Below, in pieces: positions 1 to 64,000 of a stretch of 64,000 bases of DNA (position 1 is the stretch's first letter; each line of letters begins with the position of its first letter). The position numbers and the translations under genes are program-made. The notes beneath the pieces are model-generated. The model had not been told where the DNA came from. It ran no database searches and saw nothing but the letters and a program-made list of their open reading frames with translations. Source of the stretch: a virus; the IMG/VR virus record IMGVR_UViG_3300037264_007554, positions 1 to 64,000 of that record. One strand, written 5' to 3'.

Positions 1-308
1 TTGTTGAAGTGGCCTTGCAGGAGGTCGCGGATCTTCTCGATTTTTGCGACACGGGCGCTCTCTTTGGCCGTTTGAGCACGCTCGGCGCGTTCGGCTTCCG
101 TTTCGGCCGGGGGCTCCGCCGCTGGCGGGGGAGTTTCTGTAGGCGCAGGCGCAGGCTCCGGCGCAGGCTCTGGCGGAGGAGTGGGCTCCGGCGCAGGCGC
201 AGGCGTAGGCGCGGGCTCTGGCGACTCCGGCATTCGCGTGTTCGGAACCGTCGGCTCCTCGGAAGCGGAAATGGTTTTGCTCTCTGTTTTTCGGATTTTT
301 GTGCCCAT
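1..308 (-). CDS. Pro/Glu-rich protein, partial (runs off left end)
   Basis: MGTKIRKTESK...PEPAPEPAPAP...KIEKIRDLLQGHF; leaderless promoter TTGAAC-N16-TATACT-N6-ATG; absent from the ORF track because it is truncated. Confidence 0.7.
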   Translation of the reverse strand, partial: MGTKIRKTESKTISASEEPTVPNTRMPESPEPAPTPAPAPEPTPPPEPAPEPAPAPTETPPPAAEPPAETEAERAERAQTAKESARVAKIEKIRDLLQGHFN

Positions 309-327
309 GCGCGCAGTATATCCCCGT

Positions 328-630
328 CTATCGTCCGTTCAAAACTACGCAGCGTCTGGGTACGAAGCTGTCGGCGCTCTGCTGCAGCTTGAAGACGGCT
401 CGGGCCCGGGACTTCAGAGAGGCTTGTTCCCGTGGCGACAGCCCTCGACGCTGTAGCTGCGCATCTTCATGCGTGCCTGTCCCGCGCCGCCAGAGCTTCG
501 ATGCGTCTTCACAGCGTCCGAGTCTCGCCAGGATCTCCGCGAAGTCGAGCAGCTTGTAGGCTTCGGTGTAGATCTTCGCGACCTGTTCGACTTCGTTCGC
601 AGAGCCGAAGCCACGACGGCGCCGCCTCAT
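328..630 (-). CDS. Small basic protein with N-terminal poly-Arg (MRRRRRGFGS)
   Basis: ATG overlaps the stop of the upstream gene. Confidence 0.7.
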   Translation of the reverse strand: MRRRRRGFGSANEVEQVAKIYTEAYKLLDFAEILARLGRCEDASKLWRRGTGTHEDAQLQRRGLSPREQASLKSRARAVFKLQQSADSFVPRRCVVLNGR

Positions 631-1796
631 AGAATCGTCACGAACGGCCCGTGGAACCATCCAGCCATCGGCGCCATGCCGGGCTGTTTCCGCAAGACTG
701 CCAGAAGCTCCGGGTCAGACGTGTAACTGTTGACTTCCCGCAAGGCCGCATTGAAAGCTGCGGTCAATCTTTGGTCTACTTGAGCGACCGTGTATACGGC
801 CCAGGGATTCGGGCTGTTCAGGGCATCCAGCGGCGGCACGGCTGCTTCACCGGGCGCGAATGAGCTGGCTCTTGTGAACGGCACCGAGATCAGCGCGAGC
901 GCCTGCGACTGGGCGAGAGGATAGTTCTTTTTTCTGAATTCGTTGATCGCGTAATTGATGGCGCCATTCCACGCGGCCGCGATCAACTTCGCTATCGTGG
1001 GATCCAAAATCGTCGTGACCGTCGGCGTTTTCTTGGGGGCAGTAGGTGGATAAGGTAACGGCGCGATCACGACCGGCCGCGGTGGCGTCACGACCGGCCG
1101 AGGGGGCGGCGGTGGCGGCGGTGGCGGTGGCGGCGGAGGCGGCACCGGCCGTGGGGGTAGCGGGAGCGGCCGGGGCGGAGGTGGCGGGGGCGGGGGCGGC
1201 TCTTGCGCTTTGGCTTGTGCAGCGGCGACCTGTGCGGCGCGGGCGGCGTCAGCCTGGCGCTGCGCTTCGGCCGCGGCCTGGGCAGCTTCGGCGGCAGCTC
1301 GGTTGGCTTCGTCACGCGCCCTCGCGGCGTCGGCTTGCTGTTTTGCGGCGGCGGCTTGCCGGGCTTCGGCCTGGGCGGTTGCGAGATCAGCGGCTGCGCG
1401 CGCTCGGGCCGCGGCTTCTCGGAGTGCGGCCGCGGCCGCGGCGGTTCTTGCCTGAGCGGCGGCCGCTTCGGCGTCGGCTGCGGCCCTTCGTGCGGCAGCG
1501 GCTTGAGCCGTGGCCAGAGCGGCGTTGGCCGCGTTCGAGGCGGCCGCGCGCGCGTTGGCGTCGGCGTTGATCAGGGCCGCGCGCTCGCGGCCAGCAGCAG
1601 CGTTGGCGGCGGCCATCGCATCTCCGGCGCGCTTGCCCGCGGCGTCTGCTTCACCTTTGTATCGCTCGGCGTCAGACTTGGAGGCTGCCAGGGCTTTGCG
1701 GACCCCCCAGAACAGTCCGGCAACCAAGCCGACGGCGCCGACGCTGAAGGCTACTTTCGCACCGGTGCGGGAGTCGTTTTGCCTGTAGCGGGGCAC
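627..1796 (-). CDS. Membrane-anchored Ala-rich coiled-coil/Pro-rich protein, putative virion protein
   Basis: N-terminal TM helix, long Ala-rich helix, poly-Pro hinge; GTG start 7 nt after a promoter -10. Confidence 0.7.
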   Translation of the reverse strand: MPRYRQNDSRTGAKVAFSVGAVGLVAGLFWGVRKALAASKSDAERYKGEADAAGKRAGDAMAAANAAAGRERAALINADANARAAASNAANAALATAQAAAARRAAADAEAAAAQARTAAAAAALREAAARARAAADLATAQAEARQAAAAKQQADAARARDEANRAAAEAAQAAAEAQRQADAARAAQVAAAQAKAQEPPPPPPPPPRPLPLPPRPVPPPPPPPPPPPPPPRPVVTPPRPVVIAPLPYPPTAPKKTPTVTTILDPTIAKLIAAAWNGAINYAINEFRKKNYPLAQSQALALISVPFTRASSFAPGEAAVPPLDALNSPNPWAVYTVAQVDQRLTAAFNAALREVNSYTSDPELLAVLRKQPGMAPMAGWFHGPFVTIL

Positions 1797-1842
1797 GGAC
1801 GGCAGGATCGCACGGAGGGGAAGGCTGGCGCAAATTGCGTTT

Positions 1843-2130
1843 TTAGCGACGCCTGCGCCGACGGCGGCGCGCACCGCCCAGAAGCGCGGAGGAAGGACTC
1901 ACGCGGCCGGAGGCTTTGCGCTTCCGGCCTTTCTCGTAGCACTCACCGGTGAAGGTGTCGTGGTAGGGAGTGCCTCTCTCGACGGTCGCGATGCAAACCG
2001 TCCGGCCTACACCGATGCCGGGGGAGGAAATCAGGGTGGCGAGATTGCGGATTTCGCGCAAGGTGCCGGAGCGCGTCGCCTGCTGCATGTTGTCCTTGTA
2101 GACACCGTGGTAGCTCTTTTTGAAAGCCAT
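1843..2130 (-). CDS. Small basic protein ending LLGGARRRRRRR
   Basis: Leaderless promoter TTGCGT-N18-CAGAAT-N6-ATG. Confidence 0.7.
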   Translation of the reverse strand: MAFKKSYHGVYKDNMQQATRSGTLREIRNLATLISSPGIGVGRTVCIATVERGTPYHDTFTGECYEKGRKRKASGRVSPSSALLGGARRRRRRRR

Positions 2131-2201
2131 GCCTGCATTCTGCCCGAGAGCCCGGCCCAGACGCAAATTGCAACGGATCACGGCAGGAGTATGCTGGGAG
2201 C

Positions 2202-2420
2202 ATGATTTTCGGCAGACCGATTCGTCCCCGTCCAGGGCCCCGGCCGCGACTTTTTCGGCCGCACGCGCGAGGCTTCGGCCCGCGCTACGTCCAGACCACG
2301 TACATCCCCGAGTACATCCCGGCCGCGATCTCGGCGTGCGTGCCGGACACGGCGACTCGGCTGCCGCCGTGCTCGGGGGTGTGGGTTCGCCGCGGCAACG
2401 CTTTCTGCTGCGAGGGGTGA
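2202..2420 (+). CDS. Small Arg/Pro/Cys-rich protein
   Basis: Leaderless promoter TTGCAA-N16-TATGCT-N6-ATG; coupled to next gene. Confidence 0.6.
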   Translation: MIFGRPIRPRPGPRPRLFRPHARGFGPRYVQTTYIPEYIPAAISACVPDTATRLPPCSGVWVRRGNAFCCEG

Positions 2421-2635
2421 TGAAAAAGCGCGGTTACAAAGTCTGTTGGACATTCACGTCGTTTGTTCGCCAGACGTGTCGAACCTTGTCGGCGAAGCAA
2501 CACCGCAATGCGCGTGAGGCAGCGGAGACCGTTCTTATGCAGAATCCCGGCGCTGTTGTACGGGTGGTGAGCCCAGGCCGTGGCGGTCGCGGCAGCCGTT
2601 GGCGACTCAAGGGTTTGAGGGCGGTGCGGATTTGA
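2420..2635 (+). CDS. Small basic hypothetical protein
   Basis: TGATG coupling, MKKRGYKVCW... Confidence 0.6.
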   Translation: MKKRGYKVCWTFTSFVRQTCRTLSAKQHRNAREAAETVLMQNPGAVVRVVSPGRGGRGSRWRLKGLRAVRI

Positions 2636-2637
2636 AA

Positions 2638-2856
2638 ATGCGCGGCACTTTCTGCGAGCGCTCTCTCGCGCCCAAGTCGCGCGTCGCGAAGCGCAGCTTC
2701 CGGTGGATCAAGCGCGGGCCGAACTGGCTCTTGATCGGCTGCCCGAAAAGGCAGTGGAAGCCCCGGGCTCAACGCTGCAAGGTTGGGACGATGGCCGTGA
2801 AGATTCTTGTGAAGGCCCGCGGACGGTGCAGGGTCGGAAAGCGAATCGCAAAATGA
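2638..2856 (+). CDS. Small basic Cys-containing protein
   Basis: MRGTFCERSL...; stop overlaps next start. Confidence 0.6.
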   Translation: MRGTFCERSLAPKSRVAKRSFRWIKRGPNWLLIGCPKRQWKPRAQRCKVGTMAVKILVKARGRCRVGKRIAK

Positions 2857-4967
2857 GTCTTCCCGATCAAATAGTCCAAGGTCTCTTCAACGCCTCTGGC
2901 GCGGCGTTGCTCCGCGGCGCGATCGTTCGGGTTACGTCGGGTGTGAAGCAGGCAACCTTGGCGCAGGCTGAAACCAGTCTCACCGGTACGATCGGAGTTG
3001 CCAACAACGCGACAGGCGTGGGCGGAATTTTCAACGTAGTGATGGCTGGCGCAGCGAAGGTGTTGCTCGTGACGGGGCTCGCGCCTGCGGCCGGGCAGAT
3101 TGTCTATGTTTCGACCACGGCTGGCCGAGGTTCGACCGCCCAGAGCAACAAAGTCATCGGTACGATCATTGATGCGAGTGCGTACTCCACGGTCAACCCT
3201 TACGTGACCGTTCTTCTCGGTGTCGCCGACGTTTCAACCAGCACGGCGACGATCTGGGGTTACAGCACGATTCGCTATTTTGCGGTGGATTACGCCGCGG
3301 GCAATGATGCCAACCTCGGTTACTCGGATGTCGATATGCCGACGGCGGGGACCGTGGCGTTGAAGACGTTGACTGCGCTGGCGGCACGGCTGCCGCTTCT
3401 CGGTGCCGGACGTAAGGTCGTGATCGCTATCGCGACGCGTGCAGGCGGCGCGACCTATCTGAAGCCGGATGGTGTGACTCTGGATGATCTGCTTTTGCAG
3501 GGCATCTACGGTTACCGCAAGATGTTGATTCGCGGGACCGTTACCGACGCAACGGCCGGATCGGTCAAATTCGCGAATGATAGTGCGGATAAGATCATGG
3601 CCGGGTTCGTCCGTGCGACCGGGACAAATTCCGCCGGGTACAACGTGACCGTCAACACGTCGGCGCGTCAGGTGACGGTGCAACTTGCGGGTGGGGGCGC
3701 GGTCGCTCTCGCTACGAATTACACTTTCCGAGCGTTCCGGATCCGATTCGATTCAAATACGACAACCGCGGCTCTTCGCAACGTGACCCGGATGCTGTCG
3801 CTCGTTTCTGGCGCAGGCGATGTGTTCCACCTAGATGAGAACTTGCCCGCGTCACCTGTGACGGGAAGTGCTGGCGATGTGTTCTATATCGAAGGTGCGG
3901 GTGTAGCGGTTAACGCCTGGAAGACCACAATCTCTAACAGTGTTACGACGACCAACACTATAGCGGGCACTACGCGTCGCGCAGCCACGTCGATTGTAGG
4001 AATCAAGCAGGTGCAGGCCGGTGTTCCGACGTCTTTCGGAGCGCTCGCGGTTCGTGGCGTGGGGGACATGTTGGAGATTTGCGGCTGTTGGAGTTTTGCC
4101 GACGTGGCGATTTTCGGAGATCAAGACGAGTTGGCTTGTACGTCGTTTTACTCAGATGAAAACGAGGCCGTGGTTCGTGTAGGGAGTGGGTTGAAAAGCA
4201 CTGCAACGATAGCGGTGTCGTTCGGTGATCAGTTCGCAGGCGCTGTGATCGAAAATTTGAATCTGGAGTCCAGCGCATTTCCCGCGGCGTTTGGTTGCCA
4301 GATTTCAGACGCGCATTTCGTTAATCTCCGTATGGGATGTTCGTTCAACGCTCTTCTAGTAGACTCGTGTGGCTGGGGAACTACCGAGAGCAGCGTCGGC
4401 TCTCACATAGGTACGACTTCTACAGATACAACCAGAAAACCTCCACTTGTCGACGGCAATGACGGTAGCTCAAAAGCCTTTAGTATTGCGGACTCGCAGG
4501 TGCGGGTACAAGCGATTGAGTGCATCGGCGCAGGAGCTATAGCTGCAATTCGTTTGTCGGGTACAGGTGTCCAGGTAGAAATCGTTGGCGCTTTCGGATC
4601 TTCTGGGAACACATCGTTTGGAATCTCGCTTGCCGATAGTTTCGATGGCACATTGATCATCGACACGACGCTGACGACCGTCACGGGCGCAGCCGGTGAC
4701 ATCAGTCTCTTCGGAGCGCTCACGCGTACTTACGCCGAACTGGCTACATCTGGAGATTTCAAAGACGGCCGCGCCAATCTCGTGATGGCGATCAGCACGG
4801 GGAGCTTGTCGCGTAAGATCACCGCGGGAACGATCGGCAATTACCCTGTTATTGCTGTAGATCCTGCGGCTCCTGTCGACGGAGATTGTTGGTTAAAAGA
4901 TGTAGGCGGTGTGCGAACTTTCAATGCTCAGATCGCGGGAACAACGCGTTTCGTGGTGCTCACCTAG
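2853..4967 (+). CDS. Putative spike/receptor-binding protein 1 (704 aa)
   Basis: Starts MSLPDQIVQG; DUF2190/cement-like N-terminal module; Gly/Thr/Ser-rich beta-helix-like body; paralog of 5405-7276. Confidence 0.65.
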   Translation: MSLPDQIVQGLFNASGAALLRGAIVRVTSGVKQATLAQAETSLTGTIGVANNATGVGGIFNVVMAGAAKVLLVTGLAPAAGQIVYVSTTAGRGSTAQSNKVIGTIIDASAYSTVNPYVTVLLGVADVSTSTATIWGYSTIRYFAVDYAAGNDANLGYSDVDMPTAGTVALKTLTALAARLPLLGAGRKVVIAIATRAGGATYLKPDGVTLDDLLLQGIYGYRKMLIRGTVTDATAGSVKFANDSADKIMAGFVRATGTNSAGYNVTVNTSARQVTVQLAGGGAVALATNYTFRAFRIRFDSNTTTAALRNVTRMLSLVSGAGDVFHLDENLPASPVTGSAGDVFYIEGAGVAVNAWKTTISNSVTTTNTIAGTTRRAATSIVGIKQVQAGVPTSFGALAVRGVGDMLEICGCWSFADVAIFGDQDELACTSFYSDENEAVVRVGSGLKSTATIAVSFGDQFAGAVIENLNLESSAFPAAFGCQISDAHFVNLRMGCSFNALLVDSCGWGTTESSVGSHIGTTSTDTTRKPPLVDGNDGSSKAFSIADSQVRVQAIECIGAGAIAAIRLSGTGVQVEIVGAFGSSGNTSFGISLADSFDGTLIIDTTLTTVTGAAGDISLFGALTRTYAELATSGDFKDGRANLVMAISTGSLSRKITAGTIGNYPVIAVDPAAPVDGDCWLKDVGGVRTFNAQIAGTTRFVVLT

Positions 4968-4990
4968 AGGGTGGGACGGAGGATCTCGAA

Positions 4991-5185
4991 GTGAGTCAAC
5001 TTCCGCCCGAGTTGCTCGCGGCGCTCCGGCATCCGGACGTCCAGCTCGAATGTGAGCGCGACGTCATGAAGGCGCTGCGCCGGTTCATCTTCACGCCGGA
5101 TGCGGTTCTACCGTTCGATCAGTTCAACTGGATGCAGGCGCAATCGAATACGCCGGGGTCGAACACGCCGGGGTCGAACACATGA
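4991..5185 (+). CDS. Hypothetical protein
   Basis: GGAGG RBS before GTG; C-terminal SNTPG repeats. Confidence 0.55.
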   Translation: MSQLPPELLAALRHPDVQLECERDVMKALRRFIFTPDAVLPFDQFNWMQAQSNTPGSNTPGSNT

Positions 5186-5400
5186 AGCGCCGCCGACGTA
5201 AAGCTGCCTTGGGGCGTACACGCGAATCCGACATCGTGTACGAGAACACGGCGTGCTGGGTCCGGCGTGATCGGAGCGCCTACACGGTTTTCAGGATTGG
5301 CCTCACCCACAGTACATCGGACAGTGCCTACAAAAAGACCACGGATGGCTTGTCGATCGCAGTGGCGCGCTGCAAATACCTAAATCGTCCTCGGAGTTAA
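5182..5400 (+). CDS. Small phage protein with N-terminal MKRRRRKAALG extension
   Basis: Coupled ORF; body (THSTSDSAY...DGLSIAVARC) resembles a small phage protein family. Confidence 0.7.
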   Translation: MKRRRRKAALGRTRESDIVYENTACWVRRDRSAYTVFRIGLTHSTSDSAYKKTTDGLSIAVARCKYLNRPRS

Positions 5401-5404
5401 CCTG

Positions 5405-7276
5405 ATGAGTCTTCCCAACCAAGTCATCGAGTCCTTCAACAACGCCTCCGGCGTCGCTCTGTCCAGGGGCATGATCGTCCGGGCGGTCGCAGGCGTTCGG
5501 CAGACGGCACTCGCCCAGGCAAACACGCTGGCGAATCTCGCGCCGATTTTAGGTGTCGCGAACAACGCGACAGGGATCGGTGGTCTCTACAACGCGGTGA
5601 CGGCTGGGACCGTTGAGGGCTTGTTGGAAATCGGTCTGTCTCCTGTGGCTGGGCAGCCAGTTTATGTTTCGGCTTCCGTTGCAGGTCGCGGAACGACCGT
5701 GGCTTCAGCGCTTCCGGTCCAGATTGGAACGATTACCGACGCGACCAAGTACGCCACGACAGGCAGGGTAACGATCAGCTTGTTGTTCTCAGGACTTGCC
5801 GTGCCCATTTCTGCCGAATGGTCTCTTTCTACCTATCGGGTTTATGCGGTGAATTATGATACCGGGAGCGACTCGGCGCTGGGTTACGGGGAGGGGCCGG
5901 ACGAGACGACGGCAGCGCAAGCGGCGGCGCTGGTGCCGCTCAAGACGTTCGAGGAGCTGTGTAAACGCATCCCACCCATCGGGCAAGGCCGCAAGGTCGG
6001 TATCATCGCCATCCCGCGTGTTGGCGTGGACAAGAAGTTCTACGCGAAGGACGGCATCACCGTCGACAGCATGTGCCTCGACTCGATTGGCTACTCGGTG
6101 CCCAACGCCTTCGCTTCAAACGGTGTCCGCGACGCCAACGACAAGGTCGACATCGGGATGATCTCGGCCGTCACCGGCCCGAACGGTGATGGCAGCTTCA
6201 CAGTCGCCAGCGTCGCGGCCCACGTGATCACGCCGGTCAGCGCCGCAGCCATAACCCAGGCGTCGTCCCGTGGTTACTTCATCCGGTGGAAGGGCAACGT
6301 CACCGTCGCTCTACGCACGCAGGGCAGCACGATCGGAGACGTGACTGACGGGGTGTCGTTCGAGGCAGAGGCGTTGCCGACCGCGCCGGTCGCGGGCGAT
6401 GAGTTCTTCATCGAGCGGCCCGGCGTCATTCTCCAGACGATCAAGCTGTTCAACCGGCAACTCGAAAGCCTGACGCCTACCGGCGGCGTTCGCGGTTGGC
6501 AGGTCGGCGGCTTCGAGTTGCTCGTGACGCAGGCCCAAGGCGGGATCATCTGGGACCAGGGGATGACCTTCGTCGGTATGAACTTCACTGGCGCGAACAC
6601 GACGCTGGAAGTAACCGGCGGCTCGACGACGAACCAAACCTACGCGGACATGGCGGGCGCGACCATTAACACTCGCAAAGGAATGCGGTTCGCGGGACCG
6701 CTGAATATCATCTTCTGGGAAGGTACGACTCGTCAGGCGTTCGTCCTGTTCGTCTGCCTGTCGACCTGCTCCGTGTTCAACCTGGCGTCTTCGCAGGGCA
6801 TGTTCTCCGGGTCGCTGTTCGTCGGGCTACTCGGCGTCTTCGGCAACACCGGCTCGAAGTGGTACTCGGCGGGTGTCAACAACTCGCCCAACTTCGGCGC
6901 GACCAGCACGGCGCTCTTCAGCAAGCTCAAGACCATCGCTGGGCTTCAGATCGAGGGTGTCGATCTCCGCATCGAGAACGCGACGCTGAACAACGCGGTC
7001 GGGTCGAGCCTGGTCGTCAAGGGCAACTGCGACGTGTCGCTGAAGACCGTGGACGGCGCGGCGGCGGCGGGATTCTTCGGGCTCGACGTATCGGCGGGCG
7101 AGATGGTTCGACTGTGGAACGCTGGTGGTAACACACTCACGGGAACGGGTGGCGATGTGAAGTTCACGGGCGGCGCTACGCGGACGTGGGCGCAGATTGC
7201 GGCGGCGCACTTCGAGGATGTGAACTTCAACATCGCGACGGGCCCTGGTGGCAATTCGGCTCCGGTCTATGTGTGA
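5405..7276 (+). CDS. Putative spike/receptor-binding protein 2 (623 aa)
   Basis: Starts MSLPNQVIES; clear N-terminal homology to 2853-4967. Confidence 0.65.
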   Translation: MSLPNQVIESFNNASGVALSRGMIVRAVAGVRQTALAQANTLANLAPILGVANNATGIGGLYNAVTAGTVEGLLEIGLSPVAGQPVYVSASVAGRGTTVASALPVQIGTITDATKYATTGRVTISLLFSGLAVPISAEWSLSTYRVYAVNYDTGSDSALGYGEGPDETTAAQAAALVPLKTFEELCKRIPPIGQGRKVGIIAIPRVGVDKKFYAKDGITVDSMCLDSIGYSVPNAFASNGVRDANDKVDIGMISAVTGPNGDGSFTVASVAAHVITPVSAAAITQASSRGYFIRWKGNVTVALRTQGSTIGDVTDGVSFEAEALPTAPVAGDEFFIERPGVILQTIKLFNRQLESLTPTGGVRGWQVGGFELLVTQAQGGIIWDQGMTFVGMNFTGANTTLEVTGGSTTNQTYADMAGATINTRKGMRFAGPLNIIFWEGTTRQAFVLFVCLSTCSVFNLASSQGMFSGSLFVGLLGVFGNTGSKWYSAGVNNSPNFGATSTALFSKLKTIAGLQIEGVDLRIENATLNNAVGSSLVVKGNCDVSLKTVDGAAAAGFFGLDVSAGEMVRLWNAGGNTLTGTGGDVKFTGGATRTWAQIAAAHFEDVNFNIATGPGGNSAPVYV

Positions 7277-7284
7277 GACGAGTC

Positions 7285-7833
7285 ATGGAGACCGTTGTGA
7301 AGCGCGGTTTCCTTCGTACCGTTGGCAAGTTCGCCGCCTACTCCGGCGTGGCCGTCGCTGGGCTCATCGGCACCCGTTACCTCGCGGACATCGCGGCCCG
7401 CGGGATCAAGACCTCACTCCCGCTTTTCCCGACGTTATTCGGGACGTGGGCCATCGCGGCCTGGGCCACTGCCAAATGGGGCGGCCCGTTCGCGACAGCC
7501 CTGACGGTCGGCTCGGGGATCGCCGTCATCGACGAAGGTCTGACGTATGTTCTCCCGGCCGTCGGCTTGGGACCGAAGCGATCGGTTCCACGGCCGGGTG
7601 TTCTTGGTGCGTGCCCAGAGCAGTACGTCGCCGGACAGTTCCCCAGGCCGAGTTTGTTCCGTCCGGCTGCGCGCGACGCCTGCGACATGAACTTCTGGCG
7701 CGGCCGCTGGGTCGGGTGTCAGATCGGCGGCCCGAAGGGCTTGAAGACCCGACGGTGGTGCCACGATTCGTACTGGGGGCAGCAGTGCTGCCCAGCCGGG
7801 TCGAAGAACGTGGGGATGGACGAGTGGCCTTAA
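7285..7833 (+). CDS. Multi-TM membrane protein with Cys-rich C-terminus
   Basis: Three hydrophobic segments, then VLGA and a Cys-rich tail. Confidence 0.65.
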   Translation: METVVKRGFLRTVGKFAAYSGVAVAGLIGTRYLADIAARGIKTSLPLFPTLFGTWAIAAWATAKWGGPFATALTVGSGIAVIDEGLTYVLPAVGLGPKRSVPRPGVLGACPEQYVAGQFPRPSLFRPAARDACDMNFWRGRWVGCQIGGPKGLKTRRWCHDSYWGQQCCPAGSKNVGMDEWP

Positions 7834-8243
7834 CGACGACGGCGCCCAGCGAGGGACGGTGGTGCGGGGCAAGAAAGAATGTAGTAGTCGCCTGTGTCCT
7901 CGGTCTCGGGAACAGCGCGGGCGCGACCTTTCGCTGCCTGTTTGCGCCAGAAGCTATCAGCTTCGGGAGAACGAGTTTCATCCGAAGCCAAAGGTAGGTT
8001 GTACTTTTTGCAACTGAGTTTGGCAGCAGCTTCGTAGAGTCGTGTCGCGACGCCGCGTTTGCGGTATTCGGGCTCAACAAAAATACGGCTGATTTGCATG
8101 GCAGGGTGAGCGAGCGCCTCCTGCCTCGCGTCCGAGACGACGTAGCGAGTGACGCCTACGTAGCCTACTTGTTGACCCGAGATTCGAGCACTGAGGCGGA
8201 ACCAGTCGCGCGCGTGCTTTTTTCCTTCTCGAACGATCTTCAT
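7830..8243 (-). CDS. GNAT-family acetyltransferase with C-terminal LAGRRRR
   Basis: IFVEPEYRKRGVATRLYE acetyl-CoA motif A. Confidence 0.8.
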   Translation of the reverse strand: MKIVREGKKHARDWFRLSARISGQQVGYVGVTRYVVSDARQEALAHPAMQISRIFVEPEYRKRGVATRLYEAAAKLSCKKYNLPLASDETRSPEADSFWRKQAAKGRARAVPETEDTGDYYILSCPAPPSLAGRRRR

Positions 8244-8623
8244 CGCTTCCGCTCCTCCGGCGTCCACGGCCCGTGTCTCCCGATCCGGCAGGATGTAATC
8301 AAGGCCCGCTCCGGCGTGAAGCGCTGGACGCTCTTCGGCCGCGCGACCTTGTAGAAGTCTGCGGCCGGGATGCTCATGTTGCGCAGCTCTGCGTGCTGGT
8401 AGTCGTACACGCGGCCTGAGTGCTCAATCCAGGCGTGGGCGATCCGGCGTTGCGGCCGGGCCGCGTCGATGATCCGTGCATGCACGACGGTCGCGTCGTC
8501 GCCGAAGCGCTTCAAGGCCAAGTTCGCGTAGGGAAAGCACAGGCCGGAGGGCCCGCCTTGCACGCTCGGGTAGCGGCTCTGCCACTCTCTCAGGGCTGTC
8601 TTCGTGAAGAAACGCGCCCTCAT
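8240..8623 (-). CDS. Papain/transglutaminase-like small cysteine hydrolase
   Basis: GLCFPYA...HAWIE...VYD Cys-His-Asp pattern. Confidence 0.6.
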   Translation of the reverse strand: MRARFFTKTALREWQSRYPSVQGGPSGLCFPYANLALKRFGDDATVVHARIIDAARPQRRIAHAWIEHSGRVYDYQHAELRNMSIPAADFYKVARPKSVQRFTPERALITSCRIGRHGPWTPEERKR

Positions 8624-8811
8624 TTCCGTAGGCACCGGTCGCTGAAAGCAGCCTTCGCCCTGACCAGCGTCTCGTGGATCTGAAAACGGGCCCGTTGATC
8701 GTAGCGGGCCTTCGCCGCGTCTACGTTCAAAGAAATGAGGCGCGTGAGCGCGCTTTCGCACCGCTCGTCTGTGCGGGCGTTGCCCAGGCCGGTGCGGCGG
8801 CGTTTCTTCAC
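8620..8811 (-). CDS. Small basic protein (MKKRRRTGLG...)
   Basis: Coupled between neighbours. Confidence 0.6.
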   Translation of the reverse strand: MKKRRRTGLGNARTDERCESALTRLISLNVDAAKARYDQRARFQIHETLVRAKAAFSDRCLRK

Positions 8812-9537
8812 CTAGTTCCCCAGGTACGAGACGATGATTTCAGATCCGCCGCCCATCTTGGAGCCTTGGTACTGGCAGGGCACGTCGGGCTTGTACTGCG
8901 TTCCGGTCTTGCAGCCGTCGGTTCCCGGCTTCATCCCGCAGGGCGGATTCTGCCGGGCCGTGCAGATGTCGCAGCCGAGCGGGAACACGCCAAGGACTTT
9001 CTCGTTCCCGGCCGCACCGACCGGCGGCCCGAGCGTGGCGGCGCCAACGGTGATGGAAATCTTGTTCGAGTAGCCATCTACCAGACTGACGTCCGCGATG
9101 TCGTACCACTTGGGGTTGTTGATGTTCAGTTCGGCCTTCGTCGAGCCGCAACTGACTCGCGCGTCGAATGCGAATGTGGTGTTGAGGTACTTCCCACCCA
9201 GGGGCAAAGGCTGGGTGCCGTGCCCCGGCAACGTGAACTGGCAGGTGAGACGCGCGGACGACGTGCAGAACGGCCAGGCCGCAGGCAGCACGACCGAGTC
9301 GGCTCCGAAGGCGAAGTACACCACCACGGGGTCGACTGTCGTGTTCACCACCGCGACCGTGCTGCCGGGGGCGGCGTCGGTGTCGGAGGCGTCGGAGGCG
9401 TCGGGGCTCGCAGCATCGGGGCTGGAGGCATCAGGCAGGGGCGACGGCGGAGTGCACTTCTTTCCAAGGGTCATCGTCATGAAGGCGAGAGTCAGGAGGG
9501 TGATCAGACTGAGGACGACGGTGCCGCGCTTGTTCAT
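8812..9537 (-). CDS. Secreted/anchored thaumatin-like domain protein
   Basis: Signal/TM, PDAS linker, TKAEL...DIADVSLVDGYS resembling the thaumatin DxSLVDG motif, many Cys; leaderless promoter. Confidence 0.65.
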   Translation of the reverse strand: MNKRGTVVLSLITLLTLAFMTMTLGKKCTPPSPLPDASSPDAASPDASDASDTDAAPGSTVAVVNTTVDPVVVYFAFGADSVVLPAAWPFCTSSARLTCQFTLPGHGTQPLPLGGKYLNTTFAFDARVSCGSTKAELNINNPKWYDIADVSLVDGYSNKISITVGAATLGPPVGAAGNEKVLGVFPLGCDICTARQNPPCGMKPGTDGCKTGTQYKPDVPCQYQGSKMGGGSEIIVSYLGN

Positions 9538-9582
9538 AGTGGCAGGATCGCGCGTCCTGCCCGAGTGGTCAAATTGCTCAGG

Positions 9583-9825
9583 CTAGCGCCGTCTGCAATG
9601 CGTGTACTGATCGAGATCACCGTAGGCGGCAACTGTGTTGAAATCAGATGCTGCTTCACGTTCGGCTTGTCGTGAGCTTTCGCCTTGGCTGTAGGAGAGA
9701 AATGTGTTTACGGCGGCATCCCATGAGCCATCGGGATTGATCCGCTGCTGAAAACGGTTGCGTAGAAAGCAGATTGCTCTTCGCGTTCCGAGTTGCTTTT
9801 TGATGCCGTTGAGCGATCTGATCAC
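9583..9825 (-). CDS. Small hypothetical protein
   Basis: Leaderless promoter TTGATC-N17-TAATAT-N6-GTG. Confidence 0.6.
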   Translation of the reverse strand: MIRSLNGIKKQLGTRRAICFLRNRFQQRINPDGSWDAAVNTFLSYSQGESSRQAEREAASDFNTVAAYGDLDQYTHCRRR

Positions 9826-9856
9826 GACTTAATATTAGCTCGGGTGGTTTACCCGA

Positions 9857-10099
9857 TCAACTTAACGGCGCCCCGACCCTCCCCTTCATGCGCCAGGGGC
9901 CGAAACCGTACTGGCTCACCCGGGCCGCGTGCCGGGGACAGAGCGGAAGTTCCGCGTGGGCGACCCCGCCGCCTCCTACGGAGAGCGCTCCTCTGGGCCA
10001 CCTCTCGAAAACCGGCACGAGCTTCCAGGATACCTTGACCTTGTAGAGCTGCACGTTCCGGCGGCAGCAGGTCGCGCGGGCGCAGTAGAGGCGGTTCAT
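9857..10099 (-). CDS. Hypothetical protein
   Basis: MNRLYCARATCC; ATGA coupling. Confidence 0.5.
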   Translation of the reverse strand: MNRLYCARATCCRRNVQLYKVKVSWKLVPVFERWPRGALSVGGGGVAHAELPLCPRHAARVSQYGFGPWRMKGRVGAPLS

Positions 10100-10359
10100 G
10101 CTGCCCCGGCTTCCGGGGCTTTCGGGCAGACCGCGTTCAAGTTGGAGCCGTCCGCGTTCATCCACAGTCTTACACCGCAGAGCTTGCAGTTGTTCGTGTA
10201 ATCGAACTTGTGCAACGTCGCCACGAGTTTTCTGTGGGCCTCGGTTTCCTTGCGTCGCTGTTCCTGCTTGAACCGTTCCGTCTCTTCGGCGATCGTCCGG
10301 CAGAAGTCCGGATTTTTCACGAGTTCGGCCGCGAGCTTCTTGTAGTCGATCATATCCAC
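10096..10359 (-). CDS. Hypothetical protein with CxxC
   Basis: Coupled operon, RBS. Confidence 0.6.
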   Translation of the reverse strand: MDMIDYKKLAAELVKNPDFCRTIAEETERFKQEQRRKETEAHRKLVATLHKFDYTNNCKLCGVRLWMNADGSNLNAVCPKAPEAGAA

Positions 10360-10604
10360 GGCGCTCTCTCTCCGGCCTTGAACAGATCGCGCGCGAGTTC
10401 GCTCGGCGGCATGTCGAAGAACCGCGCCAGGCGTCGGAGCTGCGTGATGTTGAGCGTGGTCGTGCCGCGCTCGATGCGCGAGTACGCTGATTGCGTGATT
10501 CCGATGTAGCGTCCGGCCTCATCCTGCGAGATCTCTTTCACCTTGCGGATCGCAGCGAGCCGAAGACCAACCATCTCCGCGAAGGTTTCAGGGATGTGCT
10601 TCAT
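10350..10604 (-). CDS. XRE-family helix-turn-helix regulator
   Basis: IRKVKEISQDEAGRYIGITQSAYSRIERG. Confidence 0.9.
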   Translation of the reverse strand: MKHIPETFAEMVGLRLAAIRKVKEISQDEAGRYIGITQSAYSRIERGTTTLNITQLRRLARFFDMPPSELARDLFKAGERAPWI

Positions 10605-10981
10605 CTGTGTTTGGTCGTAATAGCTCGGACAGGAAGTGCGCCGATCCGTTTGTATTCACTCAGCGCAGACGATCGACGGGGTACGTCGAGCATGGCGACG
10701 ACAGATCGGCTCGGCAGCACGCCGAAGAAATCAGCCGTTCCTGCTTCGAGGGCCTTGAGCGCGGCTTTGACGAGTTGATGCCGAGTCGTCCCCGATCTCA
10801 AGATCGTGAGTACACGGCGTTGAGAAAGCTCGTACGGCATCGGCACGATGCCGATGTTGCCGGGGCCGTCTGGATCTTTCGGCCCGAGCCGAGAGATCTC
10901 GACAGCGCCGAGTTTGGCGACGATCTGAATACGTTGGCACCCAGGTTTGTCGACGGGGATTTCTGTAATTGTGGGTTTCAT
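10601..10981 (-). CDS. Hypothetical protein
   Basis: MKPTITEIP; ATGA coupling. Confidence 0.6.
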   Translation of the reverse strand: MKPTITEIPVDKPGCQRIQIVAKLGAVEISRLGPKDPDGPGNIGIVPMPYELSQRRVLTILRSGTTRHQLVKAALKALEAGTADFFGVLPSRSVVAMLDVPRRSSALSEYKRIGALPVRAITTKHR

Positions 10982-11631
10982 TTGTCTTCGGTGTCGCGTT
11001 GGTGAGCGGCCATCGTCTCTGTTTGGATTGCATAGATTAGCTGTTCCCAGCCAGGGGACAGAGTTCCTGGCGAAGTGTAGGCTACAAACGCGTATGGAGC
11101 CCATAGGCAGCAAGAGTCTTCGTCGTTCTCGATTCGCCATCCGTGTTCGAGAAGATGAATTTTAAGTTCAGGAGGTAGCTCGCCGTTCTTACAGGTTTGC
11201 AAAATAGCGTCGTGCTCTTTTTCCAACTCAGGATCTGAATCAATGCAGTCATCGTCGGGCCAGTCGGGCCAGTAAGGACGTCCGCTTTTCTTTTCGAGCA
11301 TGTTTTCGATCGCCATACCCAGTCCTTCGTGTACCCCAGTGGTCGTATCCTGTAGTTCACCGAGCAAACAGATCCCGCAGGCGCATGTGAATTCAACGGC
11401 TGTGAAGATCACTTCTGGCCATATGAGATTACACTTCGGACACTTCCGAGGATCATACGGATCTTCGTGGGGCTCGGCGAGGAACCCCTTGTCGATTACG
11501 AGATCGCCTTCTCGGGCCAGCAGACCATGTTTGAACAAGGCTGCTACTTCTTCTGGGTTGAAAAAGCTGGAGGACGGTTGGATACGGCGATTGACACCAC
11601 GGTCTTCCCAATGCTTTGCGGCTATTGTCAA
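10978..11631 (-). CDS. Hypothetical Cys-rich acidic protein
   Basis: 217-aa ORF with CxxC motifs, lower GC. Confidence 0.6.
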   Translation of the reverse strand: MTIAAKHWEDRGVNRRIQPSSSFFNPEEVAALFKHGLLAREGDLVIDKGFLAEPHEDPYDPRKCPKCNLIWPEVIFTAVEFTCACGICLLGELQDTTTGVHEGLGMAIENMLEKKSGRPYWPDWPDDDCIDSDPELEKEHDAILQTCKNGELPPELKIHLLEHGWRIENDEDSCCLWAPYAFVAYTSPGTLSPGWEQLIYAIQTETMAAHQRDTEDK

Positions 11632-11635
11632 TTTG

Positions 11636-11854
11636 TTACCTCGTTTTTTCCCAGATCGGCTTCAACCACGCGTAGCTCGGTCCGAGCGTGTCCGGCCGAG
11701 TCTGGAATTCCGCGAGTATGACCTGACGCTTGTCCGTGCTGCGAGGGCCGTCGTTCCTGCCGATCTGGGTCACGCGTTGCTCCGAGAACAGCCCGGCCGA
11801 GGTCGCCTTGAGGGTTTGCGGATCGATGAAGATGATGACGTACCAAGTGCTCAT
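11636..11854 (-). CDS. Hypothetical protein
   Basis: MSTWYVII; coupled. Confidence 0.55.
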   Translation of the reverse strand: MSTWYVIIFIDPQTLKATSAGLFSEQRVTQIGRNDGPRSTDKRQVILAEFQTRPDTLGPSYAWLKPIWEKTR

Positions 11855-12042
11855 GGTGTTTTCGCGTGCCTTTTGAAAAGTTTGCCCAACTCGCACAGGA
11901 CGAATGCCGTTCTGTGACGTTCATCGGTGGTATAGCCGCTTGGATTCTTGACGATCTCGGCCGCTTCGGAGAGAACGCCCGCGACGTCGATCGGATTGTC
12001 GATGTTCAGGAGGCTTTTGGCGATCTGGCGCGGCGTTGCCAT
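11851..12042 (-). CDS. Hypothetical protein
   Basis: MATPRQIAK; coupled. Confidence 0.55.
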   Translation of the reverse strand: MATPRQIAKSLLNIDNPIDVAGVLSEAAEIVKNPSGYTTDERHRTAFVLCELGKLFKRHAKTP

Positions 12043-12239
12043 CACGCGGTCGCTCTTTCTTTGATGCTCGCAGGTCTCTTGCACCGGCGGAGTTTTGCGT
12101 TGACGGCTTCGATCGGACGCCCTTCCGTGAGAGCCGCGATGATGTTGACGTGTTCCGTGTCGAGAGGGCCACCGTCATCAGCGCGTGCGTCGACGGTAAA
12201 GCCGAAGTCGCCGCTTTTCTTCTGGAACTGGAACTTCAT
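12042..12239 (-). CDS. Hypothetical protein
   Basis: Coupled, GGAGG RBS. Confidence 0.55.
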   Translation of the reverse strand: MKFQFQKKSGDFGFTVDARADDGGPLDTEHVNIIAALTEGRPIEAVNAKLRRCKRPASIKERATA

Positions 12240-12676
12240 GAGACGGAGCCTCCGGAGAAACGTATGGCTTCGTATCCGGAATAGTTCACCCCAAGAAAGT
12301 CAGGATTTCCCGATTTGTCCAGATAGGCTGCGCTGTCGGATCGCGCTCGCATCGACACGACCATCGTACGGTTGTTCCCCTTCAGCGGTATCCTGTTTCG
12401 CAGTTCTTCGTTCGTTTTGAGAGCGACTTTTGCGATTTGTGCGTCGGAGAACACGGCTCCCGGGAACGCGTCGATATAGCCTTTTTTGCTGTCCCCACCG
12501 TTTTCGTTGTCGATGAAGTAGTACCGGGTCTTGGATTCATCCCAGTTTGCGCGCGGAGCTTCGCCTCGAAGCGCATGAGCAGCACGGCTGGCTGCTTGTA
12601 GCTGTGCTGAGAGCTTCTGCCGTCTCTTTCGGAGGAGTTTCTTGAACCGCGGGAGGGAAAGTTTTTTCCGCTTCAT
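12236..12676 (-). CDS. Hypothetical basic protein
   Basis: MKRKKLSLPRF; coupled. Confidence 0.55.
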   Translation of the reverse strand: MKRKKLSLPRFKKLLRKRRQKLSAQLQAASRAAHALRGEAPRANWDESKTRYYFIDNENGGDSKKGYIDAFPGAVFSDAQIAKVALKTNEELRNRIPLKGNNRTMVVSMRARSDSAAYLDKSGNPDFLGVNYSGYEAIRFSGGSVS

Positions 12677-12906
12677 GTGACGGGAGGCTCCGCCAGGGCT
12701 TCGGCTGCGATGTCCGCACACATGTCTTCGTGGATCCACGCGAGCCACTTCGTGAGCGAGTCGCGGCGCCCAGGTTCGACCTGGCTGTGCGCCTCGCAGG
12801 CGAACCACTGCATACGACCGTCCGTAGCGGTGCAGATGTAGATCGCATCGGCCTTGCAGTCGATGCCGTGACGGCCGCGGGCGTTGCATCGACGGCTATC
12901 AGTCAT
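12673..12906 (-). CDS. Small Cys/His (Zn-binding?) protein
   Basis: Ends ADIAAEALA, like the 27.9-29.0 kb paralogs. Confidence 0.55.
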   Translation of the reverse strand: MTDSRRCNARGRHGIDCKADAIYICTATDGRMQWFACEAHSQVEPGRRDSLTKWLAWIHEDMCADIAAEALAEPPVT

Positions 12907-13088
12907 GCGAGCCACCCCCGCCGGGGCATCTTCTCCGGCGCCAGCTCCGGCGTGCCTTCGGAAATCGCCTGGCGCTCGGCCCGGCGCCGGGCACGCGTCG
13001 TCTGTGTCTTGCACCAACGAGTCGTGCCCCGTCCGACGCAGATGATCCGGCTCTGGCCTTTGATGACCTCGTGCTTACGGAGTTTCAT
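12903..13088 (-). CDS. Small basic hypothetical protein
   Basis: Coupled. Confidence 0.5.
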   Translation of the reverse strand: MKLRKHEVIKGQSRIICVGRGTTRWCKTQTTRARRRAERQAISEGTPELAPEKMPRRGWLA

Positions 13089-13279
13089 CGCTCGGATTCC
13101 ATCCTCTTGATCTCTTTTTCGGTCTCCGCGACGTGGAAGTCTCCCTGCCGCTGGCACCACTCCGCTCGACGGTTCCACCGAGCACCGATTCTGAGGAACT
13201 TGTCCGATGCGAAGAGGCACACCTTGCACATGAAGCTGAAAACCTTCGCGGCGGACAGGTGAAGGTCGGCGGCGGTCAC
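13085..13279 (-). CDS. Hypothetical protein
   Basis: Coupled. Confidence 0.5.
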   Translation of the reverse strand: MTAADLHLSAAKVFSFMCKVCLFASDKFLRIGARWNRRAEWCQRQGDFHVAETEKEIKRMESER

Positions 13280-13638
13280 TTGGTTTCCCGCAGCACCTTT
13301 GCCTGAGTCCGTCCAGCGGCAATCGCCTTTTTCGTGGCGGCCGAGACCACAGGGTGGTCGTGGTCGCCGAACGGTACGAGGACGCCGTTGATGCGAGCAC
13401 CAAGGAATGCCCTGCCCGGGATCGGCCCTACCGGCGGGCCAGAACGCTGCGCGCGATCAATCAATCGTTTCCAATGACGTGTCATGCGTCGGCGCTCGCT
13501 TCGGCCGAAGCGCCAAGCCTCACGCGCGATGGGGTCTTCAAAGGCAGGACAGCGGGGGCGCGGTGATTTGTCGTTAAGCGCCTGTTGGTAGGCTCTGAAT
13601 TGAAACGGTGTCATTCCGAAGTCTTTTGCTGTGTTCAT
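13276..13638 (-). CDS. Hypothetical protein
   Basis: MNTAKDFG; coupled. Confidence 0.5.
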   Translation of the reverse strand: MNTAKDFGMTPFQFRAYQQALNDKSPRPRCPAFEDPIAREAWRFGRSERRRMTRHWKRLIDRAQRSGPPVGPIPGRAFLGARINGVLVPFGDHDHPVVSAATKKAIAAGRTQAKVLRETK

Positions 13639-13889
13639 CGTGCTGCCTTCGTCCCCTCTTGAAACTTCGTCTTGGAGTCCGCCCACCCGGCCGTGAACCC
13701 CTCCCGGTATCCGGCCTTGAAGTCGAGGGGGATCGAGCACCCGCGGCGCACGAGATTCCGGAGCCACTCGGGAAACTCCGCCTTCCCGCCCGCCGCTCGC
13801 CGTGCGAGGGCCAGCAGATCGTTCGGGAGACGCACCGCTATCGGCGTTGACGATTGTTCGGTCAGGGCTCCGCCCCTGGGTCGTGCCAT
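13635..13889 (-). CDS. Ribbon-helix-helix-like DNA-binding protein
   Basis: PIAVRLPNDLLALARRAA...EWLRNLV; first gene of the leftward operon. Confidence 0.6.
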   Translation of the reverse strand: MARPRGGALTEQSSTPIAVRLPNDLLALARRAAGGKAEFPEWLRNLVRRGCSIPLDFKAGYREGFTAGWADSKTKFQEGTKAAR

Positions 13890-13974
13890 GAGACCAAGGT
13901 ACAGAATCTGCGGCCGTTTTCGAGGGTCTTTTTCGGCCCTGGATTGTTTCGGCGCTAACCCCCTGGAATCATTG

Positions 13975-14026
13975 ATGTTTACTAGTAAACATTTTACTTG
14001 TCATCCTATTATGGATGACATAGAGT
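13975..14026 (+). promoter_or_regulatory. Sigma70-type promoter with two palindromic operator-like sites
   Basis: TTGTCA(13998)-N17-TAGAGT; palindrome ATGTTTACTAGTAAACAT (13975-13992); inverted repeat TGTCATCC-N6-GGATGACA (13999-14020). Confidence 0.75.
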
Positions 14027-14035
14027 TTCTTCAAG

Positions 14036-14473
14036 ATGCCCCTGAAAAAGCCCGCCGTCAAGCCCTTCAAATTGGAGCCCAGGTACGCCTACGTGCTCAT
14101 CTCCCAGGACGACGGTCGGTTCTCCGTCAGGCTGTGCGCGCGTGGCGAGCACGGCTACCGGCCGATCTACTACGGCCCGTACAAGGACGAAGCGCGCGCG
14201 CAGGGAATCGTGGACCGCCTGAACGCGCGCCTGGGAGTTTCCGGGCCCGAAGCCGTCGCGATCGTGGTCAGCAGGCCGGGCCGTGACGAATGGCTCTGCG
14301 GCTACGCGGCCGCCCTGGGTGCCATGCGGCGGCTTTTCCATCACGACTCGTCGGTCGCGAGCGTGCTCCAGGCCGACGGCCTGACCGTGGCGCATCTACA
14401 GGCCGCGGGCGTGGAGAAGTTTGATCTCGACCCGATCAAGGCCGCGACCGGCTGGCCGAGGGGGAACATATGA
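14036..14473 (+). CDS. Hypothetical early protein
   Basis: First ORF after promoter; high GC3. Confidence 0.7.
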   Translation: MPLKKPAVKPFKLEPRYAYVLISQDDGRFSVRLCARGEHGYRPIYYGPYKDEARAQGIVDRLNARLGVSGPEAVAIVVSRPGRDEWLCGYAAALGAMRRLFHHDSSVASVLQADGLTVAHLQAAGVEKFDLDPIKAATGWPRGNI

Positions 14474-14781
14474 AGACATTGGAGCAACTGGCTGCGGAGT
14501 ACACGAAAAGGTTCGAGAAGGATTTGGTTCTTTTCGGTCAGCGAATCCTTCGTCGCCCGATCCCCGTCGCGCAGGTTGAAGGAGTAGCAAAGGAATATGC
14601 AGCAGGAGGATTCGAGAGTGATCTGATTTTCTTCGGCACCCAGATTCTCGCCGCCGAGCGTGCCCGCACCGCCGCGCGTCTGCGCGACGCCTGGGAAGCG
14701 CGCGCCGCCGGATCCGACTCGTTCGAGGGGAGGCGCAAGCGGTTGATTCTCGCATTGCTCGAAGAACTGGAGAAATCCTGA
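14470..14781 (+). CDS. Hypothetical protein
   Basis: Coupled. Confidence 0.6.
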   Translation: MKTLEQLAAEYTKRFEKDLVLFGQRILRRPIPVAQVEGVAKEYAAGGFESDLIFFGTQILAAERARTAARLRDAWEARAAGSDSFEGRRKRLILALLEELEKS

Positions 14782-15377
14782 TGAACCTCACAGAAGCCGT
14801 CGCGCGCGCCTGTGAAGAGCCGACGCTGGAAAGGGCGCTTGGATGGATTGTGATCTGGGAGAACGGCCGCGCGGTCGAACAGGCGCTCGAAGCCGAGCGC
14901 ACGGGCGTCAGCACGGCCGCGCACGCCGACATCGGCGCCAAGTGGGACACCTGTTTCGACATCTGCATCAGGGAGGTCATGAAGGCGTGGCGTGCGCCCG
15001 GCACCGAGTGGGCCTGGATGGAAGACCTTGAAGACGACGACGAGATTCACGGGCCGTTCCCGAGCCGGGCCGCCGCCTTGGCCGATGCGCGTAAGTTTTT
15101 CGTGTACCGCGCGCCCGAGTGTACTCCCGAGGCGATCGAGATCGGAACCTGCCGGTGGGCAATGCCGATTGATCACTTGCCCGGAGCCCAAAAGCTCGTC
15201 GAGGACATGGTCGACGACGCCCGCGACAACGACTTCACCTTCACGGACGACGTGATCTTCGATGTGTCGGCCGAGCAGATCAAGGCGCTCGACGACCTGC
15301 TGGAAAAGTGGGCGCGTGGGCTGCCGCGCGGGAACGTTTTCGTTTTTGAAAAAGTCGGCACGGAGACGATTCGATGA
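14781..15377 (+). CDS. Hypothetical acidic protein
   Basis: Coupled, RBS. Confidence 0.7.
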   Translation: MNLTEAVARACEEPTLERALGWIVIWENGRAVEQALEAERTGVSTAAHADIGAKWDTCFDICIREVMKAWRAPGTEWAWMEDLEDDDEIHGPFPSRAAALADARKFFVYRAPECTPEAIEIGTCRWAMPIDHLPGAQKLVEDMVDDARDNDFTFTDDVIFDVSAEQIKALDDLLEKWARGLPRGNVFVFEKVGTETIR

Positions 15378-15655
15378 CCGAGGGACGTAGGATGGTGTGC
15401 TCCGTCACGCTGCGATTCAAGACGCGCGAACAGCGTGACTTTTTCATGGGCCAACTGTCCGACGGGTGGGGCGAAAACGAAGTGCGGTTGAAGTGGCGCG
15501 GGATGAAAAGCAACGTCAGCCTCGACGCCGTCGACGTGGTGGATGTCGATCCAACGGGCACGGAACTATGGGAACTCCATCGCGAAAGGGCAGCTTGGAT
15601 TCGCACGCAAGCCCGGCTCGCCGCCCCGCCCGACACGGAGGGGAAGAAGAGATGA
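15374..15655 (+). CDS. Hypothetical protein
   Basis: Coupled. Confidence 0.6.
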   Translation: MTEGRRMVCSVTLRFKTREQRDFFMGQLSDGWGENEVRLKWRGMKSNVSLDAVDVVDVDPTGTELWELHRERAAWIRTQARLAAPPDTEGKKR

Positions 15656-16149
15656 GTAACGACGAACCAGAACCGACACGACCATCCGAAGCGGCGCAAC
15701 AGTCTGCTCTAATTCTCGGATGCCGTGCCCGCGTCATCGCCCTCGAAGCCGAATTGGCCGACATGACCAAGCAGCGGGACACGTTGCTCGTGCCGACGAT
15801 CGGTCACAGAAAACCCTGCTACTACTGCAACGAGCCGTGCAACGACTTGGCGGGCAATCCGTCTCGCTGGTCGATCCCGCTGTGCCACGCCGACGATCCA
15901 GGACGAGTGAAGTACCACCACGTCGGTTGCGTGTCGGAAAGGCTCGCGCAACGAGACGAGGCGCGAGCGTTGCTGGGGATGGATCAACCGTGGCCCCTTC
16001 GCGATGCGGTGGCGAAGCTCGTCGGCGCCGTCGACCATCTTCTAACCGATCATCTCTGCGACGGCCACGGCTACGAGGAGGTAATCGCCGCTCGCGATGT
16101 CTGCCTCGCCTTCCTCGCCGCTACCGAGCCGAAGGAGCCGACGACATGA
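15652..16149 (+). CDS. Hypothetical protein with CxxC...HxxC Zn motif
   Basis: CYYCNEPC...HVGC. Confidence 0.6.
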   Translation: MSNDEPEPTRPSEAAQQSALILGCRARVIALEAELADMTKQRDTLLVPTIGHRKPCYYCNEPCNDLAGNPSRWSIPLCHADDPGRVKYHHVGCVSERLAQRDEARALLGMDQPWPLRDAVAKLVGAVDHLLTDHLCDGHGYEEVIAARDVCLAFLAATEPKEPTT

Positions 16150-16340
16150 AACGACAAGCTCACATGACCATCGTGCGGGTGCGCGGGAAGCACGCCAACT
16201 ACTTCCAGGTCCGCGCCACTGATGCGAAGACGGGCGAGGTCATCTTCGATGCCGAGGTATCGATCGCCGGGTTCGCAGACATGATGTCGGGATCTTTGGG
16301 CGAGAATCTCGCGACGATCAACATACCGGAGGAGTCATGA
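16146..16340 (+). CDS. Hypothetical protein
   Basis: MKRQAHMT; AGGAG RBS. Confidence 0.6.
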   Translation: MKRQAHMTIVRVRGKHANYFQVRATDAKTGEVIFDAEVSIAGFADMMSGSLGENLATINIPEES

Positions 16341-16618
16341 AGCTCTCCCCCTTCCAGCGCCGGACGCTCGCGGCCTTGCACAAGAACGGACCCTGTGGTC
16401 CTGCGCACCTGTCCGAACTCGTGTTCACCGAGCCGAGGTACTGGGTCGCGCTCCGCAAGGGCGCCGCGCCCGGCACCGGCCTCGTGCGGCCTATGCTGTC
16501 GCTGCTGGCCGGGCTGAAAGACAAGGGACTCGTCGAGTGGTTTTCAGAAGACGGTAACCCCGGCAAGTGGAAAATCACGTGGCACGGCATTCGGGTGCTG
16601 GGAGAAGTGACACCTTGA
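16337..16618 (+). CDS. Winged-helix-like protein
   Basis: LAGLKDKGLVEW...WKITWHG. Confidence 0.55.
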   Translation: MKLSPFQRRTLAALHKNGPCGPAHLSELVFTEPRYWVALRKGAAPGTGLVRPMLSLLAGLKDKGLVEWFSEDGNPGKWKITWHGIRVLGEVTP

Positions 16619-17337
16619 CCCTCAAGGACGTCGATCCCCAGGCTGTTTACGACGAGGTAGAGATCAACAAGATCATCACACTCGCGCGTACGAAGGGCCC
16701 GCTCGCGTTCGTGCTCATAGCCTGGTGCTACGAGTTCGGCGCGCGGACGGCCGAGCCTGGGATGCAACTACTCCGTGACGTAGACCTGGCCAATGGTCGC
16801 GCGCGGCCTCTACACTTGAAAGGTGGCAAGCAGCAAAGCTGGCACTACCTTATGCCGTTCTGTACGGAAGCGTTGCCCGCGTGGCTAGATGCTCGACAGA
16901 TAAAAATGCTGGAGCAGAGCCCTTACCTGTTCCCGAGCGCGTCCCCCGGAATGTGCTACACGTGCGGCGGCACCGGCAAGCGCGCGAAACAGATGCGCGA
17001 CGGCAAGCGCAGGTTCAAGGGTGATCTCGTGCCTTGCCATCACTGCAACGAGACCGGCAAGCGCTGGGGCCTCGATCGTCGCGAGGTCTACAACATCGTG
17101 GCGCCGGTGTTGCGCGAGGCCGGAATGCGTAAGGGGAGCCGTCATCCTCACACGCTCCGGCATTCGATCATCACGCACATGCTCAATGCCGGGGTTGACT
17201 CGCAGGAAATTCAAAACCGTGTGGGACACCGCCGTCTTGAAACGACGCTTTCGTACGCGCGGGCGACCGAGTCGGCCAAGGCCGAGGTCGTGGGAAAGAT
17301 GTGGAAGGTTTACGGCCCGAGCAAGGGGGGACAGTGA
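16615..17337 (+). CDS. Tyrosine recombinase (catalytic domain only) with inserted DnaJ-like Zn finger
   Basis: GAR..E, LKGG, HTLRHS, GH...TTLSY catalytic motifs; CYTCGGTG...CHHCNETG insert. Confidence 0.9.
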   Translation: MTLKDVDPQAVYDEVEINKIITLARTKGPLAFVLIAWCYEFGARTAEPGMQLLRDVDLANGRARPLHLKGGKQQSWHYLMPFCTEALPAWLDARQIKMLEQSPYLFPSASPGMCYTCGGTGKRAKQMRDGKRRFKGDLVPCHHCNETGKRWGLDRREVYNIVAPVLREAGMRKGSRHPHTLRHSIITHMLNAGVDSQEIQNRVGHRRLETTLSYARATESAKAEVVGKMWKVYGPSKGGQ

Positions 17338-17780
17338 TGGCTCGTCGTACTGATCCCTATTTTCCGCTGGGCTTTGACGAAGCGTTGTGCAGCGGCTGCG
17401 TGCGAAAAATGCCGCGCACAAACGAGTCTCGCATTCACAAAAAATTGAAGCGGGATTTAGGAGAGGCAGCGCTGGCTGTAGGATGGCGCGTAGGATTTGA
17501 GGTGCCGATCGATGGCATGATCGCCGATGTACTGTGTTTCAAGGATGATCGGGTTGCAGCGCTAGAGGCTGTTCGATCGTTCGTGGCGTGTACCATTCAG
17601 GTTAGGCACGAGTTGTCGCGGCCGCATCCTACGCAGTACGGAGACGGTATGCAGCCCTGGCGCCGTGAATGGCGGCCGTGGTGGACACGTCAAGACGCCA
17701 TGCGGGCGTCGAAGAAAGCCGCGAATTCGATCAAGCCCACGAACGCGGCGGATGAGGCTGCGAAGGCGTTGAGGCGGTGA
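17337..17780 (+). CDS. PD-(D/E)xK-like nuclease (CoiA-like)
   Basis: ESRIHKKLK...EVPIDGMIADV...ALEAVRS. Confidence 0.55.
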   Translation: MARRTDPYFPLGFDEALCSGCVRKMPRTNESRIHKKLKRDLGEAALAVGWRVGFEVPIDGMIADVLCFKDDRVAALEAVRSFVACTIQVRHELSRPHPTQYGDGMQPWRREWRPWWTRQDAMRASKKAANSIKPTNAADEAAKALRR

Positions 17781-18574
17781 TGACGTACGAGCGCCTGGAT
17801 CTTATCAGAAGGCTTGCGCGGTATCGCGAACGCTCTGGACGACGCCAGGTCTACCAAATGGGTTCCAGATTGCCGCTGGCGAATCTCTCGGATGAGATAT
17901 CGGAAACCGAGTTTCATGTGCAAACGGCTGTGGAGAAGAGCTGTTTCGATACGATGCTTGATCACAAGGGCAATAATTTTGCGAAAGCTACAAAGTATGG
18001 AGCAGCCATTATTGGGGATCCCTACGAGGAAATTAGTACAGAGGAACGTCGCAAAAAGCACGAAGCCGGGAAGCAGCGCATGCGACAAGTCGCTCTACGT
18101 ACAAATAAACAACGCGAACATAAACGTCTGGCAAAACTTCGGCGCGCAGTCAGCGAGCCAGTTAGCGAGCCAGTGCCCAGGTCAGTCGGGCTTTTCTCCT
18201 TCGCTTCCCGGCTCTGGTTACCACTCGGAGATGTTCGCCCAGGCGCATTCGGTAGCCTCATCCACGTTCCGGCCGAGATTCAAAAAAGGATGAATCCAGC
18301 GATGGACACGTACATCGACGGTTTCCGTGGTCAGTTTCGTTCGATTGGACTACTCCAAAGCGAGGTCGTGCCTGTCCCGCTTCACGACGACGTGTATCCG
18401 AAACTGATCGTAGCTGCGCAGTTGTACTCCAAGATCATGGGACAGGCGTTGACGATCGAAGATCCGCAAACGCTGTATGCGACTGCACGCGCGAGTATCG
18501 GAAGCCTCTCAGGCTTCTTCCGTGCGTTCGTTATTCTACCTATCGCAGAGGCTGCGATGAAAGGAACCGAATGA
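17777..18574 (+). CDS. Hypothetical protein
   Basis: 265-aa coupled ORF. Confidence 0.6.
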   Translation: MMTYERLDLIRRLARYRERSGRRQVYQMGSRLPLANLSDEISETEFHVQTAVEKSCFDTMLDHKGNNFAKATKYGAAIIGDPYEEISTEERRKKHEAGKQRMRQVALRTNKQREHKRLAKLRRAVSEPVSEPVPRSVGLFSFASRLWLPLGDVRPGAFGSLIHVPAEIQKRMNPAMDTYIDGFRGQFRSIGLLQSEVVPVPLHDDVYPKLIVAAQLYSKIMGQALTIEDPQTLYATARASIGSLSGFFRAFVILPIAEAAMKGTE

Positions 18575-18909
18575 AAAAGCGCAAGCCCCCGAAGCTCGTC
18601 GCTCAGGTCGGCGAGACCGTCATCGTCGTCGACTCCGGCTTCGAGTTCAACCTCCGGCCGGACAGTTATCTATCGACGAAGATCCGGTGGTGGCAGGTCC
18701 GGTTCGGTGATCAGCGGCCCTGGCTGCTCGCGTTCTCGGAAGACCGGGTCGACCTGTTCCGGCGCGGACTGCGGCTGCTGCTGGCGCAGCTCGACGAGAA
18801 GTGGCCGGAGCGACCGAGGCCGGAGTACGCCGGATTTGAATGGGGCACTCCGGCCGCGGCGATGGCGGCCCGGAAGCGGCTGGCCCGGAAAGGAAGGAGA
18901 GGAAAATGA
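18571..18909 (+). CDS. Hypothetical protein
   Basis: Coupled. Confidence 0.6.
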   Translation: MKKRKPPKLVAQVGETVIVVDSGFEFNLRPDSYLSTKIRWWQVRFGDQRPWLLAFSEDRVDLFRRGLRLLLAQLDEKWPERPRPEYAGFEWGTPAAAMAARKRLARKGRRGK

Positions 18910-19196
18910 TACTGGCGCTCTTCGTGCTTTCGGGTGCGGTCGTGCTGCTGCTGGGATGGGGGTACAACGACGCCCGGCTCATCCGCCAGTTATTTCAGCG
19001 GATCGAGCGCATGGAAGCGATCGTGGCCGACGCGCGCCCGGATTTACTCGCGGCGGTGCCTAAGCCGCAGGCCGCGTTGCCCGCGGCGTCCAGGTTTTGT
19101 GGAATCCCGCACTGCATCGGGGCTGCTTCTCCCATCTGCCCGGCACTGTCCTGCGCGAAGTGCTGCCGGAAGTACTGCCCGGTGCATGACAAATAA
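18906..19196 (+). CDS. Small TM protein with Cys-rich C-terminus
   Basis: MILALFVLSG..., multiple Cys/His. Confidence 0.55.
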   Translation: MILALFVLSGAVVLLLGWGYNDARLIRQLFQRIERMEAIVADARPDLLAAVPKPQAALPAASRFCGIPHCIGAASPICPALSCAKCCRKYCPVHDK

Positions 19197-19202
19197 TATT
19201 TG

Positions 19203-19232
19203 TTGACGCGGAAGAGGATCTTAAATAAGAAT
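19203..19232 (+). promoter_or_regulatory. Promoter with TCTTAAATAAGAA element (copy 1)
   Basis: TTGACG-N17-TAAGAAT; same layout at 26279. Confidence 0.65.
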
Positions 19233-19249
19233 CACCGGACAAGGAGGAA

Positions 19250-19468
19250 GTGATGAATGATCTTGATGAGACGATCGATGATGTTTCAGCGGACAAAATT
19301 TCACCGGAGAAAGGGACAGCGCTCGCGCTCTTGAGTCTCGCGAAGTCCGCACGGGACTATCTCGAATTCCTTGGATGCAATGCCGAGCCAAGCGGCCATC
19401 TGGACGCCTACGTTGAAAAGATTGCAGACGCGCTGGGCTATATTTCCGACGCGTTGGACAAAGAATGA
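19250..19468 (+). CDS. Small acidic hypothetical protein
   Basis: AGGAGG RBS. Confidence 0.65.
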   Translation: MMNDLDETIDDVSADKISPEKGTALALLSLAKSARDYLEFLGCNAEPSGHLDAYVEKIADALGYISDALDKE

Positions 19469-22023
19469 AGCCCCTCAAACCGCTCCCCCACCAAGCCGAA
19501 GCCGTCTCGCTCGTCGTTCCCGGCCTGCGCAAGCACGGCCGAGGGCAGGTCATCATGGCCTGTGGCACCGGCAAGACCTTGATTGGGCCGCTCGTGGCCG
19601 ACAAGCTCGGGGCCAAGACCCAACTCGTCTTCGTACCGTCTCTGTTGCTTGCGAGGCAGCTTCTCAACGTCTACCGGCGGCAGTGGCCCCAGGCTTCGTA
19701 CTTAGCCGTCTGCTCGGACATAGATAAAGTCGCGACCGAGGACGCTCCGGCCGTGGACGACGTCGGGTGCGAGGCCACGACCGACAGCAGGATGGTCGGG
19801 CGGTTCTTGAAGGCGCGCGGCCGCAGAGTCGTCATCGCGACGTATCAGTCAGGCCAGGTGCTCCACGGCCGAAAGTTCGACTTCGCCGTTTTCGACGAAG
19901 CTCACCGGACGGCAGGAGCGAAAGGCAAGCCGTTCGCGTTCGGCCTGCACGACAAGAACATCCGCTGCGAACACCGGCTGTTCATGACCGCGACGCCGCG
20001 GCACGCGGAGATCGTCTCGGAGGAGGGTGAGACCGAAGAGGTCTACTCGATGGACGACTCGGCTGTGTATGGGCCGGAGTTGCACAAGCTGTCGTTCAGA
20101 AAGGCGATCGACCTGGGGTTGATCGTCAACTACCGGATTGTTGTGTCGGTGTTCAAGCTGCCGAAGAATCCAGGGGCGACCGCAACCCAGATCGCTCTCC
20201 GTCAAGCCATGTCCAGGTACGGAGCCTCGAAGGTGTTCACGTTTCACAACACCATCGCCAAGGCTGCAACCTTCATCGAGTCGGCGAGCGCGCTGCGTGG
20301 GGTGCATCTGTCGCACGTCAACGGCATGCAACCCAACGCCGAGCGTGCACTGGCGCTACGTGAGTTTGCCAAGGCAGACCAGGCGATCATGTCGAACGTC
20401 CGGTGTCTGACCGAAGGTGTGGACCTCCCGAGCTGCGACATGGTCGCGTTCATGGACCCGAAGGAAAGCATGGTCGAGATCGTCCAGGCCATCGGTCGGG
20501 CGATGCGGACGAGCCCTGGGAAGAAACGGGCGTTGATCTTCCTGCCGATCTTCGTGCAGGAGAAGGACGGCGAAGATCTAGAAGCCGCCACTCGACGGAC
20601 AGGCTTTGCAAAACTGCACGAGATTCTTCAAGCCGTGCAAGAACAAGACGAGACGATGGCAGCGCGTCTCGGGGAGATCCGGAGCGGCGAGCGGACGGAG
20701 CTACCGGAGAACGTCGAACTCAATATTGAAGAGGAGAGCTTCCGAGGCGCGTCGCAGGGGGTTGTGGAGCGGATCCGGAAGTACGTGACGGTGCGTATGT
20801 TGAAGCCGTTCAAGTTCGGAATGACGGCGCAGGAGAAAGACAAAGAGCTATTCAGAATGGCGCAAGCACAGCTACCGCGCCCCCGAACCTATGCAAGAAA
20901 AAATGTGAGAGAAGTTACTCTCGGCCACAGACTATTGAATCTCCAAAAACAGCGCAATCCTACTTATTTAGAATTGATCCGTATTTGTCCTATGTGGCAC
21001 AACGCAAGATGGACAAATGTACAGAGTAAAGACGCTGAACTACTCAGAATGGCAAAAGAGGGGTCAGCACGCCCTACAGAAAAAAACCAGGATAACGAAC
21101 ACACAAAAGCATTAGCACGGCGCCTGCGCGTTATGCACAACAGTAATTCGTCAATATACGCAGAAATAATAAGAGCGTGTCCTGCGTGGGATCCAAGAAT
21201 GCGGAGACAGTTGTTCATCGAAAAAATCTTAACGATGATCGCCGCGGGTAAGAGTGTGCGGGCGCTAACAAGAAAAGAACGATCATTTTTGATTCACTTA
21301 CTCGCTCCACCTTACGATGGTAGCGATAGACATTTGGTTCTTAAAACGCAAATTACCAAAGCAGGAGGCGTCACTTGGCTACCTCAAGTTGGACGTAAAG
21401 AGATAATCAAACGAAGAGATGAGGCGGACAAACTCAGTCTTATTCAATGGGCTGAAGCCGGAAAAAAGCCGTATCAACTCTCAAGAGATCCAGAGGAGCG
21501 TCGCTTGTCTTCGTTGTTTTGGAAATTGATTAACCCGAAAAACAGAAAATACGACGTTGTTTTTACCCAGAAGATGAAGCAGTTGGCGCCTTTGTGGTTT
21601 GTGCGAGGTAGCTCTATGAGGATGAATGCACTCAATGAAATACGAGAACTCATAAAAGCAGGTGTACGAGTCTCATATTCAAAAGTCAGATATTATGTTG
21701 CGCCCTCGTCTCCTGGGTACGATTCGGCTTTTCGTGCAGAAATAGCAAAAACCTCGCCTCAATCGCTCCTCAAGACGCCGATGTCAAGCAAACAAAAACG
21801 CATGACGCGGCTTGCTGGTAGATACATGGGAATGCTTCGGGCACACAGAAAAGGGTCAATTATCTATCGTGATGCTAGGGGTATTGTGGTGCGTGATGGA
21901 GTTCTTGCAGGTATTGAATTCCTTTTGAGGCACAAGCTGCCGCCAGAACAACAGCACGCCGCTTCTCGACAATACGATCGAGTAAAGAAAAAAGCTGAAT
22001 ACGCAGCGATTGTGAAAAAGTAA
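19465..22023 (+). CDS. Superfamily 2 (ResIII-like DEAH) helicase with repeated helical C-terminal domains
   Basis: MACGTGKT, FDEAH, MTATP, LTEGVDLP, QAIGRAMR. Confidence 0.9.
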   Translation: MKPLKPLPHQAEAVSLVVPGLRKHGRGQVIMACGTGKTLIGPLVADKLGAKTQLVFVPSLLLARQLLNVYRRQWPQASYLAVCSDIDKVATEDAPAVDDVGCEATTDSRMVGRFLKARGRRVVIATYQSGQVLHGRKFDFAVFDEAHRTAGAKGKPFAFGLHDKNIRCEHRLFMTATPRHAEIVSEEGETEEVYSMDDSAVYGPELHKLSFRKAIDLGLIVNYRIVVSVFKLPKNPGATATQIALRQAMSRYGASKVFTFHNTIAKAATFIESASALRGVHLSHVNGMQPNAERALALREFAKADQAIMSNVRCLTEGVDLPSCDMVAFMDPKESMVEIVQAIGRAMRTSPGKKRALIFLPIFVQEKDGEDLEAATRRTGFAKLHEILQAVQEQDETMAARLGEIRSGERTELPENVELNIEEESFRGASQGVVERIRKYVTVRMLKPFKFGMTAQEKDKELFRMAQAQLPRPRTYARKNVREVTLGHRLLNLQKQRNPTYLELIRICPMWHNARWTNVQSKDAELLRMAKEGSARPTEKNQDNEHTKALARRLRVMHNSNSSIYAEIIRACPAWDPRMRRQLFIEKILTMIAAGKSVRALTRKERSFLIHLLAPPYDGSDRHLVLKTQITKAGGVTWLPQVGRKEIIKRRDEADKLSLIQWAEAGKKPYQLSRDPEERRLSSLFWKLINPKNRKYDVVFTQKMKQLAPLWFVRGSSMRMNALNEIRELIKAGVRVSYSKVRYYVAPSSPGYDSAFRAEIAKTSPQSLLKTPMSSKQKRMTRLAGRYMGMLRAHRKGSIIYRDARGIVVRDGVLAGIEFLLRHKLPPEQQHAASRQYDRVKKKAEYAAIVKK

Positions 22024-22024
22024 G

Positions 22025-22906
22025 ATGGGCACAGAAAAATTCCGCGACATCAACTTCCGCCCGGCCGCGCGGGCGAAAATCGTCCAGATGGAAGCCATCA
22101 TCGACGAGTACCAGCAGCAGGGCCTGCGGCTGACGGCCCGGCAGCTCTACTACCAGTTCGTGTCCCGCGACCTGTGCCCCAACCTCCCGGCCGAGTACAA
22201 GAAGCTGACGGCCCTGCTGACCGACGCCAGGTACGCCGGGATGATCGACTGGGAAGCCATCGAGGATCGCGGCCGCGAGCCGTCTGTGCCCCTCGAATTC
22301 ACGGACTTGGCGCACCGGGTGGACTCCGCGATGAGGAACTACCGGCTGCCGCGCTGGGAAGGGCAAGATAAGTACGTCGAGTTGTGGGTGGAAAAGCAAG
22401 CCCTGGCAGGTGTGCTCGAACCGCTGGCGAGCCAGTTCCACGTGACTCTGATGGTGAACAAGGGGTATTCGTCCGCGTCGGCCATGAAAGAGAGCGCAGA
22501 CCGTATCCGGTCGGCCTGCGCCAACGACGAACTTCCGGCCGACATCTTCTACCTGGGCGACCATGACCCCTCCGGCGAAGACATGGTGCGGGACATCGGC
22601 ACGCGTCTGGAAGAGTTAGGTGTCAGCGACTTGCGCGTTAACAAGATCGCCCTCACGACGGCCCAGATCAAGAAGTACAAGCCGCCACCGAACCCGGCCA
22701 AGCTGACCGATCCCCGGGCCGCGGCGTACATCGCTCTGCACGGAAACAAGTCCTGGGAGGTCGACGCGCTGCCGCCGAACGTCCTGGCCGGGCTCATCAT
22801 GGCCGCATTCAAGGCCGTGATCGACCAAAACAAAATGGACGCCGTGATCGAGAAAGAAGAGTCGGACAAGGAGCGGCTGCGGAAGGCCGTCGGGAAGATC
22901 AAGTGA
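22025..22906 (+). CDS. TOPRIM (topo VI-A/DUF2399-like) domain protein
   Basis: TARQLYY, WVEK, GDHDPSG, EVDAL. Confidence 0.8.
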   Translation: MGTEKFRDINFRPAARAKIVQMEAIIDEYQQQGLRLTARQLYYQFVSRDLCPNLPAEYKKLTALLTDARYAGMIDWEAIEDRGREPSVPLEFTDLAHRVDSAMRNYRLPRWEGQDKYVELWVEKQALAGVLEPLASQFHVTLMVNKGYSSASAMKESADRIRSACANDELPADIFYLGDHDPSGEDMVRDIGTRLEELGVSDLRVNKIALTTAQIKKYKPPPNPAKLTDPRAAAYIALHGNKSWEVDALPPNVLAGLIMAAFKAVIDQNKMDAVIEKEESDKERLRKAVGKIK

Positions 22907-23472
22907 AGGATCATGATCGCAATAGGGAGCGGGAGGTCTACTTGGAGAGTCTAGGCTTCAAGGACGGCCCTTTTGTGAAGGCTATAGGGGCTCAATTCAA
23001 GGCGCGCCAGGTCGCGGACGGAACCAATCGCACTGGGGTGGCTTTTAGAATGCCGCACAATGATGAAGTCATTAATACATTGAGAGTAGGAGTAGCAATG
23101 GAAACTACAGGAAATATGCTCAAAGCCATAAATATAGAAGTGGAAGAATCTAAAAAGATTCTTGAATCACTGGCCAACGAGATCCACGCATTGTCCATCA
23201 TAGTTGGTCCGGCGTTGCTCAATCAGGCTAAGGAACTCAGATCTGCCCGGATGGTCGTCGTCAACGAAGTACGTGACTCGTTGTCCTCCCTTCGGGATGT
23301 CAGGAAGTTCTTCCTCGAATCCGATTACAAAATCGAGATCGAGCGTCTTGAGAAGTTCGTCAAGGTCTGCAAAGAAATTGAAGAACTGAAAAAATCGGGG
23401 GTGTTCGACGCTGTTTGCGATTCAGCGTTACGGCTCGCAATACAGGAGAAACCTGACAATGATAAAGGGTAA
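22903..23472 (+). CDS. Hypothetical coiled-coil protein
   Basis: Coupled ORF. Confidence 0.6.
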   Translation: MKDHDRNREREVYLESLGFKDGPFVKAIGAQFKARQVADGTNRTGVAFRMPHNDEVINTLRVGVAMETTGNMLKAINIEVEESKKILESLANEIHALSIIVGPALLNQAKELRSARMVVVNEVRDSLSSLRDVRKFFLESDYKIEIERLEKFVKVCKEIEELKKSGVFDAVCDSALRLAIQEKPDNDKG

Positions 23473-24223
23473 AGCGTTACGAAGGGCTCTTGCAACAAAC
23501 GACGCACATCGTGTGTCCACGGATCTGCCGCTCATCACTGATACGACAGAGCTAATCTCACCCGAAACCGCCTATGAAATGCTCCTCAAGAACAAGAACA
23601 ACCGCCCTATCAACTGGAAGAAGGTTGAGGAATACGCCGTCAACATGAAGAACGGCGCATGGGAGCTTCACGCCCAAGGAATCATTCTCGACAAGGACGG
23701 GAACGTACTGACTGGACAAAAACGGCTGTGGGCCGTCATCTACAGTAACGCGTCGGTCCACATGAGGGTGAGCCGCGGTAGTCCTACCAGCTCTGCCAAA
23801 CTGATCGATCGGCACACGCCTCAATCCGCACGCGATTTGGCCTCCCGGGGAACGGGAGAGAAACACTCGCCCGTGGAAACCAGTCTGGCGCGGGGGATCC
23901 TCGTATCGAAGGGAAACCTGCGGCCTTCAACGGATGAACTTGCACAAGCAATCGAGATCAACGCCGTGATGGCCAAAGCCGTCCTCGAAAAAACGGTCGG
24001 TACAAAGAAAACCAAAGCGGTGTTAATGCTGTTGGCGGCTATCTGCGCCTCCGGCGTCAGCACGACAATCGCGCAAGCGCTTACCCAGCAACTTGAAAAC
24101 ATGGCAAGTGATCTCGAAACGTCCCTCCAACCTCAGAGTGCTGAAGGTTGTTGGGGGAGAGGGGCGGCCTTTAGCCTGGCGATGGCTCAAGCACGCAAGA
24201 TCGTCGCAGCAAGGCGGGGATGA
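23459..24223 (+). CDS. ParB/Srx-like domain protein
   Basis: ISPETAYEML..N.NNRP...LTGQKRLWA (degenerate DGQHRL). Confidence 0.7.
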   Translation: MIKGKALRRALATNDAHRVSTDLPLITDTTELISPETAYEMLLKNKNNRPINWKKVEEYAVNMKNGAWELHAQGIILDKDGNVLTGQKRLWAVIYSNASVHMRVSRGSPTSSAKLIDRHTPQSARDLASRGTGEKHSPVETSLARGILVSKGNLRPSTDELAQAIEINAVMAKAVLEKTVGTKKTKAVLMLLAAICASGVSTTIAQALTQQLENMASDLETSLQPQSAEGCWGRGAAFSLAMAQARKIVAARRG

Positions 24224-24486
24224 AAACGGAAACGAGACGCATCTCCGTCACGGCCGACGACATCGCGGCCGGAGTCCCGCATGACTGTTCTCGCTGTCCG
24301 GTCGCTCGGGCAATCTACCGTGAGACGAACAGATACACGTACGTCGTGCCGCAAGAGGGCTACATCTACGTGAACGGCCAGGCAGCGTCGAGCGTCCCGA
24401 GTATGCTGTCCTGGGCAGAGTCGTTCGACGAAGGCAAGCCAGTACAGCCGCTCGCTTTCGATCTGACCTACTGGGAACACCCATGA
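24220..24486 (+). CDS. Hypothetical phage protein
   Basis: Coupled; CPVARA. Confidence 0.6.
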   Translation: MKTETRRISVTADDIAAGVPHDCSRCPVARAIYRETNRYTYVVPQEGYIYVNGQAASSVPSMLSWAESFDEGKPVQPLAFDLTYWEHP

Positions 24487-24743
24487 CCCCCGCCATCGAA
24501 CGCCGCATCCAGAAGCTCTTCATCGCGGTCGCTGGGCTACTCTACGTGCTCCTGTCGGCGTTCACGGGGATCTTACCTCCGGATGATAAAAGGACGTTCG
24601 AGGAAAAATTCACTCCCTGGCACCCCTGGCTCGCGCTGTTCTGCCTGCTCGCGGCGCTCGTGGCCGTGTACATTCTCGGGATCATCACGGGGTACGAAGA
24701 GGAGGAGCGGGCGAAGGTAGCCGAGAGGACGCTGCGGACATGA
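24483..24743 (+). CDS. Two-TM membrane protein
   Basis: Two hydrophobic helices. Confidence 0.6.
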   Translation: MTPAIERRIQKLFIAVAGLLYVLLSAFTGILPPDDKRTFEEKFTPWHPWLALFCLLAALVAVYILGIITGYEEEERAKVAERTLRT

Positions 24744-24961
24744 GCCCACTCGCCGAAGCGCTGCTCTCGACGTTAATCCCCATGGGGATCTACGCGGTGG
24801 CACTATGCCTGTGCGTGCGTTCCGCCGTCCGGCGGGCCCGGCAGGACGCTACTCAGGAAGAGAGAAGCCACTGGGTTCGGTTTTTGCATTCTCATCCCGA
24901 GGTCAACGCCAAAACTTTTCTCGACCGGCTGAGACAAGAAATGAACAAAAGGAACAACTGA
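24740..24961 (+). CDS. Small TM protein
   Basis: Coupled. Confidence 0.55.
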   Translation: MSPLAEALLSTLIPMGIYAVALCLCVRSAVRRARQDATQEERSHWVRFLHSHPEVNAKTFLDRLRQEMNKRNN

Positions 24962-24963
24962 AC

Positions 24964-25176
24964 ATGGGAAAAAGCGCACACATCCGAGCGAGGAGACGCC
25001 GTCGGGCCAGACTGAGCGGCCGCCTGGGCGAAGAACGAGTCGCCCGCCGAGCGGCGCGGGACGCTCAACAACTGGCCGGTCGCGAGAACTACTTGTTTCG
25101 TAGGACTGCCGAAAAGTTAATGGAGCAGGGCCGCCGAGCCTACGTGAACACGCTGCCCAAGGCGTCAGCGCCTTGA
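24964..25176 (+). CDS. Small basic protein
   Basis: MGKSAHIRARRRR. Confidence 0.5.
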   Translation: MGKSAHIRARRRRRARLSGRLGEERVARRAARDAQQLAGRENYLFRRTAEKLMEQGRRAYVNTLPKASAP

Positions 25177-25466
25177 TCGGCTGGCAACGCTGCTTCCGGC
25201 GCCGCCGGAAGGCGGAGAGAGAAGCAGCCATCGAGCGCGCGGCCGCGGCGCTCCGGGGTGACGACCCGCCAGTGCCTCCTATGTTCCTACCGGTAAGAAC
25301 GCCAGAATGCCGTACCTGTGGAAGTCCCATCGTGGGAGCGCACACAGTCGCAAGTTTCACCGAGTTCTTTTGCAAGAAATGCCTGACGCCGGAAAAAGAC
25401 GAGCCGCTGCCCGACTTCAACGATCGTCAGTGGTACACGACCACGAACATGAAAGGTGAAAAATGA
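25173..25466 (+). CDS. Small Zn-ribbon protein
   Basis: CRTC...CKKC. Confidence 0.5.
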   Translation: MIGWQRCFRRRRKAEREAAIERAAAALRGDDPPVPPMFLPVRTPECRTCGSPIVGAHTVASFTEFFCKKCLTPEKDEPLPDFNDRQWYTTTNMKGEK

Positions 25467-25732
25467 AAGACGCGGACGCGCCATGTGAAGTCTGTGGACT
25501 GATCGAGCGGCACACCGACGACTGTGTCATCGGTAAGCTCCTAGTCGCGCTCGCCGAGGAGAGGGCCGCGGTCGCCGAGCACAAAGCCGCACGCGACAAA
25601 CTGGAGGCGGTACTAGGAGAAATCAGCGACGACGATTGGGATACGATCTCAATTCTGAGTGAGTGGAAGAAACGCCGCGACGCTGCCCTTGCGCGCGTCA
25701 AGAAGCGCACGTCGAAGAAAGCACCGCGATGA
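25463..25732 (+). CDS. Hypothetical protein
   Basis: Coupled. Confidence 0.55.
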   Translation: MKDADAPCEVCGLIERHTDDCVIGKLLVALAEERAAVAEHKAARDKLEAVLGEISDDDWDTISILSEWKKRRDAALARVKKRTSKKAPR

Positions 25733-26304
25733 CCACCTCCACCTACGGCCCCGGCCGGTTCGAGTCGGCTTCCCGAAAAATCTTCGACGCCCTGCACCCG
25801 GATCCGGCCGCGCTGGATCTGCACGACATCGCGATCAGCTTAGGCAACATCTGCCGCTTCGGCGGCCACATCCGGGCCTTCTTCTCAGTAGCTGACCATT
25901 CCCGCTTCGTCGCGCGGATCTTGGAAACCCGCGGCGAGCCTCCGATCGTCCAGCTCGCCGGGCTGATGCACGACGTCGTCGAGATCATCACCGGGGATGT
26001 GATTTCCCCCATGAAGGCCATCTACGGCGAGAACTTAGAGGAAGTCGAAAATCTGTGGACGCCCGTGGTCGAAGCCTGGATCGGCCTGCCGGTGCGCGCG
26101 ACGTGGGCCCGGCCCGTGAAAACCGCCGATCTGGCCGCGTACTGCATCGAGACCAGAGAATTGCGCGGTTGGCTCCCTCCAGGGGCAGGCGCATATCCGT
26201 CTGAATCCCTCTACTGGGAGACACCTAACGGCCCGTACGTCTCCGGAGTCCTCTGGCGCGAAGCCGTGAAGAAAAAACTTGACGAGTTGGCGGCTCTTAA
26301 ATAA
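25729..26304 (+). CDS. HD-domain phosphohydrolase (YfbR-like 5'-deoxynucleotidase family)
   Basis: CRFGGH...SVADHS...LMHD..E..TGD. Confidence 0.85.
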   Translation: MTTSTYGPGRFESASRKIFDALHPDPAALDLHDIAISLGNICRFGGHIRAFFSVADHSRFVARILETRGEPPIVQLAGLMHDVVEIITGDVISPMKAIYGENLEEVENLWTPVVEAWIGLPVRATWARPVKTADLAAYCIETRELRGWLPPGAGAYPSESLYWETPNGPYVSGVLWREAVKKKLDELAALK

Positions 26305-26308
26305 GAAT
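26279..26308 (+). promoter_or_regulatory. Promoter with TCTTAAATAAGAA element (copy 2)
   Basis: TTGACG-N17-TAAGAAT upstream of an AGGAG RBS. Confidence 0.65.
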
Positions 26309-26324
26309 CGAGGCAGGAGAAAAC

Positions 26325-26615
26325 ATGGGCAAAGACAGCAAGAAAAAAGCACAGCGGGCCGAGAACGGCAAGGACGCAGAGATTGTCAAGCTCGAAGCCG
26401 AGCGGACAGGGATCAAGACGCTGCTCATAGAGTCCGAGCAGAGGTGCTCCCGCTTGAGCGACGAGAACACCACGCTCAAGACCGAGCGGACAGGGATCAA
26501 GACGCTGCTCATAGAATCCGAGCAGAAATGCTCCCGTTTGAGCGACGAGAACACCGCACTCAAGGCCAAGGTGGACGCCATCGCCAGCACCATCTCGGAG
26601 CCCCCCACCACATGA
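26325..26615 (+). CDS. Coiled-coil protein with a duplicated 28-aa unit
   Basis: ERTGIKTLLIESEQ.CSRLSDENT.LK x2. Confidence 0.7.
   Translation: MGKDSKKKAQRAENGKDAEIVKLEAERTGIKTLLIESEQRCSRLSDENTTLKTERTGIKTLLIESEQKCSRLSDENTALKAKVDAIASTISEPPTT
26398..26565 (+). repeat. 84-bp tandem duplication (in frame)
   Basis: Two near-identical units starting at 26398 and 26482. Confidence 0.9.
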
Positions 26616-26788
26616 AGCTCTCCACCCGGATCAAGAAACTGCTCTCCGGCGGCCTGCGGCCGGAGGATCTGGCCGTCAAGCTCAACGTCTCTCTGGCGAC
26701 GATCTACCGCTGGAAGACGGACCCGCCCAAGCGGCCGATGCGGTCGCTGATCGCGGCCCTCGACGAGCTGGAAAAGAGGCGGGCGTGA
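26612..26788 (+). CDS. Small Cro-like HTH protein
   Basis: EDLAVKLNVSLATIYRW. Confidence 0.8.
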   Translation: MKLSTRIKKLLSGGLRPEDLAVKLNVSLATIYRWKTDPPKRPMRSLIAALDELEKRRA

Positions 26789-27333
26789 GCGAAGAGATAT
26801 TCAGACGCGGTGTTTTCGCCGCAGCCTCCGGCGCACCCAAAGACGCCTCTCATGAACAGCAGCTCGCGTGCATTTGGCTCATGGGCTACGACAGGGCCGA
26901 GTACCACCGTCAGCGCGGCCTCGACCCCCTCGGCAAGCCCCCGCGCGTCCCCGGCCTCTGCGCCCGCGACGTCAGGAAGGTCTGCAACTGCGCCGACAGC
27001 ACCCGGGCCGAATGCGTGCTGCCGGTGTACCCGGCACCCCGAAAAAACCTCTCGCCGCGTCATCTTCTCTCGAACTTCCTTCGATCTTCCTTCGACTTCC
27101 TTCGATCTTCCAGCACTGTAGCCACCCCCGGCGTCCCGAAGGCCCGCGTGCACTACACGATTCGAGAGGGCGATGACGCGCCCTTGATCTGCTCCCAGTG
27201 CAACATGGAAACGGACGCGCTGGCGACGATTCCGATCGAGGCGAAACTGGAAGGCAGCGGCGGCAAGGCCGCCTGGATCGGCCTCTGCCGAACGTGTGTG
27301 GATAACTTGCTGCGGGGGTTTAACGCCCCATGA
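26785..27333 (+). CDS. Cys-rich hypothetical protein
   Basis: Coupled; CSQC...LCRTC. Confidence 0.55.
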   Translation: MSEEIFRRGVFAAASGAPKDASHEQQLACIWLMGYDRAEYHRQRGLDPLGKPPRVPGLCARDVRKVCNCADSTRAECVLPVYPAPRKNLSPRHLLSNFLRSSFDFLRSSSTVATPGVPKARVHYTIREGDDAPLICSQCNMETDALATIPIEAKLEGSGGKAAWIGLCRTCVDNLLRGFNAP

Positions 27334-27908
27334 CCAACCGGATTTCCCGCGGCAGCTACAGCGTAGGCATCGATCGCACAACGGTGCACGACTACAGCAG
27401 AGGCAGCAGCGGCGGTGTCCCAGGCGCAAGAATCGATCTCCAAGGTCCGGGCGGATCCGGGAATTTCGAGGTGTCCTTGGACTTCTTGGCCGCGATGGCG
27501 CGCGAATTCTACGACGTCTGTGCGCTGCCGGAGCAGGCGGCTGCGATGCCCAGGCCGCGGCCGGAGCAGCCTCTCGTACTCGTCACGCCGGTAGACCACG
27601 CGACCTGGATCGATCGGGCGATGTACATCCACAAGGCCCTGCGCGAGCGCAAGCTCGAATGGGCGACCGAAGGCATCCCCAAAGTCGCGACGCTCAAAAC
27701 CGATATGCCGGGCCGATGGGACACGCACGACATCACGGCGGCCATCCACGACTTCGGCATGGCGTCGTTCTGGCAAGTCTCTTACGGAAGCTCGGTCGTC
27801 GCAGGTAGCGAAGCGTCCTTCGAGATGGCGTTCGTGGCCGCGAGCGAGGAAGTGCTCAAGATCTTCGACACCCAGGCCGAAGGCGCGAAAGAGACGCTGC
27901 AAACATGA
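27330..27908 (+). CDS. Hypothetical protein
   Basis: Coupled, high GC3. Confidence 0.65.
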   Translation: MTNRISRGSYSVGIDRTTVHDYSRGSSGGVPGARIDLQGPGGSGNFEVSLDFLAAMAREFYDVCALPEQAAAMPRPRPEQPLVLVTPVDHATWIDRAMYIHKALRERKLEWATEGIPKVATLKTDMPGRWDTHDITAAIHDFGMASFWQVSYGSSVVAGSEASFEMAFVAASEEVLKIFDTQAEGAKETLQT

Positions 27909-28231
27909 AAGAGACGAGCACGTACTGCGATCAGTGCCTCGAAAACAGCAGCAAAGCGTTCGCGCATCGGATCTGCGAAATCTGTGGATGCGACTGCTGT
28001 GACGAACATATGTCGCCGGTAATTCCGCAACTGCCTCTTCCCTACCGCATCAGGCGGAAACGCGAGGCTTGTGCACGCTGCGCAAGAATAATGCTGGGAA
28101 CGCCGCTCCGTTCTCAAGATCCTCCGCCAGATCTATTAGCTGTCCTCCACTCGATGCAAGACAAAATCTTCGAGAGGATACGAGCAGATGTCGCCGCGGA
28201 AGCTCTAGCTGCGAAGGCGTCGAAGTCATGA
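27905..28231 (+). CDS. Zn-finger (B-box-like) paralog A
   Basis: CDQC..CEIC..DCC.EH..CARC. Confidence 0.7.
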   Translation: MKETSTYCDQCLENSSKAFAHRICEICGCDCCDEHMSPVIPQLPLPYRIRRKREACARCARIMLGTPLRSQDPPPDLLAVLHSMQDKIFERIRADVAAEALAAKASKS

Positions 28232-28581
28232 AAGAGACGAGCACGTACTGCGATCACTGCCTCACGAGCAGCGGCAGAAGGGTTGCGACGGCCGTCTGCG
28301 TGATCTGCCAGGCGGATTGTTGCGCCGACCACATGTCCGGAGCGCTTCCGCGACTGGCAGCGCCTTACTTTCAATCCAGCCAGCGTCAGATCTGCGCACC
28401 CTGTGGAGCTACATCCAGCCAGATCATCCCTGAACCTCCGCCAGATCTCGAAGCAGCTTTGACAGCCTGGCAAGACAAGATCATCGAACAGATCCGGGCG
28501 CGCATCGCCGCAGCGGCCTTGGCCGCGAGCGAAAACCGCCCACCAAACGCCTGGGGCGTCCCCAAGTGGCCCACGAAATGA
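28228..28581 (+). CDS. Zn-finger (B-box-like) paralog B
   Basis: Same MKETSTYCD start as paralog A. Confidence 0.7.
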   Translation: MKETSTYCDHCLTSSGRRVATAVCVICQADCCADHMSGALPRLAAPYFQSSQRQICAPCGATSSQIIPEPPPDLEAALTAWQDKIIEQIRARIAAAALAASENRPPNAWGVPKWPTK

Positions 28582-28997
28582 AAAAAGAAGTGATCTTCTG
28601 CGATCTCTGTCCGGCAGGGCCTGCTGAAAAGCAGAACTATGCGATCTACAACTGCGTGATCTGCGGCCGGGACTGCTGTTCGAGCCACTCGGGTGCGAAG
28701 CTACCCCAGGTTATGTGCGTCGAGCCGTACCGGGCCACGTGCAGCGAGTGCGGCGCCGTGATGGATCCGAGCAAGTTCCCGCCGGTCCCCGAAGATCTGA
28801 TCGACGCGCTCTTTCGCTGGCAGGATTCGGTCATCGAACAGACGAAAGCCGAGATCGCCGCGCGAACTCTGCGCGAGGTCGCGGCTGCGGCTCCGCATGA
28901 TTTTCAAAGTGAAACCATGAAGGCTTACCGAGACCAACTGAAAGCGGCAGAGCAAGAAACTCCGCCCAAGATATTTCCGCGGAGGCAGATGTGGTGA
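28578..28997 (+). CDS. Zn-finger (B-box-like) paralog C
   Basis: CDLC..CVIC..DCC..H..CSEC. Confidence 0.7.
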   Translation: MKKEVIFCDLCPAGPAEKQNYAIYNCVICGRDCCSSHSGAKLPQVMCVEPYRATCSECGAVMDPSKFPPVPEDLIDALFRWQDSVIEQTKAEIAARTLREVAAAAPHDFQSETMKAYRDQLKAAEQETPPKIFPRRQMW

Positions 28998-29797
28998 CCG
29001 CCCGGCCTTTCGTCAAGTGGGCGGGTGGTAAAACCGCTCTGCTGCCCGAGCTGCTCAAGCGCGTGCCCCCGAAGTTCGGCACGTACTACGAGCCGTTCGT
29101 CGGGGCCGGGGCGCTGTTTTTCGCCCTCCAGCCCGAGCGCGCCGTCATCGCGGACGCGAATCACCGACTCATGTGCACGTACGCTGCGCTCGCCGAAGCC
29201 CCCGAGAGCGTCATCACCCAGTTGCGCAGGCACGACTTCAATCACACCGACGCGTATTACTACTTGGTTCGGGACATCGACATCGACGCGCGCCCCACTT
29301 CCAAGATCGCGGCCTGGTTCATCTACCTGAACAAGACCTGCTTCAACGGCCTGTACCGGGTCAACAAGTCCGGCAAGTTCAACGTCCCGATCGGGAGCTA
29401 CAAGAACCCGACGATCTGCGACGAAGAGAACCTGCGCGCATGCTCGGCCGCGCTTCAAGGTGTCACTATTCGGCGTAGTGATTTCGAGGAGACCGTATCC
29501 ACCGCAAAAGAGGGAGATTTTTGTTACTTTGACAGTCCTTACGTACCGGTGACCCAGACGGCCGACTTTACTTCGTATACCGTCGACGGTTTCACGTACA
29601 AGGACCAAGTCCGGCTGCTCAACACGGCCAAGGCTTTGAAAGCGCGGGGCGTCCACGTCATGCTGTCCAACTCGGCGACGCTCTTAGTAGAATCCCTCTA
29701 CGACGAACACTTCACGCTGGATCGGGTCGAGGTTCGCCGGAATGTGAACTCGAAAGCCAGCGGCCGCGGGCCCGTCGGGGAGTACATCATCACATGA
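28991..29797 (+). CDS. dam: Dam-family DNA adenine methyltransferase
   Basis: KWAGGK, EPFVGAGA, FNGLYRVN..G.FNVP, DSPY. Confidence 0.92.
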   Translation: MVTARPFVKWAGGKTALLPELLKRVPPKFGTYYEPFVGAGALFFALQPERAVIADANHRLMCTYAALAEAPESVITQLRRHDFNHTDAYYYLVRDIDIDARPTSKIAAWFIYLNKTCFNGLYRVNKSGKFNVPIGSYKNPTICDEENLRACSAALQGVTIRRSDFEETVSTAKEGDFCYFDSPYVPVTQTADFTSYTVDGFTYKDQVRLLNTAKALKARGVHVMLSNSATLLVESLYDEHFTLDRVEVRRNVNSKASGRGPVGEYIIT

Positions 29798-30033
29798 CAG
29801 GGGAGCCCCACACCTGGGAACACGCGGCCTTTCACCCGTTTTTTCCGGAATTCTGCTTCCCTCCTTACCCGAGCCCCCTCTTGTGTGGTTCTCCTTGTCC
29901 TCAACAGGCCGACCGCCCTGGATTGCCGGACATGCGTAGAATCATGATCTTCGAGCGTGGCCACATTGCAGAAAAGCACGCGTTGCAGATCCGCTGCGAA
30001 TCGTGCCGGAACAAACTACTGATCTCAAAATGA
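29794..30033 (+). CDS. Hypothetical protein
   Basis: Coupled. Confidence 0.45.
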   Translation: MTGEPHTWEHAAFHPFFPEFCFPPYPSPLLCGSPCPQQADRPGLPDMRRIMIFERGHIAEKHALQIRCESCRNKLLISK

Positions 30034-30347
30034 CCAAGAAAAAATACCACTACGAAGGCCGCGACCCCGACACCGGGCACGAAGTGTTCTCGGAGTGCGG
30101 CACCAAGAAGTCTCTCGGGCTCAAGATCCCCGAGCACGGCGAGCCCTTGCACCCCGGCCAGGCCATCGTCCAGATCCGGCCGCACGCTGACCGAGAGCAC
30201 TTCGAGATCGACACAATTCTCGCGCGCGAAGCCGACGGCTCCGTCATTTCCGGCCCGGCCAGAGTCACGACCGACGAGTACCGGAAAGGCTGGGACGCGA
30301 CGTTTGCTGGCGATGCTGGCGACGGTGAACAGGGGCGACCGAATTGA
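30030..30347 (+). CDS. Hypothetical protein
   Basis: GPARVTTDEYRKGWDATF. Confidence 0.65.
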   Translation: MTKKKYHYEGRDPDTGHEVFSECGTKKSLGLKIPEHGEPLHPGQAIVQIRPHADREHFEIDTILAREADGSVISGPARVTTDEYRKGWDATFAGDAGDGEQGRPN

Positions 30348-30664
30348 GAGAATTCACGGCCTTGGGTTTCTCGTGGAAACTACATGAAGCCCCCGAGACC
30401 GTGGGCACCTGGGAGCCGGTAGCCTGGCTCGCGCGGAACGAGTACGAAATACAAGCCCAGGTGCTGAAGTGCCACGACCGGTTCTACTGGACCATCGGAA
30501 ACGGCGATCCGGACTCCGGCTCCGTCGAAGATACGGATCATGCAGGCGGCATCGCGGCCGCGAGCGCGGCCGTCGTGAGAGAGATGAAAGCCAGGATCGA
30601 GCGGGCAGAGCGTGCGCTGCGCGGAAACGATTGGTCTGTCCTCGAAGCGGACATCGAGGTATGA
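30344..30664 (+). CDS. Paralog family II, member A
   Basis: F..LGFSW...NEYEI...RIERAERAL. Confidence 0.65.
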   Translation: MREFTALGFSWKLHEAPETVGTWEPVAWLARNEYEIQAQVLKCHDRFYWTIGNGDPDSGSVEDTDHAGGIAAASAAVVREMKARIERAERALRGNDWSVLEADIEV

Positions 30665-31047
30665 CCCGCCACAGCCTGTCGAAAGAAGCCCGCAAACACA
30701 ACGCGGCCGAGCAGTTCGCGCACTTCGGCCTGCACTGGGAAGTCCGCGGCTACCTGCACAACGCCCCGAGCATCGCCGCGACGTTGGCGCCGAACGCGTA
30801 CGAGATCACGGGCCGCATCCGTCGCCGACGCAAGGGCTTCACGTACGTCGTCGACGGGAATCCCGGCCACAGCATCCGCACGTACGAACTCACGTACTTG
30901 GACGCGTGCGAGGCGGTCCTGGCCGCCGTGCTGCGCCGGATCGAAAGAGCAGAGAAAGCCCTGGGCGACGATCGCGCACCCCCAAAAGCAAATCAGCCGG
31001 ACGGCAATCTTCTGATCCGAAGAGGTCACAAGGGAATGCCTTTCTAA
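30661..31047 (+). CDS. Paralog family II, member B
   Basis: EQF..FGL.W...LAPNAYEI...RRRKGFTY. Confidence 0.65.
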   Translation: MTRHSLSKEARKHNAAEQFAHFGLHWEVRGYLHNAPSIAATLAPNAYEITGRIRRRRKGFTYVVDGNPGHSIRTYELTYLDACEAVLAAVLRRIERAEKALGDDRAPPKANQPDGNLLIRRGHKGMPF

Positions 31048-31048
31048 A

Positions 31049-31468
31049 ATGCTCGTCGAACAATTCAAGCAATTCGGTCTGCGTTGGATCGAAAAATCCA
31101 GGCTGCACAATGTCCCTGCGCACATGAAACGCAGCAAACTGATCCGCTCGGTCGCTGCGCTCGCTCCTAACGACTACGGCATCTCGGCCAACATCCACCG
31201 TAGACGAAGGGGCTTCACCTATTCCATCAACGGAAAACTGGGCAGAAAAACTCTGGGCTACAGCTTCCCCAGAGCGTACGAATCTGTCTTGCAGGCAGCG
31301 AGCGAAGAAGTGCTGAAGATGCTACACGAACAGATTGCATGCGCAGAGCGCACGCTCTCCGGCCAGGACAACCGCTACAACTCGATCTCTTACTCCCCCG
31401 GGCCGAACGGAACTGTTACAACGGTGCGTGATCCGGACGGAAACCTCGTGGGTCACAGTAGCGCGTAA
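31049..31468 (+). CDS. Paralog family II, member C
   Basis: EQF..FGL.W...LAPNDYGI...RRRRGFTY. Confidence 0.65.
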   Translation: MLVEQFKQFGLRWIEKSRLHNVPAHMKRSKLIRSVAALAPNDYGISANIHRRRRGFTYSINGKLGRKTLGYSFPRAYESVLQAASEEVLKMLHEQIACAERTLSGQDNRYNSISYSPGPNGTVTTVRDPDGNLVGHSSA

Positions 31469-32184
31469 TTCAGAAATCCCAGATTCACGATCCGGTAGTC
31501 ACGTGACCGTGCGTACACACCATCCCCCTCTCGCCCACCCCCGCGGTTGGTGTTCCCTTCAACGGCCCGCAACCCGGCCGCCTCGGCCGCCGTGAGAATC
31601 CCCATGTGCCCGCGACGGTTGCCGTGGTCGATGAGGAAAAGCGTGCCCGGCGGCAGGATTCTTAGATCCTCGAACGCGGCCTCCGGCGAGATCTTGACCT
31701 TGGCGGGGGCGCGCTCCCAGTGATCGAGTACGGAGCCCGTGCGCACGAGAGGGTTCGGCTCACCGAGCTTGTGGGCAGCCTCGTTGAAGACCCAGTAGCA
31801 AAAAGCCACGCACCAGGGATTGCCCTTCGGCAAGCCCACCGACGCCAGGTACTTCTCGACCTCGGGGCCGCAGTTCGGGCCTCCGGACTCCGTGACCCCG
31901 ATCTGGAGCTTGGCAATCCGCACGGCTGCGCCCGAGAGCGCGCTCCCAGGCGCCAGCACCGTCGCGGGAGCCGTGCGGAAAAGGGCGCCCCAGGAGACGG
32001 GGCCGACGATGCCGTCCGCCTCCAGGCCGCGCCGGGTCTGAAAAAGTCTAACCGCGCTCTCGGTCGCAGGTCCGAAATCGCCGTCGATCGCTATCGCGTC
32101 ACCAAACTGGACAAGACGGTCTTGAACCAGCTTGACGAGATCGGCGCGGTCGTCTCCGCGGCGAAGCGCCTTACCTGGGTACAT
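31453..32184 (-). CDS. Endolysin: PG-binding domain + CHAP amidase/peptidase
   Basis: DGDFGPATESAVRLFQ...DGIVGP; PWCVAF, GHMGI, VEGNT. Confidence 0.9.
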   Translation of the reverse strand: MYPGKALRRGDDRADLVKLVQDRLVQFGDAIAIDGDFGPATESAVRLFQTRRGLEADGIVGPVSWGALFRTAPATVLAPGSALSGAAVRIAKLQIGVTESGGPNCGPEVEKYLASVGLPKGNPWCVAFCYWVFNEAAHKLGEPNPLVRTGSVLDHWERAPAKVKISPEAAFEDLRILPPGTLFLIDHGNRRGHMGILTAAEAAGLRAVEGNTNRGGGREGDGVYARSRDYRIVNLGFLNYALL

Positions 32185-32528
32185 CAGCGGTCGATGGTGT
32201 GAACGAACCGGAACATCACCATGTAGAACGCAACCCCTGCGGAAAGGAAAAAGATGTCCAGTGGAGGGTTGGCGTTGTGCATCAGGATCGATCCAGGGAA
32301 CGCAGTTCCGCCCGTATCACAGATCGAAACGAGAAGCCTTGGATCGTTGAGCAGCGCCGTCCACACCGCGGGATCTGTGGTACTGAGCAAAGCCTTCAAC
32401 GGTCCCGCAGGCAGCGCCGCGAGAATGACCGACTGAAACAACAAGAAGTTTCCGGTATCCAAAGAAGCAGCGAACTTGATGCCGTAAGGCGTTGCGGACC
32501 CGGGTACGATGGTTACGCTTGATGCCAT
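32184..32528 (-). CDS. GPLK-family small virion protein 1
   Basis: Paralog of 42579-42950 and 43056-43442; leaderless promoter. Confidence 0.65.
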   Translation of the reverse strand: MASSVTIVPGSATPYGIKFAASLDTGNFLLFQSVILAALPAGPLKALLSTTDPAVWTALLNDPRLLVSICDTGGTAFPGSILMHNANPPLDIFFLSAGVAFYMVMFRFVHTIDR

Positions 32529-32565
32529 GCCTGAACTTTACCTCACACCGACGAAGGCACGCAAA

Positions 32566-32718
32566 TTAGCGGCCGCAGTTGCAGTCGCGCTTCCGGCGCA
32601 AGGGTGCCCCAGCCATTCTCTGCGGGTTTTTCTTCCCGCTCGACGCCGCAAGGCCGATGGCGGCCGCCAGACCTCCCAGGATCCCGACAGCGACAACGGC
32701 CTTGCCGGTATTCGACAT
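32566..32718 (-). CDS. Small TM protein with basic tail (MAGAPLRRKR)
   Basis: Single TM, 50 aa. Confidence 0.6.
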   Translation of the reverse strand: MSNTGKAVVAVGILGGLAAAIGLAASSGKKNPQRMAGAPLRRKRDCNCGR

Positions 32719-32771
32719 CGGCGCGGATTCCGTCGCACCAAAATTTTCTCTCCGTCTCAGAAACATACAGG

Positions 32772-33731
32772 TTAACGCCTTCGACTCATGCGGTTGCTCT
32801 CATCAATCCACTGCTTGACATCAGACAGGCTATCAAACTTTAGAAATCTTTCACCTGTGTAGATTTCGTAGTACCCGCTCGGATGCAGTTTGGTGATTAG
32901 CCTACCTTTGTACATTCTGTTCCCAGTCTCCCGACGCGATCCAGCAAACCCAGCACCGTCGATCGCATCCGAAGGCCCTTCGCCTCCGCCCTTTTTCACC
33001 GCGCGATAGACCAAGTACCCCACGGCGGTCACCCCGATGACGATGAGGAATGTGCTGATGAATCCGGCGGATGCTTGCGGAGCTTCACTCCCGATTCCCT
33101 TGCACGTCTTCGTAGCTTCCGCACGCGACACCTTGCCTGTGCTCATCACACGATCAACGCAATCGAGCTGCGTCTGCACATGAATGATTTCGGCTTTCGC
33201 AGTTTCGATGGCAGCGCCCGGCCAGTTCTTGATGACCACTGCCGTGAGCGTCACGGCCGTCACACCGAGTACGAACACGATGGCGATCCAGGCGAGCGCC
33301 GGGAGCGCACCAAGAGTACCTGCGAAAGCACCTGCCATCGGTGCGTTGTCAAGACAGCCGGGGATGGAATACACCGTGGGCATCACCGGCCGAGGCTTCG
33401 TCACCGTCGCCATGAGGGTGCCGCTCGAATCGTAGACGTACTGCACGATCTTGTAGCTCGGATTCTGCGCGAGAATCTGGTTGAACACCGACTGCGCGGC
33501 TGTCTGGTACGCCCTCACGGCGTTGTTGTGCGCCACCTGCACGTCGCACGGGATCGCTGCGCCGTACACGCGATCAATACGCGAAGCCTGGGCCTGCAGC
33601 ACCCGGTACAGGTCCGCGATCTGCCCGATTGCAACGTCGGCCGGGACTGCACCCGGCGGGAGCACCTGGGGCAAGATCGGCGCCTGTGAATCACCTGCCC
33701 CGAGCCTTCCGAGTGCTACCTGTTCACCCAT
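32772..33731 (-). CDS. Two-TM putative virion membrane protein
   Basis: Two TM helices, Cys pairs, several [LFM]xG motifs. Confidence 0.7.
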   Translation of the reverse strand: MGEQVALGRLGAGDSQAPILPQVLPPGAVPADVAIGQIADLYRVLQAQASRIDRVYGAAIPCDVQVAHNNAVRAYQTAAQSVFNQILAQNPSYKIVQYVYDSSGTLMATVTKPRPVMPTVYSIPGCLDNAPMAGAFAGTLGALPALAWIAIVFVLGVTAVTLTAVVIKNWPGAAIETAKAEIIHVQTQLDCVDRVMSTGKVSRAEATKTCKGIGSEAPQASAGFISTFLIVIGVTAVGYLVYRAVKKGGGEGPSDAIDGAGFAGSRRETGNRMYKGRLITKLHPSGYYEIYTGERFLKFDSLSDVKQWIDESNRMSRRR

Positions 33732-33733
33732 GG

Positions 33734-34192
33734 CTACTTGAGTCTCGAAAAGAGCACCGCAGAGCGGCCTGCGATCCCGGCCACCGTGGCACCGGTGCCG
33801 AAACCCAGTAGCGAGCCGAAGCCGACGTTGCGCAGACGATTGCTCGGATCTGAAAACAAGAACGCCGCACCGAACCCGAGGAGCGTGCAGCCTAGAATCG
33901 AAAATATCGCCAAATTTTTACCCGCGAACTCACCCGCGTACGTTTCGATTGCACCGAGCGCTCCGGCCGGAACGAGACGACCGTCCGGCAAGAACTTCCG
34001 CGGCTCATCGAAGTACGGGTCACGGGCCCAGCCTGACTCCGGATCCGGGGCTCCCGGGAAAGGCGTGCGCGAGACCATCACGGTCTCATCGGCTGGGACA
34101 AGCCGGAACGGCGATCTCCGCAACGGCCCGCCGCCGCTGTCCGGATTGTTGTCCGGGGAAACCCGAACTTGAGCACCGTAACCGAAGTGCAT
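33734..34192 (-). CDS. Membrane protein
   Basis: Two C-terminal TM helices. Confidence 0.65.
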   Translation of the reverse strand: MHFGYGAQVRVSPDNNPDSGGGPLRRSPFRLVPADETVMVSRTPFPGAPDPESGWARDPYFDEPRKFLPDGRLVPAGALGAIETYAGEFAGKNLAIFSILGCTLLGFGAAFLFSDPSNRLRNVGFGSLLGFGTGATVAGIAGRSAVLFSRLK

Positions 34193-34204
34193 GAACTTCC
34201 TCCC

Positions 34205-34702
34205 TTAGATACCGTTCGGATCGCGGTCTTCGTCCTTCGGCTCCATCAGATCAAAATGCACAACGAAAAGACTGCTACCCGACTCGACGTTGGGAGTCAG
34301 AAGCCTGATGGTGGGCCCATAACTCGGATCTGGGAAAGCCGTGGCACTGATGACAGGGCCGCCTGACTCGGTCGAATCAAGATTGTTGATGATGCTCCGC
34401 GAGAGAAGAAAGCCGGGGATGTTCGACACGTTGTTGTAGTGGTAGATCGAAAGTCGCCAGTTGAGCCGCGCGCGCGGAACAAACGCGGGGTTCGCCACAC
34501 CATTCAGGATCGCCGGGTTCGGAAACACAATCGGACGGCCGCGCCACTCGTAATACGCACCCAACGCACTCACAGTCAACGGAGTTACCGCAACGCCACC
34601 TGAACCGACAGGAGCCGAACGCGAGCCCGGCGCATTACGCACGGCGATGTCGAGATCGTTGCTTTCGGTCGGCATCTGGCAGATGTACGTTCGTGAAATC
34701 AT
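34205..34702 (-). CDS. Beta-rich putative virion (vertex?) protein
   Basis: Position in structural operon; alternating beta-strand pattern. Confidence 0.5.
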   Translation of the reverse strand: MISRTYICQMPTESNDLDIAVRNAPGSRSAPVGSGGVAVTPLTVSALGAYYEWRGRPIVFPNPAILNGVANPAFVPRARLNWRLSIYHYNNVSNIPGFLLSRSIINNLDSTESGGPVISATAFPDPSYGPTIRLLTPNVESGSSLFVVHFDLMEPKDEDRDPNGI

Positions 34703-34714
34703 GATGCAGCCATC

Positions 34715-35347
34715 CTATACCAGAGCCGACGCCCGAACCAAATTAGCGTCCCAGGCAGGGAGAGAAGCCAGATAGGGCTGCCCTGTCAGCTTGTCTATGA
34801 ACAGGCTTGGGTCGCGGCCTTGTTCCACAGCGCTGCTGGCCTGGACACCGCGGTACTGCAGGCGCAAGAGCCTCTCCAGGGGGACTTTTGACGGCCGCTT
34901 TTCCAACGCCCTGCGAACTCTATCGTACACCCCCCGCAAGATCTTTGTACCCCACTCGATGTTGATGTCCGGCTCGAACAGCATCGTCCGCGTGACACCC
35001 GCGGCCGCCAACGCCGGTCCGTGTGCCTTGGTGTTGATCTGCATCAGCCCAATCGACGCACCTTCCGGGAGCACGTGGTAGTCGCCCACACACGTCGGGT
35101 TGCCGCTGGACTCCGCCAAGATGGTCGCGACCACCCACTTCGCCGGAAGGCCCCGTGCGGCTGCCCATTTTCGCGCCAGGTTGATGATCTCGGGCGTGAG
35201 CTTGCGGGGCTTGCAATAGCCGCTTCGCGCCCTGGCGGCCGCCGCAGGCGTCGCCAGCATAAGCAGCAAGCCGAGCGCTGCAGCAGCCGCGATAATAGGA
35301 ACGGCTACCCGCGTTGCACGTGCAGGCCGCCGCGTACGCCGCCGCAT
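34715..35347 (-). CDS. Membrane-anchored lytic transglycosylase (SLT domain)
   Basis: AESSGNP, IGLMQIN, PDINIEWG; N-terminal Arg run and TM. Confidence 0.88.
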   Translation of the reverse strand: MRRRTRRPARATRVAVPIIAAAAALGLLLMLATPAAAARARSGYCKPRKLTPEIINLARKWAAARGLPAKWVVATILAESSGNPTCVGDYHVLPEGASIGLMQINTKAHGPALAAAGVTRTMLFEPDINIEWGTKILRGVYDRVRRALEKRPSKVPLERLLRLQYRGVQASSAVEQGRDPSLFIDKLTGQPYLASLPAWDANLVRASALV

Positions 35348-35349
35348 GG

Positions 35350-35808
35350 TTACACCCGACGCTCTCGGTCGCCGATGAGGATGGGAGCGATCTGCACACG
35401 CAACGGCAGCCAGGTTGGCGCGTCCGTCACAGCGTAGAGAGGCTGGTTGCCGGGAAGCACGATCTGGTAGGGCAAAAAAGCAGGAAGCGCATGGCCGTTG
35501 CTCACGCGCACACCTGCGTTCCCGACGAAAATCGAGAACCCGACGAACGGTGCAGAGAGCGTGATCAGACGCGACGCGCGTCCGGCCGGAACGATGAGCG
35601 TCGGCTCGACTCCGCTTCCGGCGAGCGCAGACTCAGGAATCACCTGCGCAGAAAAGAGATCTGTAGGAGGAGGTGCACCGGTCTCCGACCCGAGAACTTC
35701 GGCATTCGCCTGGCCGGGAATGCCGTTAGATGTCGAGCCAAGAGACTCGGCGCCCGGGTTCCCGAACGACCGCTCTCCCAGGATTTGCGCAACAGATCGC
35801 GGCGCCAT
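35350..35808 (-). CDS. Beta-rich putative minor capsid protein
   Basis: Structural operon; C-terminal beta-sandwich-like pattern. Confidence 0.5.
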   Translation of the reverse strand: MAPRSVAQILGERSFGNPGAESLGSTSNGIPGQANAEVLGSETGAPPPTDLFSAQVIPESALAGSGVEPTLIVPAGRASRLITLSAPFVGFSIFVGNAGVRVSNGHALPAFLPYQIVLPGNQPLYAVTDAPTWLPLRVQIAPILIGDRERRV

Positions 35809-35809
35809 G

Positions 35810-36298
35810 TTACGTGCGCGGAATCAACAGGGAGCCGATGAAATTGATGTCGACGGTGATCGGGTTGACGGTGTCGAGATTGTCGACCGTGATGGTGAGC
35901 GCGCCTCCCTTCGGCCGCACGACCCACGGAAACGTCAACTTCCAGGCACCGGTGTCGTCATCGACGAGCAGGGCAACCATGGCCTGGGTCTTCATCCAGT
36001 CCATGGTGAAGATCTGATCCTTGATGTTGATCCGCCAGTCGCGGAACGTGTGCGCCGGATCCTGACTGAACTTGATGCGCTCAACCTCGAACGGGTATTC
36101 GAGCGCGTTGCTGAAGTCCGTGCCGGTAAGCACTTGCCCCGACAACCCTGCGCCGATCACCGCGCTCGTGCGCAGCGCCATCGAAAACGGAAAGCGCACG
36201 ATGGGTTGATCGACGATAGGCTTGATGCGATCGATCACGCCTTTGATGAGCGGCGCGAGTTGGAGAAGACTGGCCTCGATTCCTTCTGATGGCGGCAT
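35810..36298 (-). CDS. Putative small single-jelly-roll capsid protein (162 aa)
   Basis: Adjacent to MCP candidate; ends PWVVRPKGGALTITVDN...ITVDINFIG; own leaderless promoter. Confidence 0.5.
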   Translation of the reverse strand: MPPSEGIEASLLQLAPLIKGVIDRIKPIVDQPIVRFPFSMALRTSAVIGAGLSGQVLTGTDFSNALEYPFEVERIKFSQDPAHTFRDWRINIKDQIFTMDWMKTQAMVALLVDDDTGAWKLTFPWVVRPKGGALTITVDNLDTVNPITVDINFIGSLLIPRT

Positions 36299-36357
36299 GG
36301 GAGTCATATTGCCGATTCTTGTGCAACGCTGCAAGTTACGTCCAGTCGCCTTGCCCC

Positions 36358-36399
36358 AAAAGAAAAACGCCCCGGCAGCTTTCGCCGCCGGAGCGTCCT
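36358..36399 (-). terminator. Intrinsic terminator after putative MCP gene
   Basis: GACGCUCCGGCGGC-GAAA-GCUGCCGGGGCGU followed by UUUUCUUU. Confidence 0.85.
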
Positions 36400-36430
36400 T
36401 CCGACCTTCGCTTTGCGTTGCCGCTTTGCG

Positions 36431-37192
36431 CTAGGTGACCGGACGCTTGACCAACCCTTCGAGGGTCTCGCGGACGTCGAAGCCCAGCGACGTCGCGGGC
36501 AGGCCGGTCCAGTCGGCGTAGCCCTGGATGAACGTCGGGCCCGCGCCCAGAGCGAGGCCGAGCGCCGCCTGCGGCCGCAGCTTCGCGGTGTACCCGATGT
36601 TCGGGCGCAACCAGATCGGGAGCACGAACGCCCCCTGATCACGCGGGGAGGGCGGACCGTTGTTCGCCACTTCCTGCGAGGTGTTCGTGGTGAACACGTG
36701 GATGCCCGACCCCTGGGGGTATTCCTCGATCGGCCCCTCGGACTGCACCTTCTGGTTCACAGTGAACTTGTGGAAGGTCTTCCGCATGAAGTCGAACAAC
36801 ACACCACCCGACGTGACGGCCGGATCGTAGCCGCCGACGCGAGTCGCGCGCGACAACTGCACCCCCGCCGTGTCCTGCAGCGCGAACGCTGCCACACCGG
36901 CCGCCGAGCCCATCTCGCGGACGATCTCGATCTGGATGCTGTAGATCAGCATCTCCCAGCCCTGCTGGAGCCCGTTGTCACCCGAACGCGAGATGTTGGT
37001 GTCCACCTCGGTCAAGATGCGGGAGCCGCCGGGGATCGGCGAACCGATGCCGCCGATGAAGGCGATGATCTCTTGCGAGTCATTGCCCTGGAACTCCACG
37101 GTGTGGAAGAGACGATCGTGCGTCCAGTCCGCGAACTGGATTGCGAACGGTACGCCTCGAACTCGAACTGTCAGTGTGCCCGTGTCAGCCAT
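36431..37192 (-). CDS. Putative major capsid protein (253 aa, jelly-roll type)
   Basis: Strong codon bias, A-rich RBS, structured 5' leader, own terminator, beta-rich sequence, surrounded by membrane/core genes. Confidence 0.6.
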   Translation of the reverse strand: MADTGTLTVRVRGVPFAIQFADWTHDRLFHTVEFQGNDSQEIIAFIGGIGSPIPGGSRILTEVDTNISRSGDNGLQQGWEMLIYSIQIEIVREMGSAAGVAAFALQDTAGVQLSRATRVGGYDPAVTSGGVLFDFMRKTFHKFTVNQKVQSEGPIEEYPQGSGIHVFTTNTSQEVANNGPPSPRDQGAFVLPIWLRPNIGYTAKLRPQAALGLALGAGPTFIQGYADWTGLPATSLGFDVRETLEGLVKRPVT

Positions 37193-37210
37193 TGTCGTTT
37201 CCTTTTTTGT

Positions 37211-37302
37211 TTCGGGGTCGGCTTTGCCGGTTTGGTCCCGAATACCTGGCATCGAACTGGTTTTGAGGCGCGACGACGGCCGATGCCAGACCGCCGTCGC
37301 GT
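37211..37302 (-). promoter_or_regulatory. Structured RNA leader (pseudoknot + hairpin) upstream of MCP
   Basis: 12-bp stem whose loop UGGCAUC is complementary to downstream GAUGCCA; second nested hairpin before the RBS. Confidence 0.6.
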
Positions 37303-37319
37303 CTTTCAGGACAGACGAA

Positions 37320-37817
37320 CTAGGACAGGAAGTTCGAGCCGAAGGCGCCGAGCAGCTCGACATCGGGGACGCCACCGGCGCCACTCATGTCTTGCTCGGG
37401 GACCACGGTCCCGAACATGCCGGTCGAGCCCGAGCCCGAATCCAGCAACTGCACGTCACCCGCCGGGACACCGGTGTTGGCACCGAAGTACCCCGCCAGC
37501 TCCTGCTCGGGCGTGATCACGCCGAGGTAGCCCTGCATCGGGCCACCCATGACCATGTCCTCGATCTGGCGGGGGATACCCACCAGCGCGGCCGTCGCCA
37601 GGCCCTGGATGCCCATGCGCCGGTAGCGCGGCGAGAACATCAGTCCCGCCGAGATCCCGCCGCCGAGCAACGTGCCGATCAGGCCCGCCCACTTGGTGAT
37701 GGGTTTGCCCTTGAAGAGCATTTTGGTCGCCAGCATGCCCACCTGAGCAGCGCCGCCGCCGATCAGCGGACCTGCCAGGTCTTCGCCGACTCCCTCGAAA
37801 TCTCCGAAGTCATCCAT
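37320..37817 (-). CDS. Gly-rich membrane protein with repeated G-x-[LF]-G motifs
   Basis: TM segments; GYLG, GYFG, GMFG, GAFG. Confidence 0.75.
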   Translation of the reverse strand: MDDFGDFEGVGEDLAGPLIGGGAAQVGMLATKMLFKGKPITKWAGLIGTLLGGGISAGLMFSPRYRRMGIQGLATAALVGIPRQIEDMVMGGPMQGYLGVITPEQELAGYFGANTGVPAGDVQLLDSGSGSTGMFGTVVPEQDMSGAGGVPDVELLGAFGSNFLS

Positions 37818-37877
37818 TGGTGTTGTTTCCTTCTTGAAAAATTTGTTGCTGGTTTGGGGTTTTGGGTTTCGCGAGAA

Positions 37878-37967
37878 CTAGCGGCGAGCGCGCTTGTTCT
37901 TCAGGCACTGGCCCTTGCGGCGGCCGCGCTTCACGATTCCGAACTTGCAGTGTCGCTTCCTTGCCAT
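37878..37967 (-). CDS. 29-aa Arg/Lys-rich peptide (putative DNA-condensing core protein)
   Basis: MARKRHCKFGIVKRGRRKGQCLKNKRARR; GAGGAG RBS; below the ORF-track cutoff. Confidence 0.7.
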   Translation of the reverse strand: MARKRHCKFGIVKRGRRKGQCLKNKRARR

Positions 37968-38012
37968 GCCGATCTCCTCTGTTGTTGGTTGATTTTCTCG
38001 GACAAAAATTTT

Positions 38013-38564
38013 CTAGCTGATCGCCGCCCGGGACGTGATGATCTGGCCGTCCTTGTCGCGCTGGTAATCGGCCGACGGGATGCTGGCGTAGCCGCGCCTC
38101 CGGAGCGCGTAGAGAGCCACGGCCGCGGCGCCCACGCCTGCGACTCCGCCCACGATCGCGCCGCGCGTGCGGCTGTCCGGCGCACCGAAGATCCCGCCGA
38201 GGATTCCGACGACCGCACCGACACCGGCACCGAGGATCCAGTGCTTCTTGTCGATCGTCCCGACCACTGCCCCTGCCTCGCCGAAGCCGGAGTAGCCGAA
38301 GCCGTTGATCGGCGCGACACCCGGCTGCATTGCCACCGGTGCATTCGTCACGCCCTGAACGTGCCGCTCGGAGATGTCCTGACGCGCGTTGATCGGATTG
38401 AACGGCGAGATGACGCCCGTTCGCATGACGAACTGAGGAATCGAATCCATGTCGCTGTGTCCGAATTGTCCTTGCAGCACCGTTGAACCTTTCCAGCGGC
38501 CAAAAGCAAAACGGCGTCCGACACGAGCCTTCTCGTGAGGGACGCCGTTGTCTACGGTCGCCAT
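38013..38564 (-). CDS. Two-TM virion membrane protein
   Basis: GFGYSGFG followed by two Gly-rich TM helices. Confidence 0.7.
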   Translation of the reverse strand: MATVDNGVPHEKARVGRRFAFGRWKGSTVLQGQFGHSDMDSIPQFVMRTGVISPFNPINARQDISERHVQGVTNAPVAMQPGVAPINGFGYSGFGEAGAVVGTIDKKHWILGAGVGAVVGILGGIFGAPDSRTRGAIVGGVAGVGAAAVALYALRRRGYASIPSADYQRDKDGQIITSRAAIS

Positions 38565-38682
38565 GGGTTGTGCCCCCTGCGAGAGCACTATGTACCAAGA
38601 GGATTACAGGGCTATTTCCCGGCTGTCAAATTAAGCGGACCGCTATTTTGCGTGCGTTGCAAAATCGGCCTACTGTTTCGAC

Positions 38683-38937
38683 ATGCGTGGCTCGATCTCC
38701 CAGAGCATCATCGGCAAACTGACCGAAGCCGAAGTTCCAGTTCCGTTCTGGAAATTCGCAGTACCGATCGTCGCAGGCAGCGTGGCCGGGAGAGGCGCCG
38801 CCTACCTCGTCAAGAACACATTCGTGGAATCATCCCCACGCACGCAAGAAACCGCCAGCATCGTCGCGGGCATTGCTGCCTTCTGGATCGTTGCTGGCGG
38901 CACCTGGATCGCACTGTCGCCGAAGCGCGGCGCCTGA
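38683..38937 (+). CDS. Two-TM small membrane protein
   Basis: Leaderless promoter TTGCGT-N17-TACTGT-N6-ATG. Confidence 0.7.
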   Translation: MRGSISQSIIGKLTEAEVPVPFWKFAVPIVAGSVAGRGAAYLVKNTFVESSPRTQETASIVAGIAAFWIVAGGTWIALSPKRGA

Positions 38938-38950
38938 GCGGCGCGCGCGG

Positions 38951-39124
38951 CTATCTGCGCTTACCGCGGCGGCCGGAGCGGCAGCGGTTGAAGCCCTTGA
39001 AGCAGCTTCGGCCGGTCTGCGGGCTCAGCGCGGGCCCCGACTTCAAGCAGCTCTTGAGCGCGGTCTTGCAATGAGCGGGAGCGCTTGCTCCTCCGCGGCC
39101 GGACTTTCTTCGACGACGTGCCAT
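38951..39124 (-). CDS. 57-aa basic four-Cys protein
   Basis: MARRRRKSG...APAHCKTALKSC...CFKGFNRC; GGAG RBS; paralog at 54618-54764. Confidence 0.7.
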   Translation of the reverse strand: MARRRRKSGRGGASAPAHCKTALKSCLKSGPALSPQTGRSCFKGFNRCRSGRRGKRR

Positions 39125-39136
39125 GGTGATTCTCCC

Positions 39137-40867
39137 TTACGCGGTTCTGAGACGCCGACGTGGCGCCGATCGGTATCCACTCTGCGACTTTTTTCCGCGG
39201 AACGCAAAATAGCCGATCGTTCCGAGACCGATCACGCCCACACCGGCGGCGATGTAGTGCCAGACCGGACGCTTCCCTTGTACTGCTTGCGTGGCTGCCT
39301 GCGCCTGTTCCACCTGCGCCGCAGCCGCCTGCGTCTCCTGCGTCGCCTGCGCGACTGCTTCTTTCGCTTGTGCTTCCTGTGCAGGTGTTGTCGCCTGCGC
39401 TGCAGCAGCCTGCGCTACAGCCTGCGCAGCCAGTGCCCGATCCATCTGTGCCTGTGCCGCTGCTTCCTGGGCCTTCGCCGCCGCTACCGCCTCCGCCTCC
39501 GCCCGTGCCTGCGCGGCCGCGGCCGCAGCCTGCTCTGCTGTGGGCAACTGCTCCGCGGGAACCGCCGGTGTCTGAGCAGGTGTCGTGGCCGTGGCCGCCA
39601 CGATCTGATCGGGCTCCGGAGAAGGCTTCGGAACTTCCGTCACCTGTGTCGGAGTCTCACCACACTCTGCAATCCTTGCCGCGAGGTTGTTCGCAATACT
39701 TTCAGCCTTGGCCGACACCTGCGCGATCGAGTACCCGGGGCTCAGACCGGTGTGAGGTAGCTTGGAACAGGGCCCCACGTCACTCAACGCTCTGTTCACG
39801 GCCGCCGTCGTCTTCGGACCGTTGATCCCGTCAACGGGAACAGTCAGACCTGGATCTTTTGCGAGCAGTGCAAGCTGCCCGAGGCTCTGCTGGATCTGTG
39901 TGATCGCTGCCGAGCGCGAAAGCCCAGGCTTCGGAGCTGCTGCCGGGAGCTTCGGCGGTTTCACACCGAGTTGTGCCAGATGTGCTTCGACGATCTTCGC
40001 AATGCTCTCCGCATTCATCACGATGTCGGACTGGCTCAACATGCCCGTACGAAACTGCGAAGGCGCAGTCGCGATGCTCGCCAACGCTCTGTTGACGGCG
40101 GTCGCCGTCTTCGGTCCGATCAAGCCGTCGGCACCGATCTGCAAGACCTTGTCGCCGAGCTTTTTGCCGAGCGCTGCGATTGCCTGCTGCAACCGCTGCA
40201 CGGTCGGCGACTTGGTAGGCTTGGACGGAGCCGGAGCCACCGGCTTCGTCACTATCGAAGCCTTCGCATTGGCCTCGCTCGTGATCGAAGTGACGATGTT
40301 CGGGTTCGTCAGATCCGCGGCCGTCACCTGACGCGAGTACACGCCATAAGACGACACGGCCTTGTTCACGGCCGCGACCGTCTTCGGACCGACAGCACCA
40401 TCGGCCGCAATCATCAAGGTCTTGTCCCCGATCTTGCTGCCGAGCGAACGCAACGCATTTTGCATCGCCTGCACCTGAGAGCGACTCGCGCCTGCGGCCG
40501 GTCTCTTCGGCGCGACGGCCGGTGCAGCGGCTCGCGGAGCCGTTGTCGTGAGCAACTGTTTCGACCCAGGAGCGCTCCGGCTCGCGGCAGCCGATTCGAT
40601 CGCGCTCGAAAGAGGAGCTGCATTTTGCGAGACGTTCAACGGCGTGAGTTTGCCGGTACGCAGACTGGCGGGCGCCGTCGTCACGTACTTCGTCATCGCG
40701 CGATTCACGGCCGCCGCGGTCGCGGGCCCTGTGATCCCGTCGGCGTTGACCGCGAGAGCGGTATCGTTGACTGCAAAACCGAGAAGCGCGAGAGCGCGTT
40801 GCAAACGCGCGACGGCTGGCGAAGAGGCAGCGCCGAAACCGTAACCCATGAAGTGCTGGGACAACAT
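39137..40867 (-). CDS. Four PG-binding-like repeats + Ala-rich stalk + C-terminal TM anchor
   Basis: Four LQ..L..LG...DG..GP.T..AVN.A repeats. Confidence 0.8.
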   Translation of the reverse strand: MLSQHFMGYGFGAASSPAVARLQRALALLGFAVNDTALAVNADGITGPATAAAVNRAMTKYVTTAPASLRTGKLTPLNVSQNAAPLSSAIESAAASRSAPGSKQLLTTTAPRAAAPAVAPKRPAAGASRSQVQAMQNALRSLGSKIGDKTLMIAADGAVGPKTVAAVNKAVSSYGVYSRQVTAADLTNPNIVTSITSEANAKASIVTKPVAPAPSKPTKSPTVQRLQQAIAALGKKLGDKVLQIGADGLIGPKTATAVNRALASIATAPSQFRTGMLSQSDIVMNAESIAKIVEAHLAQLGVKPPKLPAAAPKPGLSRSAAITQIQQSLGQLALLAKDPGLTVPVDGINGPKTTAAVNRALSDVGPCSKLPHTGLSPGYSIAQVSAKAESIANNLAARIAECGETPTQVTEVPKPSPEPDQIVAATATTPAQTPAVPAEQLPTAEQAAAAAAQARAEAEAVAAAKAQEAAAQAQMDRALAAQAVAQAAAAQATTPAQEAQAKEAVAQATQETQAAAAQVEQAQAATQAVQGKRPVWHYIAAGVGVIGLGTIGYFAFRGKKSQSGYRSAPRRRLRTA

Positions 40868-40915
40868 CGTTCTTCCTACGAGCCAGAGTACGACAGGCCG
40901 GGGGAGCCGCGCAAA

Positions 40916-41149
40916 TTAGGGCAGATTGGGTAGATTCGCAGGCAGGTAGCTACGGTTCACACGCACCTGCTTGATCTGGCCGCCTTGAATAGAAAGCGCG
41001 ACTTCTGCGTGCGCACCCTCTTTCATCAGGCCGCCGACGAGCTTGCTGTAGAGCGCCCAGAACGTCGGCAGATCTAGTTTCGGATCAGACGCGAGATTCC
41101 CCAAATTGTGAGCCCTCCCAGGAGCAGGCCGCCCAATACGGGAATCCAT
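40916..41149 (-). CDS. Small hypothetical protein (start uncertain)
   Basis: EVALSIQGGQIKQVRVN, reminiscent of DUF2292-like proteins. Confidence 0.45.
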   Translation of the reverse strand: MDSRIGRPAPGRAHNLGNLASDPKLDLPTFWALYSKLVGGLMKEGAHAEVALSIQGGQIKQVRVNRSYLPANLPNLP

Positions 41150-41259
41150 ACCGGCGTCGACGATACAACCGCGCCCGAAAGCTGTCCACCCGGAATCGGG
41201 ATGTCAAAAGAGCCGCCACCGGGGAGAAAAAGTCTTTTCGTGCCGCCCATGTTTTTCAT
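41074..41259 (-). CDS. Small C-terminal TM protein
   Basis: MKNMGG...QLSGAVV...TM; coupled to the protease gene. Confidence 0.6.
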   Translation of the reverse strand: MKNMGGTKRLFLPGGGSFDIPIPGGQLSGAVVSSTPVWIPVLGGLLLGGLTIWGISRLIRN

Positions 41260-41771
41260 TCCTTCGCCGCTGCGAAATCTTGGTACTTGGCCCGAGGAGG
41301 CTCGGCAGCGAACCGGCCGAGCCCGAGTGTGGTGTCGAGTGCAATCCAGCGCCTCGGCGCATGCTTCGGCACCCCCGCCATGCAGTAGATGTGATCCCAC
41401 GACGCGCCGGTGTTCGACGTGATCCGCCACTTCGCTTGAAAACCATTCTCCATCGCAAGCACAGCATTCAAAATTGACGCATCGTCACAATCACCTCCGC
41501 CAAACTGCAACGTCCGCAGCGCCGACTGAAAAGTGTCCTTGAAAGTGATGTCGCCGGTGTACCGCACGTTCTTCGTGACGAACTCAAAGATCGATCGCAG
41601 CTCACACACGTCGTCTCGGGCTGGACACTGGCGCGTCGCAAGCAGTCCGATCTGGCGCATTAACGGGTCGCGTAGTCCACCGTCCGCCAGCATCACGAGC
41701 CTGCGCAAATGCTTCACGCGATCTTCGAGGCTTCTGCCTACCTCGTGAGCTTGCAGAGTCGGGTTCGACAC
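41256..41771 (-). CDS. Transglutaminase-like cysteine protease (candidate virion maturation protease)
   Basis: VRY..D, GDCDD, HIY, W.ALD catalytic triad pattern. Confidence 0.85.
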   Translation of the reverse strand: MSNPTLQAHEVGRSLEDRVKHLRRLVMLADGGLRDPLMRQIGLLATRQCPARDDVCELRSIFEFVTKNVRYTGDITFKDTFQSALRTLQFGGGDCDDASILNAVLAMENGFQAKWRITSNTGASWDHIYCMAGVPKHAPRRWIALDTTLGLGRFAAEPPRAKYQDFAAAKE

Positions 41772-41844
41772 GCCTCTGAGAATGCTCCGGCCGCCCCTAC
41801 CCCGTCAAATTGCACCCGGCGGAAAAATTCCCTATGCTGGCGGC

Positions 41845-42507
41845 ATGATCAGCACGGACGACCAATTCGGCATCAGCTTCAAGAAACTTGCCAAGGGTGT
41901 CGGCAAGGGCATCTCGAAAGGCGCCAGAGGCGTCGCGAAGGGAGCCAAAGCCGTCGGCACAGTCGCCGTGAGCGCAGCACTTCTGCCGTTCAAGCTCGCC
42001 ATGCGGGCCGTCATCAAGCTCGCAATTCCTCTCGGACGCGCGCTCTGCATGGCACCGCCGCAGATTCTTTCTGTCGGCGCAGCCTCTGCGGGCGTCAGCA
42101 TGAACGTCGTGCCGATGTTCTGCACGGCCCTCAATCTGAAGAACATGGGAGAGGTACGGCGACTGCTGCCACCGGTGCTCAAGATCGCCGTCAAGGTTGC
42201 AGCCACCGGCGCCGTTCCCGGCATCGGACCGGCTCTGAGCGCGATTCGAGTCGTGCCAGGGCTGAAGCTCATCCCCGGCTTGAAGTTCCTGGCCGGAGCA
42301 GATGCAAATGACGATCTCGCGATGGCCGAAATCAATGGTTTCGCGTACGCACTCTCCGGTGTGAGCGATGAAGAGTTGGCGGAGGCGGTCGACGAAATGT
42401 CCGGATTCGGTGCCGCCACGCTCACCCCCAACGTCGGCTACGGTATCGGTATGGGAATCGGCGTCACGGCGCTCGCGGCCGGGCTGTTCTTGGCGTTCAA
42501 GGACTGA
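41845..42507 (+). CDS. Virion membrane protein with N-terminal amphipathic basic helix
   Basis: QFG-ISFKKLAKGVGKGISKGARGVAKGAKAVG; C-terminal TM; leaderless promoter. Confidence 0.75.
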   Translation: MISTDDQFGISFKKLAKGVGKGISKGARGVAKGAKAVGTVAVSAALLPFKLAMRAVIKLAIPLGRALCMAPPQILSVGAASAGVSMNVVPMFCTALNLKNMGEVRRLLPPVLKIAVKVAATGAVPGIGPALSAIRVVPGLKLIPGLKFLAGADANDDLAMAEINGFAYALSGVSDEELAEAVDEMSGFGAATLTPNVGYGIGMGIGVTALAAGLFLAFKD

Positions 42508-42578
42508 TCTCCGCCCTAATTTGCTTTTCGTTTGCAATCGGTTTTAAGTAAGGAAAGAAAGGTTCGGGAGAAAAACAA

Positions 42579-42950
42579 ATGGCAACAGCAGCAACCAAGC
42601 AATCCGCTTCCCAGAACAGCATCAAGTACGCTTTGTCGAGTACGGGTGCTGGGTCTCTCACGCAGACGACCCTGCTCGCAGACTGCGTGCCCGGGCCGCT
42701 CAAGTCCTTCCTTGCAGGATTGAACACGAATGCTCTCTGGGACGCTGGCTGGCCGGGGACCGCAGCGGCCGTCGCGAACGCGGGCAAACTGTCCGTCACC
42801 CTGACGCCGACGCTCTCCCCCGCCGCCGCCACCGCTGTCAATCCGAGTGCTTTCTTCTCCTCCATCACCAATCGGCACATCGACATCAATCAGGCGACCG
42901 AGGGCAACACCATCCTCGAACTCCGGTTCCACCCGACGCCCGAGCAGTAG
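42579..42950 (+). CDS. GPLK-family small virion protein 2
   Basis: SIKY...PGPLK...LELRFH. Confidence 0.7.
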   Translation: MATAATKQSASQNSIKYALSSTGAGSLTQTTLLADCVPGPLKSFLAGLNTNALWDAGWPGTAAAVANAGKLSVTLTPTLSPAAATAVNPSAFFSSITNRHIDINQATEGNTILELRFHPTPEQ

Positions 42951-42980
42951 GCGCGGTAGGCCAGAACGGCTGATACCGGA

Positions 42981-43016
42981 GACCCCGTTCCCTTTCCAAA
43001 GGGGGCGGGGTTTTCG
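42981..43016 (+). terminator. Intrinsic terminator
   Basis: ACCCCGUUCCCUU-UCCA-AAGGGGGCGGGGU plus short U run. Confidence 0.7.
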
Positions 43017-43055
43017 TAATTTGACAGATCAATCCCACCGGATGAAAATACGCTC

Positions 43056-43442
43056 ATGGCAACAGTACTCACGCTTCTTGCGAGATCCCAACACTCCTTG
43101 AAGTACCTTGCCGCTGATGATGGCGGAGATGGCGGTCCCCTGCTCGGCAAGGTGACCCAGGCCCAAATGTTCATCGACGCAGCCCCCGGGCCGTTGAAGA
43201 AACTTCTCGGAAAGATCTTCTCCGCTGCGCGGTGGACAGACCTGATAGGAGACGTCAACGCCAGTCCGCCCACGCCGCCGCAGTTGTCGGTGTACCTGAC
43301 TGTGGACCCCGAGAGTGTGGTGGTTACCGCCGCAGCAGCCGGTCTCTTCAACGACGGCGCGGACAACATTCTCGGTGCGCATTCCGAGGCCACAACACGA
43401 GCCATCGTCGAACTCCGATTCAATCACACCATCGACTTCTAG
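43056..43442 (+). CDS. GPLK-family small virion protein 3
   Basis: SLKY...PGPLK...VELRFNHTID; leaderless promoter TTGACA-N17-GAAAAT. Confidence 0.7.
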   Translation: MATVLTLLARSQHSLKYLAADDGGDGGPLLGKVTQAQMFIDAAPGPLKKLLGKIFSAARWTDLIGDVNASPPTPPQLSVYLTVDPESVVVTAAAAGLFNDGADNILGAHSEATTRAIVELRFNHTIDF

Positions 43443-43454
43443 GACTCCTGACTT

Positions 43455-43973
43455 CTAGCCGCCGACAATTTCGGCCGCGAGTCTGTCCGGCAGCCAGAGC
43501 CCGAATGACCAGCGCTCGGTCAGAGCATCGACGCAGTGCCAAGAATCCGGGCCGGTTTTAAACAAGTTCGCGTGCCCGTTTTTATCCAGGATGATTCCTT
43601 CAATCGTCTTGAAGTAGGAGCGGGCGTTCTCCGGCACTCGTACGACGTACGCGCGCCAGCCCGGCTTGTCTGAGTTGGTATGCCAACCCATGCCGCCGCC
43701 AGGCGGGTAGTAGTACATCCCGCGGGGAACAACACCTGGATAACAGGGATCCGACGAGTAGCTCGCGGTCAAACTGGCGCATACGGCGCATACGTTAAGA
43801 GAGGCTGTGCACAGATCTGTTTTTTGCGGCCCGTTCGCGATGTCGACTACGAGCGCCGCACGATCTCGTTCTCGGTTATTCCAAACGTGCATCACCGGTT
43901 GCACGATCAAGGATTGCCAAATCTGCATGAGCAGCGGATGCTGCTCAACAGGAACTTGCTGGACTTCCATCAC
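43455..43973 (-). CDS. 2OG-Fe(II)/cupin-like dioxygenase
   Basis: YPPGGGMGWHTN...WHCV...RWSFG. Confidence 0.65.
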   Translation of the reverse strand: MMEVQQVPVEQHPLLMQIWQSLIVQPVMHVWNNRERDRAALVVDIANGPQKTDLCTASLNVCAVCASLTASYSSDPCYPGVVPRGMYYYPPGGGMGWHTNSDKPGWRAYVVRVPENARSYFKTIEGIILDKNGHANLFKTGPDSWHCVDALTERWSFGLWLPDRLAAEIVGG

Positions 43974-44743
43974 GGTGCTTCGCAGATGGCGCCGAACGGT
44001 ATGTAATCGCAGGGTTCATCAAACCATCCCGTATCGTAGTAGAGAATGCAGTCTTCACCGTTCGGATTGCTCTTCGTCAAGTTGTTCGGCTGCCCCGGTG
44101 CCCAACCAACGTGCGCTACCGTCGTACCGTCGAGCCACACATATGTACCTTCAACCGCCCGATCTGAGAGCCCGATCCAATACCAAGAGGTAAATAGCTT
44201 GTGGCTGCGCAACCAGAGATCCTCGTCCATCGTCTCGATTTTTACGAGATGGTATCCAAGCGACAGGCACAACGCTTTTGATTCATCCCAAGAAATTCTG
44301 CTTTGAATGAACAGGTAGGCGTGGCCACCAAAGATGTTGTGTTGGCCGGGGCATCCGGCGCTGTCGTCTATCACACCGTTGCAGTCGTCATCCTTGCCGT
44401 TGCAGATTTCTGCCAAGGGGATACAAGCAGAAGTACCGGCCGCGCCTCCCGCTCCGGCCGTGCCTCCCGCGCCTCCCGCTCCGGCCGTGCCTCCCGCTCC
44501 GGCCGTGCCTCCCGCTCCGGCCGTGCCTCCCGCTCCGGCCGTGCCTCCCGCTCCGGCCGTGCCTCCCGCTCCGGCCGTGCCGCCCAGGCCCCCCGCGTCC
44601 GTCTCCTCGACCATCATCCGCCCGCGCACCACCCCGAAATCCGCCGACGCCTCGGCGTCTCCCTTCATGACCTCGCTCGGATCGACGCTATCCGCCCCGC
44701 ACGCAGCCACAAGACAAAACAGAATCAAGCCAAGACAACGCAT
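43970..44743 (-). CDS. Lipoprotein with Gly-rich linker, Cys-Asp motif and C-type lectin domain
   Basis: Lipobox LVAAC; GTAGAG repeats; EICNGKDDDCNG; WIGLSD, EG.YVW.DG, QPN, WFD..C. Confidence 0.88.
   Translation of the reverse strand: MRCLGLILFCLVAACGADSVDPSEVMKGDAEASADFGVVRGRMMVEETDAGGLGGTAGAGGTAGAGGTAGAGGTAGAGGTAGAGGTAGAGGAGGTAGAGGAAGTSACIPLAEICNGKDDDCNGVIDDSAGCPGQHNIFGGHAYLFIQSRISWDESKALCLSLGYHLVKIETMDEDLWLRSHKLFTSWYWIGLSDRAVEGTYVWLDGTTVAHVGWAPGQPNNLTKSNPNGEDCILYYDTGWFDEPCDYIPFGAICEAP
44444..44582 (-). repeat. 18-bp tandem repeat encoding GTAGAG (~7 copies)
   Basis: GCCTCCCGCTCCGGCCGT units on the + strand. Confidence 0.9.
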
Positions 44744-44751
44744 GACCCCTC

Positions 44752-45294
44752 CTACTTTTTCTTGAAACACCCATCGCTCGCGTCGGTCCGGGCCCGCTTG
44801 CTGAAACGCCGGACCCACTTGCAGAACTTCTTGTCGAACCGCGACGGTGCCTTCACCGGTGACGCCGTATCCACACGGCCGCGACGCCCAGGCGCAGACC
44901 ACTCGATGTAGACTTCACGCTGCCCCAGGTCTCCGGCCACCTGCTGCGCGAGTTCCTCGACGTTCTTGAAGAACGTCCCACGGCGCCTCTCAGGCTTTTC
45001 CCCGATCCAGATGATGTCGATCTTCATCGACGGCTCCCGCGTGCCTTTGTAAAGACCCTCGGCGCGAACGCCCGTCAAGCCGACGTTCGTCTCGCCGATC
45101 TGATCTGCTCGGCGCTCGAAGACAGCTCGGAACACCGAGCCCGGCTTGATCTTCTCGCCCTCTTTCCAGCCGCCGTAGCTCAACCCGGCCTTGCGGCCGA
45201 TGCTGAGAGTGGCTTTCGTGCCCTCTCCGTAGCTGCTGTAGCCGCTGAGATGCTCCACGTACCCGCGCCAGCCTTGCCGTTGTTGCCGGTTCAT
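44752..45294 (-). CDS. Basic hypothetical protein
   Basis: Coupled, high GC3. Confidence 0.65.
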   Translation of the reverse strand: MNRQQRQGWRGYVEHLSGYSSYGEGTKATLSIGRKAGLSYGGWKEGEKIKPGSVFRAVFERRADQIGETNVGLTGVRAEGLYKGTREPSMKIDIIWIGEKPERRRGTFFKNVEELAQQVAGDLGQREVYIEWSAPGRRGRVDTASPVKAPSRFDKKFCKWVRRFSKRARTDASDGCFKKK

Positions 45295-45506
45295 TTTTGC
45301 GCCACGCTTTCGCTACAGTGTTGATCAGACCGCGTTCCCTGTCCACGAAGTAACCGCAGCACCGAGCGCTCGGCCCTGCGACCCATATCGCCCAGAGACA
45401 CCGTCGCCATCCGGCCGCCCTTCTCCAGCAAGGTGTGCTTGCCGGTCTGGCGGATGATCGTCCAGCCTTCTCCGCGCAAACGACGAAGCGCTTCCTTCCC
45501 GTTCAC
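45291..45506 (-). CDS. HicA-like (dsRBD-fold) toxin protein
   Basis: KEALRRLRGEGWTIIRQTGKHTLLEK. Confidence 0.65.
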   Translation of the reverse strand: MNGKEALRRLRGEGWTIIRQTGKHTLLEKGGRMATVSLGDMGRRAERSVLRLLRGQGTRSDQHCSESVAQK

Positions 45507-45724
45507 TTTTTCACCAGCACTTTCTGGAAGTAGACCGGGCCGCTCCAGTCCATCGCGATCCCTCGCTTCGCCTCCGAGACTCCCTTGGGCGTCAGCACTG
45601 ACCCGGTGCCGACCGTCCAGCCGTCGCCGCCCTCGAAGACACCGACGTACAGAATTCTCCGGCCGTCGCGTGGCCACCACTTCGGGGCGCGCACAGGGCG
45701 GAAGAACAGATGGTAGCGTCTCAT
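45503..45724 (-). CDS. Hypothetical protein
   Basis: Coupled, GGAGG RBS. Confidence 0.55.
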   Translation of the reverse strand: MRRYHLFFRPVRAPKWWPRDGRRILYVGVFEGGDGWTVGTGSVLTPKGVSEAKRGIAMDWSGPVYFQKVLVKK

Positions 45725-46131
45725 TCATCCTCCGGCCGCGGCTGGATGTACTCCGAAATTGCCGTCGCTGTGTTGTTGGCACGCTCCCGGGCCACGTCTT
45801 CCGTGATGACCTGGCCAGCGCACGTCAGCAAAGACTTACAGATCATCTCCGCCACCGCGAGCACGGCCGCATGCTTCCGCCGGACTTCATTCCTCTCGTC
45901 GCGGAGCATACGCCTGGTGCATTCACTCACCGTCTCGGAATCGTACGCCTCCCAGTAGTCCCCCATGAGGTGAAAAACCGATGGCTCCCAGATTTTTCCG
46001 TCGTCGGCCCGAACGATCATATTTCCGCCCAGGCCGAAGTCATCAATCCTCAGTGGTGAAGCAGAGGGGCTCGGTCTGATCAAGGCCCCCGGCACCTCGC
46101 AAGTTTTCCAAAGTATCTCGTAGATGTTCAT
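45721..46131 (-). CDS. Hypothetical protein
   Basis: GGAG RBS. Confidence 0.6.
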   Translation of the reverse strand: MNIYEILWKTCEVPGALIRPSPSASPLRIDDFGLGGNMIVRADDGKIWEPSVFHLMGDYWEAYDSETVSECTRRMLRDERNEVRRKHAAVLAVAEMICKSLLTCAGQVITEDVARERANNTATAISEYIQPRPEDE

Positions 46132-46215
46132 GATGTCTCCCTTCCGCAGTTGCGCGCGGTGCGGGTGTTGATCCCGCCCAGGCTTTCGCCTGGCCCACTG
46201 AGGCCGCGCTGCTCG

Positions 46216-47085
46216 CTAGGCCGCGAGCGCGGCTGCCACCACACTCCCCGCCAGCCCTTCGATCCGGGTCTGGATCTCGGGCAGCTTGACGCCCAGGAGC
46301 GTCTCGTACGACCGGATCTTGTCGAGCAGCTTCTCGCAGCGGACCTTGCGGCTCGCCAGTGCCCGGTCACCGATGCCGCTCTCCTCGGTCCGCGCGGCCA
46401 GCTCGGCCTCGATCTCTTCGGCCGCGTCGCGCGCCTCGCGTGTGATCGAGTCTAAGATCGCCTCGACCGCTTCGTCGCAGTGCAGAGCCGGGATACGGAA
46501 CACCCGGTGCTCACCTGCGGCCTGGATCGCGCGGGCGACCTGCTCCCAGAACGCGACGTTCGGCCGGGGCACGAAGTAGATCCCGCCCGAATCCCGCAGG
46601 CTCGTGGCGGCCTTGCCGTCGGCCAGCTTGACCAACCACCCGCCGATGTCCGTCGAAGCGAGCGTCACGCGCGCCGCACGGAAAGCGGCCTGAATCTCGT
46701 TCGAGATCTTGGACGTCTCGACCGAGAGGGTGTTGATGTCCGTGCGGATGATCTGATACCCGACGTCCCAGCGCGCACGGATCAACTCCGTGGTGTTGAC
46801 GTGCCCGTCCTTCGTGTCGACCTCGACGAGACCCCACCCGCCGTTGAAATCGCCGCCCTTGATCTTGAACGCCTTCCGATTCGCGGATTCCTGGGAGACG
46901 ACCGCGCGACGGATCGCGACTTCGGCCGATGGCTCGCTCGGCAGCAGCGCCGCGTCGAGGCCCTCCGCCTGCCACGCCTGAGTTAGTTTCGCGAGCGTGG
47001 TGTCCCCCGACAGGCGCCAGTAGCTGATCGCGCCCGCGGTGTCCGTGTTGGTGACGATGAAGTTGCTGCTCTTGGTGTTGGTCAT
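46216..47085 (-). CDS. Conserved phage protein (DUF6744-like)
   Basis: GAISYWRL...GLD..LLP...RRAV...LRDSGGIYFVP; AGGAGG RBS. Confidence 0.65.
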   Translation of the reverse strand: MTNTKSSNFIVTNTDTAGAISYWRLSGDTTLAKLTQAWQAEGLDAALLPSEPSAEVAIRRAVVSQESANRKAFKIKGGDFNGGWGLVEVDTKDGHVNTTELIRARWDVGYQIIRTDINTLSVETSKISNEIQAAFRAARVTLASTDIGGWLVKLADGKAATSLRDSGGIYFVPRPNVAFWEQVARAIQAAGEHRVFRIPALHCDEAVEAILDSITREARDAAEEIEAELAARTEESGIGDRALASRKVRCEKLLDKIRSYETLLGVKLPEIQTRIEGLAGSVVAAALAA

Positions 47086-47111
47086 GTTCGTTGCCTCCTG
47101 TTTATCAGACG

Positions 47112-47125
47112 TTCTCAAATAAGAA
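47112..47125. promoter_or_regulatory. TTCTCAAATAAGAA element (copy 3)
   Basis: Intergenic, upstream of the RBS of 46216-47085. Confidence 0.6.
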
Positions 47126-47129
47126 AACT

Positions 47130-47573
47130 TCACTTTCTCAAAGAAATTTCCGCGATGATTCTTTTACGCTCCACGACGGATTTCACGGCCTTGCGCAACG
47201 GCACGAGATTGTCGATCCCGATCGTGTGCGCCCAGCCTGGGATGAACAACTCGTCGAATCTGACCCCTGTCTTGCTTTTCCCCTGCAAGCGCTTGACGGT
47301 CACGCTTTCGGCCGCGTACTTCCCGGCCAGCTTTGAATCGACACTTTCCCAGTCGCTACGAATCAACCGATTCCGACGCCCCTCCCACGTCAACCGCTCG
47401 ACGCCCTCCCGCGAGATGATCGCCGGGTACTCTGCGTCTACGACGCCCCGCAGGCCGCGCAGGGCCCCGAGCACGCGCTTACGGGCATTGCGTCGAGCGA
47501 TTGGTCGATCGGTCGTACCGTCGAGCGTACGCAGCACCCTGCGCAGTTTCTTGATGTGCTTGTCGAAGTTCAT
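47130..47573 (-). CDS. Basic hypothetical protein
   Basis: MNFDKHIKK; GGAGG RBS. Confidence 0.6.
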   Translation of the reverse strand: MNFDKHIKKLRRVLRTLDGTTDRPIARRNARKRVLGALRGLRGVVDAEYPAIISREGVERLTWEGRRNRLIRSDWESVDSKLAGKYAAESVTVKRLQGKSKTGVRFDELFIPGWAHTIGIDNLVPLRKAVKSVVERKRIIAEISLRK

Positions 47574-48865
47574 GCTGCCTCCACTTCTCGTGCGCCGTCG
47601 TCGTCGATCTCGATTCGCGTGCCCCAGGGCGCCGCGGGCCCTCCGCCGATCACACACCAGATCGTCTTGCACCACGTGGGCTCAGCGGCCGGAAAACCGT
47701 CGCCCAGGTGCCCGTCGGTCAGCACGATCACTACCTCGCAGCGCGGCCGCGCCTTTTCCAGTTCCACGAATGCGGGCGTCATGTCGGTGCCCCCGCCGCC
47801 CTTGAGTTGCGCGCACGCTGCCGCGATGTCCCGCACCCGCGCGATACCGTGCACCCGGGCATCGATCGCCACCACCGTCACCTGGGCCGCGACCGCGCGG
47901 AGCACGCCCTCGATCTCGGACGCGGCCTCGGCCAATTCTTTGTCGCCCATCGAGCCGGACGTGTCAACGACAACACCGACCTCCGGCACCGGCGCGCGGT
48001 ACGCAGGCAGCACCGGCCGCCCGACGCCGTAGCCGAACCCGGCCTGACGTCGGCTCGGGCGGCCCCAGTGCAGATCGACAGCACCCGGCCGGTAAGCGAC
48101 GGCGTCGCGCACCACACTCGCGAGCTTGGTCCGCCAATCGACCTTCGCCGGAGCGAGAAACTGATCCGCCCAGCGCGCCAGATCCCCCGGCACCGTGCCC
48201 CGGCCCTGCGTCGCCTGCACGGCCTCCGCGACGGTCCGCTTCATCCGATCTAGTTCGGCCTGGGACCGGCCGCCTCCCTCACCACCGCCCGGCTCCTCTC
48301 CCGGTGTCGGATTGCCGCAGCACGATCCGCACTGGCCGCTGCCGACACCGTTACCCTTGCCCTTGCCCTCGCCTGGCTTGCCCTGCCCGCCGCCCTGGCT
48401 CTGCTGCGGCTGCTTCTGCTTCTGCTGATCGAGCAGCCGGAAACGCTCCTCGAAAATCAGCTTCTCCGGCTGCTGCAGGGTCTCGGGGTACACCCATTCC
48501 TTCGGCAACTCGCGGCCCAGCTTTTTCGCGGCGTCGCGCAGCGATTCATTGATGCACGCGTCCTGTGCGACGTTCGCCTGCGACGCAGTCTCCCCGGTCA
48601 CGCCGAGGGCCTCGGCGCGCGTGAAGTGATCGAGCATCACGTGCATGCACTCGTGGAACAGGCCCCAAGCGACCGTCTCCGGCGTCTGCGAATCCACCCA
48701 CGCCCGGCCCCAGTACAGCACGCCGTCCTTGCTCACCGCGAGCGTGGGCACCTGAGAGGACTCACGCCGTACCAGCGTCGCGAAGACGCTTGCCAGGTAC
48801 GGCGCGATGCCCTTCTCGTCGGTGAGCCGCGTGATCGCGACGCCGAGCTTCGTCTGCGCGTCCAT
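47570..48865 (-). CDS. DUF2201-type metallopeptidase + VWA domain protein
   Basis: HECMH (HExxH); DTSGSM, GGGTD, LTDG MIDAS motifs. Confidence 0.9.
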   Translation of the reverse strand: MDAQTKLGVAITRLTDEKGIAPYLASVFATLVRRESSQVPTLAVSKDGVLYWGRAWVDSQTPETVAWGLFHECMHVMLDHFTRAEALGVTGETASQANVAQDACINESLRDAAKKLGRELPKEWVYPETLQQPEKLIFEERFRLLDQQKQKQPQQSQGGGQGKPGEGKGKGNGVGSGQCGSCCGNPTPGEEPGGGEGGGRSQAELDRMKRTVAEAVQATQGRGTVPGDLARWADQFLAPAKVDWRTKLASVVRDAVAYRPGAVDLHWGRPSRRQAGFGYGVGRPVLPAYRAPVPEVGVVVDTSGSMGDKELAEAASEIEGVLRAVAAQVTVVAIDARVHGIARVRDIAAACAQLKGGGGTDMTPAFVELEKARPRCEVVIVLTDGHLGDGFPAAEPTWCKTIWCVIGGGPAAPWGTRIEIDDDGAREVEAA

Positions 48866-48866
48866 G

Positions 48867-50036
48867 TTACTTGCCCCCCACGAGACCGGCGCCACGGAGG
48901 AGGGGTTCGAGACGCCCGAGCAGCGGCCGGGCCGCGGGCAACGACGTGAGCAACTCTTTCGTGCCGGGGAACGGCTGCGCCCGCGAGAGCACCCGCGCGG
49001 CCGGGATCGCGCAATCCGCCGCGTCGGCGATCACTTCGCCGATCGTCTGCCACAGCTTGGCCGCACGTTCACGGCGCCGCTCCGCGGTCGGAGGAGCCAC
49101 CAGCGCGGCGCACGCACCGAGCACGGCCAGCGTGCGATCCAGGCGGCGCACGTCGTGCTTCCAGTCGACTTTGCCGTCGAGGTAGTCGGCCGTGTCCGGC
49201 AGATCCGCGGTTGCGCGGAAGGTCGCCAGCTCCGAGACCCAGGCCGAGCCGACGAACGCCCCCACGAACTCGTCGGACTCCGACTCGGTCAGGCCGTGGA
49301 CCTTGCTCGCCGCCAGCGCGAGCGCGGCGTACTCGACGGAGCGGCGCGACGGCCACGCCTTACCCGGGGCACCCTGCGCTGGCTGCTTGTGCAGCAACTC
49401 GGGGCGCCTCTGGATGAAGCCCGCGACGAGACCACGGGCAGCCGCGTCGGCACCCGGCCACGCGTCCTGCACGCGCTTCTCCTCGGCGAGAGCGTCGATC
49501 GGAGTGACGTCGCCGGAGCGAAAACCGCCCAGGAAACCAGCGACCCACTCCGTCGTCGACAGGCCGTTGTACTCCAGATGACCGAACCGGTTGCGCAGCG
49601 CCGGGGCCAAATCCCAGCCTCCGGCCGCGTCCCGCACTTCGTTCGCCGCGCCGATCACCCGGGCACGCTTGCCCAGGTAGTGCGACCCGATGGTCCGGAG
49701 CTGCACAGCGCCGAGCAGCGGCGCCTGCAGCGCGGGCGGCGCCGTGTTGATCTCGTCCAGAAAAAGCAGCCCGCCGCGCTCGAACTTCTGCGCGTAATCC
49801 GGCGCCGGGTAATGCAGGAACCCGTCCTCACCGGGGATTGGTACGACCCCGAAAGCGCCCTCGCCGCGCTCGGCCGGGGACAGCCGCTCGTACTGCAGGC
49901 CGGTGCGCGCCGCGATCGACGCGAGCAGACTTGTTTTCCCCACACCCGGGGGCCCCCAGAGCAGGAGCGGCAGGCCCCAGGCCCCCTCGGGGGATGGTGT
50001 GAACAGCGCGGCGTGGATGATCTTCTCGATGCTCAT
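48867..50036 (-). CDS. MoxR/AAA_5-like ATPase
   Basis: GPPGVGKT, LFLDEIN, AAN, ALRNRF, PSRRS. Confidence 0.9.
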   Translation of the reverse strand: MSIEKIIHAALFTPSPEGAWGLPLLLWGPPGVGKTSLLASIAARTGLQYERLSPAERGEGAFGVVPIPGEDGFLHYPAPDYAQKFERGGLLFLDEINTAPPALQAPLLGAVQLRTIGSHYLGKRARVIGAANEVRDAAGGWDLAPALRNRFGHLEYNGLSTTEWVAGFLGGFRSGDVTPIDALAEEKRVQDAWPGADAAARGLVAGFIQRRPELLHKQPAQGAPGKAWPSRRSVEYAALALAASKVHGLTESESDEFVGAFVGSAWVSELATFRATADLPDTADYLDGKVDWKHDVRRLDRTLAVLGACAALVAPPTAERRRERAAKLWQTIGEVIADAADCAIPAARVLSRAQPFPGTKELLTSLPAARPLLGRLEPLLRGAGLVGGK

Positions 50037-50056
50037 TGGAGTGTCCTTTCGCGAGA

Positions 50057-50516
50057 GTGATATACGTGTATCACATGGTAGGACCGGGCGGCTATCTTTT
50101 TAATTCACTCTTTTTCAAACTTTCTTCCGACCCCAGCCCGATCCGTGTCAGACCCCCATGTATCATTAGAGGGGCGCCAGAGGGCCGTCCAGGTCGGTTA
50201 AAACGGCTCCCGAGGGTCTTTTTAAGACGGGTCGCGTTATTCAAAAGAGTGCTCGCCAGAACGCATACGCGGCCCGTGGCTGCACGTAAAACGCCAGGCC
50301 CCTTTGCTACACGTATATCAAGATCGCAAAATCGGTATCTCGCGTCATCAAGGGGTTACACGTATGGTCATACGTAAAAAAGTAGGGTTAGTCGTGAATA
50401 GTCGAATAGTTGCAAACGTCCGATTCCGGGCGCGAGCCCGCGACCGGGCGCCTGACCTCCCGCGAAATAAGTTTGAAAAAGTGTGAATGGCAAGAAAATG
50501 TGATACGTCTATATCA
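50057..50516. promoter_or_regulatory. Divergent promoter region with four TGATACACGTATATCA-like operator copies
   Basis: Copies at 50057-50074 (reverse), 50305-50320, 50355-50370 (degenerate) and 50500-50516. Confidence 0.65.
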
Positions 50517-50532
50517 GTAGGAGACAGAGACC

Positions 50533-51351
50533 ATGACGACACCAGACCTGAAGAGCTACGATGTGATTTTGGTGAACAGCAGCGCGGGCAAGGACAGCCA
50601 GGCGATGCTCGACTACGTGGTGGCGCTCGCGACGGCCGCCGGGGTGCGTGACCGGGTGTCGGTCGTGCACTGCGATCTCGGGCGCGTCGAGTGGCAGGGC
50701 ACCTTAGCCCTGGCCGAGCGCCAGGCCGCCCACTACGGTGTGCCGTTCCGGGCCGTCTCCCGGCCGCAGGGTGACCTGCTCACCCACATCGAGACCCGCG
50801 GCAAGTTCCCGTCGTCCACGGCCCGCTACTGCACGAGCGACCACAAGCGCGGCCAGGTCCGGCGCGTGATGACGGCCCTGACCGACGCGGTCCGCGCGAC
50901 GGGCGGCACGACCGGGCGCCCGGTGCGCATCCTGAATTGCATGGGGATCCGAGCCGACGAGAGCCCGGCGCGCGCCAAGAAAATCGACTTCCAGCGCGAC
51001 GAGAAGGCCAGCAACGGTCGCCGCTCCGTCGATGCCTGGCTCCCGATCTTCACCTGGACCGTCTCCCAGGTCTGGGATCGCATCAAGGCGTCGGGCGTCG
51101 AGCACCACCGCGCGTACGATCTCGGCATGAAGCGCCTGTCGTGCGTGTTCTGCATCTTCGCTCCCAAGCCCGCGCTGCTGATCGCCGGTGCGCACAACCC
51201 CGAACTGCTCGCCGAGTACGTGCGGGTCGAGGAGAAGATCGGCCACGACTTCCGCAAGGGCTTCAAGCTGCGAGTCATCCAGGACGAGATCGCGGCGGGC
51301 GTCGACACGGCGAAGCTCGCCGACAGCGACACCGGCTGCTGGAACATGTAA
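50533..51351 (+). CDS. PAPS reductase-family protein
   Basis: SSAGKDS PP-loop, RYCTSDHK, GIRADES..R, RLSCVFC. Confidence 0.88.
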   Translation: MTTPDLKSYDVILVNSSAGKDSQAMLDYVVALATAAGVRDRVSVVHCDLGRVEWQGTLALAERQAAHYGVPFRAVSRPQGDLLTHIETRGKFPSSTARYCTSDHKRGQVRRVMTALTDAVRATGGTTGRPVRILNCMGIRADESPARAKKIDFQRDEKASNGRRSVDAWLPIFTWTVSQVWDRIKASGVEHHRAYDLGMKRLSCVFCIFAPKPALLIAGAHNPELLAEYVRVEEKIGHDFRKGFKLRVIQDEIAAGVDTAKLADSDTGCWNM

Positions 51352-51372
51352 CACCGGAAAGGGACACCGACC

Positions 51373-52521
51373 ATGAAAACAGTTCTCAGTTTCGGGATGG
51401 GCGTCGACAGCGCGGCGATCTTGCTGCGTTGGCTCGATGATCCGGCCTCGCGCGACTTCGACCTCGCCGACCTCATCGTCATCACGGCCATGACAGGCGA
51501 CGAATTCGAGCAGACCCGCATCGACTGTGAAACCCACATCCTGCCGCGCCTGCGGGCCGCTGGCGTGCGTTTCGTGCAGGTCGCGCGCGGCAACCGCCAG
51601 GGCATGCTGGCCGTCCTTGACGACAGCCGCGCGCCCCAGGCAGTGCTCCTCGAAGGTTGGTACAAGCTGTCGCAGGAATGGGAGGAGTCCGGCACCATCC
51701 AGGCCACGGCTGGACAGCGGCTGTGCAGCATCCACGCCAAGGGCGAGATCCTCGACAAGTGGCTGCTGCAGGAGTTCGGCAACCAGCCGTTCCGCCACGT
51801 GATCGGGTTCGAGTGCAACGAGACCGGCCGCCGCGACAAGGACGCAGCCCAAACGCGCGCGACCCAGCCGGACAAAGCCAACCGGATGCCGAACAGAGTT
51901 CCCTGCTACCCGCTCATCGACTGGGCATGGGACCGGCAACGCTGCATCAACTACATCGCTTCGGTGACGAGCGCGGCCTGGGAGAAATCCTGCTGCGGCT
52001 ACTGCCCGTTCGCCGGACAAAACAAGGCCGGGCGCGCGGACTTCGTGCGCCGCTTCCGCCGCGAGCCGGACCGCGCGGCGCAAGCGATCTGGCTCGAACA
52101 CAACGCCCTGGCCTTCCACGACGGCATGAAGCTCTACAAGACCACCACCGTGCGCCAGGTGTGCAAGGATGAAGGTCTCACCGACGGGCTGAAGTTGTTC
52201 GACGAGAAGCTCGCGGCCGTCTCGGAGTGGTCCGTCTACCGCGTCGGCCGCGTCTACAACGGTGCGGCCGTGCCGCCCCGCTCGATTGTGAAAGAGGGCA
52301 CCGGCAGCCGCGCGGCGATGCTGTCGCTGCTCTCGACGTTCGGACAGGTCGAAGTGGACGAACACGACCACCACCGGGTTCACCTTTCGCACAGGCCCGC
52401 ACCAAAGCGTCAAGGCGTCGAGGAATACCTCGTGGTGGCCCCGGCGCACGTGCACGAGAAGACGAACAAGGCGTTCGTGAACGCGCGGGCAAGGCTGGCG
52501 GGGCTCGTGGTCGCGGCCTGA
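51373..52521 (+). CDS. Divergent PAPS reductase/adenine nucleotide alpha-hydrolase-like protein
   Basis: SFGMGVDS, RLCSIHAK, IGF...E..R, YPLIDW, KSCCGYCPF. Confidence 0.75.
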   Translation: MKTVLSFGMGVDSAAILLRWLDDPASRDFDLADLIVITAMTGDEFEQTRIDCETHILPRLRAAGVRFVQVARGNRQGMLAVLDDSRAPQAVLLEGWYKLSQEWEESGTIQATAGQRLCSIHAKGEILDKWLLQEFGNQPFRHVIGFECNETGRRDKDAAQTRATQPDKANRMPNRVPCYPLIDWAWDRQRCINYIASVTSAAWEKSCCGYCPFAGQNKAGRADFVRRFRREPDRAAQAIWLEHNALAFHDGMKLYKTTTVRQVCKDEGLTDGLKLFDEKLAAVSEWSVYRVGRVYNGAAVPPRSIVKEGTGSRAAMLSLLSTFGQVEVDEHDHHRVHLSHRPAPKRQGVEEYLVVAPAHVHEKTNKAFVNARARLAGLVVAA

Positions 52522-52525
52522 ATAA

Positions 52526-52539
52526 TTCTCAAATAAGAA
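52526..52539. promoter_or_regulatory. TTCTCAAATAAGAA element (copy 4)
   Basis: Intergenic, identical to 47112-47125. Confidence 0.6.
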
Positions 52540-52568
52540 CGTCTCATCAAAACTGAAAGGGGCGCATC

Positions 52569-53018
52569 ATGACCACACCAATCAAAGCCATCCACATCGA
52601 GCGCGCCGAAGGCACCGACGAAGACTGCCGCGCGGGCCAGGGCGTGCACGCTGACTGGGCGAGCGCAGAGGCTCACATCAAACGCATGGCACGCACGGCG
52701 CCCGAGGGTGGCGGCTACGACAAGACCGACATTCGCGTCGAGTGGGCCGACGGCGAGAGCTACGCCTGGCGCTTCGACATGACCCGCGAACACGCGACCG
52801 ATCCGGCGCCGCTCGCGAGCGAACTGCGCAGCATCTCATCCTGCTGGGCCGGGCGCCGCTGCCCTGATCATCTGGATGCAGCCGAGTACCTCAAGCTACG
52901 CGAACGCTTCGCGAAGTACACAGAGACAACGCGTGAAGCGCGCGACGCGGCCTTCGGCCACCTGCTCGACGAATACGAGATCGGGGCATGCACCATACGA
53001 GAGGAAACACGAACATGA
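52569..53018 (+). CDS. LPD25-like domain protein
   Basis: GGYDKTDIRVEWADGESY..RFD. Confidence 0.6.
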   Translation: MTTPIKAIHIERAEGTDEDCRAGQGVHADWASAEAHIKRMARTAPEGGGYDKTDIRVEWADGESYAWRFDMTREHATDPAPLASELRSISSCWAGRRCPDHLDAAEYLKLRERFAKYTETTREARDAAFGHLLDEYEIGACTIREETRT

Positions 53019-53521
53019 AAATCACTCCGGAAAAATGCCGAGCCTGCAGCGCCGCGCGCTACGTAAAAAACGACAACACAGCAACGTGCGACGGGCACAA
53101 GAATGGCGCTGTGCAGCCCTCCACGCCGACGCAACCGAAACCACCGAAGCCTTGGAAACCTGGCGACGCGATCAACCCCCAGAGCGTCGACGCGGATTCT
53201 CTCGGCGACATCTTGCTCGTGCTCCAGAACGTACTAGATCACATGAAGCACCCGCGCAAGATCGCGCTCGACAAGGAAAAAATTGAACGCGCGCTCGACG
53301 ATGCGAGAGGTTTAGCCGAAGACCTGGGCAAGCTGTCCGGCAACGCGGCCGACGCAGAAAACTACATCGACGAGAACTGGAACGAGAGCGCCGTCGACGC
53401 GCTCGACACACTCCGTGATGCCCTGACCGACAACCTCCCGCCCTGGGTGTGGTCCGAGGCTCTGGATGCGGCGGAAAAAGGTGATACCATTCGTGTGCGG
53501 AAAGTGTTCGAGCTGTCATGA
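53015..53521 (+). CDS. Hypothetical protein
   Basis: Coupled, RBS. Confidence 0.6.
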   Translation: MKITPEKCRACSAARYVKNDNTATCDGHKNGAVQPSTPTQPKPPKPWKPGDAINPQSVDADSLGDILLVLQNVLDHMKHPRKIALDKEKIERALDDARGLAEDLGKLSGNAADAENYIDENWNESAVDALDTLRDALTDNLPPWVWSEALDAAEKGDTIRVRKVFELS

Positions 53522-53901
53522 ACCTCGACGATCTTGTGGGCAAACGCTGGGCCTTTTACGGCGTGGACAACAACACGTTCCGGATTCGAGAGATCGGAAC
53601 CCGCAACACAATCACGCTCGAAGTTGTCGAAGACAAAGAGGACGGATACCGATCTTCTCTCGACAAATTGAGAACGATCGACAGCCCTGCCGAACTGAAG
53701 AAACTCATTTTCTTCAAACGCCCGGTCGTCACCTTGACTGGGCGTAGCGCCGAAAACGATGCCAACATCGTCGAGCTATACAGCGGGACAGACTTCGTCT
53801 GGCTACGCATCGGAACCGACGAGAGCGACTCCTACTACCCTACCTTCGTCTTCAGCTACAACACGCCGGAAGACGCGAGCATCGAGGCGCTGGTACGATG
53901 A
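53518..53901 (+). CDS. Conserved phage hypothetical protein
   Basis: EDGYRSSL...IGTD..D.YYPTFVF. Confidence 0.7.
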   Translation: MNLDDLVGKRWAFYGVDNNTFRIREIGTRNTITLEVVEDKEDGYRSSLDKLRTIDSPAELKKLIFFKRPVVTLTGRSAENDANIVELYSGTDFVWLRIGTDESDSYYPTFVFSYNTPEDASIEALVR

Positions 53902-54089
53902 CCTGGGACAGAGTCAACGAGCTGCTCGACGCCGGGCAAGACGCCCACGCGATCGAACTCGCGCACAACCTGGCGGCATCCTTACAGCGGCACACGGACG
54001 CCCCGCGCTTCACCCGGCTGCCAAACTACCGAGACATCGAAGTGCTCGACCGAGTGAAGGCCGCGCTGATTCGCAAGGTGCTGTCGTGA
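53898..54089 (+). CDS. Hypothetical protein
   Basis: Coupled. Confidence 0.55.
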   Translation: MTWDRVNELLDAGQDAHAIELAHNLAASLQRHTDAPRFTRLPNYRDIEVLDRVKAALIRKVLS

Positions 54090-54367
54090 GCTACATCGCG
54101 ATCCAGGTCACCGAGGAAGGCGGCGAGGAAATTCTCGGCGCGGCTCTCAGCCTCGAACTGCTACGGACGCAAGTGATCGAAGACGTGACCGCGCTCTACA
54201 TCGAGCAAGTGACGACCGACAAGGACAGAGAAGCGATCTGCGTCCTCATGGAAGAAGGGGTCGACAACCGGGTCGCCCTGCACACCGTGCTAGGGCCGGA
54301 CTTCCCGCTGCGCCTGATGCGTTTCGTGAACGACGTCCTGGCGTCGGTGAAGTTCGAGCCTGCCTAG
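54086..54367 (+). CDS. Hypothetical acidic protein
   Basis: GTGA coupling. Confidence 0.55.
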   Translation: MSYIAIQVTEEGGEEILGAALSLELLRTQVIEDVTALYIEQVTTDKDREAICVLMEEGVDNRVALHTVLGPDFPLRLMRFVNDVLASVKFEPA

Positions 54368-54537
54368 TCTCCGCTCTCTTCGCCCTCTTCACCCTCGTGC
54401 GCGTACCACCAACCCTTTTCCCAGAGCGTGTACAGATCCTTTTCCTTGTCAATCGTGTGCGGGTTGCCGTTGAGCCGTCCACCGGCCTGCGCGAAGTCGA
54501 AGCCCGCGGCGTACGGATCACCCGGAGCCTCGAACAC
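54364..54537 (-). CDS. Small Rmf/CrpP-like domain protein (start uncertain)
   Basis: YAAGF....G....NP.......WEKGW. Confidence 0.45.
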   Translation of the reverse strand: MFEAPGDPYAAGFDFAQAGGRLNGNPHTIDKEKDLYTLWEKGWWYAHEGEEGEESGD

Positions 54538-54617
54538 CCGATGACGAACGCCCCGTACACGACGGCGTCCTACCGGTCGCGGGCGCTCTGCGAGTGCGGG
54601 CACAGGTGCCACGGCGG

Positions 54618-54764
54618 CTAACGCTTGCACGCGTTGAAGCGCTTCATGCAGTGGCTGGCCTTTCGGCGGCCTCCCTTACCCCGCATGCAGTGCGAGAGGG
54701 CTTGCTTGCAGTGACCTGGAGCGGCCTTCGCCGCGCGCGCGGCGCCGGTGAGTCGTCTTGCCAT
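54618..54764 (-). CDS. 48-aa basic four-Cys protein
   Basis: MARRLTGA...APGHCKQALSHC...CMKRFNAC; leaderless promoter TTGACA-N18-TAGCCT. Confidence 0.75.
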   Translation of the reverse strand: MARRLTGAARAAKAAPGHCKQALSHCMRGKGGRRKASHCMKRFNACKR

Positions 54765-54810
54765 GCGTCGAAGGCTACGCGAAGCCTCGAACGCTTGTCA
54801 AATTAGGTGG

Positions 54811-56874
54811 CTACGCCTGCGCGACTTGCCCTTGGTGACCGGCCCCCGGAGGCGGCCGCAACTGGGCTTCGAGCGCCTCGACGATAGCGCCGTGGCTCTC
54901 GTCTTCCAGTTCGGGGAACAGCCTCTCGACCAAGATGTCCAGGTGCTTGCCGTTCAACACCTCGATGCACGGCGGGACCATCCCGAGGGACATGAGTTGC
55001 TGCCGGGCCATCATCACGAACTGCGCGACTTGCTCCGGCGTGGTTTCTTCCAGCGCCTTGCGCAATTCCAGGACGTTGTTGTGCGCCGGTCCGAAAAAGT
55101 CTTCGTCCGAAAGCTCGTCGGTGAGTTGCCGGATGACCTCGGTCGGGGCCCCCACGATGGGGATCGCCGGAGGCCCCGCGGGCGTGACGACCATACCGGT
55201 CGGAGACACGACGGCGTCCGGAACCACCGGCGCGGGAGCCGGAGCAGCAACGCGTCGCTTCCGCGGCGCCGGAGCGGCGGTCTGGGGCGGAGGGGCGACG
55301 GCCGCGGCGGGCGGCGGCGCGACAGCGGCCGGAGGGTAGACGACGGCCGCGACAGCCTCACGCTGTTGATCTGCAGCCGGGACCGGCCCGAACACCTGAT
55401 CCGCGATGCGGTCCCGCTCGGCATCATTCGCCGTCCGTCCGGGGACGGCCGCCGGAGGCGCGGCCTGCGCCACCTGGGGGGCCTGGGGGGCCTGTTGCAC
55501 CTGCTGCGGTTGCTGGCGCTGCGGCTGCGGCTGCTGCACCTGCTGACGCTGCGGCTGTTGCTGTTGCTGCGGGGGCTGGTACTGCGGCCGCTGCGGTTGC
55601 TGTGCCTGAGCCATCTCCCGGGCCTTGGTGGCGGCGTACATCTGGGCGACGCGGCCGAGCGCCTGGACACCTTCCTGCGCGACCGGCAGCCAGGCCGGGC
55701 CGCCCGACTGCGAGTACATCTCGGCCTGCTCTTTCACGAGACCCTTGGCCATGCCGAACAGGTTCTGGAACATCTCGACCATCGACGAGTTGATCTTGTC
55801 GTTTGATGTCGTGTCCTTCGCCGTCTTGATCATCTCGACGATCTGCAGCGGGGTCATGATCGATCCGCCGAGCCGATCCGCGATGATCTGCGCGTGCCGC
55901 TCCGACGCGGACGCCTGAGCCGTCGCCGACGCCTGGACTGCTTTCGACGTCTCGGCTCCGGCGGCCATCGCCGACGTCATGACCTGGGTCAACATCATCA
56001 GCATCGGGTCGGACTTGTTGGCCGTGGTCTCTCGTACCAGCGCCTCCAGCCGATCCGCCGATGCCTTCATCTCGGTGCGCAGGTTGGTCTCGCGTTGCAA
56101 CTCGTCGCTGCGCCGACGCTGTTCGTCCAGATCACGTTGCAGTCTCAACTCAGTCTCCGACGGACCGGAAGGCTTCGCCGTCAATTTTTCGATCAGCGTT
56201 TCCATTCGCTGCCGATCTTCTGCGGCCCGCCGCTCGACCCCTGCGATGAGATCTGCCGTCTCCCGCGCGCGCGCATCTTCCCGGATTTTGTCTTCCAGAA
56301 CTTTCACCCGATCGTTCGCATCGGTCGCAGGGTAACTGCCCCAGGGCGGAATCTGGCCGGGCTGCAGCGGCGGGATCGCGCTGGCCGCCGGACTGGCGTG
56401 ACCTCCGGGGATCTGCTCGCCGGGCTTCCAATTGAAGACCATCCGCTGCGGCGTCGTCAACGTCCCCAGCTCGGGGTTGTAGAAGTAGCCGTGGCCCATC
56501 GGGATGCAGCCCTCGGGCACGGGAATGCTGGCGGCCCCTTGCGGGCCGGACGCGGGAACTCCGGGTACGCTCATCAGGTTTGCCTCCGGGACTTCGGCGC
56601 CGAGGCGCACGGTCCATTCGTCTTTTTCCGAACTGCCTTCATCGTGAACCTCGAAATGGTACGTGCCCGGCCCGGCCCCGACGGTCACCGGCAGCGACTT
56701 GTGCAGCTCTGTGATCTGATCGAGCGACGCGTTCTTGATCATCGGCACGACGAGATGCCCGGGGCCCCGCGCGATCCCCTGCCGCGTGACGGTCACCATC
56801 CGCGACGTCATGTTCTGGATCTTCGAGATGTCCGGAGTCGACTTCAGGGGGGCGACGGTCACGGAAGTTGCCAT
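54811..56874 (-). CDS. Large coiled-coil, Gln/Pro-rich protein (687 aa)
   Basis: Long ORF with strong codon bias; globular ends, coiled-coil and low-complexity middle. Confidence 0.8.
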   Translation of the reverse strand: MATSVTVAPLKSTPDISKIQNMTSRMVTVTRQGIARGPGHLVVPMIKNASLDQITELHKSLPVTVGAGPGTYHFEVHDEGSSEKDEWTVRLGAEVPEANLMSVPGVPASGPQGAASIPVPEGCIPMGHGYFYNPELGTLTTPQRMVFNWKPGEQIPGGHASPAASAIPPLQPGQIPPWGSYPATDANDRVKVLEDKIREDARARETADLIAGVERRAAEDRQRMETLIEKLTAKPSGPSETELRLQRDLDEQRRRSDELQRETNLRTEMKASADRLEALVRETTANKSDPMLMMLTQVMTSAMAAGAETSKAVQASATAQASASERHAQIIADRLGGSIMTPLQIVEMIKTAKDTTSNDKINSSMVEMFQNLFGMAKGLVKEQAEMYSQSGGPAWLPVAQEGVQALGRVAQMYAATKAREMAQAQQPQRPQYQPPQQQQQPQRQQVQQPQPQRQQPQQVQQAPQAPQVAQAAPPAAVPGRTANDAERDRIADQVFGPVPAADQQREAVAAVVYPPAAVAPPPAAAVAPPPQTAAPAPRKRRVAAPAPAPVVPDAVVSPTGMVVTPAGPPAIPIVGAPTEVIRQLTDELSDEDFFGPAHNNVLELRKALEETTPEQVAQFVMMARQQLMSLGMVPPCIEVLNGKHLDILVERLFPELEDESHGAIVEALEAQLRPPPGAGHQGQVAQA

Positions 56875-56952
56875 TGCTGTACGAGTATCAGTACCGGCCG
56901 CGCAGAGTCAAGAGCCTTGACGGGGCCTCGGATTTCCGGCTACAAGGACACA

Positions 56953-57324
56953 GTGACGATAGGCGAAACGGGATGGCAGCCGATCCGGCCGACCGGCGGC
57001 GACGGCGACCGCGGCGCGGCCGGAAAAGTCGAAATGATCTCCGGCCTTGAGGACCGGCCCTGCGTGATGTGCAAGTCCTGGGAATACGACGTGCCGAAGC
57101 TCATCCGGCACTTGATGTCGAAAAAACTCACGCTGCTGCCCAACGGGCACTTCCTGACGCCGATCGCCAAAGACTTCCCCGGCCGGAAGTCCCTCATCCT
57201 CGATCCGGTGAAAAACGGCTTCTGCCGTTACGAGTGTAGCGTGACGGAGGATCTTGCTACGTGTGAAAATTGGAACCCTGTGCGTACAGTTTCCGAGCTA
57301 CAGAGCCGACTCAAACGCCGATGA
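56953..57324 (+). CDS. Cys-rich hypothetical protein
   Basis: Leaderless GTG; CVMC...FC...C.NW. Confidence 0.65.
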   Translation: MTIGETGWQPIRPTGGDGDRGAAGKVEMISGLEDRPCVMCKSWEYDVPKLIRHLMSKKLTLLPNGHFLTPIAKDFPGRKSLILDPVKNGFCRYECSVTEDLATCENWNPVRTVSELQSRLKRR

Positions 57325-57644
57325 TACAGCTACAGCAAGTCGCCCTGTTCGCGATCCTGTGCGCCGTCATCCACTGGTTCGTCGCACGGTCGTCGATCAT
57401 GCGTTGGTTCTGGGGCCGGGCCACCGGTTGGCTTGCGGAATTGCTTGTCTGCCCCGCTTGTTTTGGATTCTGGACTGGCCTGCTGCTCGATGTTACAGGT
57501 ATATCACCGCTCGGACCGTCGCAGCACTGGGGCGAAGTGCTGCTGTCCGGAGCGCTCGGGCTTTTCTTCACCCCGCTCGCGGAGGCCCTGCTTCTCTGGG
57601 GGATCGACAAGGCGGCCGTGCGCGAGGCGCCGCCCGAGGGCTAA
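57321..57644 (+). CDS. DUF1360-like membrane protein
   Basis: LLVCPACFGFW with flanking TM helices. Confidence 0.65.
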   Translation: MIQLQQVALFAILCAVIHWFVARSSIMRWFWGRATGWLAELLVCPACFGFWTGLLLDVTGISPLGPSQHWGEVLLSGALGLFFTPLAEALLLWGIDKAAVREAPPEG

Positions 57645-57871
57645 CCCCGCTCAGCCTTGGCAATCCCCTCTTCGAGCCGCTCCGCTGCGCTCCTCAACGC
57701 CTGAACCATCAACTTCGCATCCTCTGTGGTCATGTGGCTACGAGCCCAAGCGATGCTCCTGTCGCCCCCGAGCGTCTGCGTTGCGGCCAGAGCTTCGTGT
57801 TCCTTCTGAAAATTCTCACGTAAACGCGTCGCCCCGCATGCTGCGCACCGCAAGTGTTCCCGAGTGACCAT
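57641..57871 (-). CDS. Hypothetical protein
   Basis: LRCAACG. Confidence 0.5.
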   Translation of the reverse strand: MVTREHLRCAACGATRLRENFQKEHEALAATQTLGGDRSIAWARSHMTTEDAKLMVQALRSAAERLEEGIAKAERG

Positions 57872-57954
57872 CTCACTACTGAGTTTACCACCGGTTGGCC
57901 CCCTGCCGCTTGGCCCCCTTGACGCCGTAGACACCCCTGGTGTACCCCTACCGC

Positions 57955-58155
57955 ATGCCCCGAGCTAAACCGGCCGAAAAAGAGTTTCCCGAGCGCGACG
58001 TCGTCTCCTCGGATCTGCGCGACGGCCAGGGCCGGGTGGCGCCGCCGGTGATGGTGAAGCTCTGGGTGTTGAAGCTCTCCTGCGGCCACGAAGAGATCCG
58101 CGTCGCGGCCAAAGGCAAGGACGCCCCCACGAAAGTCCACTGCGGAAGTTGCTGA
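57955..58155 (+). CDS. Small Zn-ribbon protein
   Basis: LSCGH...HCGSC; leaderless promoter. Confidence 0.6.
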   Translation: MPRAKPAEKEFPERDVVSSDLRDGQGRVAPPVMVKLWVLKLSCGHEEIRVAAKGKDAPTKVHCGSC

Positions 58156-58204
58156 CAACAATTTTTTGTTGACGGCCGCCGCGCGCCGGTGGTGTAGTGC
58201 GGCC

Positions 58205-58438
58205 ATGAAGCGCAGGGGGATCACCGCAGGCGTCGTCGAGGATTCCGAAGGCTCCGAACACGGCTACTGGGCCACGGTGCTCAACCGGCGCGGGGAAGTC
58301 ATCTGGCACTCCGACACGTCGTCCCCTGACATAGTCGCGGCCTTCGCGGCTGCGGCTGAAAAGAAAAAAGAGATGGTCGCGGCCAAGGACGCGCCGACGG
58401 CAGAACCGTCCCAGAGTAAGGGCAAGGGCAAAAAGTGA
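58205..58438 (+). CDS. Hypothetical protein
   Basis: TTGACG promoter upstream. Confidence 0.55.
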   Translation: MKRRGITAGVVEDSEGSEHGYWATVLNRRGEVIWHSDTSSPDIVAAFAAAAEKKKEMVAAKDAPTAEPSQSKGKGKK

Positions 58439-58456
58439 GCTGAAGGAGCAACGAAC

Positions 58457-58828
58457 ATGGACCGACGAGATCTTCCTCCCGATTTGTACATGGCGAATCT
58501 CTTGAAGGACGCCCAGAAGCAGCGCGTCCCTCTGATCGCGATCTACTCCACGCTCGAAAACGAAAAGCTGATGCTCAAGGTCGTCGCGAACTGCGGCGAA
58601 GCCATCATGAAGCAACTCTGGGGTCAGGTCTTCCCGCTCACCGACGCGGCCATCGAGACCGCGGCGAAAGCGCTCGCGGCGACGGAAGGACAAAACTGGG
58701 ACGGCCTCGACGACGGCCCCCGCGCGGCCTTCCTCTCCATCGCACGGACGGCCGTGACTGCGGCCTACCGCGCCCACGCTCCGAAACTGCCCGCGGCAGA
58801 GCCTACACCGATCATCAAGCCTGCGTGA
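58457..58828 (+). CDS. Hypothetical protein
   Basis: AAGGAG RBS. Confidence 0.65.
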   Translation: MDRRDLPPDLYMANLLKDAQKQRVPLIAIYSTLENEKLMLKVVANCGEAIMKQLWGQVFPLTDAAIETAAKALAATEGQNWDGLDDGPRAAFLSIARTAVTAAYRAHAPKLPAAEPTPIIKPA

Positions 58829-59703
58829 TAGACGGTAGCGAAGATAATAAAGTGAAACGGATTGCTCTTGGTGAAGACATTCAATTATTGGAGGGGGATT
58901 CGCGAACAATTCTAACTACCATACCGGGCGAGACTTTTCAGTGTTGTGTTTCAAGCCCGCCATATTGGGGTCTCAGGGATTACAGCGTTGACGGCCAGAT
59001 CGGTGCGGAGGCCGCGATAGGCGACTATCTCAGCGCCCTGGTAGCGATTTTCCGTGAAGTACGCCGCACCCTGCGTCGCGACGGAATGCTATGGCTTAAC
59101 GTTGGCGATTCGTTCACAAGCGGAGATCGCGGCTGGCGAGCGCCAGATAAGAAAAACCGGGCGCGAGCCATGACCTATCGGCCCCCGACACCGGAAGGGC
59201 TCAAGCCAAAGGATCTGATCGGGGTGCCATGGCGACTGGCGCTGGCACTCCAACAGGATGGCTGGTTTCTCCGCTCAGACATCATCTGGAACAAACCAAA
59301 CTGCCAACCGGAATCCGTCAAAGACCGGCCGACTCGTTCCCATGAATACATTTTCCTCATGAGCAAATCTGAATCGTACTTTTATGACCATGCGGCCATC
59401 GTCGAGCCTGCGGCCAACGGACAGACAAAGAATCGACGAACGGTTTGGAACATCAACACCAATGGTTTCCATGGCGCACACTTCGCCGTGTTTCCCCCCG
59501 AATTGGTGCGCCTCTGCATCCTCGCAGGATCAAAACCCGGCGACCTTGTGCTCGATCCTTTTTTCGGGTCCGGTACGGTAGGGTTAGTTTGCCGCGAACA
59601 GAGACGACGATGCGTTGGGATCGAGCTGAATCCTGAATACGTAGAGATCGCGAAAAAACGGATAGCCGGATTGATCATGCAACCCGGCGGACCCACTACC
59701 TGA
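58825..59703 (+). CDS. DNA methyltransferase, N4-C/N6-A beta class
   Basis: SPPY precedes DPFFGSGT; HFAVFP. Confidence 0.92.
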   Translation: MIDGSEDNKVKRIALGEDIQLLEGDSRTILTTIPGETFQCCVSSPPYWGLRDYSVDGQIGAEAAIGDYLSALVAIFREVRRTLRRDGMLWLNVGDSFTSGDRGWRAPDKKNRARAMTYRPPTPEGLKPKDLIGVPWRLALALQQDGWFLRSDIIWNKPNCQPESVKDRPTRSHEYIFLMSKSESYFYDHAAIVEPAANGQTKNRRTVWNINTNGFHGAHFAVFPPELVRLCILAGSKPGDLVLDPFFGSGTVGLVCREQRRRCVGIELNPEYVEIAKKRIAGLIMQPGGPTT

Positions 59704-59716
59704 TAGACTCCGCGCC

Positions 59717-59926
59717 ATGGATCAATTTCTTGCCCAGGTTTCCTCTCTCGCACAGAAGAGCGGGATCCGCAGTCTCGTGATCGGCTGCCGCGACCCCCAG
59801 TCCGGCAACGTGAAAGTCTTGACCACGGCCGGAGCTGTCGAAGATCTCAAAGTCGCCGTCGCGCAGAAGTTCGGCCTGACCGATCCGGCGCACGCCGAAA
59901 CCGAAGTGGGCTGGGGCGGGGCCTAA
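59717..59926 (+). CDS. Hypothetical protein
   Basis: High GC3 ORF. Confidence 0.55.
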   Translation: MDQFLAQVSSLAQKSGIRSLVIGCRDPQSGNVKVLTTAGAVEDLKVAVAQKFGLTDPAHAETEVGWGGA

Positions 59927-60291
59927 CGGCAAGTACGCCAGCGGTTCCAGTCCGTTTTCGGAACGAGCACGTCGATGTCCCGGTCCCCGCGCAGGCGCGC
60001 AGCAGCTCCGCGGTGGTTCCCGTTCCACACGAACAGCGTGGTGATCCGGCGGCGGCAGGCGCGCTCTCCGTAAGACGCCAGCACTGCGGGAAATGGTGTC
60101 TTTCGCGCGGCGTACGCGGCGACGCGGCCTACATCAGCAGGCTCGTGAATGTCCAACGCGTCCAGTGGAAGCCGAATGCGCACATGGGGCTCGTCTCTGA
60201 CACGTGCGATCGTCGCAGGTCTGCCGTGCTTGCCTCCGGTGTCCGTCCGTGCGACGTGTCGGCGCACTTTCGATGCAGGAACGATCCGCAT
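59923..60291 (-). CDS. Small ParB/Srx-like protein
   Basis: FPAV...VWNGNHRGAAARLRG. Confidence 0.6.
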   Translation of the reverse strand: MRIVPASKVRRHVARTDTGGKHGRPATIARVRDEPHVRIRLPLDALDIHEPADVGRVAAYAARKTPFPAVLASYGERACRRRITTLFVWNGNHRGAAARLRGDRDIDVLVPKTDWNRWRTCR

Positions 60292-60644
60292 CAGCACTTC
60301 CGCCAGAGCGTCACGCCGCCCGGCCGGACGACGGCGTAGAGGCCGCCGTGCACCGGTTTCTTGCCCTTCCGGGTGACGAAGGTCTTGTACTTGTACGGAT
60401 CGTACGTGACGGCGATTTTGCAAGCGCCGCGCGGGGCGCCCTTGCTCGTCAGCGTTCCGCGCACGAAGGCGTGGACGTTCTTGCGCTTCTCTCGCAACAC
60501 ACGCGCGCGGCCGCCCGCGCCGACCACGAACTTCGGCGTCAGCAAGGCGACCTTCTGCGAGCACTTCTGCACGCGGCCGCCCTTACGGACGCTGATGCAG
60601 CCCTTGTGCAAGTTGCGGTAGGCGTCGACGGTCACGGCAGCCAT
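60291..60644 (-). CDS. Conserved phage basic protein
   Basis: YRNLHK..ISVR...GRARVLREKRKNVHAFVRG. Confidence 0.75.
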   Translation of the reverse strand: MAAVTVDAYRNLHKGCISVRKGGRVQKCSQKVALLTPKFVVGAGGRARVLREKRKNVHAFVRGTLTSKGAPRGACKIAVTYDPYKYKTFVTRKGKKPVHGGLYAVVRPGGVTLWRKC

Positions 60645-60898
60645 CCCTCCGGCGCAGGCATGAAACCGTAGGGCGCTTCGGTGCGGCCGTAGCCAAGGGC
60701 TTCCACACCTGCCTGTGTGGCAACCCCCCACGGTATGTTCCCACGGCCGTACGTCGCCCGCCGCCAACCGAGACGAACGAGACCCATGCGAGTGAGCGCC
60801 CGCGCCGTCGGTTTGGACAAGTAAGAGAATTCGCCGTAGCCATGCCCGCCCGCCTGCGCAAATTTTCTCAGCGCCTCTTGTTGAGCTTTCGTCATCAA
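60632..60898 (-). CDS. Small winged-helix-like protein
   Basis: TARALTRMGLV...TQAG. Confidence 0.5.
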   Translation of the reverse strand: MMTKAQQEALRKFAQAGGHGYGEFSYLSKPTARALTRMGLVRLGWRRATYGRGNIPWGVATQAGVEALGYGRTEAPYGFMPAPEGWLP

Positions 60899-60902
60899 CG
60901 CC

Positions 60903-61142
60903 TCACCTGAGAGATTTCCTGAGACGATTCACGTCGGCAAGTTTGTAACAGCGGCTGTCGTGCATCACAAGGTAGCCTGTGTCGTACGCCTCTCGGGATT
61001 GCGCGCCCATATGCCAGCAAGCGCCCTTCCAGCGGCCTTCCCGCGCCGCAACAATCACCCGCGACTCGCCGACGAAAGTGATGCCCCCTTTCCGCACCGA
61101 GCCTTCGACGTAGTCTAGGTTGAACCGGCGTTTTCGACGCAT
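60903..61142 (-). CDS. Small basic hypothetical protein
   Basis: Leaderless promoter TTGCGG-N16-TACAAT-N6-ATG. Confidence 0.65.
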   Translation of the reverse strand: MRRKRRFNLDYVEGSVRKGGITFVGESRVIVAAREGRWKGACWHMGAQSREAYDTGYLVMHDSRCYKLADVNRLRKSLR

Positions 61143-61177
61143 GCCCTGATTGTAAGGCCGCGGCCGCAGGCCGCAAC

Positions 61178-61486
61178 TTACGACCTCGGCAGCCTCATCC
61201 GGGCGAACTGATACTTGAACGCCGAGTACCCTCCCAGGTCGCCAGGCTCGCCTGGCTCATCCAGCCGGGCGTCGTCCTCGTAGGCCGGTAACTTCCGGCC
61301 CGTCGCGGACGTCGCGTCGTACGGCTCGCCGTGGTCCGGCGTCAGCGACATCTGCGTCTGTGCGCCGCCTTTCAGGGGCAGCAGCCGGAACAAGAAGTCG
61401 CCGACCCAGCGATCCCGCGGCGTGCCTTGCACGAGAAAGCGGGCCATCTGGAAGATGCCGCGGTCGATGGTGGTGACGCCCCTCAT
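61178..61486 (-). CDS. Hypothetical protein
   Basis: Coupled to the DnaA_C gene. Confidence 0.55.
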   Translation of the reverse strand: MRGVTTIDRGIFQMARFLVQGTPRDRWVGDFLFRLLPLKGGAQTQMSLTPDHGEPYDATSATGRKLPAYEDDARLDEPGEPGDLGGYSAFKYQFARMRLPRS

Positions 61487-61923
61487 GCCTGGGGGCTCTC
61501 GCGGTAGAGCGGGATCGTCCCCTGGGGCGGTGTCACCACGCACACCGTCTCCCGTGTCCCCATGTTCGACAGCAGCTTCGAGATCTTAAACAAGTCCTGC
61601 CGGACTTGAGCACCTGTCAACTCGTGCGCCAGCAGCCCCTCGACCGTCTCCACGGCGTGCATGACCGTCGTGTGGTGCTTGCCGCCGAACTCTGCCGCGA
61701 TACCTGGGAAGCTCAACTCCGTGAGCCTGCGCATCAGGAACATCGCGAGGGACCGCGGGTACGTGTGCACGCGTGCACGGCTGCTGCCGATCAGCACCCT
61801 GCGCGTGATCTTGAAACGCTTCTGAACGGCCTCCCGGATCTCGGCTGCGGTCCAGATGGAGACGGTCCGGATGACACTGGTCCTGCTGACGATAGGCGGC
61901 GCGTTCGACGGCACGTGGTCCAC
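61483..61923 (-). CDS. Stand-alone DnaA C-terminal (domain IV) HTH protein
   Basis: SRAR....PRSLAMFLMRRLTELSFPGIAAEFGGKHHTTVMHA. Confidence 0.9.
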   Translation of the reverse strand: MDHVPSNAPPIVSRTSVIRTVSIWTAAEIREAVQKRFKITRRVLIGSSRARVHTYPRSLAMFLMRRLTELSFPGIAAEFGGKHHTTVMHAVETVEGLLAHELTGAQVRQDLFKISKLLSNMGTRETVCVVTPPQGTIPLYRESPQA

Positions 61924-62037
61924 TCACCGTAGCACGGGCCGCGCGAACCGAGGCAACAGAAAAGAGCCAGACCGCGGCGCGGGCGGCGCGGGCGGCGCGC
62001 GGCGCGCGGCGCGGCGCGGCGCGGGTGGCAACGCCGC

Positions 62038-62073
62038 AAAAAGAAAACCGGGGGCCCCTTTCGGAGCCCCCGG
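62038..62073 (-). terminator. Intrinsic terminator
   Basis: CCGGGGGCUCC-GAAA-GGGGCCCCCGG-UUUUCUUUUU. Confidence 0.9.
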
Positions 62074-62123
62074 TCGCCCGGGGCCCTACCTCTTCCGGAA
62101 GCGGGGTCGTCTGAGCAGGATCG
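62038..62123 (-). ncRNA. Putative ~85-nt small RNA
   Basis: Promoter TTGACT(62157-62152)-N17-TACGGT, no ORF, strong terminator. Confidence 0.5.
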
Positions 62124-62244
62124 CAGCCACCGTAACGGCAACGGCGTAACGAGTCAAGCGGTTGTTTCCTCTGTGCTGTTGACGCGCCGTCCACGCGCCT
62201 GTCTACGGCGTTTTCGAGCAACTTCCGAGAGCCCCTGAATACCC

Positions 62245-62645
62245 CTTTTTAATTACGCAGCACAGCAGCACAGGTTCTCGTCTATATTGTAGTGGGTAAG
62301 GATGATGTTTTTTTTTCAGAGGTTTCTTCAGTCAATTTCACTCCAACTGTTGTGCTGCGTTATCTTTTTTCCGTTTTCCTTAATGATTATCACATCTAAT
62401 GCAGCACAACATAGTTTTTGTGTTGTGCTGAGTTAAAATAAAGAATAAAGAGATCAAATATTTAGAGAATTTGACACGGCACAACGATTTCCGAAATGCA
62501 GCACAGCATCTTTGTGTTGTGCTGCGTTGATCAAATATAAGTGGTCCCCGCGAAAATGCGCTCGACGGAATTAATAATCGCATTATGTGCTTTTGTACCG
62601 CAGCACAGCAAGTGATGTCGAAAAACACCATGTTGTGCTGCGCCA
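62245..62645. repeat. AT-rich putative replication origin with ~9 GCAGCACA(A/G)CA iterons in both orientations
   Basis: Forward copies near 62257, 62265, 62401, 62498, 62600; reverse copies near 62348, 62421, 62515, 62631. Confidence 0.8.
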
Positions 62646-62868
62646 GTGTGCCGCGTCATTCGTCTGAAAACGACCGGAAGCGATCTTCTGAAGCGGTCCT
62701 GAAAACGACCCGGGAAGCCGGTCTTTGGATGCACCTCCCGGACGCGACGAAGTGACCTTCGGAGGAGACCCGCGCGTGCGCGCGGGCCGGGCCACGGGGC
62801 GCGCGAACGGGAGGGGGAAGGTGCTGGCCGTGACCGCGTGTCACGCGGTGGTCGCGTTTTTCTGATCC

Positions 62869-62877
62869 TGTGGATAA
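62869..62877 (-). promoter_or_regulatory. Perfect DnaA box (TTATCCACA)
   Basis: TGTGGATAA on the + strand, just upstream of a candidate primase promoter (TTGCCT at 62886). Confidence 0.6.
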
Positions 62878-62960
62878 GAAAATTCTTGCCTCGTGCGATC
62901 GAAAAGGAGCATCTTCTTTTTCCCTCTTCCGGTCCGGCCCGAGTCGTTTTGAGTCGCTCG

Positions 62961-64000
62961 ATGCTGATCAGTTATTTTCCGAACATTCAACAGACCCTCC
63001 CCGATCGCCAGGACAAAACCTGGGACGAATTCGCCGCAGATCTAGAGAGCCGCGGCCACGACTTCACGTACGCACGCAAGCTCGACGTGCCTGCGATTTC
63101 TCCGGCTGAGTACGCTCCAGGCGTGCACCGGCTCAAGAGCAAGGTCTTGGCTGTCCACTTCGGGTTCCTCGACTGGGACAAACTCACCGACGAGCAGTTC
63201 GCGGCCGCGAACGCCAAGCTGCAAGGCTACGAGCACATTTTCTACACGACGTGGTCGCATGCGGCGAGCGCGCCGCGCCTGTGCGGCCGCGTGGCCGTAC
63301 GTTTCAGCAGGCCGGTGCTGGCGTCGGAGTGGGACGTTTTTTGGCCGCGGATGAACGCGCTGTTCGGGAACGTCGGCGATCCGGCCTGCAAGGATCCAAG
63401 CCGGGTCTACTTCATCCCCGCGGCCCCGGCCGGAACCGAGGGCGACGCCATCCTTCACCATGAAACCGGCATGGCGATCGACGTGGACGCGCTGCTTGCG
63501 GCCCCTGCACAGACGACGGAGGCCGGTACAGAGAGCATCGCCCGGCGAGATGTAGAAGAACTCGCGAAGCGGCTCAAGCGCCGTCACTCTGCGCACCATC
63601 AGAAGATGGGTGGCGCTCTGACGCAGGTGTTGGAGGGCGAGCCTTTTGCTGACGAAGGTGAGCGGGATGAGGTGATCTTCCAGGTCACGTCGATCTTGGT
63701 CGAAGCCTGGCCGAAGGCGAACGCGCACACGCTGGCGAATTTCTTCGCGCCTTCGATCGGCAAGATGTCGAAGATATCGACCGGCTGTCCTACAGTAGCG
63801 GACGTCGAGGCGAAGATCCGGCGGCACCAAGAGTCTTTTCAACAAGAGCAGGCCGCGAAAGATCAGGAACAGTTCGAGAAGCGATCGGCGACGATCCGCC
63901 AGGCATTCGCGAACGGACGATCGCACCCATACACAGATGACGAGCTGAATCAGTTCGCGGAGAGCGCAGGGTGTTCACGGGAAGCCTTCAGGCGTCGGTG
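62961..64000 (+). CDS. AEP-family primase-polymerase (probably primase-helicase), partial
   Basis: MLISYFPN...LDWD...YTTWSH...GRVAVRFSRPV...DPACKDPSRVYFIP; open to the window end, so absent from the ORF track. Confidence 0.85.
   Translation, partial: MLISYFPNIQQTLPDRQDKTWDEFAADLESRGHDFTYARKLDVPAISPAEYAPGVHRLKSKVLAVHFGFLDWDKLTDEQFAAANAKLQGYEHIFYTTWSHAASAPRLCGRVAVRFSRPVLASEWDVFWPRMNALFGNVGDPACKDPSRVYFIPAAPAGTEGDAILHHETGMAIDVDALLAAPAQTTEAGTESIARRDVEELAKRLKRRHSAHHQKMGGALTQVLEGEPFADEGERDEVIFQVTSILVEAWPKANAHTLANFFAPSIGKMSKISTGCPTVADVEAKIRRHQESFQQEQAAKDQEQFEKRSATIRQAFANGRSHPYTDDELNQFAESAGCSREAFRRR

Follow-up and report, generated by a model that had tools for sequence, protein, structure and literature searches.

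Short arginine runs set beside a hydrophobic-x-Gly motif stand at the ends of otherwise unrelated proteins in an uncultured bacterial virus of ~95 kb, whose genome is 99%-complete. What do these termini do? According to the original prediction, they load cargo proteins onto the genome or core and are then processed at their Gly motifs by a transglutaminase-like protease of the structural block. We analysed a window of 64,000 nucleotides of this virus (IMG/VR record IMGVR_UViG_3300037264_007554, positions 1 to 64,000) together with related genomes; the lineage consists of uncultured viruses of roughly 80-140 kb in which a jelly-roll capsid gene is present. The tagged proteins of the window, and those that come close, are the following.

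328..630 (-), 100-aa ORFan with the N-tag M-R5-G-F-G-S, two Cys, body pI about 9.9
1843..2181 (-), small basic two-Cys ORFan with the strict C-tag L-L-G-G-A-R8-stop
5182..5400 (+), 72-aa basic two-Cys protein, N-terminal K-R4-K followed by L-G
7830..8267 (-), GNAT acetyltransferase (Pfam Acetyltransf_7 and Acetyltransf_1) with the strict C-tag S-L-A-G-R4-stop
8620..8811 (-), 63-aa basic two-Cys ORFan, N-terminal M-K-K-R-R-R-T-G-L-G
32566..32766 (-), 66-aa one-TM protein with basic tracts near both ends
37320..37817 (-), conserved virion-block protein
37878..37967 (-), 29-aa ultra-basic two-Cys mini-ORF within the capsid gene cluster, pI 12, own strong Shine-Dalgarno (SD) sequence
54618..54764 (-), 48-aa Cys-rich basic ORF with the weak N-tag M-A-R-R-L-T-G-A

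All eight strings quoted in the original prediction were found where it had placed them, and six of them are genuinely terminal; those in 32566-32766 and 32772-33731 are not. The former was rejected as a strict tag, with six further residues after RRKR, and the latter as a terminal tag, its F-A-G-S-R-R lying ~50 residues from the end. The pattern can be defined more closely than in the original prediction, as two tag forms. The C-tag reads L-x-G-A-R(4-8)-stop, with a tract of 4-8 Arg/Lys, and the N-tag reads M-(A/K)-K/R-R-R-R-x(0-3)-G-[LF]-G, with a Met-proximal run of 4-6 Arg/Lys.

Terminal Arg runs beside such a hinge occur well above chance, in agreement with the original prediction. Among the predicted proteins of the window there are three N-terminal and three C-terminal tracts of at least four R/K, where residue shuffles give an expectation of 0.18 and 0.23, and in 6/6 of them [LFM]x?G lies at most six residues away on the body side. 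Ten related genomes were then counted in six frames, independently of the gene caller. They hold 37 C-tags, compared with 3 in the reversed sequence and 2.2 under an order-5 Markov model, and 10 N-tags, compared with 1 (reversed) and 3.1 (Markov). Coding-like frames show a residue profile ahead of the tail, with L at -4 in 21/50, G at -2 in 21/50 and A at -1 in 18/50, which is absent from the non-coding-like frames. In phiCbK, an unrelated phage of 66% GC of which 100 kb were examined, 0 annotated CDS end in an Arg tail.

The "clustered copies" of Gly motifs that had been pointed out in membrane proteins are explained by the 10% Gly content. Composition suffices here, as the density of [LFM]x?G equals the residue-shuffle expectation in every block (z=1.6 in the virion block, z=0.05 in the early block). 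The tags themselves are unevenly placed: at 0.3-9.6 kb 5/14 genes are tagged, compared with 0/49 at 10-31 kb (Fisher p=2.8e-4). In the source genome the tags form two clusters, one at 0.3-9 kb and one in a mini-protein array at 85-92 kb, the latter outside the window.

BLAST sorts 45 tagged proteins into 36 clusters once their tags are trimmed, so that a short terminal tag is common to unrelated proteins, as with a T4-type capsid targeting sequence (CTS). The carriers are many small, basic, fast-evolving two-Cys proteins, otherwise unrelated, plus a few virion-block proteins, and their bodies are basic themselves (pI about 10). Among homolog pairs at 30-60% identity, the tag is kept in about two thirds, and some of the others show clear loss. 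The L, G, A and R codons of the tails vary freely while the residues stay.

Single families show both retention and loss. The only homolog of the GNAT (42% identity) ends in S-L-K-G-A-K-R-R, so hinge and tail are kept. The G014 homolog of 5182-5400 (68-75% identity, tblastn) retains a basic head with G-L-x-G. The sole homolog of 328-630 (87% identity) keeps R4-A-F-G, and N-termini resembling it are present in relatives; by reading of the motif, without a detectable sequence match, we group these as a K/R-R-R-R-G-L-G-S-S family. No homolog of 1843-2181 was found in five relatives, and a Pfam search placed 8620-8811 in no family. The weakly tagged 54618-54764 is homologous to G002 35536-35718, whose N-tag is full. 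Homologs of the mini-ORF 37878-37967 are 29-40 aa long; those of G002 and G005 end in a full L-x-G-A-R7 and that of G003 in the variant L-S-G-H-R7. Orthologs of 37320-37817 in five or six relatives carry an N-terminal basic head and G-F-G, and this head is lost in the source genome and G001. The low-GC relatives G006, G016 and G004 have 0-1 C-tags (none in G006), so the lineage can do without the tag, whose occurrence may in part follow composition. Overall, the tags are non-random and behave as modules that are gained and lost, and about a dozen related genomes conserve them at the peptide level. They are real, and are maintained as peptides by selection.

Part of the signal has a cause at the nucleic-acid level, since 21/37 C-tails carry the SD of the next gene: a GGAGG-like sequence lies 8-10 nt before a TGATG-type junction, and CGG-AGG Arg codons double as the SD in coupled operons. 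The tails might then be a by-product without peptide function, in which the SD of the next overlapping gene was extended by GC-rich composition or hexamer slippage. The few C-tags of the lower-GC relatives would fit this, as would an (AGGCGC)n tandem repeat at 141-216, which gives poly-Arg in one frame. We consider such an origin very improbable. An SD-like sequence is absent from 16/37 C-tails, including both strict tails of the window: that of 1843-2181 also has no coupled start after its stop, and that of the GNAT ends a gene convergent with one that ends at 7833, which leaves no gene downstream for it to serve. Moreover, an SD accounts for two Arg codons and not for 6-8, and it leaves the L(-4), G(-2), A(-1) profile and the N-tags unexplained. 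The residues are kept despite codon variation, and the reversed, Markov and phiCbK controls contain almost no tags. The tails thus resemble known operons with an SD in the upstream gene at 21/37 junctions, but differ in tail length, in the L-x-G-A hinge, in the tails that lack a downstream gene and in the existence of N-tags. The use of Arg codons as a ribosome-binding site is probably secondary and not the origin of the tail. At the starts of the N-tagged genes, the ATG overlaps the upstream stop (ATGA) in 328-630 and in 5182-5400, while 8620-8811 has a GTG start immediately 3' of the upstream stop.

The candidate protease lies in a virion block that contains many membrane proteins. It is listed below with the genes that give its context.

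36431..37192 (-), candidate major capsid protein, whose structure matches indicate a jelly-roll fold
41256..41771 (-), transglutaminase-core Cys-His-Asp enzyme of 171 aa (PF01841), the protease of the original prediction
39137..40867 (-), peptidoglycan-binding protein (PG_binding_1/3, Pfam) that has a C-terminal TM and, in relatives, conserved synteny with 41256-41771
34715..35260 (-), SLT lytic transglycosylase of the virion block
31453-32184, PG_binding and CHAP-like lysin

The best structure matches of the capsid candidate are the capsid proteins of HCIV-1 (Z 5.8), SPV1, HHIV-2, P23-77 and FLiP, every Z being modest. Profiles of the HK97 capsid (Pfam Phage_capsid) and of terminase (Terminase_6N) gave 0 matches in the genome, and the virus is probably tailless.

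The protein at 41256-41771 is indeed transglutaminase-like and belongs to a conserved virion module. It matches PF01841 with 33.8 bits (cut-off 23; E 4.5e-8) and has >200 homologs, and its triad is intact, with C95, H127 and D146 invariant in 26 homologs. The model (pLDDT 91.7) has a papain-like transglutaminase core fold, and Foldseek matches it to 3isr (E 1.5e-5), 9crn, 3kd4, 4xz7 and 4u65 (LapG). Putative cysteine proteases, LapG, PNGase and PeiP/PeiW rank highest by fold, Rad4 matches too, and these matches are generic for the superfamily; adenain is not among the top ones. Identity is 62-70% in close relatives, on par with the capsid gene. The enzyme is also retained at 52-55% in G006, the relative without C-tags. 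This, together with the 0-1 C-tags of the low-GC relatives, indicates that its core role is not tag removal. It is a separate, universally conserved function of the virion module, and could be a maturation protease, a cell-wall peptidase or another peptidase. Its synteny with the peptidoglycan-binding protein, near the SLT transglycosylase, suggests a cell-wall role as an alternative.

A virion-associated cell-wall peptidase for entry or lysis, with the tags unrelated to it, is possible but on the unlikely side. The conserved partner is catalytically silent, an SLT sits in the same block, and the fold is common to the phage pseudomurein endoisopeptidases PeiW and PeiP; however, the genome already encodes the PG_binding and CHAP-like lysin as well as the SLT, the capsid-level identity is unusually high for a lysin, and the enzyme has no signal peptide or TM. 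LapG and PeiW/PeiP share its catalytic core and triad, but their sequence similarity is marginal (E 0.08-0.9) and 41256-41771 is stand-alone and of cytoplasmic type. LapG cuts at small residues (Ala-Ala-Gly type). Transglutaminase-fold proteases with this preference exist, and with LapG among the fold matches this favours a role in tag cleavage, in which Arg tags would load cargo or core proteins onto the genome and the cysteine protease would cut the tags off at the Gly hinge as the virion matures. It would resemble the processing of adenovirus pVII, pX/mu and pVI-pVIc, or T4 CTS and gp21. We regard it as very unlikely, even though part of it stood up: the tags are modular, on unrelated small basic proteins and at least one virion-block family, and the enzyme is a core virion gene, conserved like the capsid gene. 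In addition, a search of the genome for a C39 peptidase (PF03412) found nothing while its controls responded. The weak points are that the N-tag and the C-tag mirror each other, the Arg run preceding G-[LF]-G-S in the one and following L-x-G-A in the other, so that one directional specificity cannot serve both, that the enzyme persists in G006, that it is basic (pI about 8.9) and shows no charge complementarity to the tails, and that PNGase, Rad4 and pseudomurein endoisopeptidases match the fold as well. Transglutaminase-like enzymes also perform acyl transfer via a Cys thioester. By analogy, the tag might be another kind of signal, such as a site of sortase- or ubiquitin-like acyl transfer by the enzyme at L-x-G-A, which would fix proteins to the capsid or inner membrane, or a polycationic membrane- or cell-targeting peptide in the host. 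The motif with its basic tail is reminiscent of sorting signals and membrane proteins are abundant in the virion block, but there is no hydrophobic segment between motif and tail, unlike in sortase-type signals, and no known acceptor; as a pure analogy, it is the least credible of these explanations.

Adenovirus protease cuts at (M/I/L)XGG-X and (M/I/L)XGX-G, and a basic C-terminal peptide (pVIc) is released beside such a site (PMC4246237). With its Leu at -4 and Gly at -2 of the Arg run, the C-tag fits the hydrophobic P4 and Gly P2 of these sites, while G-[LF]-G-S of the N-tag does not fit in the same orientation. Arg-rich proteins or peptides bound to DNA, here putatively, and a jelly-roll capsid protein, comparable to that virus lineage in a broad sense, are further likenesses. 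However, the candidate enzyme has a transglutaminase fold and is not an adenain, and the tags are pure oligo-Arg at the extreme termini of many unrelated accessory proteins. Cleavable genome-loading tags in a large tailless jelly-roll virus, with the enzyme cutting after L-x-G-A in the particle and freeing both cargo and oligo-arginine DNA counter-ions, seem to us very improbable; if true, adenovirus-style core maturation would have been invented independently with another protease family. Cleavage of the tags would define a new family of maturation proteases.

A tag-and-cleave logic for cargo has a precedent among bacterial viruses in the CTS and prohead protease of T4 (PMC9026906, PMC9958956), a short terminal tag on unrelated small internal proteins directing their entry into the head (PMC9026906, PMC9958956, PMC7411985). 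The T4 CTS is N-terminal, is removed by gp21 and is all that the small proteins share; giant phages have related systems. The T4 tag is not polycationic, and its protease family and HK97-type head assembly are known, whereas here the capsid candidate is jelly-roll and packaging of the tagged proteins is putative. The T4 internal-protein genes sit in variable regions. For encapsulin cargo-loading peptides and engineered oligo-arginine tags, a short C-terminal peptide suffices to load unrelated cargo, and a C-terminal hydrophobic-x-Gly-small core with a basic end is common to them and the C-tag; a difference is that Pfam Phage_capsid matched no HK97-type capsid here.

From their charge and gene position, the tags may well be lineage-wide terminal peptides for polyanion (DNA) binding or virion loading, a reading that we favour tentatively. 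The polycationic run would bind a polyanion, most likely the viral DNA, and the small-residue hinge, placed after the body's last hydrophobic residue, would be a flexible joint. The tagged proteins could then stay with the genome, whether to form its core or neutralise its charge, or to be delivered as cargo together with the DNA. A counter-point is that DNA-bound proteins might be stripped during packaging if the DNA is pumped into a preformed shell.

Short transferable tags that direct unrelated proteins to a common destination are rare, and are useful both for studies of assembly and as tools; the CTS of T4 and the loading peptides of encapsulins are known examples. In this one uncultured lineage, dozens of unrelated proteins bear an oligo-arginine tag whose hinge is fixed. 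Should loading onto the genome be their function, the tags would reveal how this lineage neutralises the charge of its DNA or delivers early effectors such as the tagged GNAT.

The proteins of this virus carry two kinds of basic end tag: at the C-terminus L-x-G-A is followed by 4-8 Arg/Lys and the stop, and at the N-terminus a Met-proximal Arg/Lys run is followed by G-[LF]-G. In both, a short hinge with Gly and a hydrophobic residue joins the run to the protein body. We are confident that these tags are real and selected. All eight strings quoted in the original prediction are present in the sequence; two of them, at 32566 and 32772, do not qualify as terminal tags. Gene calling used a model of codon usage derived from this same genome; the ORFs that carry tags obtain weak coding scores, yet the highest among the six frames. 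An ATGA at 630 and at 5182 and a TAG-GTG at 8811 couple the starts of these ORFs to the stop upstream, and the acetyltransferase (GNAT) gene at 7830-8267, minus strand, is supported by Pfam.

To evaluate chance, we compared the tags with several backgrounds. Terminal Arg/Lys runs of at least four residues are 13-17 times over-represented in the window's proteins compared with residue shuffles. A Gly motif, [LFM]x?G, had been predicted beside such runs, and it lies at most six residues away, on the body side, in all six runs of the window. The clustered Gly motifs also claimed for membrane proteins do not stand out, as the motif density equals the shuffle expectation in every block. A six-frame count in ten related genomes, which is independent of gene calling, gave 37 C-terminal tags, against 3 in the reversed sequence and 2.2 in an order-5 Markov model; for the N-terminal tags the numbers are 10, 1 and 3.1. 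In the coding-like frames the tail is preceded by Leu at -4 (21/50), a small residue at -3, Gly at -2 (21/50) and Ala at -1 (18/50). This L-x-G-A type of profile is absent from the non-coding-like frames, and a hinge is found in 60% of the coding-like against 12% of the non-coding-like ones. The shuffles, the reversed and Markov sequences and the hinge profile led us to reject the view that the tracts arise by GC-driven chance in doubtful ORFs. No annotated CDS ends in any of the six-frame Arg tails in 100 kb of phage phiCbK (66% GC). The pattern extends beyond the window, to an array of mini-protein genes at 85.5-91.7 kb and to the related genomes. In the literature searched, neither these end tags nor the enzyme of this virus group is described.

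The tails could also be a DNA signal, as a GGAGG-like sequence stands immediately before an overlapping next start in 21 of the 37 tails. It is absent in the other 16, among them both strict C-terminal tails of the window, and the GNAT gene is convergent with its neighbour, with no gene downstream. The DNA of the tails is not a repeat, as the codons for Leu, Gly, Ala and Arg alike are variable, and the 45 tagged proteins still form 36 BLAST clusters once the tags are trimmed. At 30-60% identity the tag is kept in about two thirds of the homolog comparisons. The sole homolog of the GNAT (42% identity) also has this hinge and a basic run at its end, and the single true homolog of the 328-630 product (minus strand), found in a search of representatives, retains the N-terminal tag. 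Gains and losses are also clear: a homolog in the related genome G005 is tagged and 87289-87603 of G000 is untagged, and the virion-block protein 37320-37817 has lost here the basic head still present in five or six relatives. Because the codons vary, the bodies are unrelated, homologs keep, gain or lose the tag, and many tails lack a Shine-Dalgarno-like sequence, we conclude that the tag is a modular peptide element under selection, and the ribosome-binding use of the tails is layered on top of it.

Both contig ends contain repeats. Near the start, an (AGGCGC)n / 30-nt tandem repeat (window 141-223) encodes poly-Arg in one frame; at the other end (genome 95279-95493) the last 25 nt recur at 95279, 95306 and 95333, with a spacing of 27 nt. 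They may mark a repeat at which the assembly broke, and could be raw material from which Arg tails arise.

The tagged carriers of this genome are 29-145 aa long and basic even without the tag (body pI ~10); the median predicted pI of the whole proteome is ~9. Each of the seven in-window carriers examined has exactly two or four cysteines. Most carriers lack homologs, also in close relatives, and the tagged ORFans have no Pfam match. Tagged genes are concentrated at the left end of the window, 5/14 at 0.3-9.6 kb against 0/49 at 10-31 kb (p=2.8e-4), and carriers also fill the array near the opposite contig end.

The virus record is a single contig of 95,493 bp with 61% GC, rated 99% complete, and the window covers its first 64 kb. 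Two genes of its virion block are described here:

36431-37192, minus strand: capsid candidate, 253 aa, predicted jelly-roll fold
37878-37967, minus strand: ultra-basic mini-ORF with two cysteines, 29 aa, with its own strong Shine-Dalgarno and A-rich leader, within the capsid gene cluster between two virion genes

Relatives conserve the mini-ORF at lengths of 29-40 aa; those in G002 and G005 carry a full L-x-G-A-R7 at the end, and that in G003 carries L-S-G-H-R7. In this genome the mini-ORF shares the frame of 37320-37817, the gene that follows, with one TAG and 20 open codons between them. The shared frame is probably a coincidence, as the frames differ in the relative G001. Several virion-block proteins (34192, 40867 and the 37320-37817 orthologs) have N-termini of the type H-F-x-G-[YF]-G or R-F-R-G-F-G, and the 37320 family has a conserved L-G-x-G-F-G-x-N-F motif at its C-terminal end.

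The genome is nearly without counterparts among deposited phages: megablast of the virion block against these gave no match, and PHROGs matched almost none of the virion proteins. A 623-aa protein used as query in a scan of close relatives gave no match. When conservation was mapped against related IMG/VR genomes, first nine and then ten, a core stood out at 2.9-7.3, 33.7-41.7, 46.2-50, 54.8-57.6 and 82-85.4 kb, in which the capsid candidate and the transglutaminase-like gene (41256-41771, minus strand) are the two most strongly conserved genes. The top structural match of the capsid candidate model (pLDDT 74) is HCIV-1 with Z 5.8, followed by SPV1, HHIV-2, P23-77 and FLiP, every Z being modest. 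By these best matches, the predicted fold appears nearest to the jelly-roll capsid proteins of tailless viruses with an internal membrane. No Pfam match to an HK97 capsid or a terminase was found in the 95-kb, 99% complete genome; a genome of this size would be very large among tailless bacterial viruses. The virion block also encodes an SLT transglycosylase and peptidoglycan-binding proteins, and 31453-32184 (minus strand), with PG_binding_1 and a weak CHAP-like domain, is a likely endolysin. A block at 46216-50036 (minus strand), kept in most relatives and missing from G001, contains DUF6744, a metallopeptidase-VWA protein with DUF2201 and a MoxR-like ATPase of the AAA_5 family; besides this ATPase, the genome has just two Walker-A proteins.

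The prediction of a transglutaminase-like gene in the structural block is borne out, as 41256-41771 scores above the Pfam Transglut_core threshold and belongs to the core of the virion module. Its product has more than 200 metagenomic homologs (56-95% identity, contigs up to ~130 kb) with an invariant Cys-His-Asp triad. Its model (pLDDT 91.7) matches putative cysteine proteases, LapG, PNGase, the CPR-C4 protease and pseudomurein endoisopeptidases; these matches are generic for the superfamily, and therefore the substrate cannot be read off. Searched against PDB sequences, its profile gave only marginal matches, and no C39 peptidase was found in the 99% complete genome. In the tailed phage phiCbK, gp041 (L068:18403-19149), annotated 'putative transglutaminase-like cysteine peptidase', adjoins the portal gene, so enzymes of this kind occur near head genes outside this lineage too.

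According to the original prediction this enzyme removes the tags, which we consider improbable. The enzyme is encoded by a core virion gene, and the Leu at P4 and Gly at P2 of the C-terminal tag resemble adenovirus protease sites (PMC4246237). However, the N- and C-terminal tags are mirror images, with Gly beside the Arg run and a hydrophobic residue one step inward, an arrangement more in keeping with a hinge or an orientation-free contact than with the site of a directional protease. The enzyme itself is basic, without overall charge complementarity to the tails, and an alternative role on the cell wall is suggested by the synteny of its gene with that of a peptidoglycan-binding protein, the latter being catalytically silent. 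The relative G006 keeps the enzyme without any C-terminal tag, and these tags are nearly absent from lower-GC relatives. In G016, co-occurrence of enzyme and tags speaks neither way: this genome has no C-terminal tags and no enzyme is seen, but the contig starts right beside the neighbouring gene, at the expected place of the enzyme gene, which makes the absence uninformative.

Tentatively, the most likely job of the polycationic tags is binding viral nucleic acid. They would hold on the genome a set of small proteins that changes, together with a few structural proteins, and these would serve as cargo delivered along with the DNA or as core or counter-ion proteins. That unrelated packaged proteins share a terminal tag is known from T4 and giant phages (PMC9026906, PMC9958956, PMC7411985); what is new is therefore not the principle but the chemistry of the tag, the type of virus and, possibly, the protease family.
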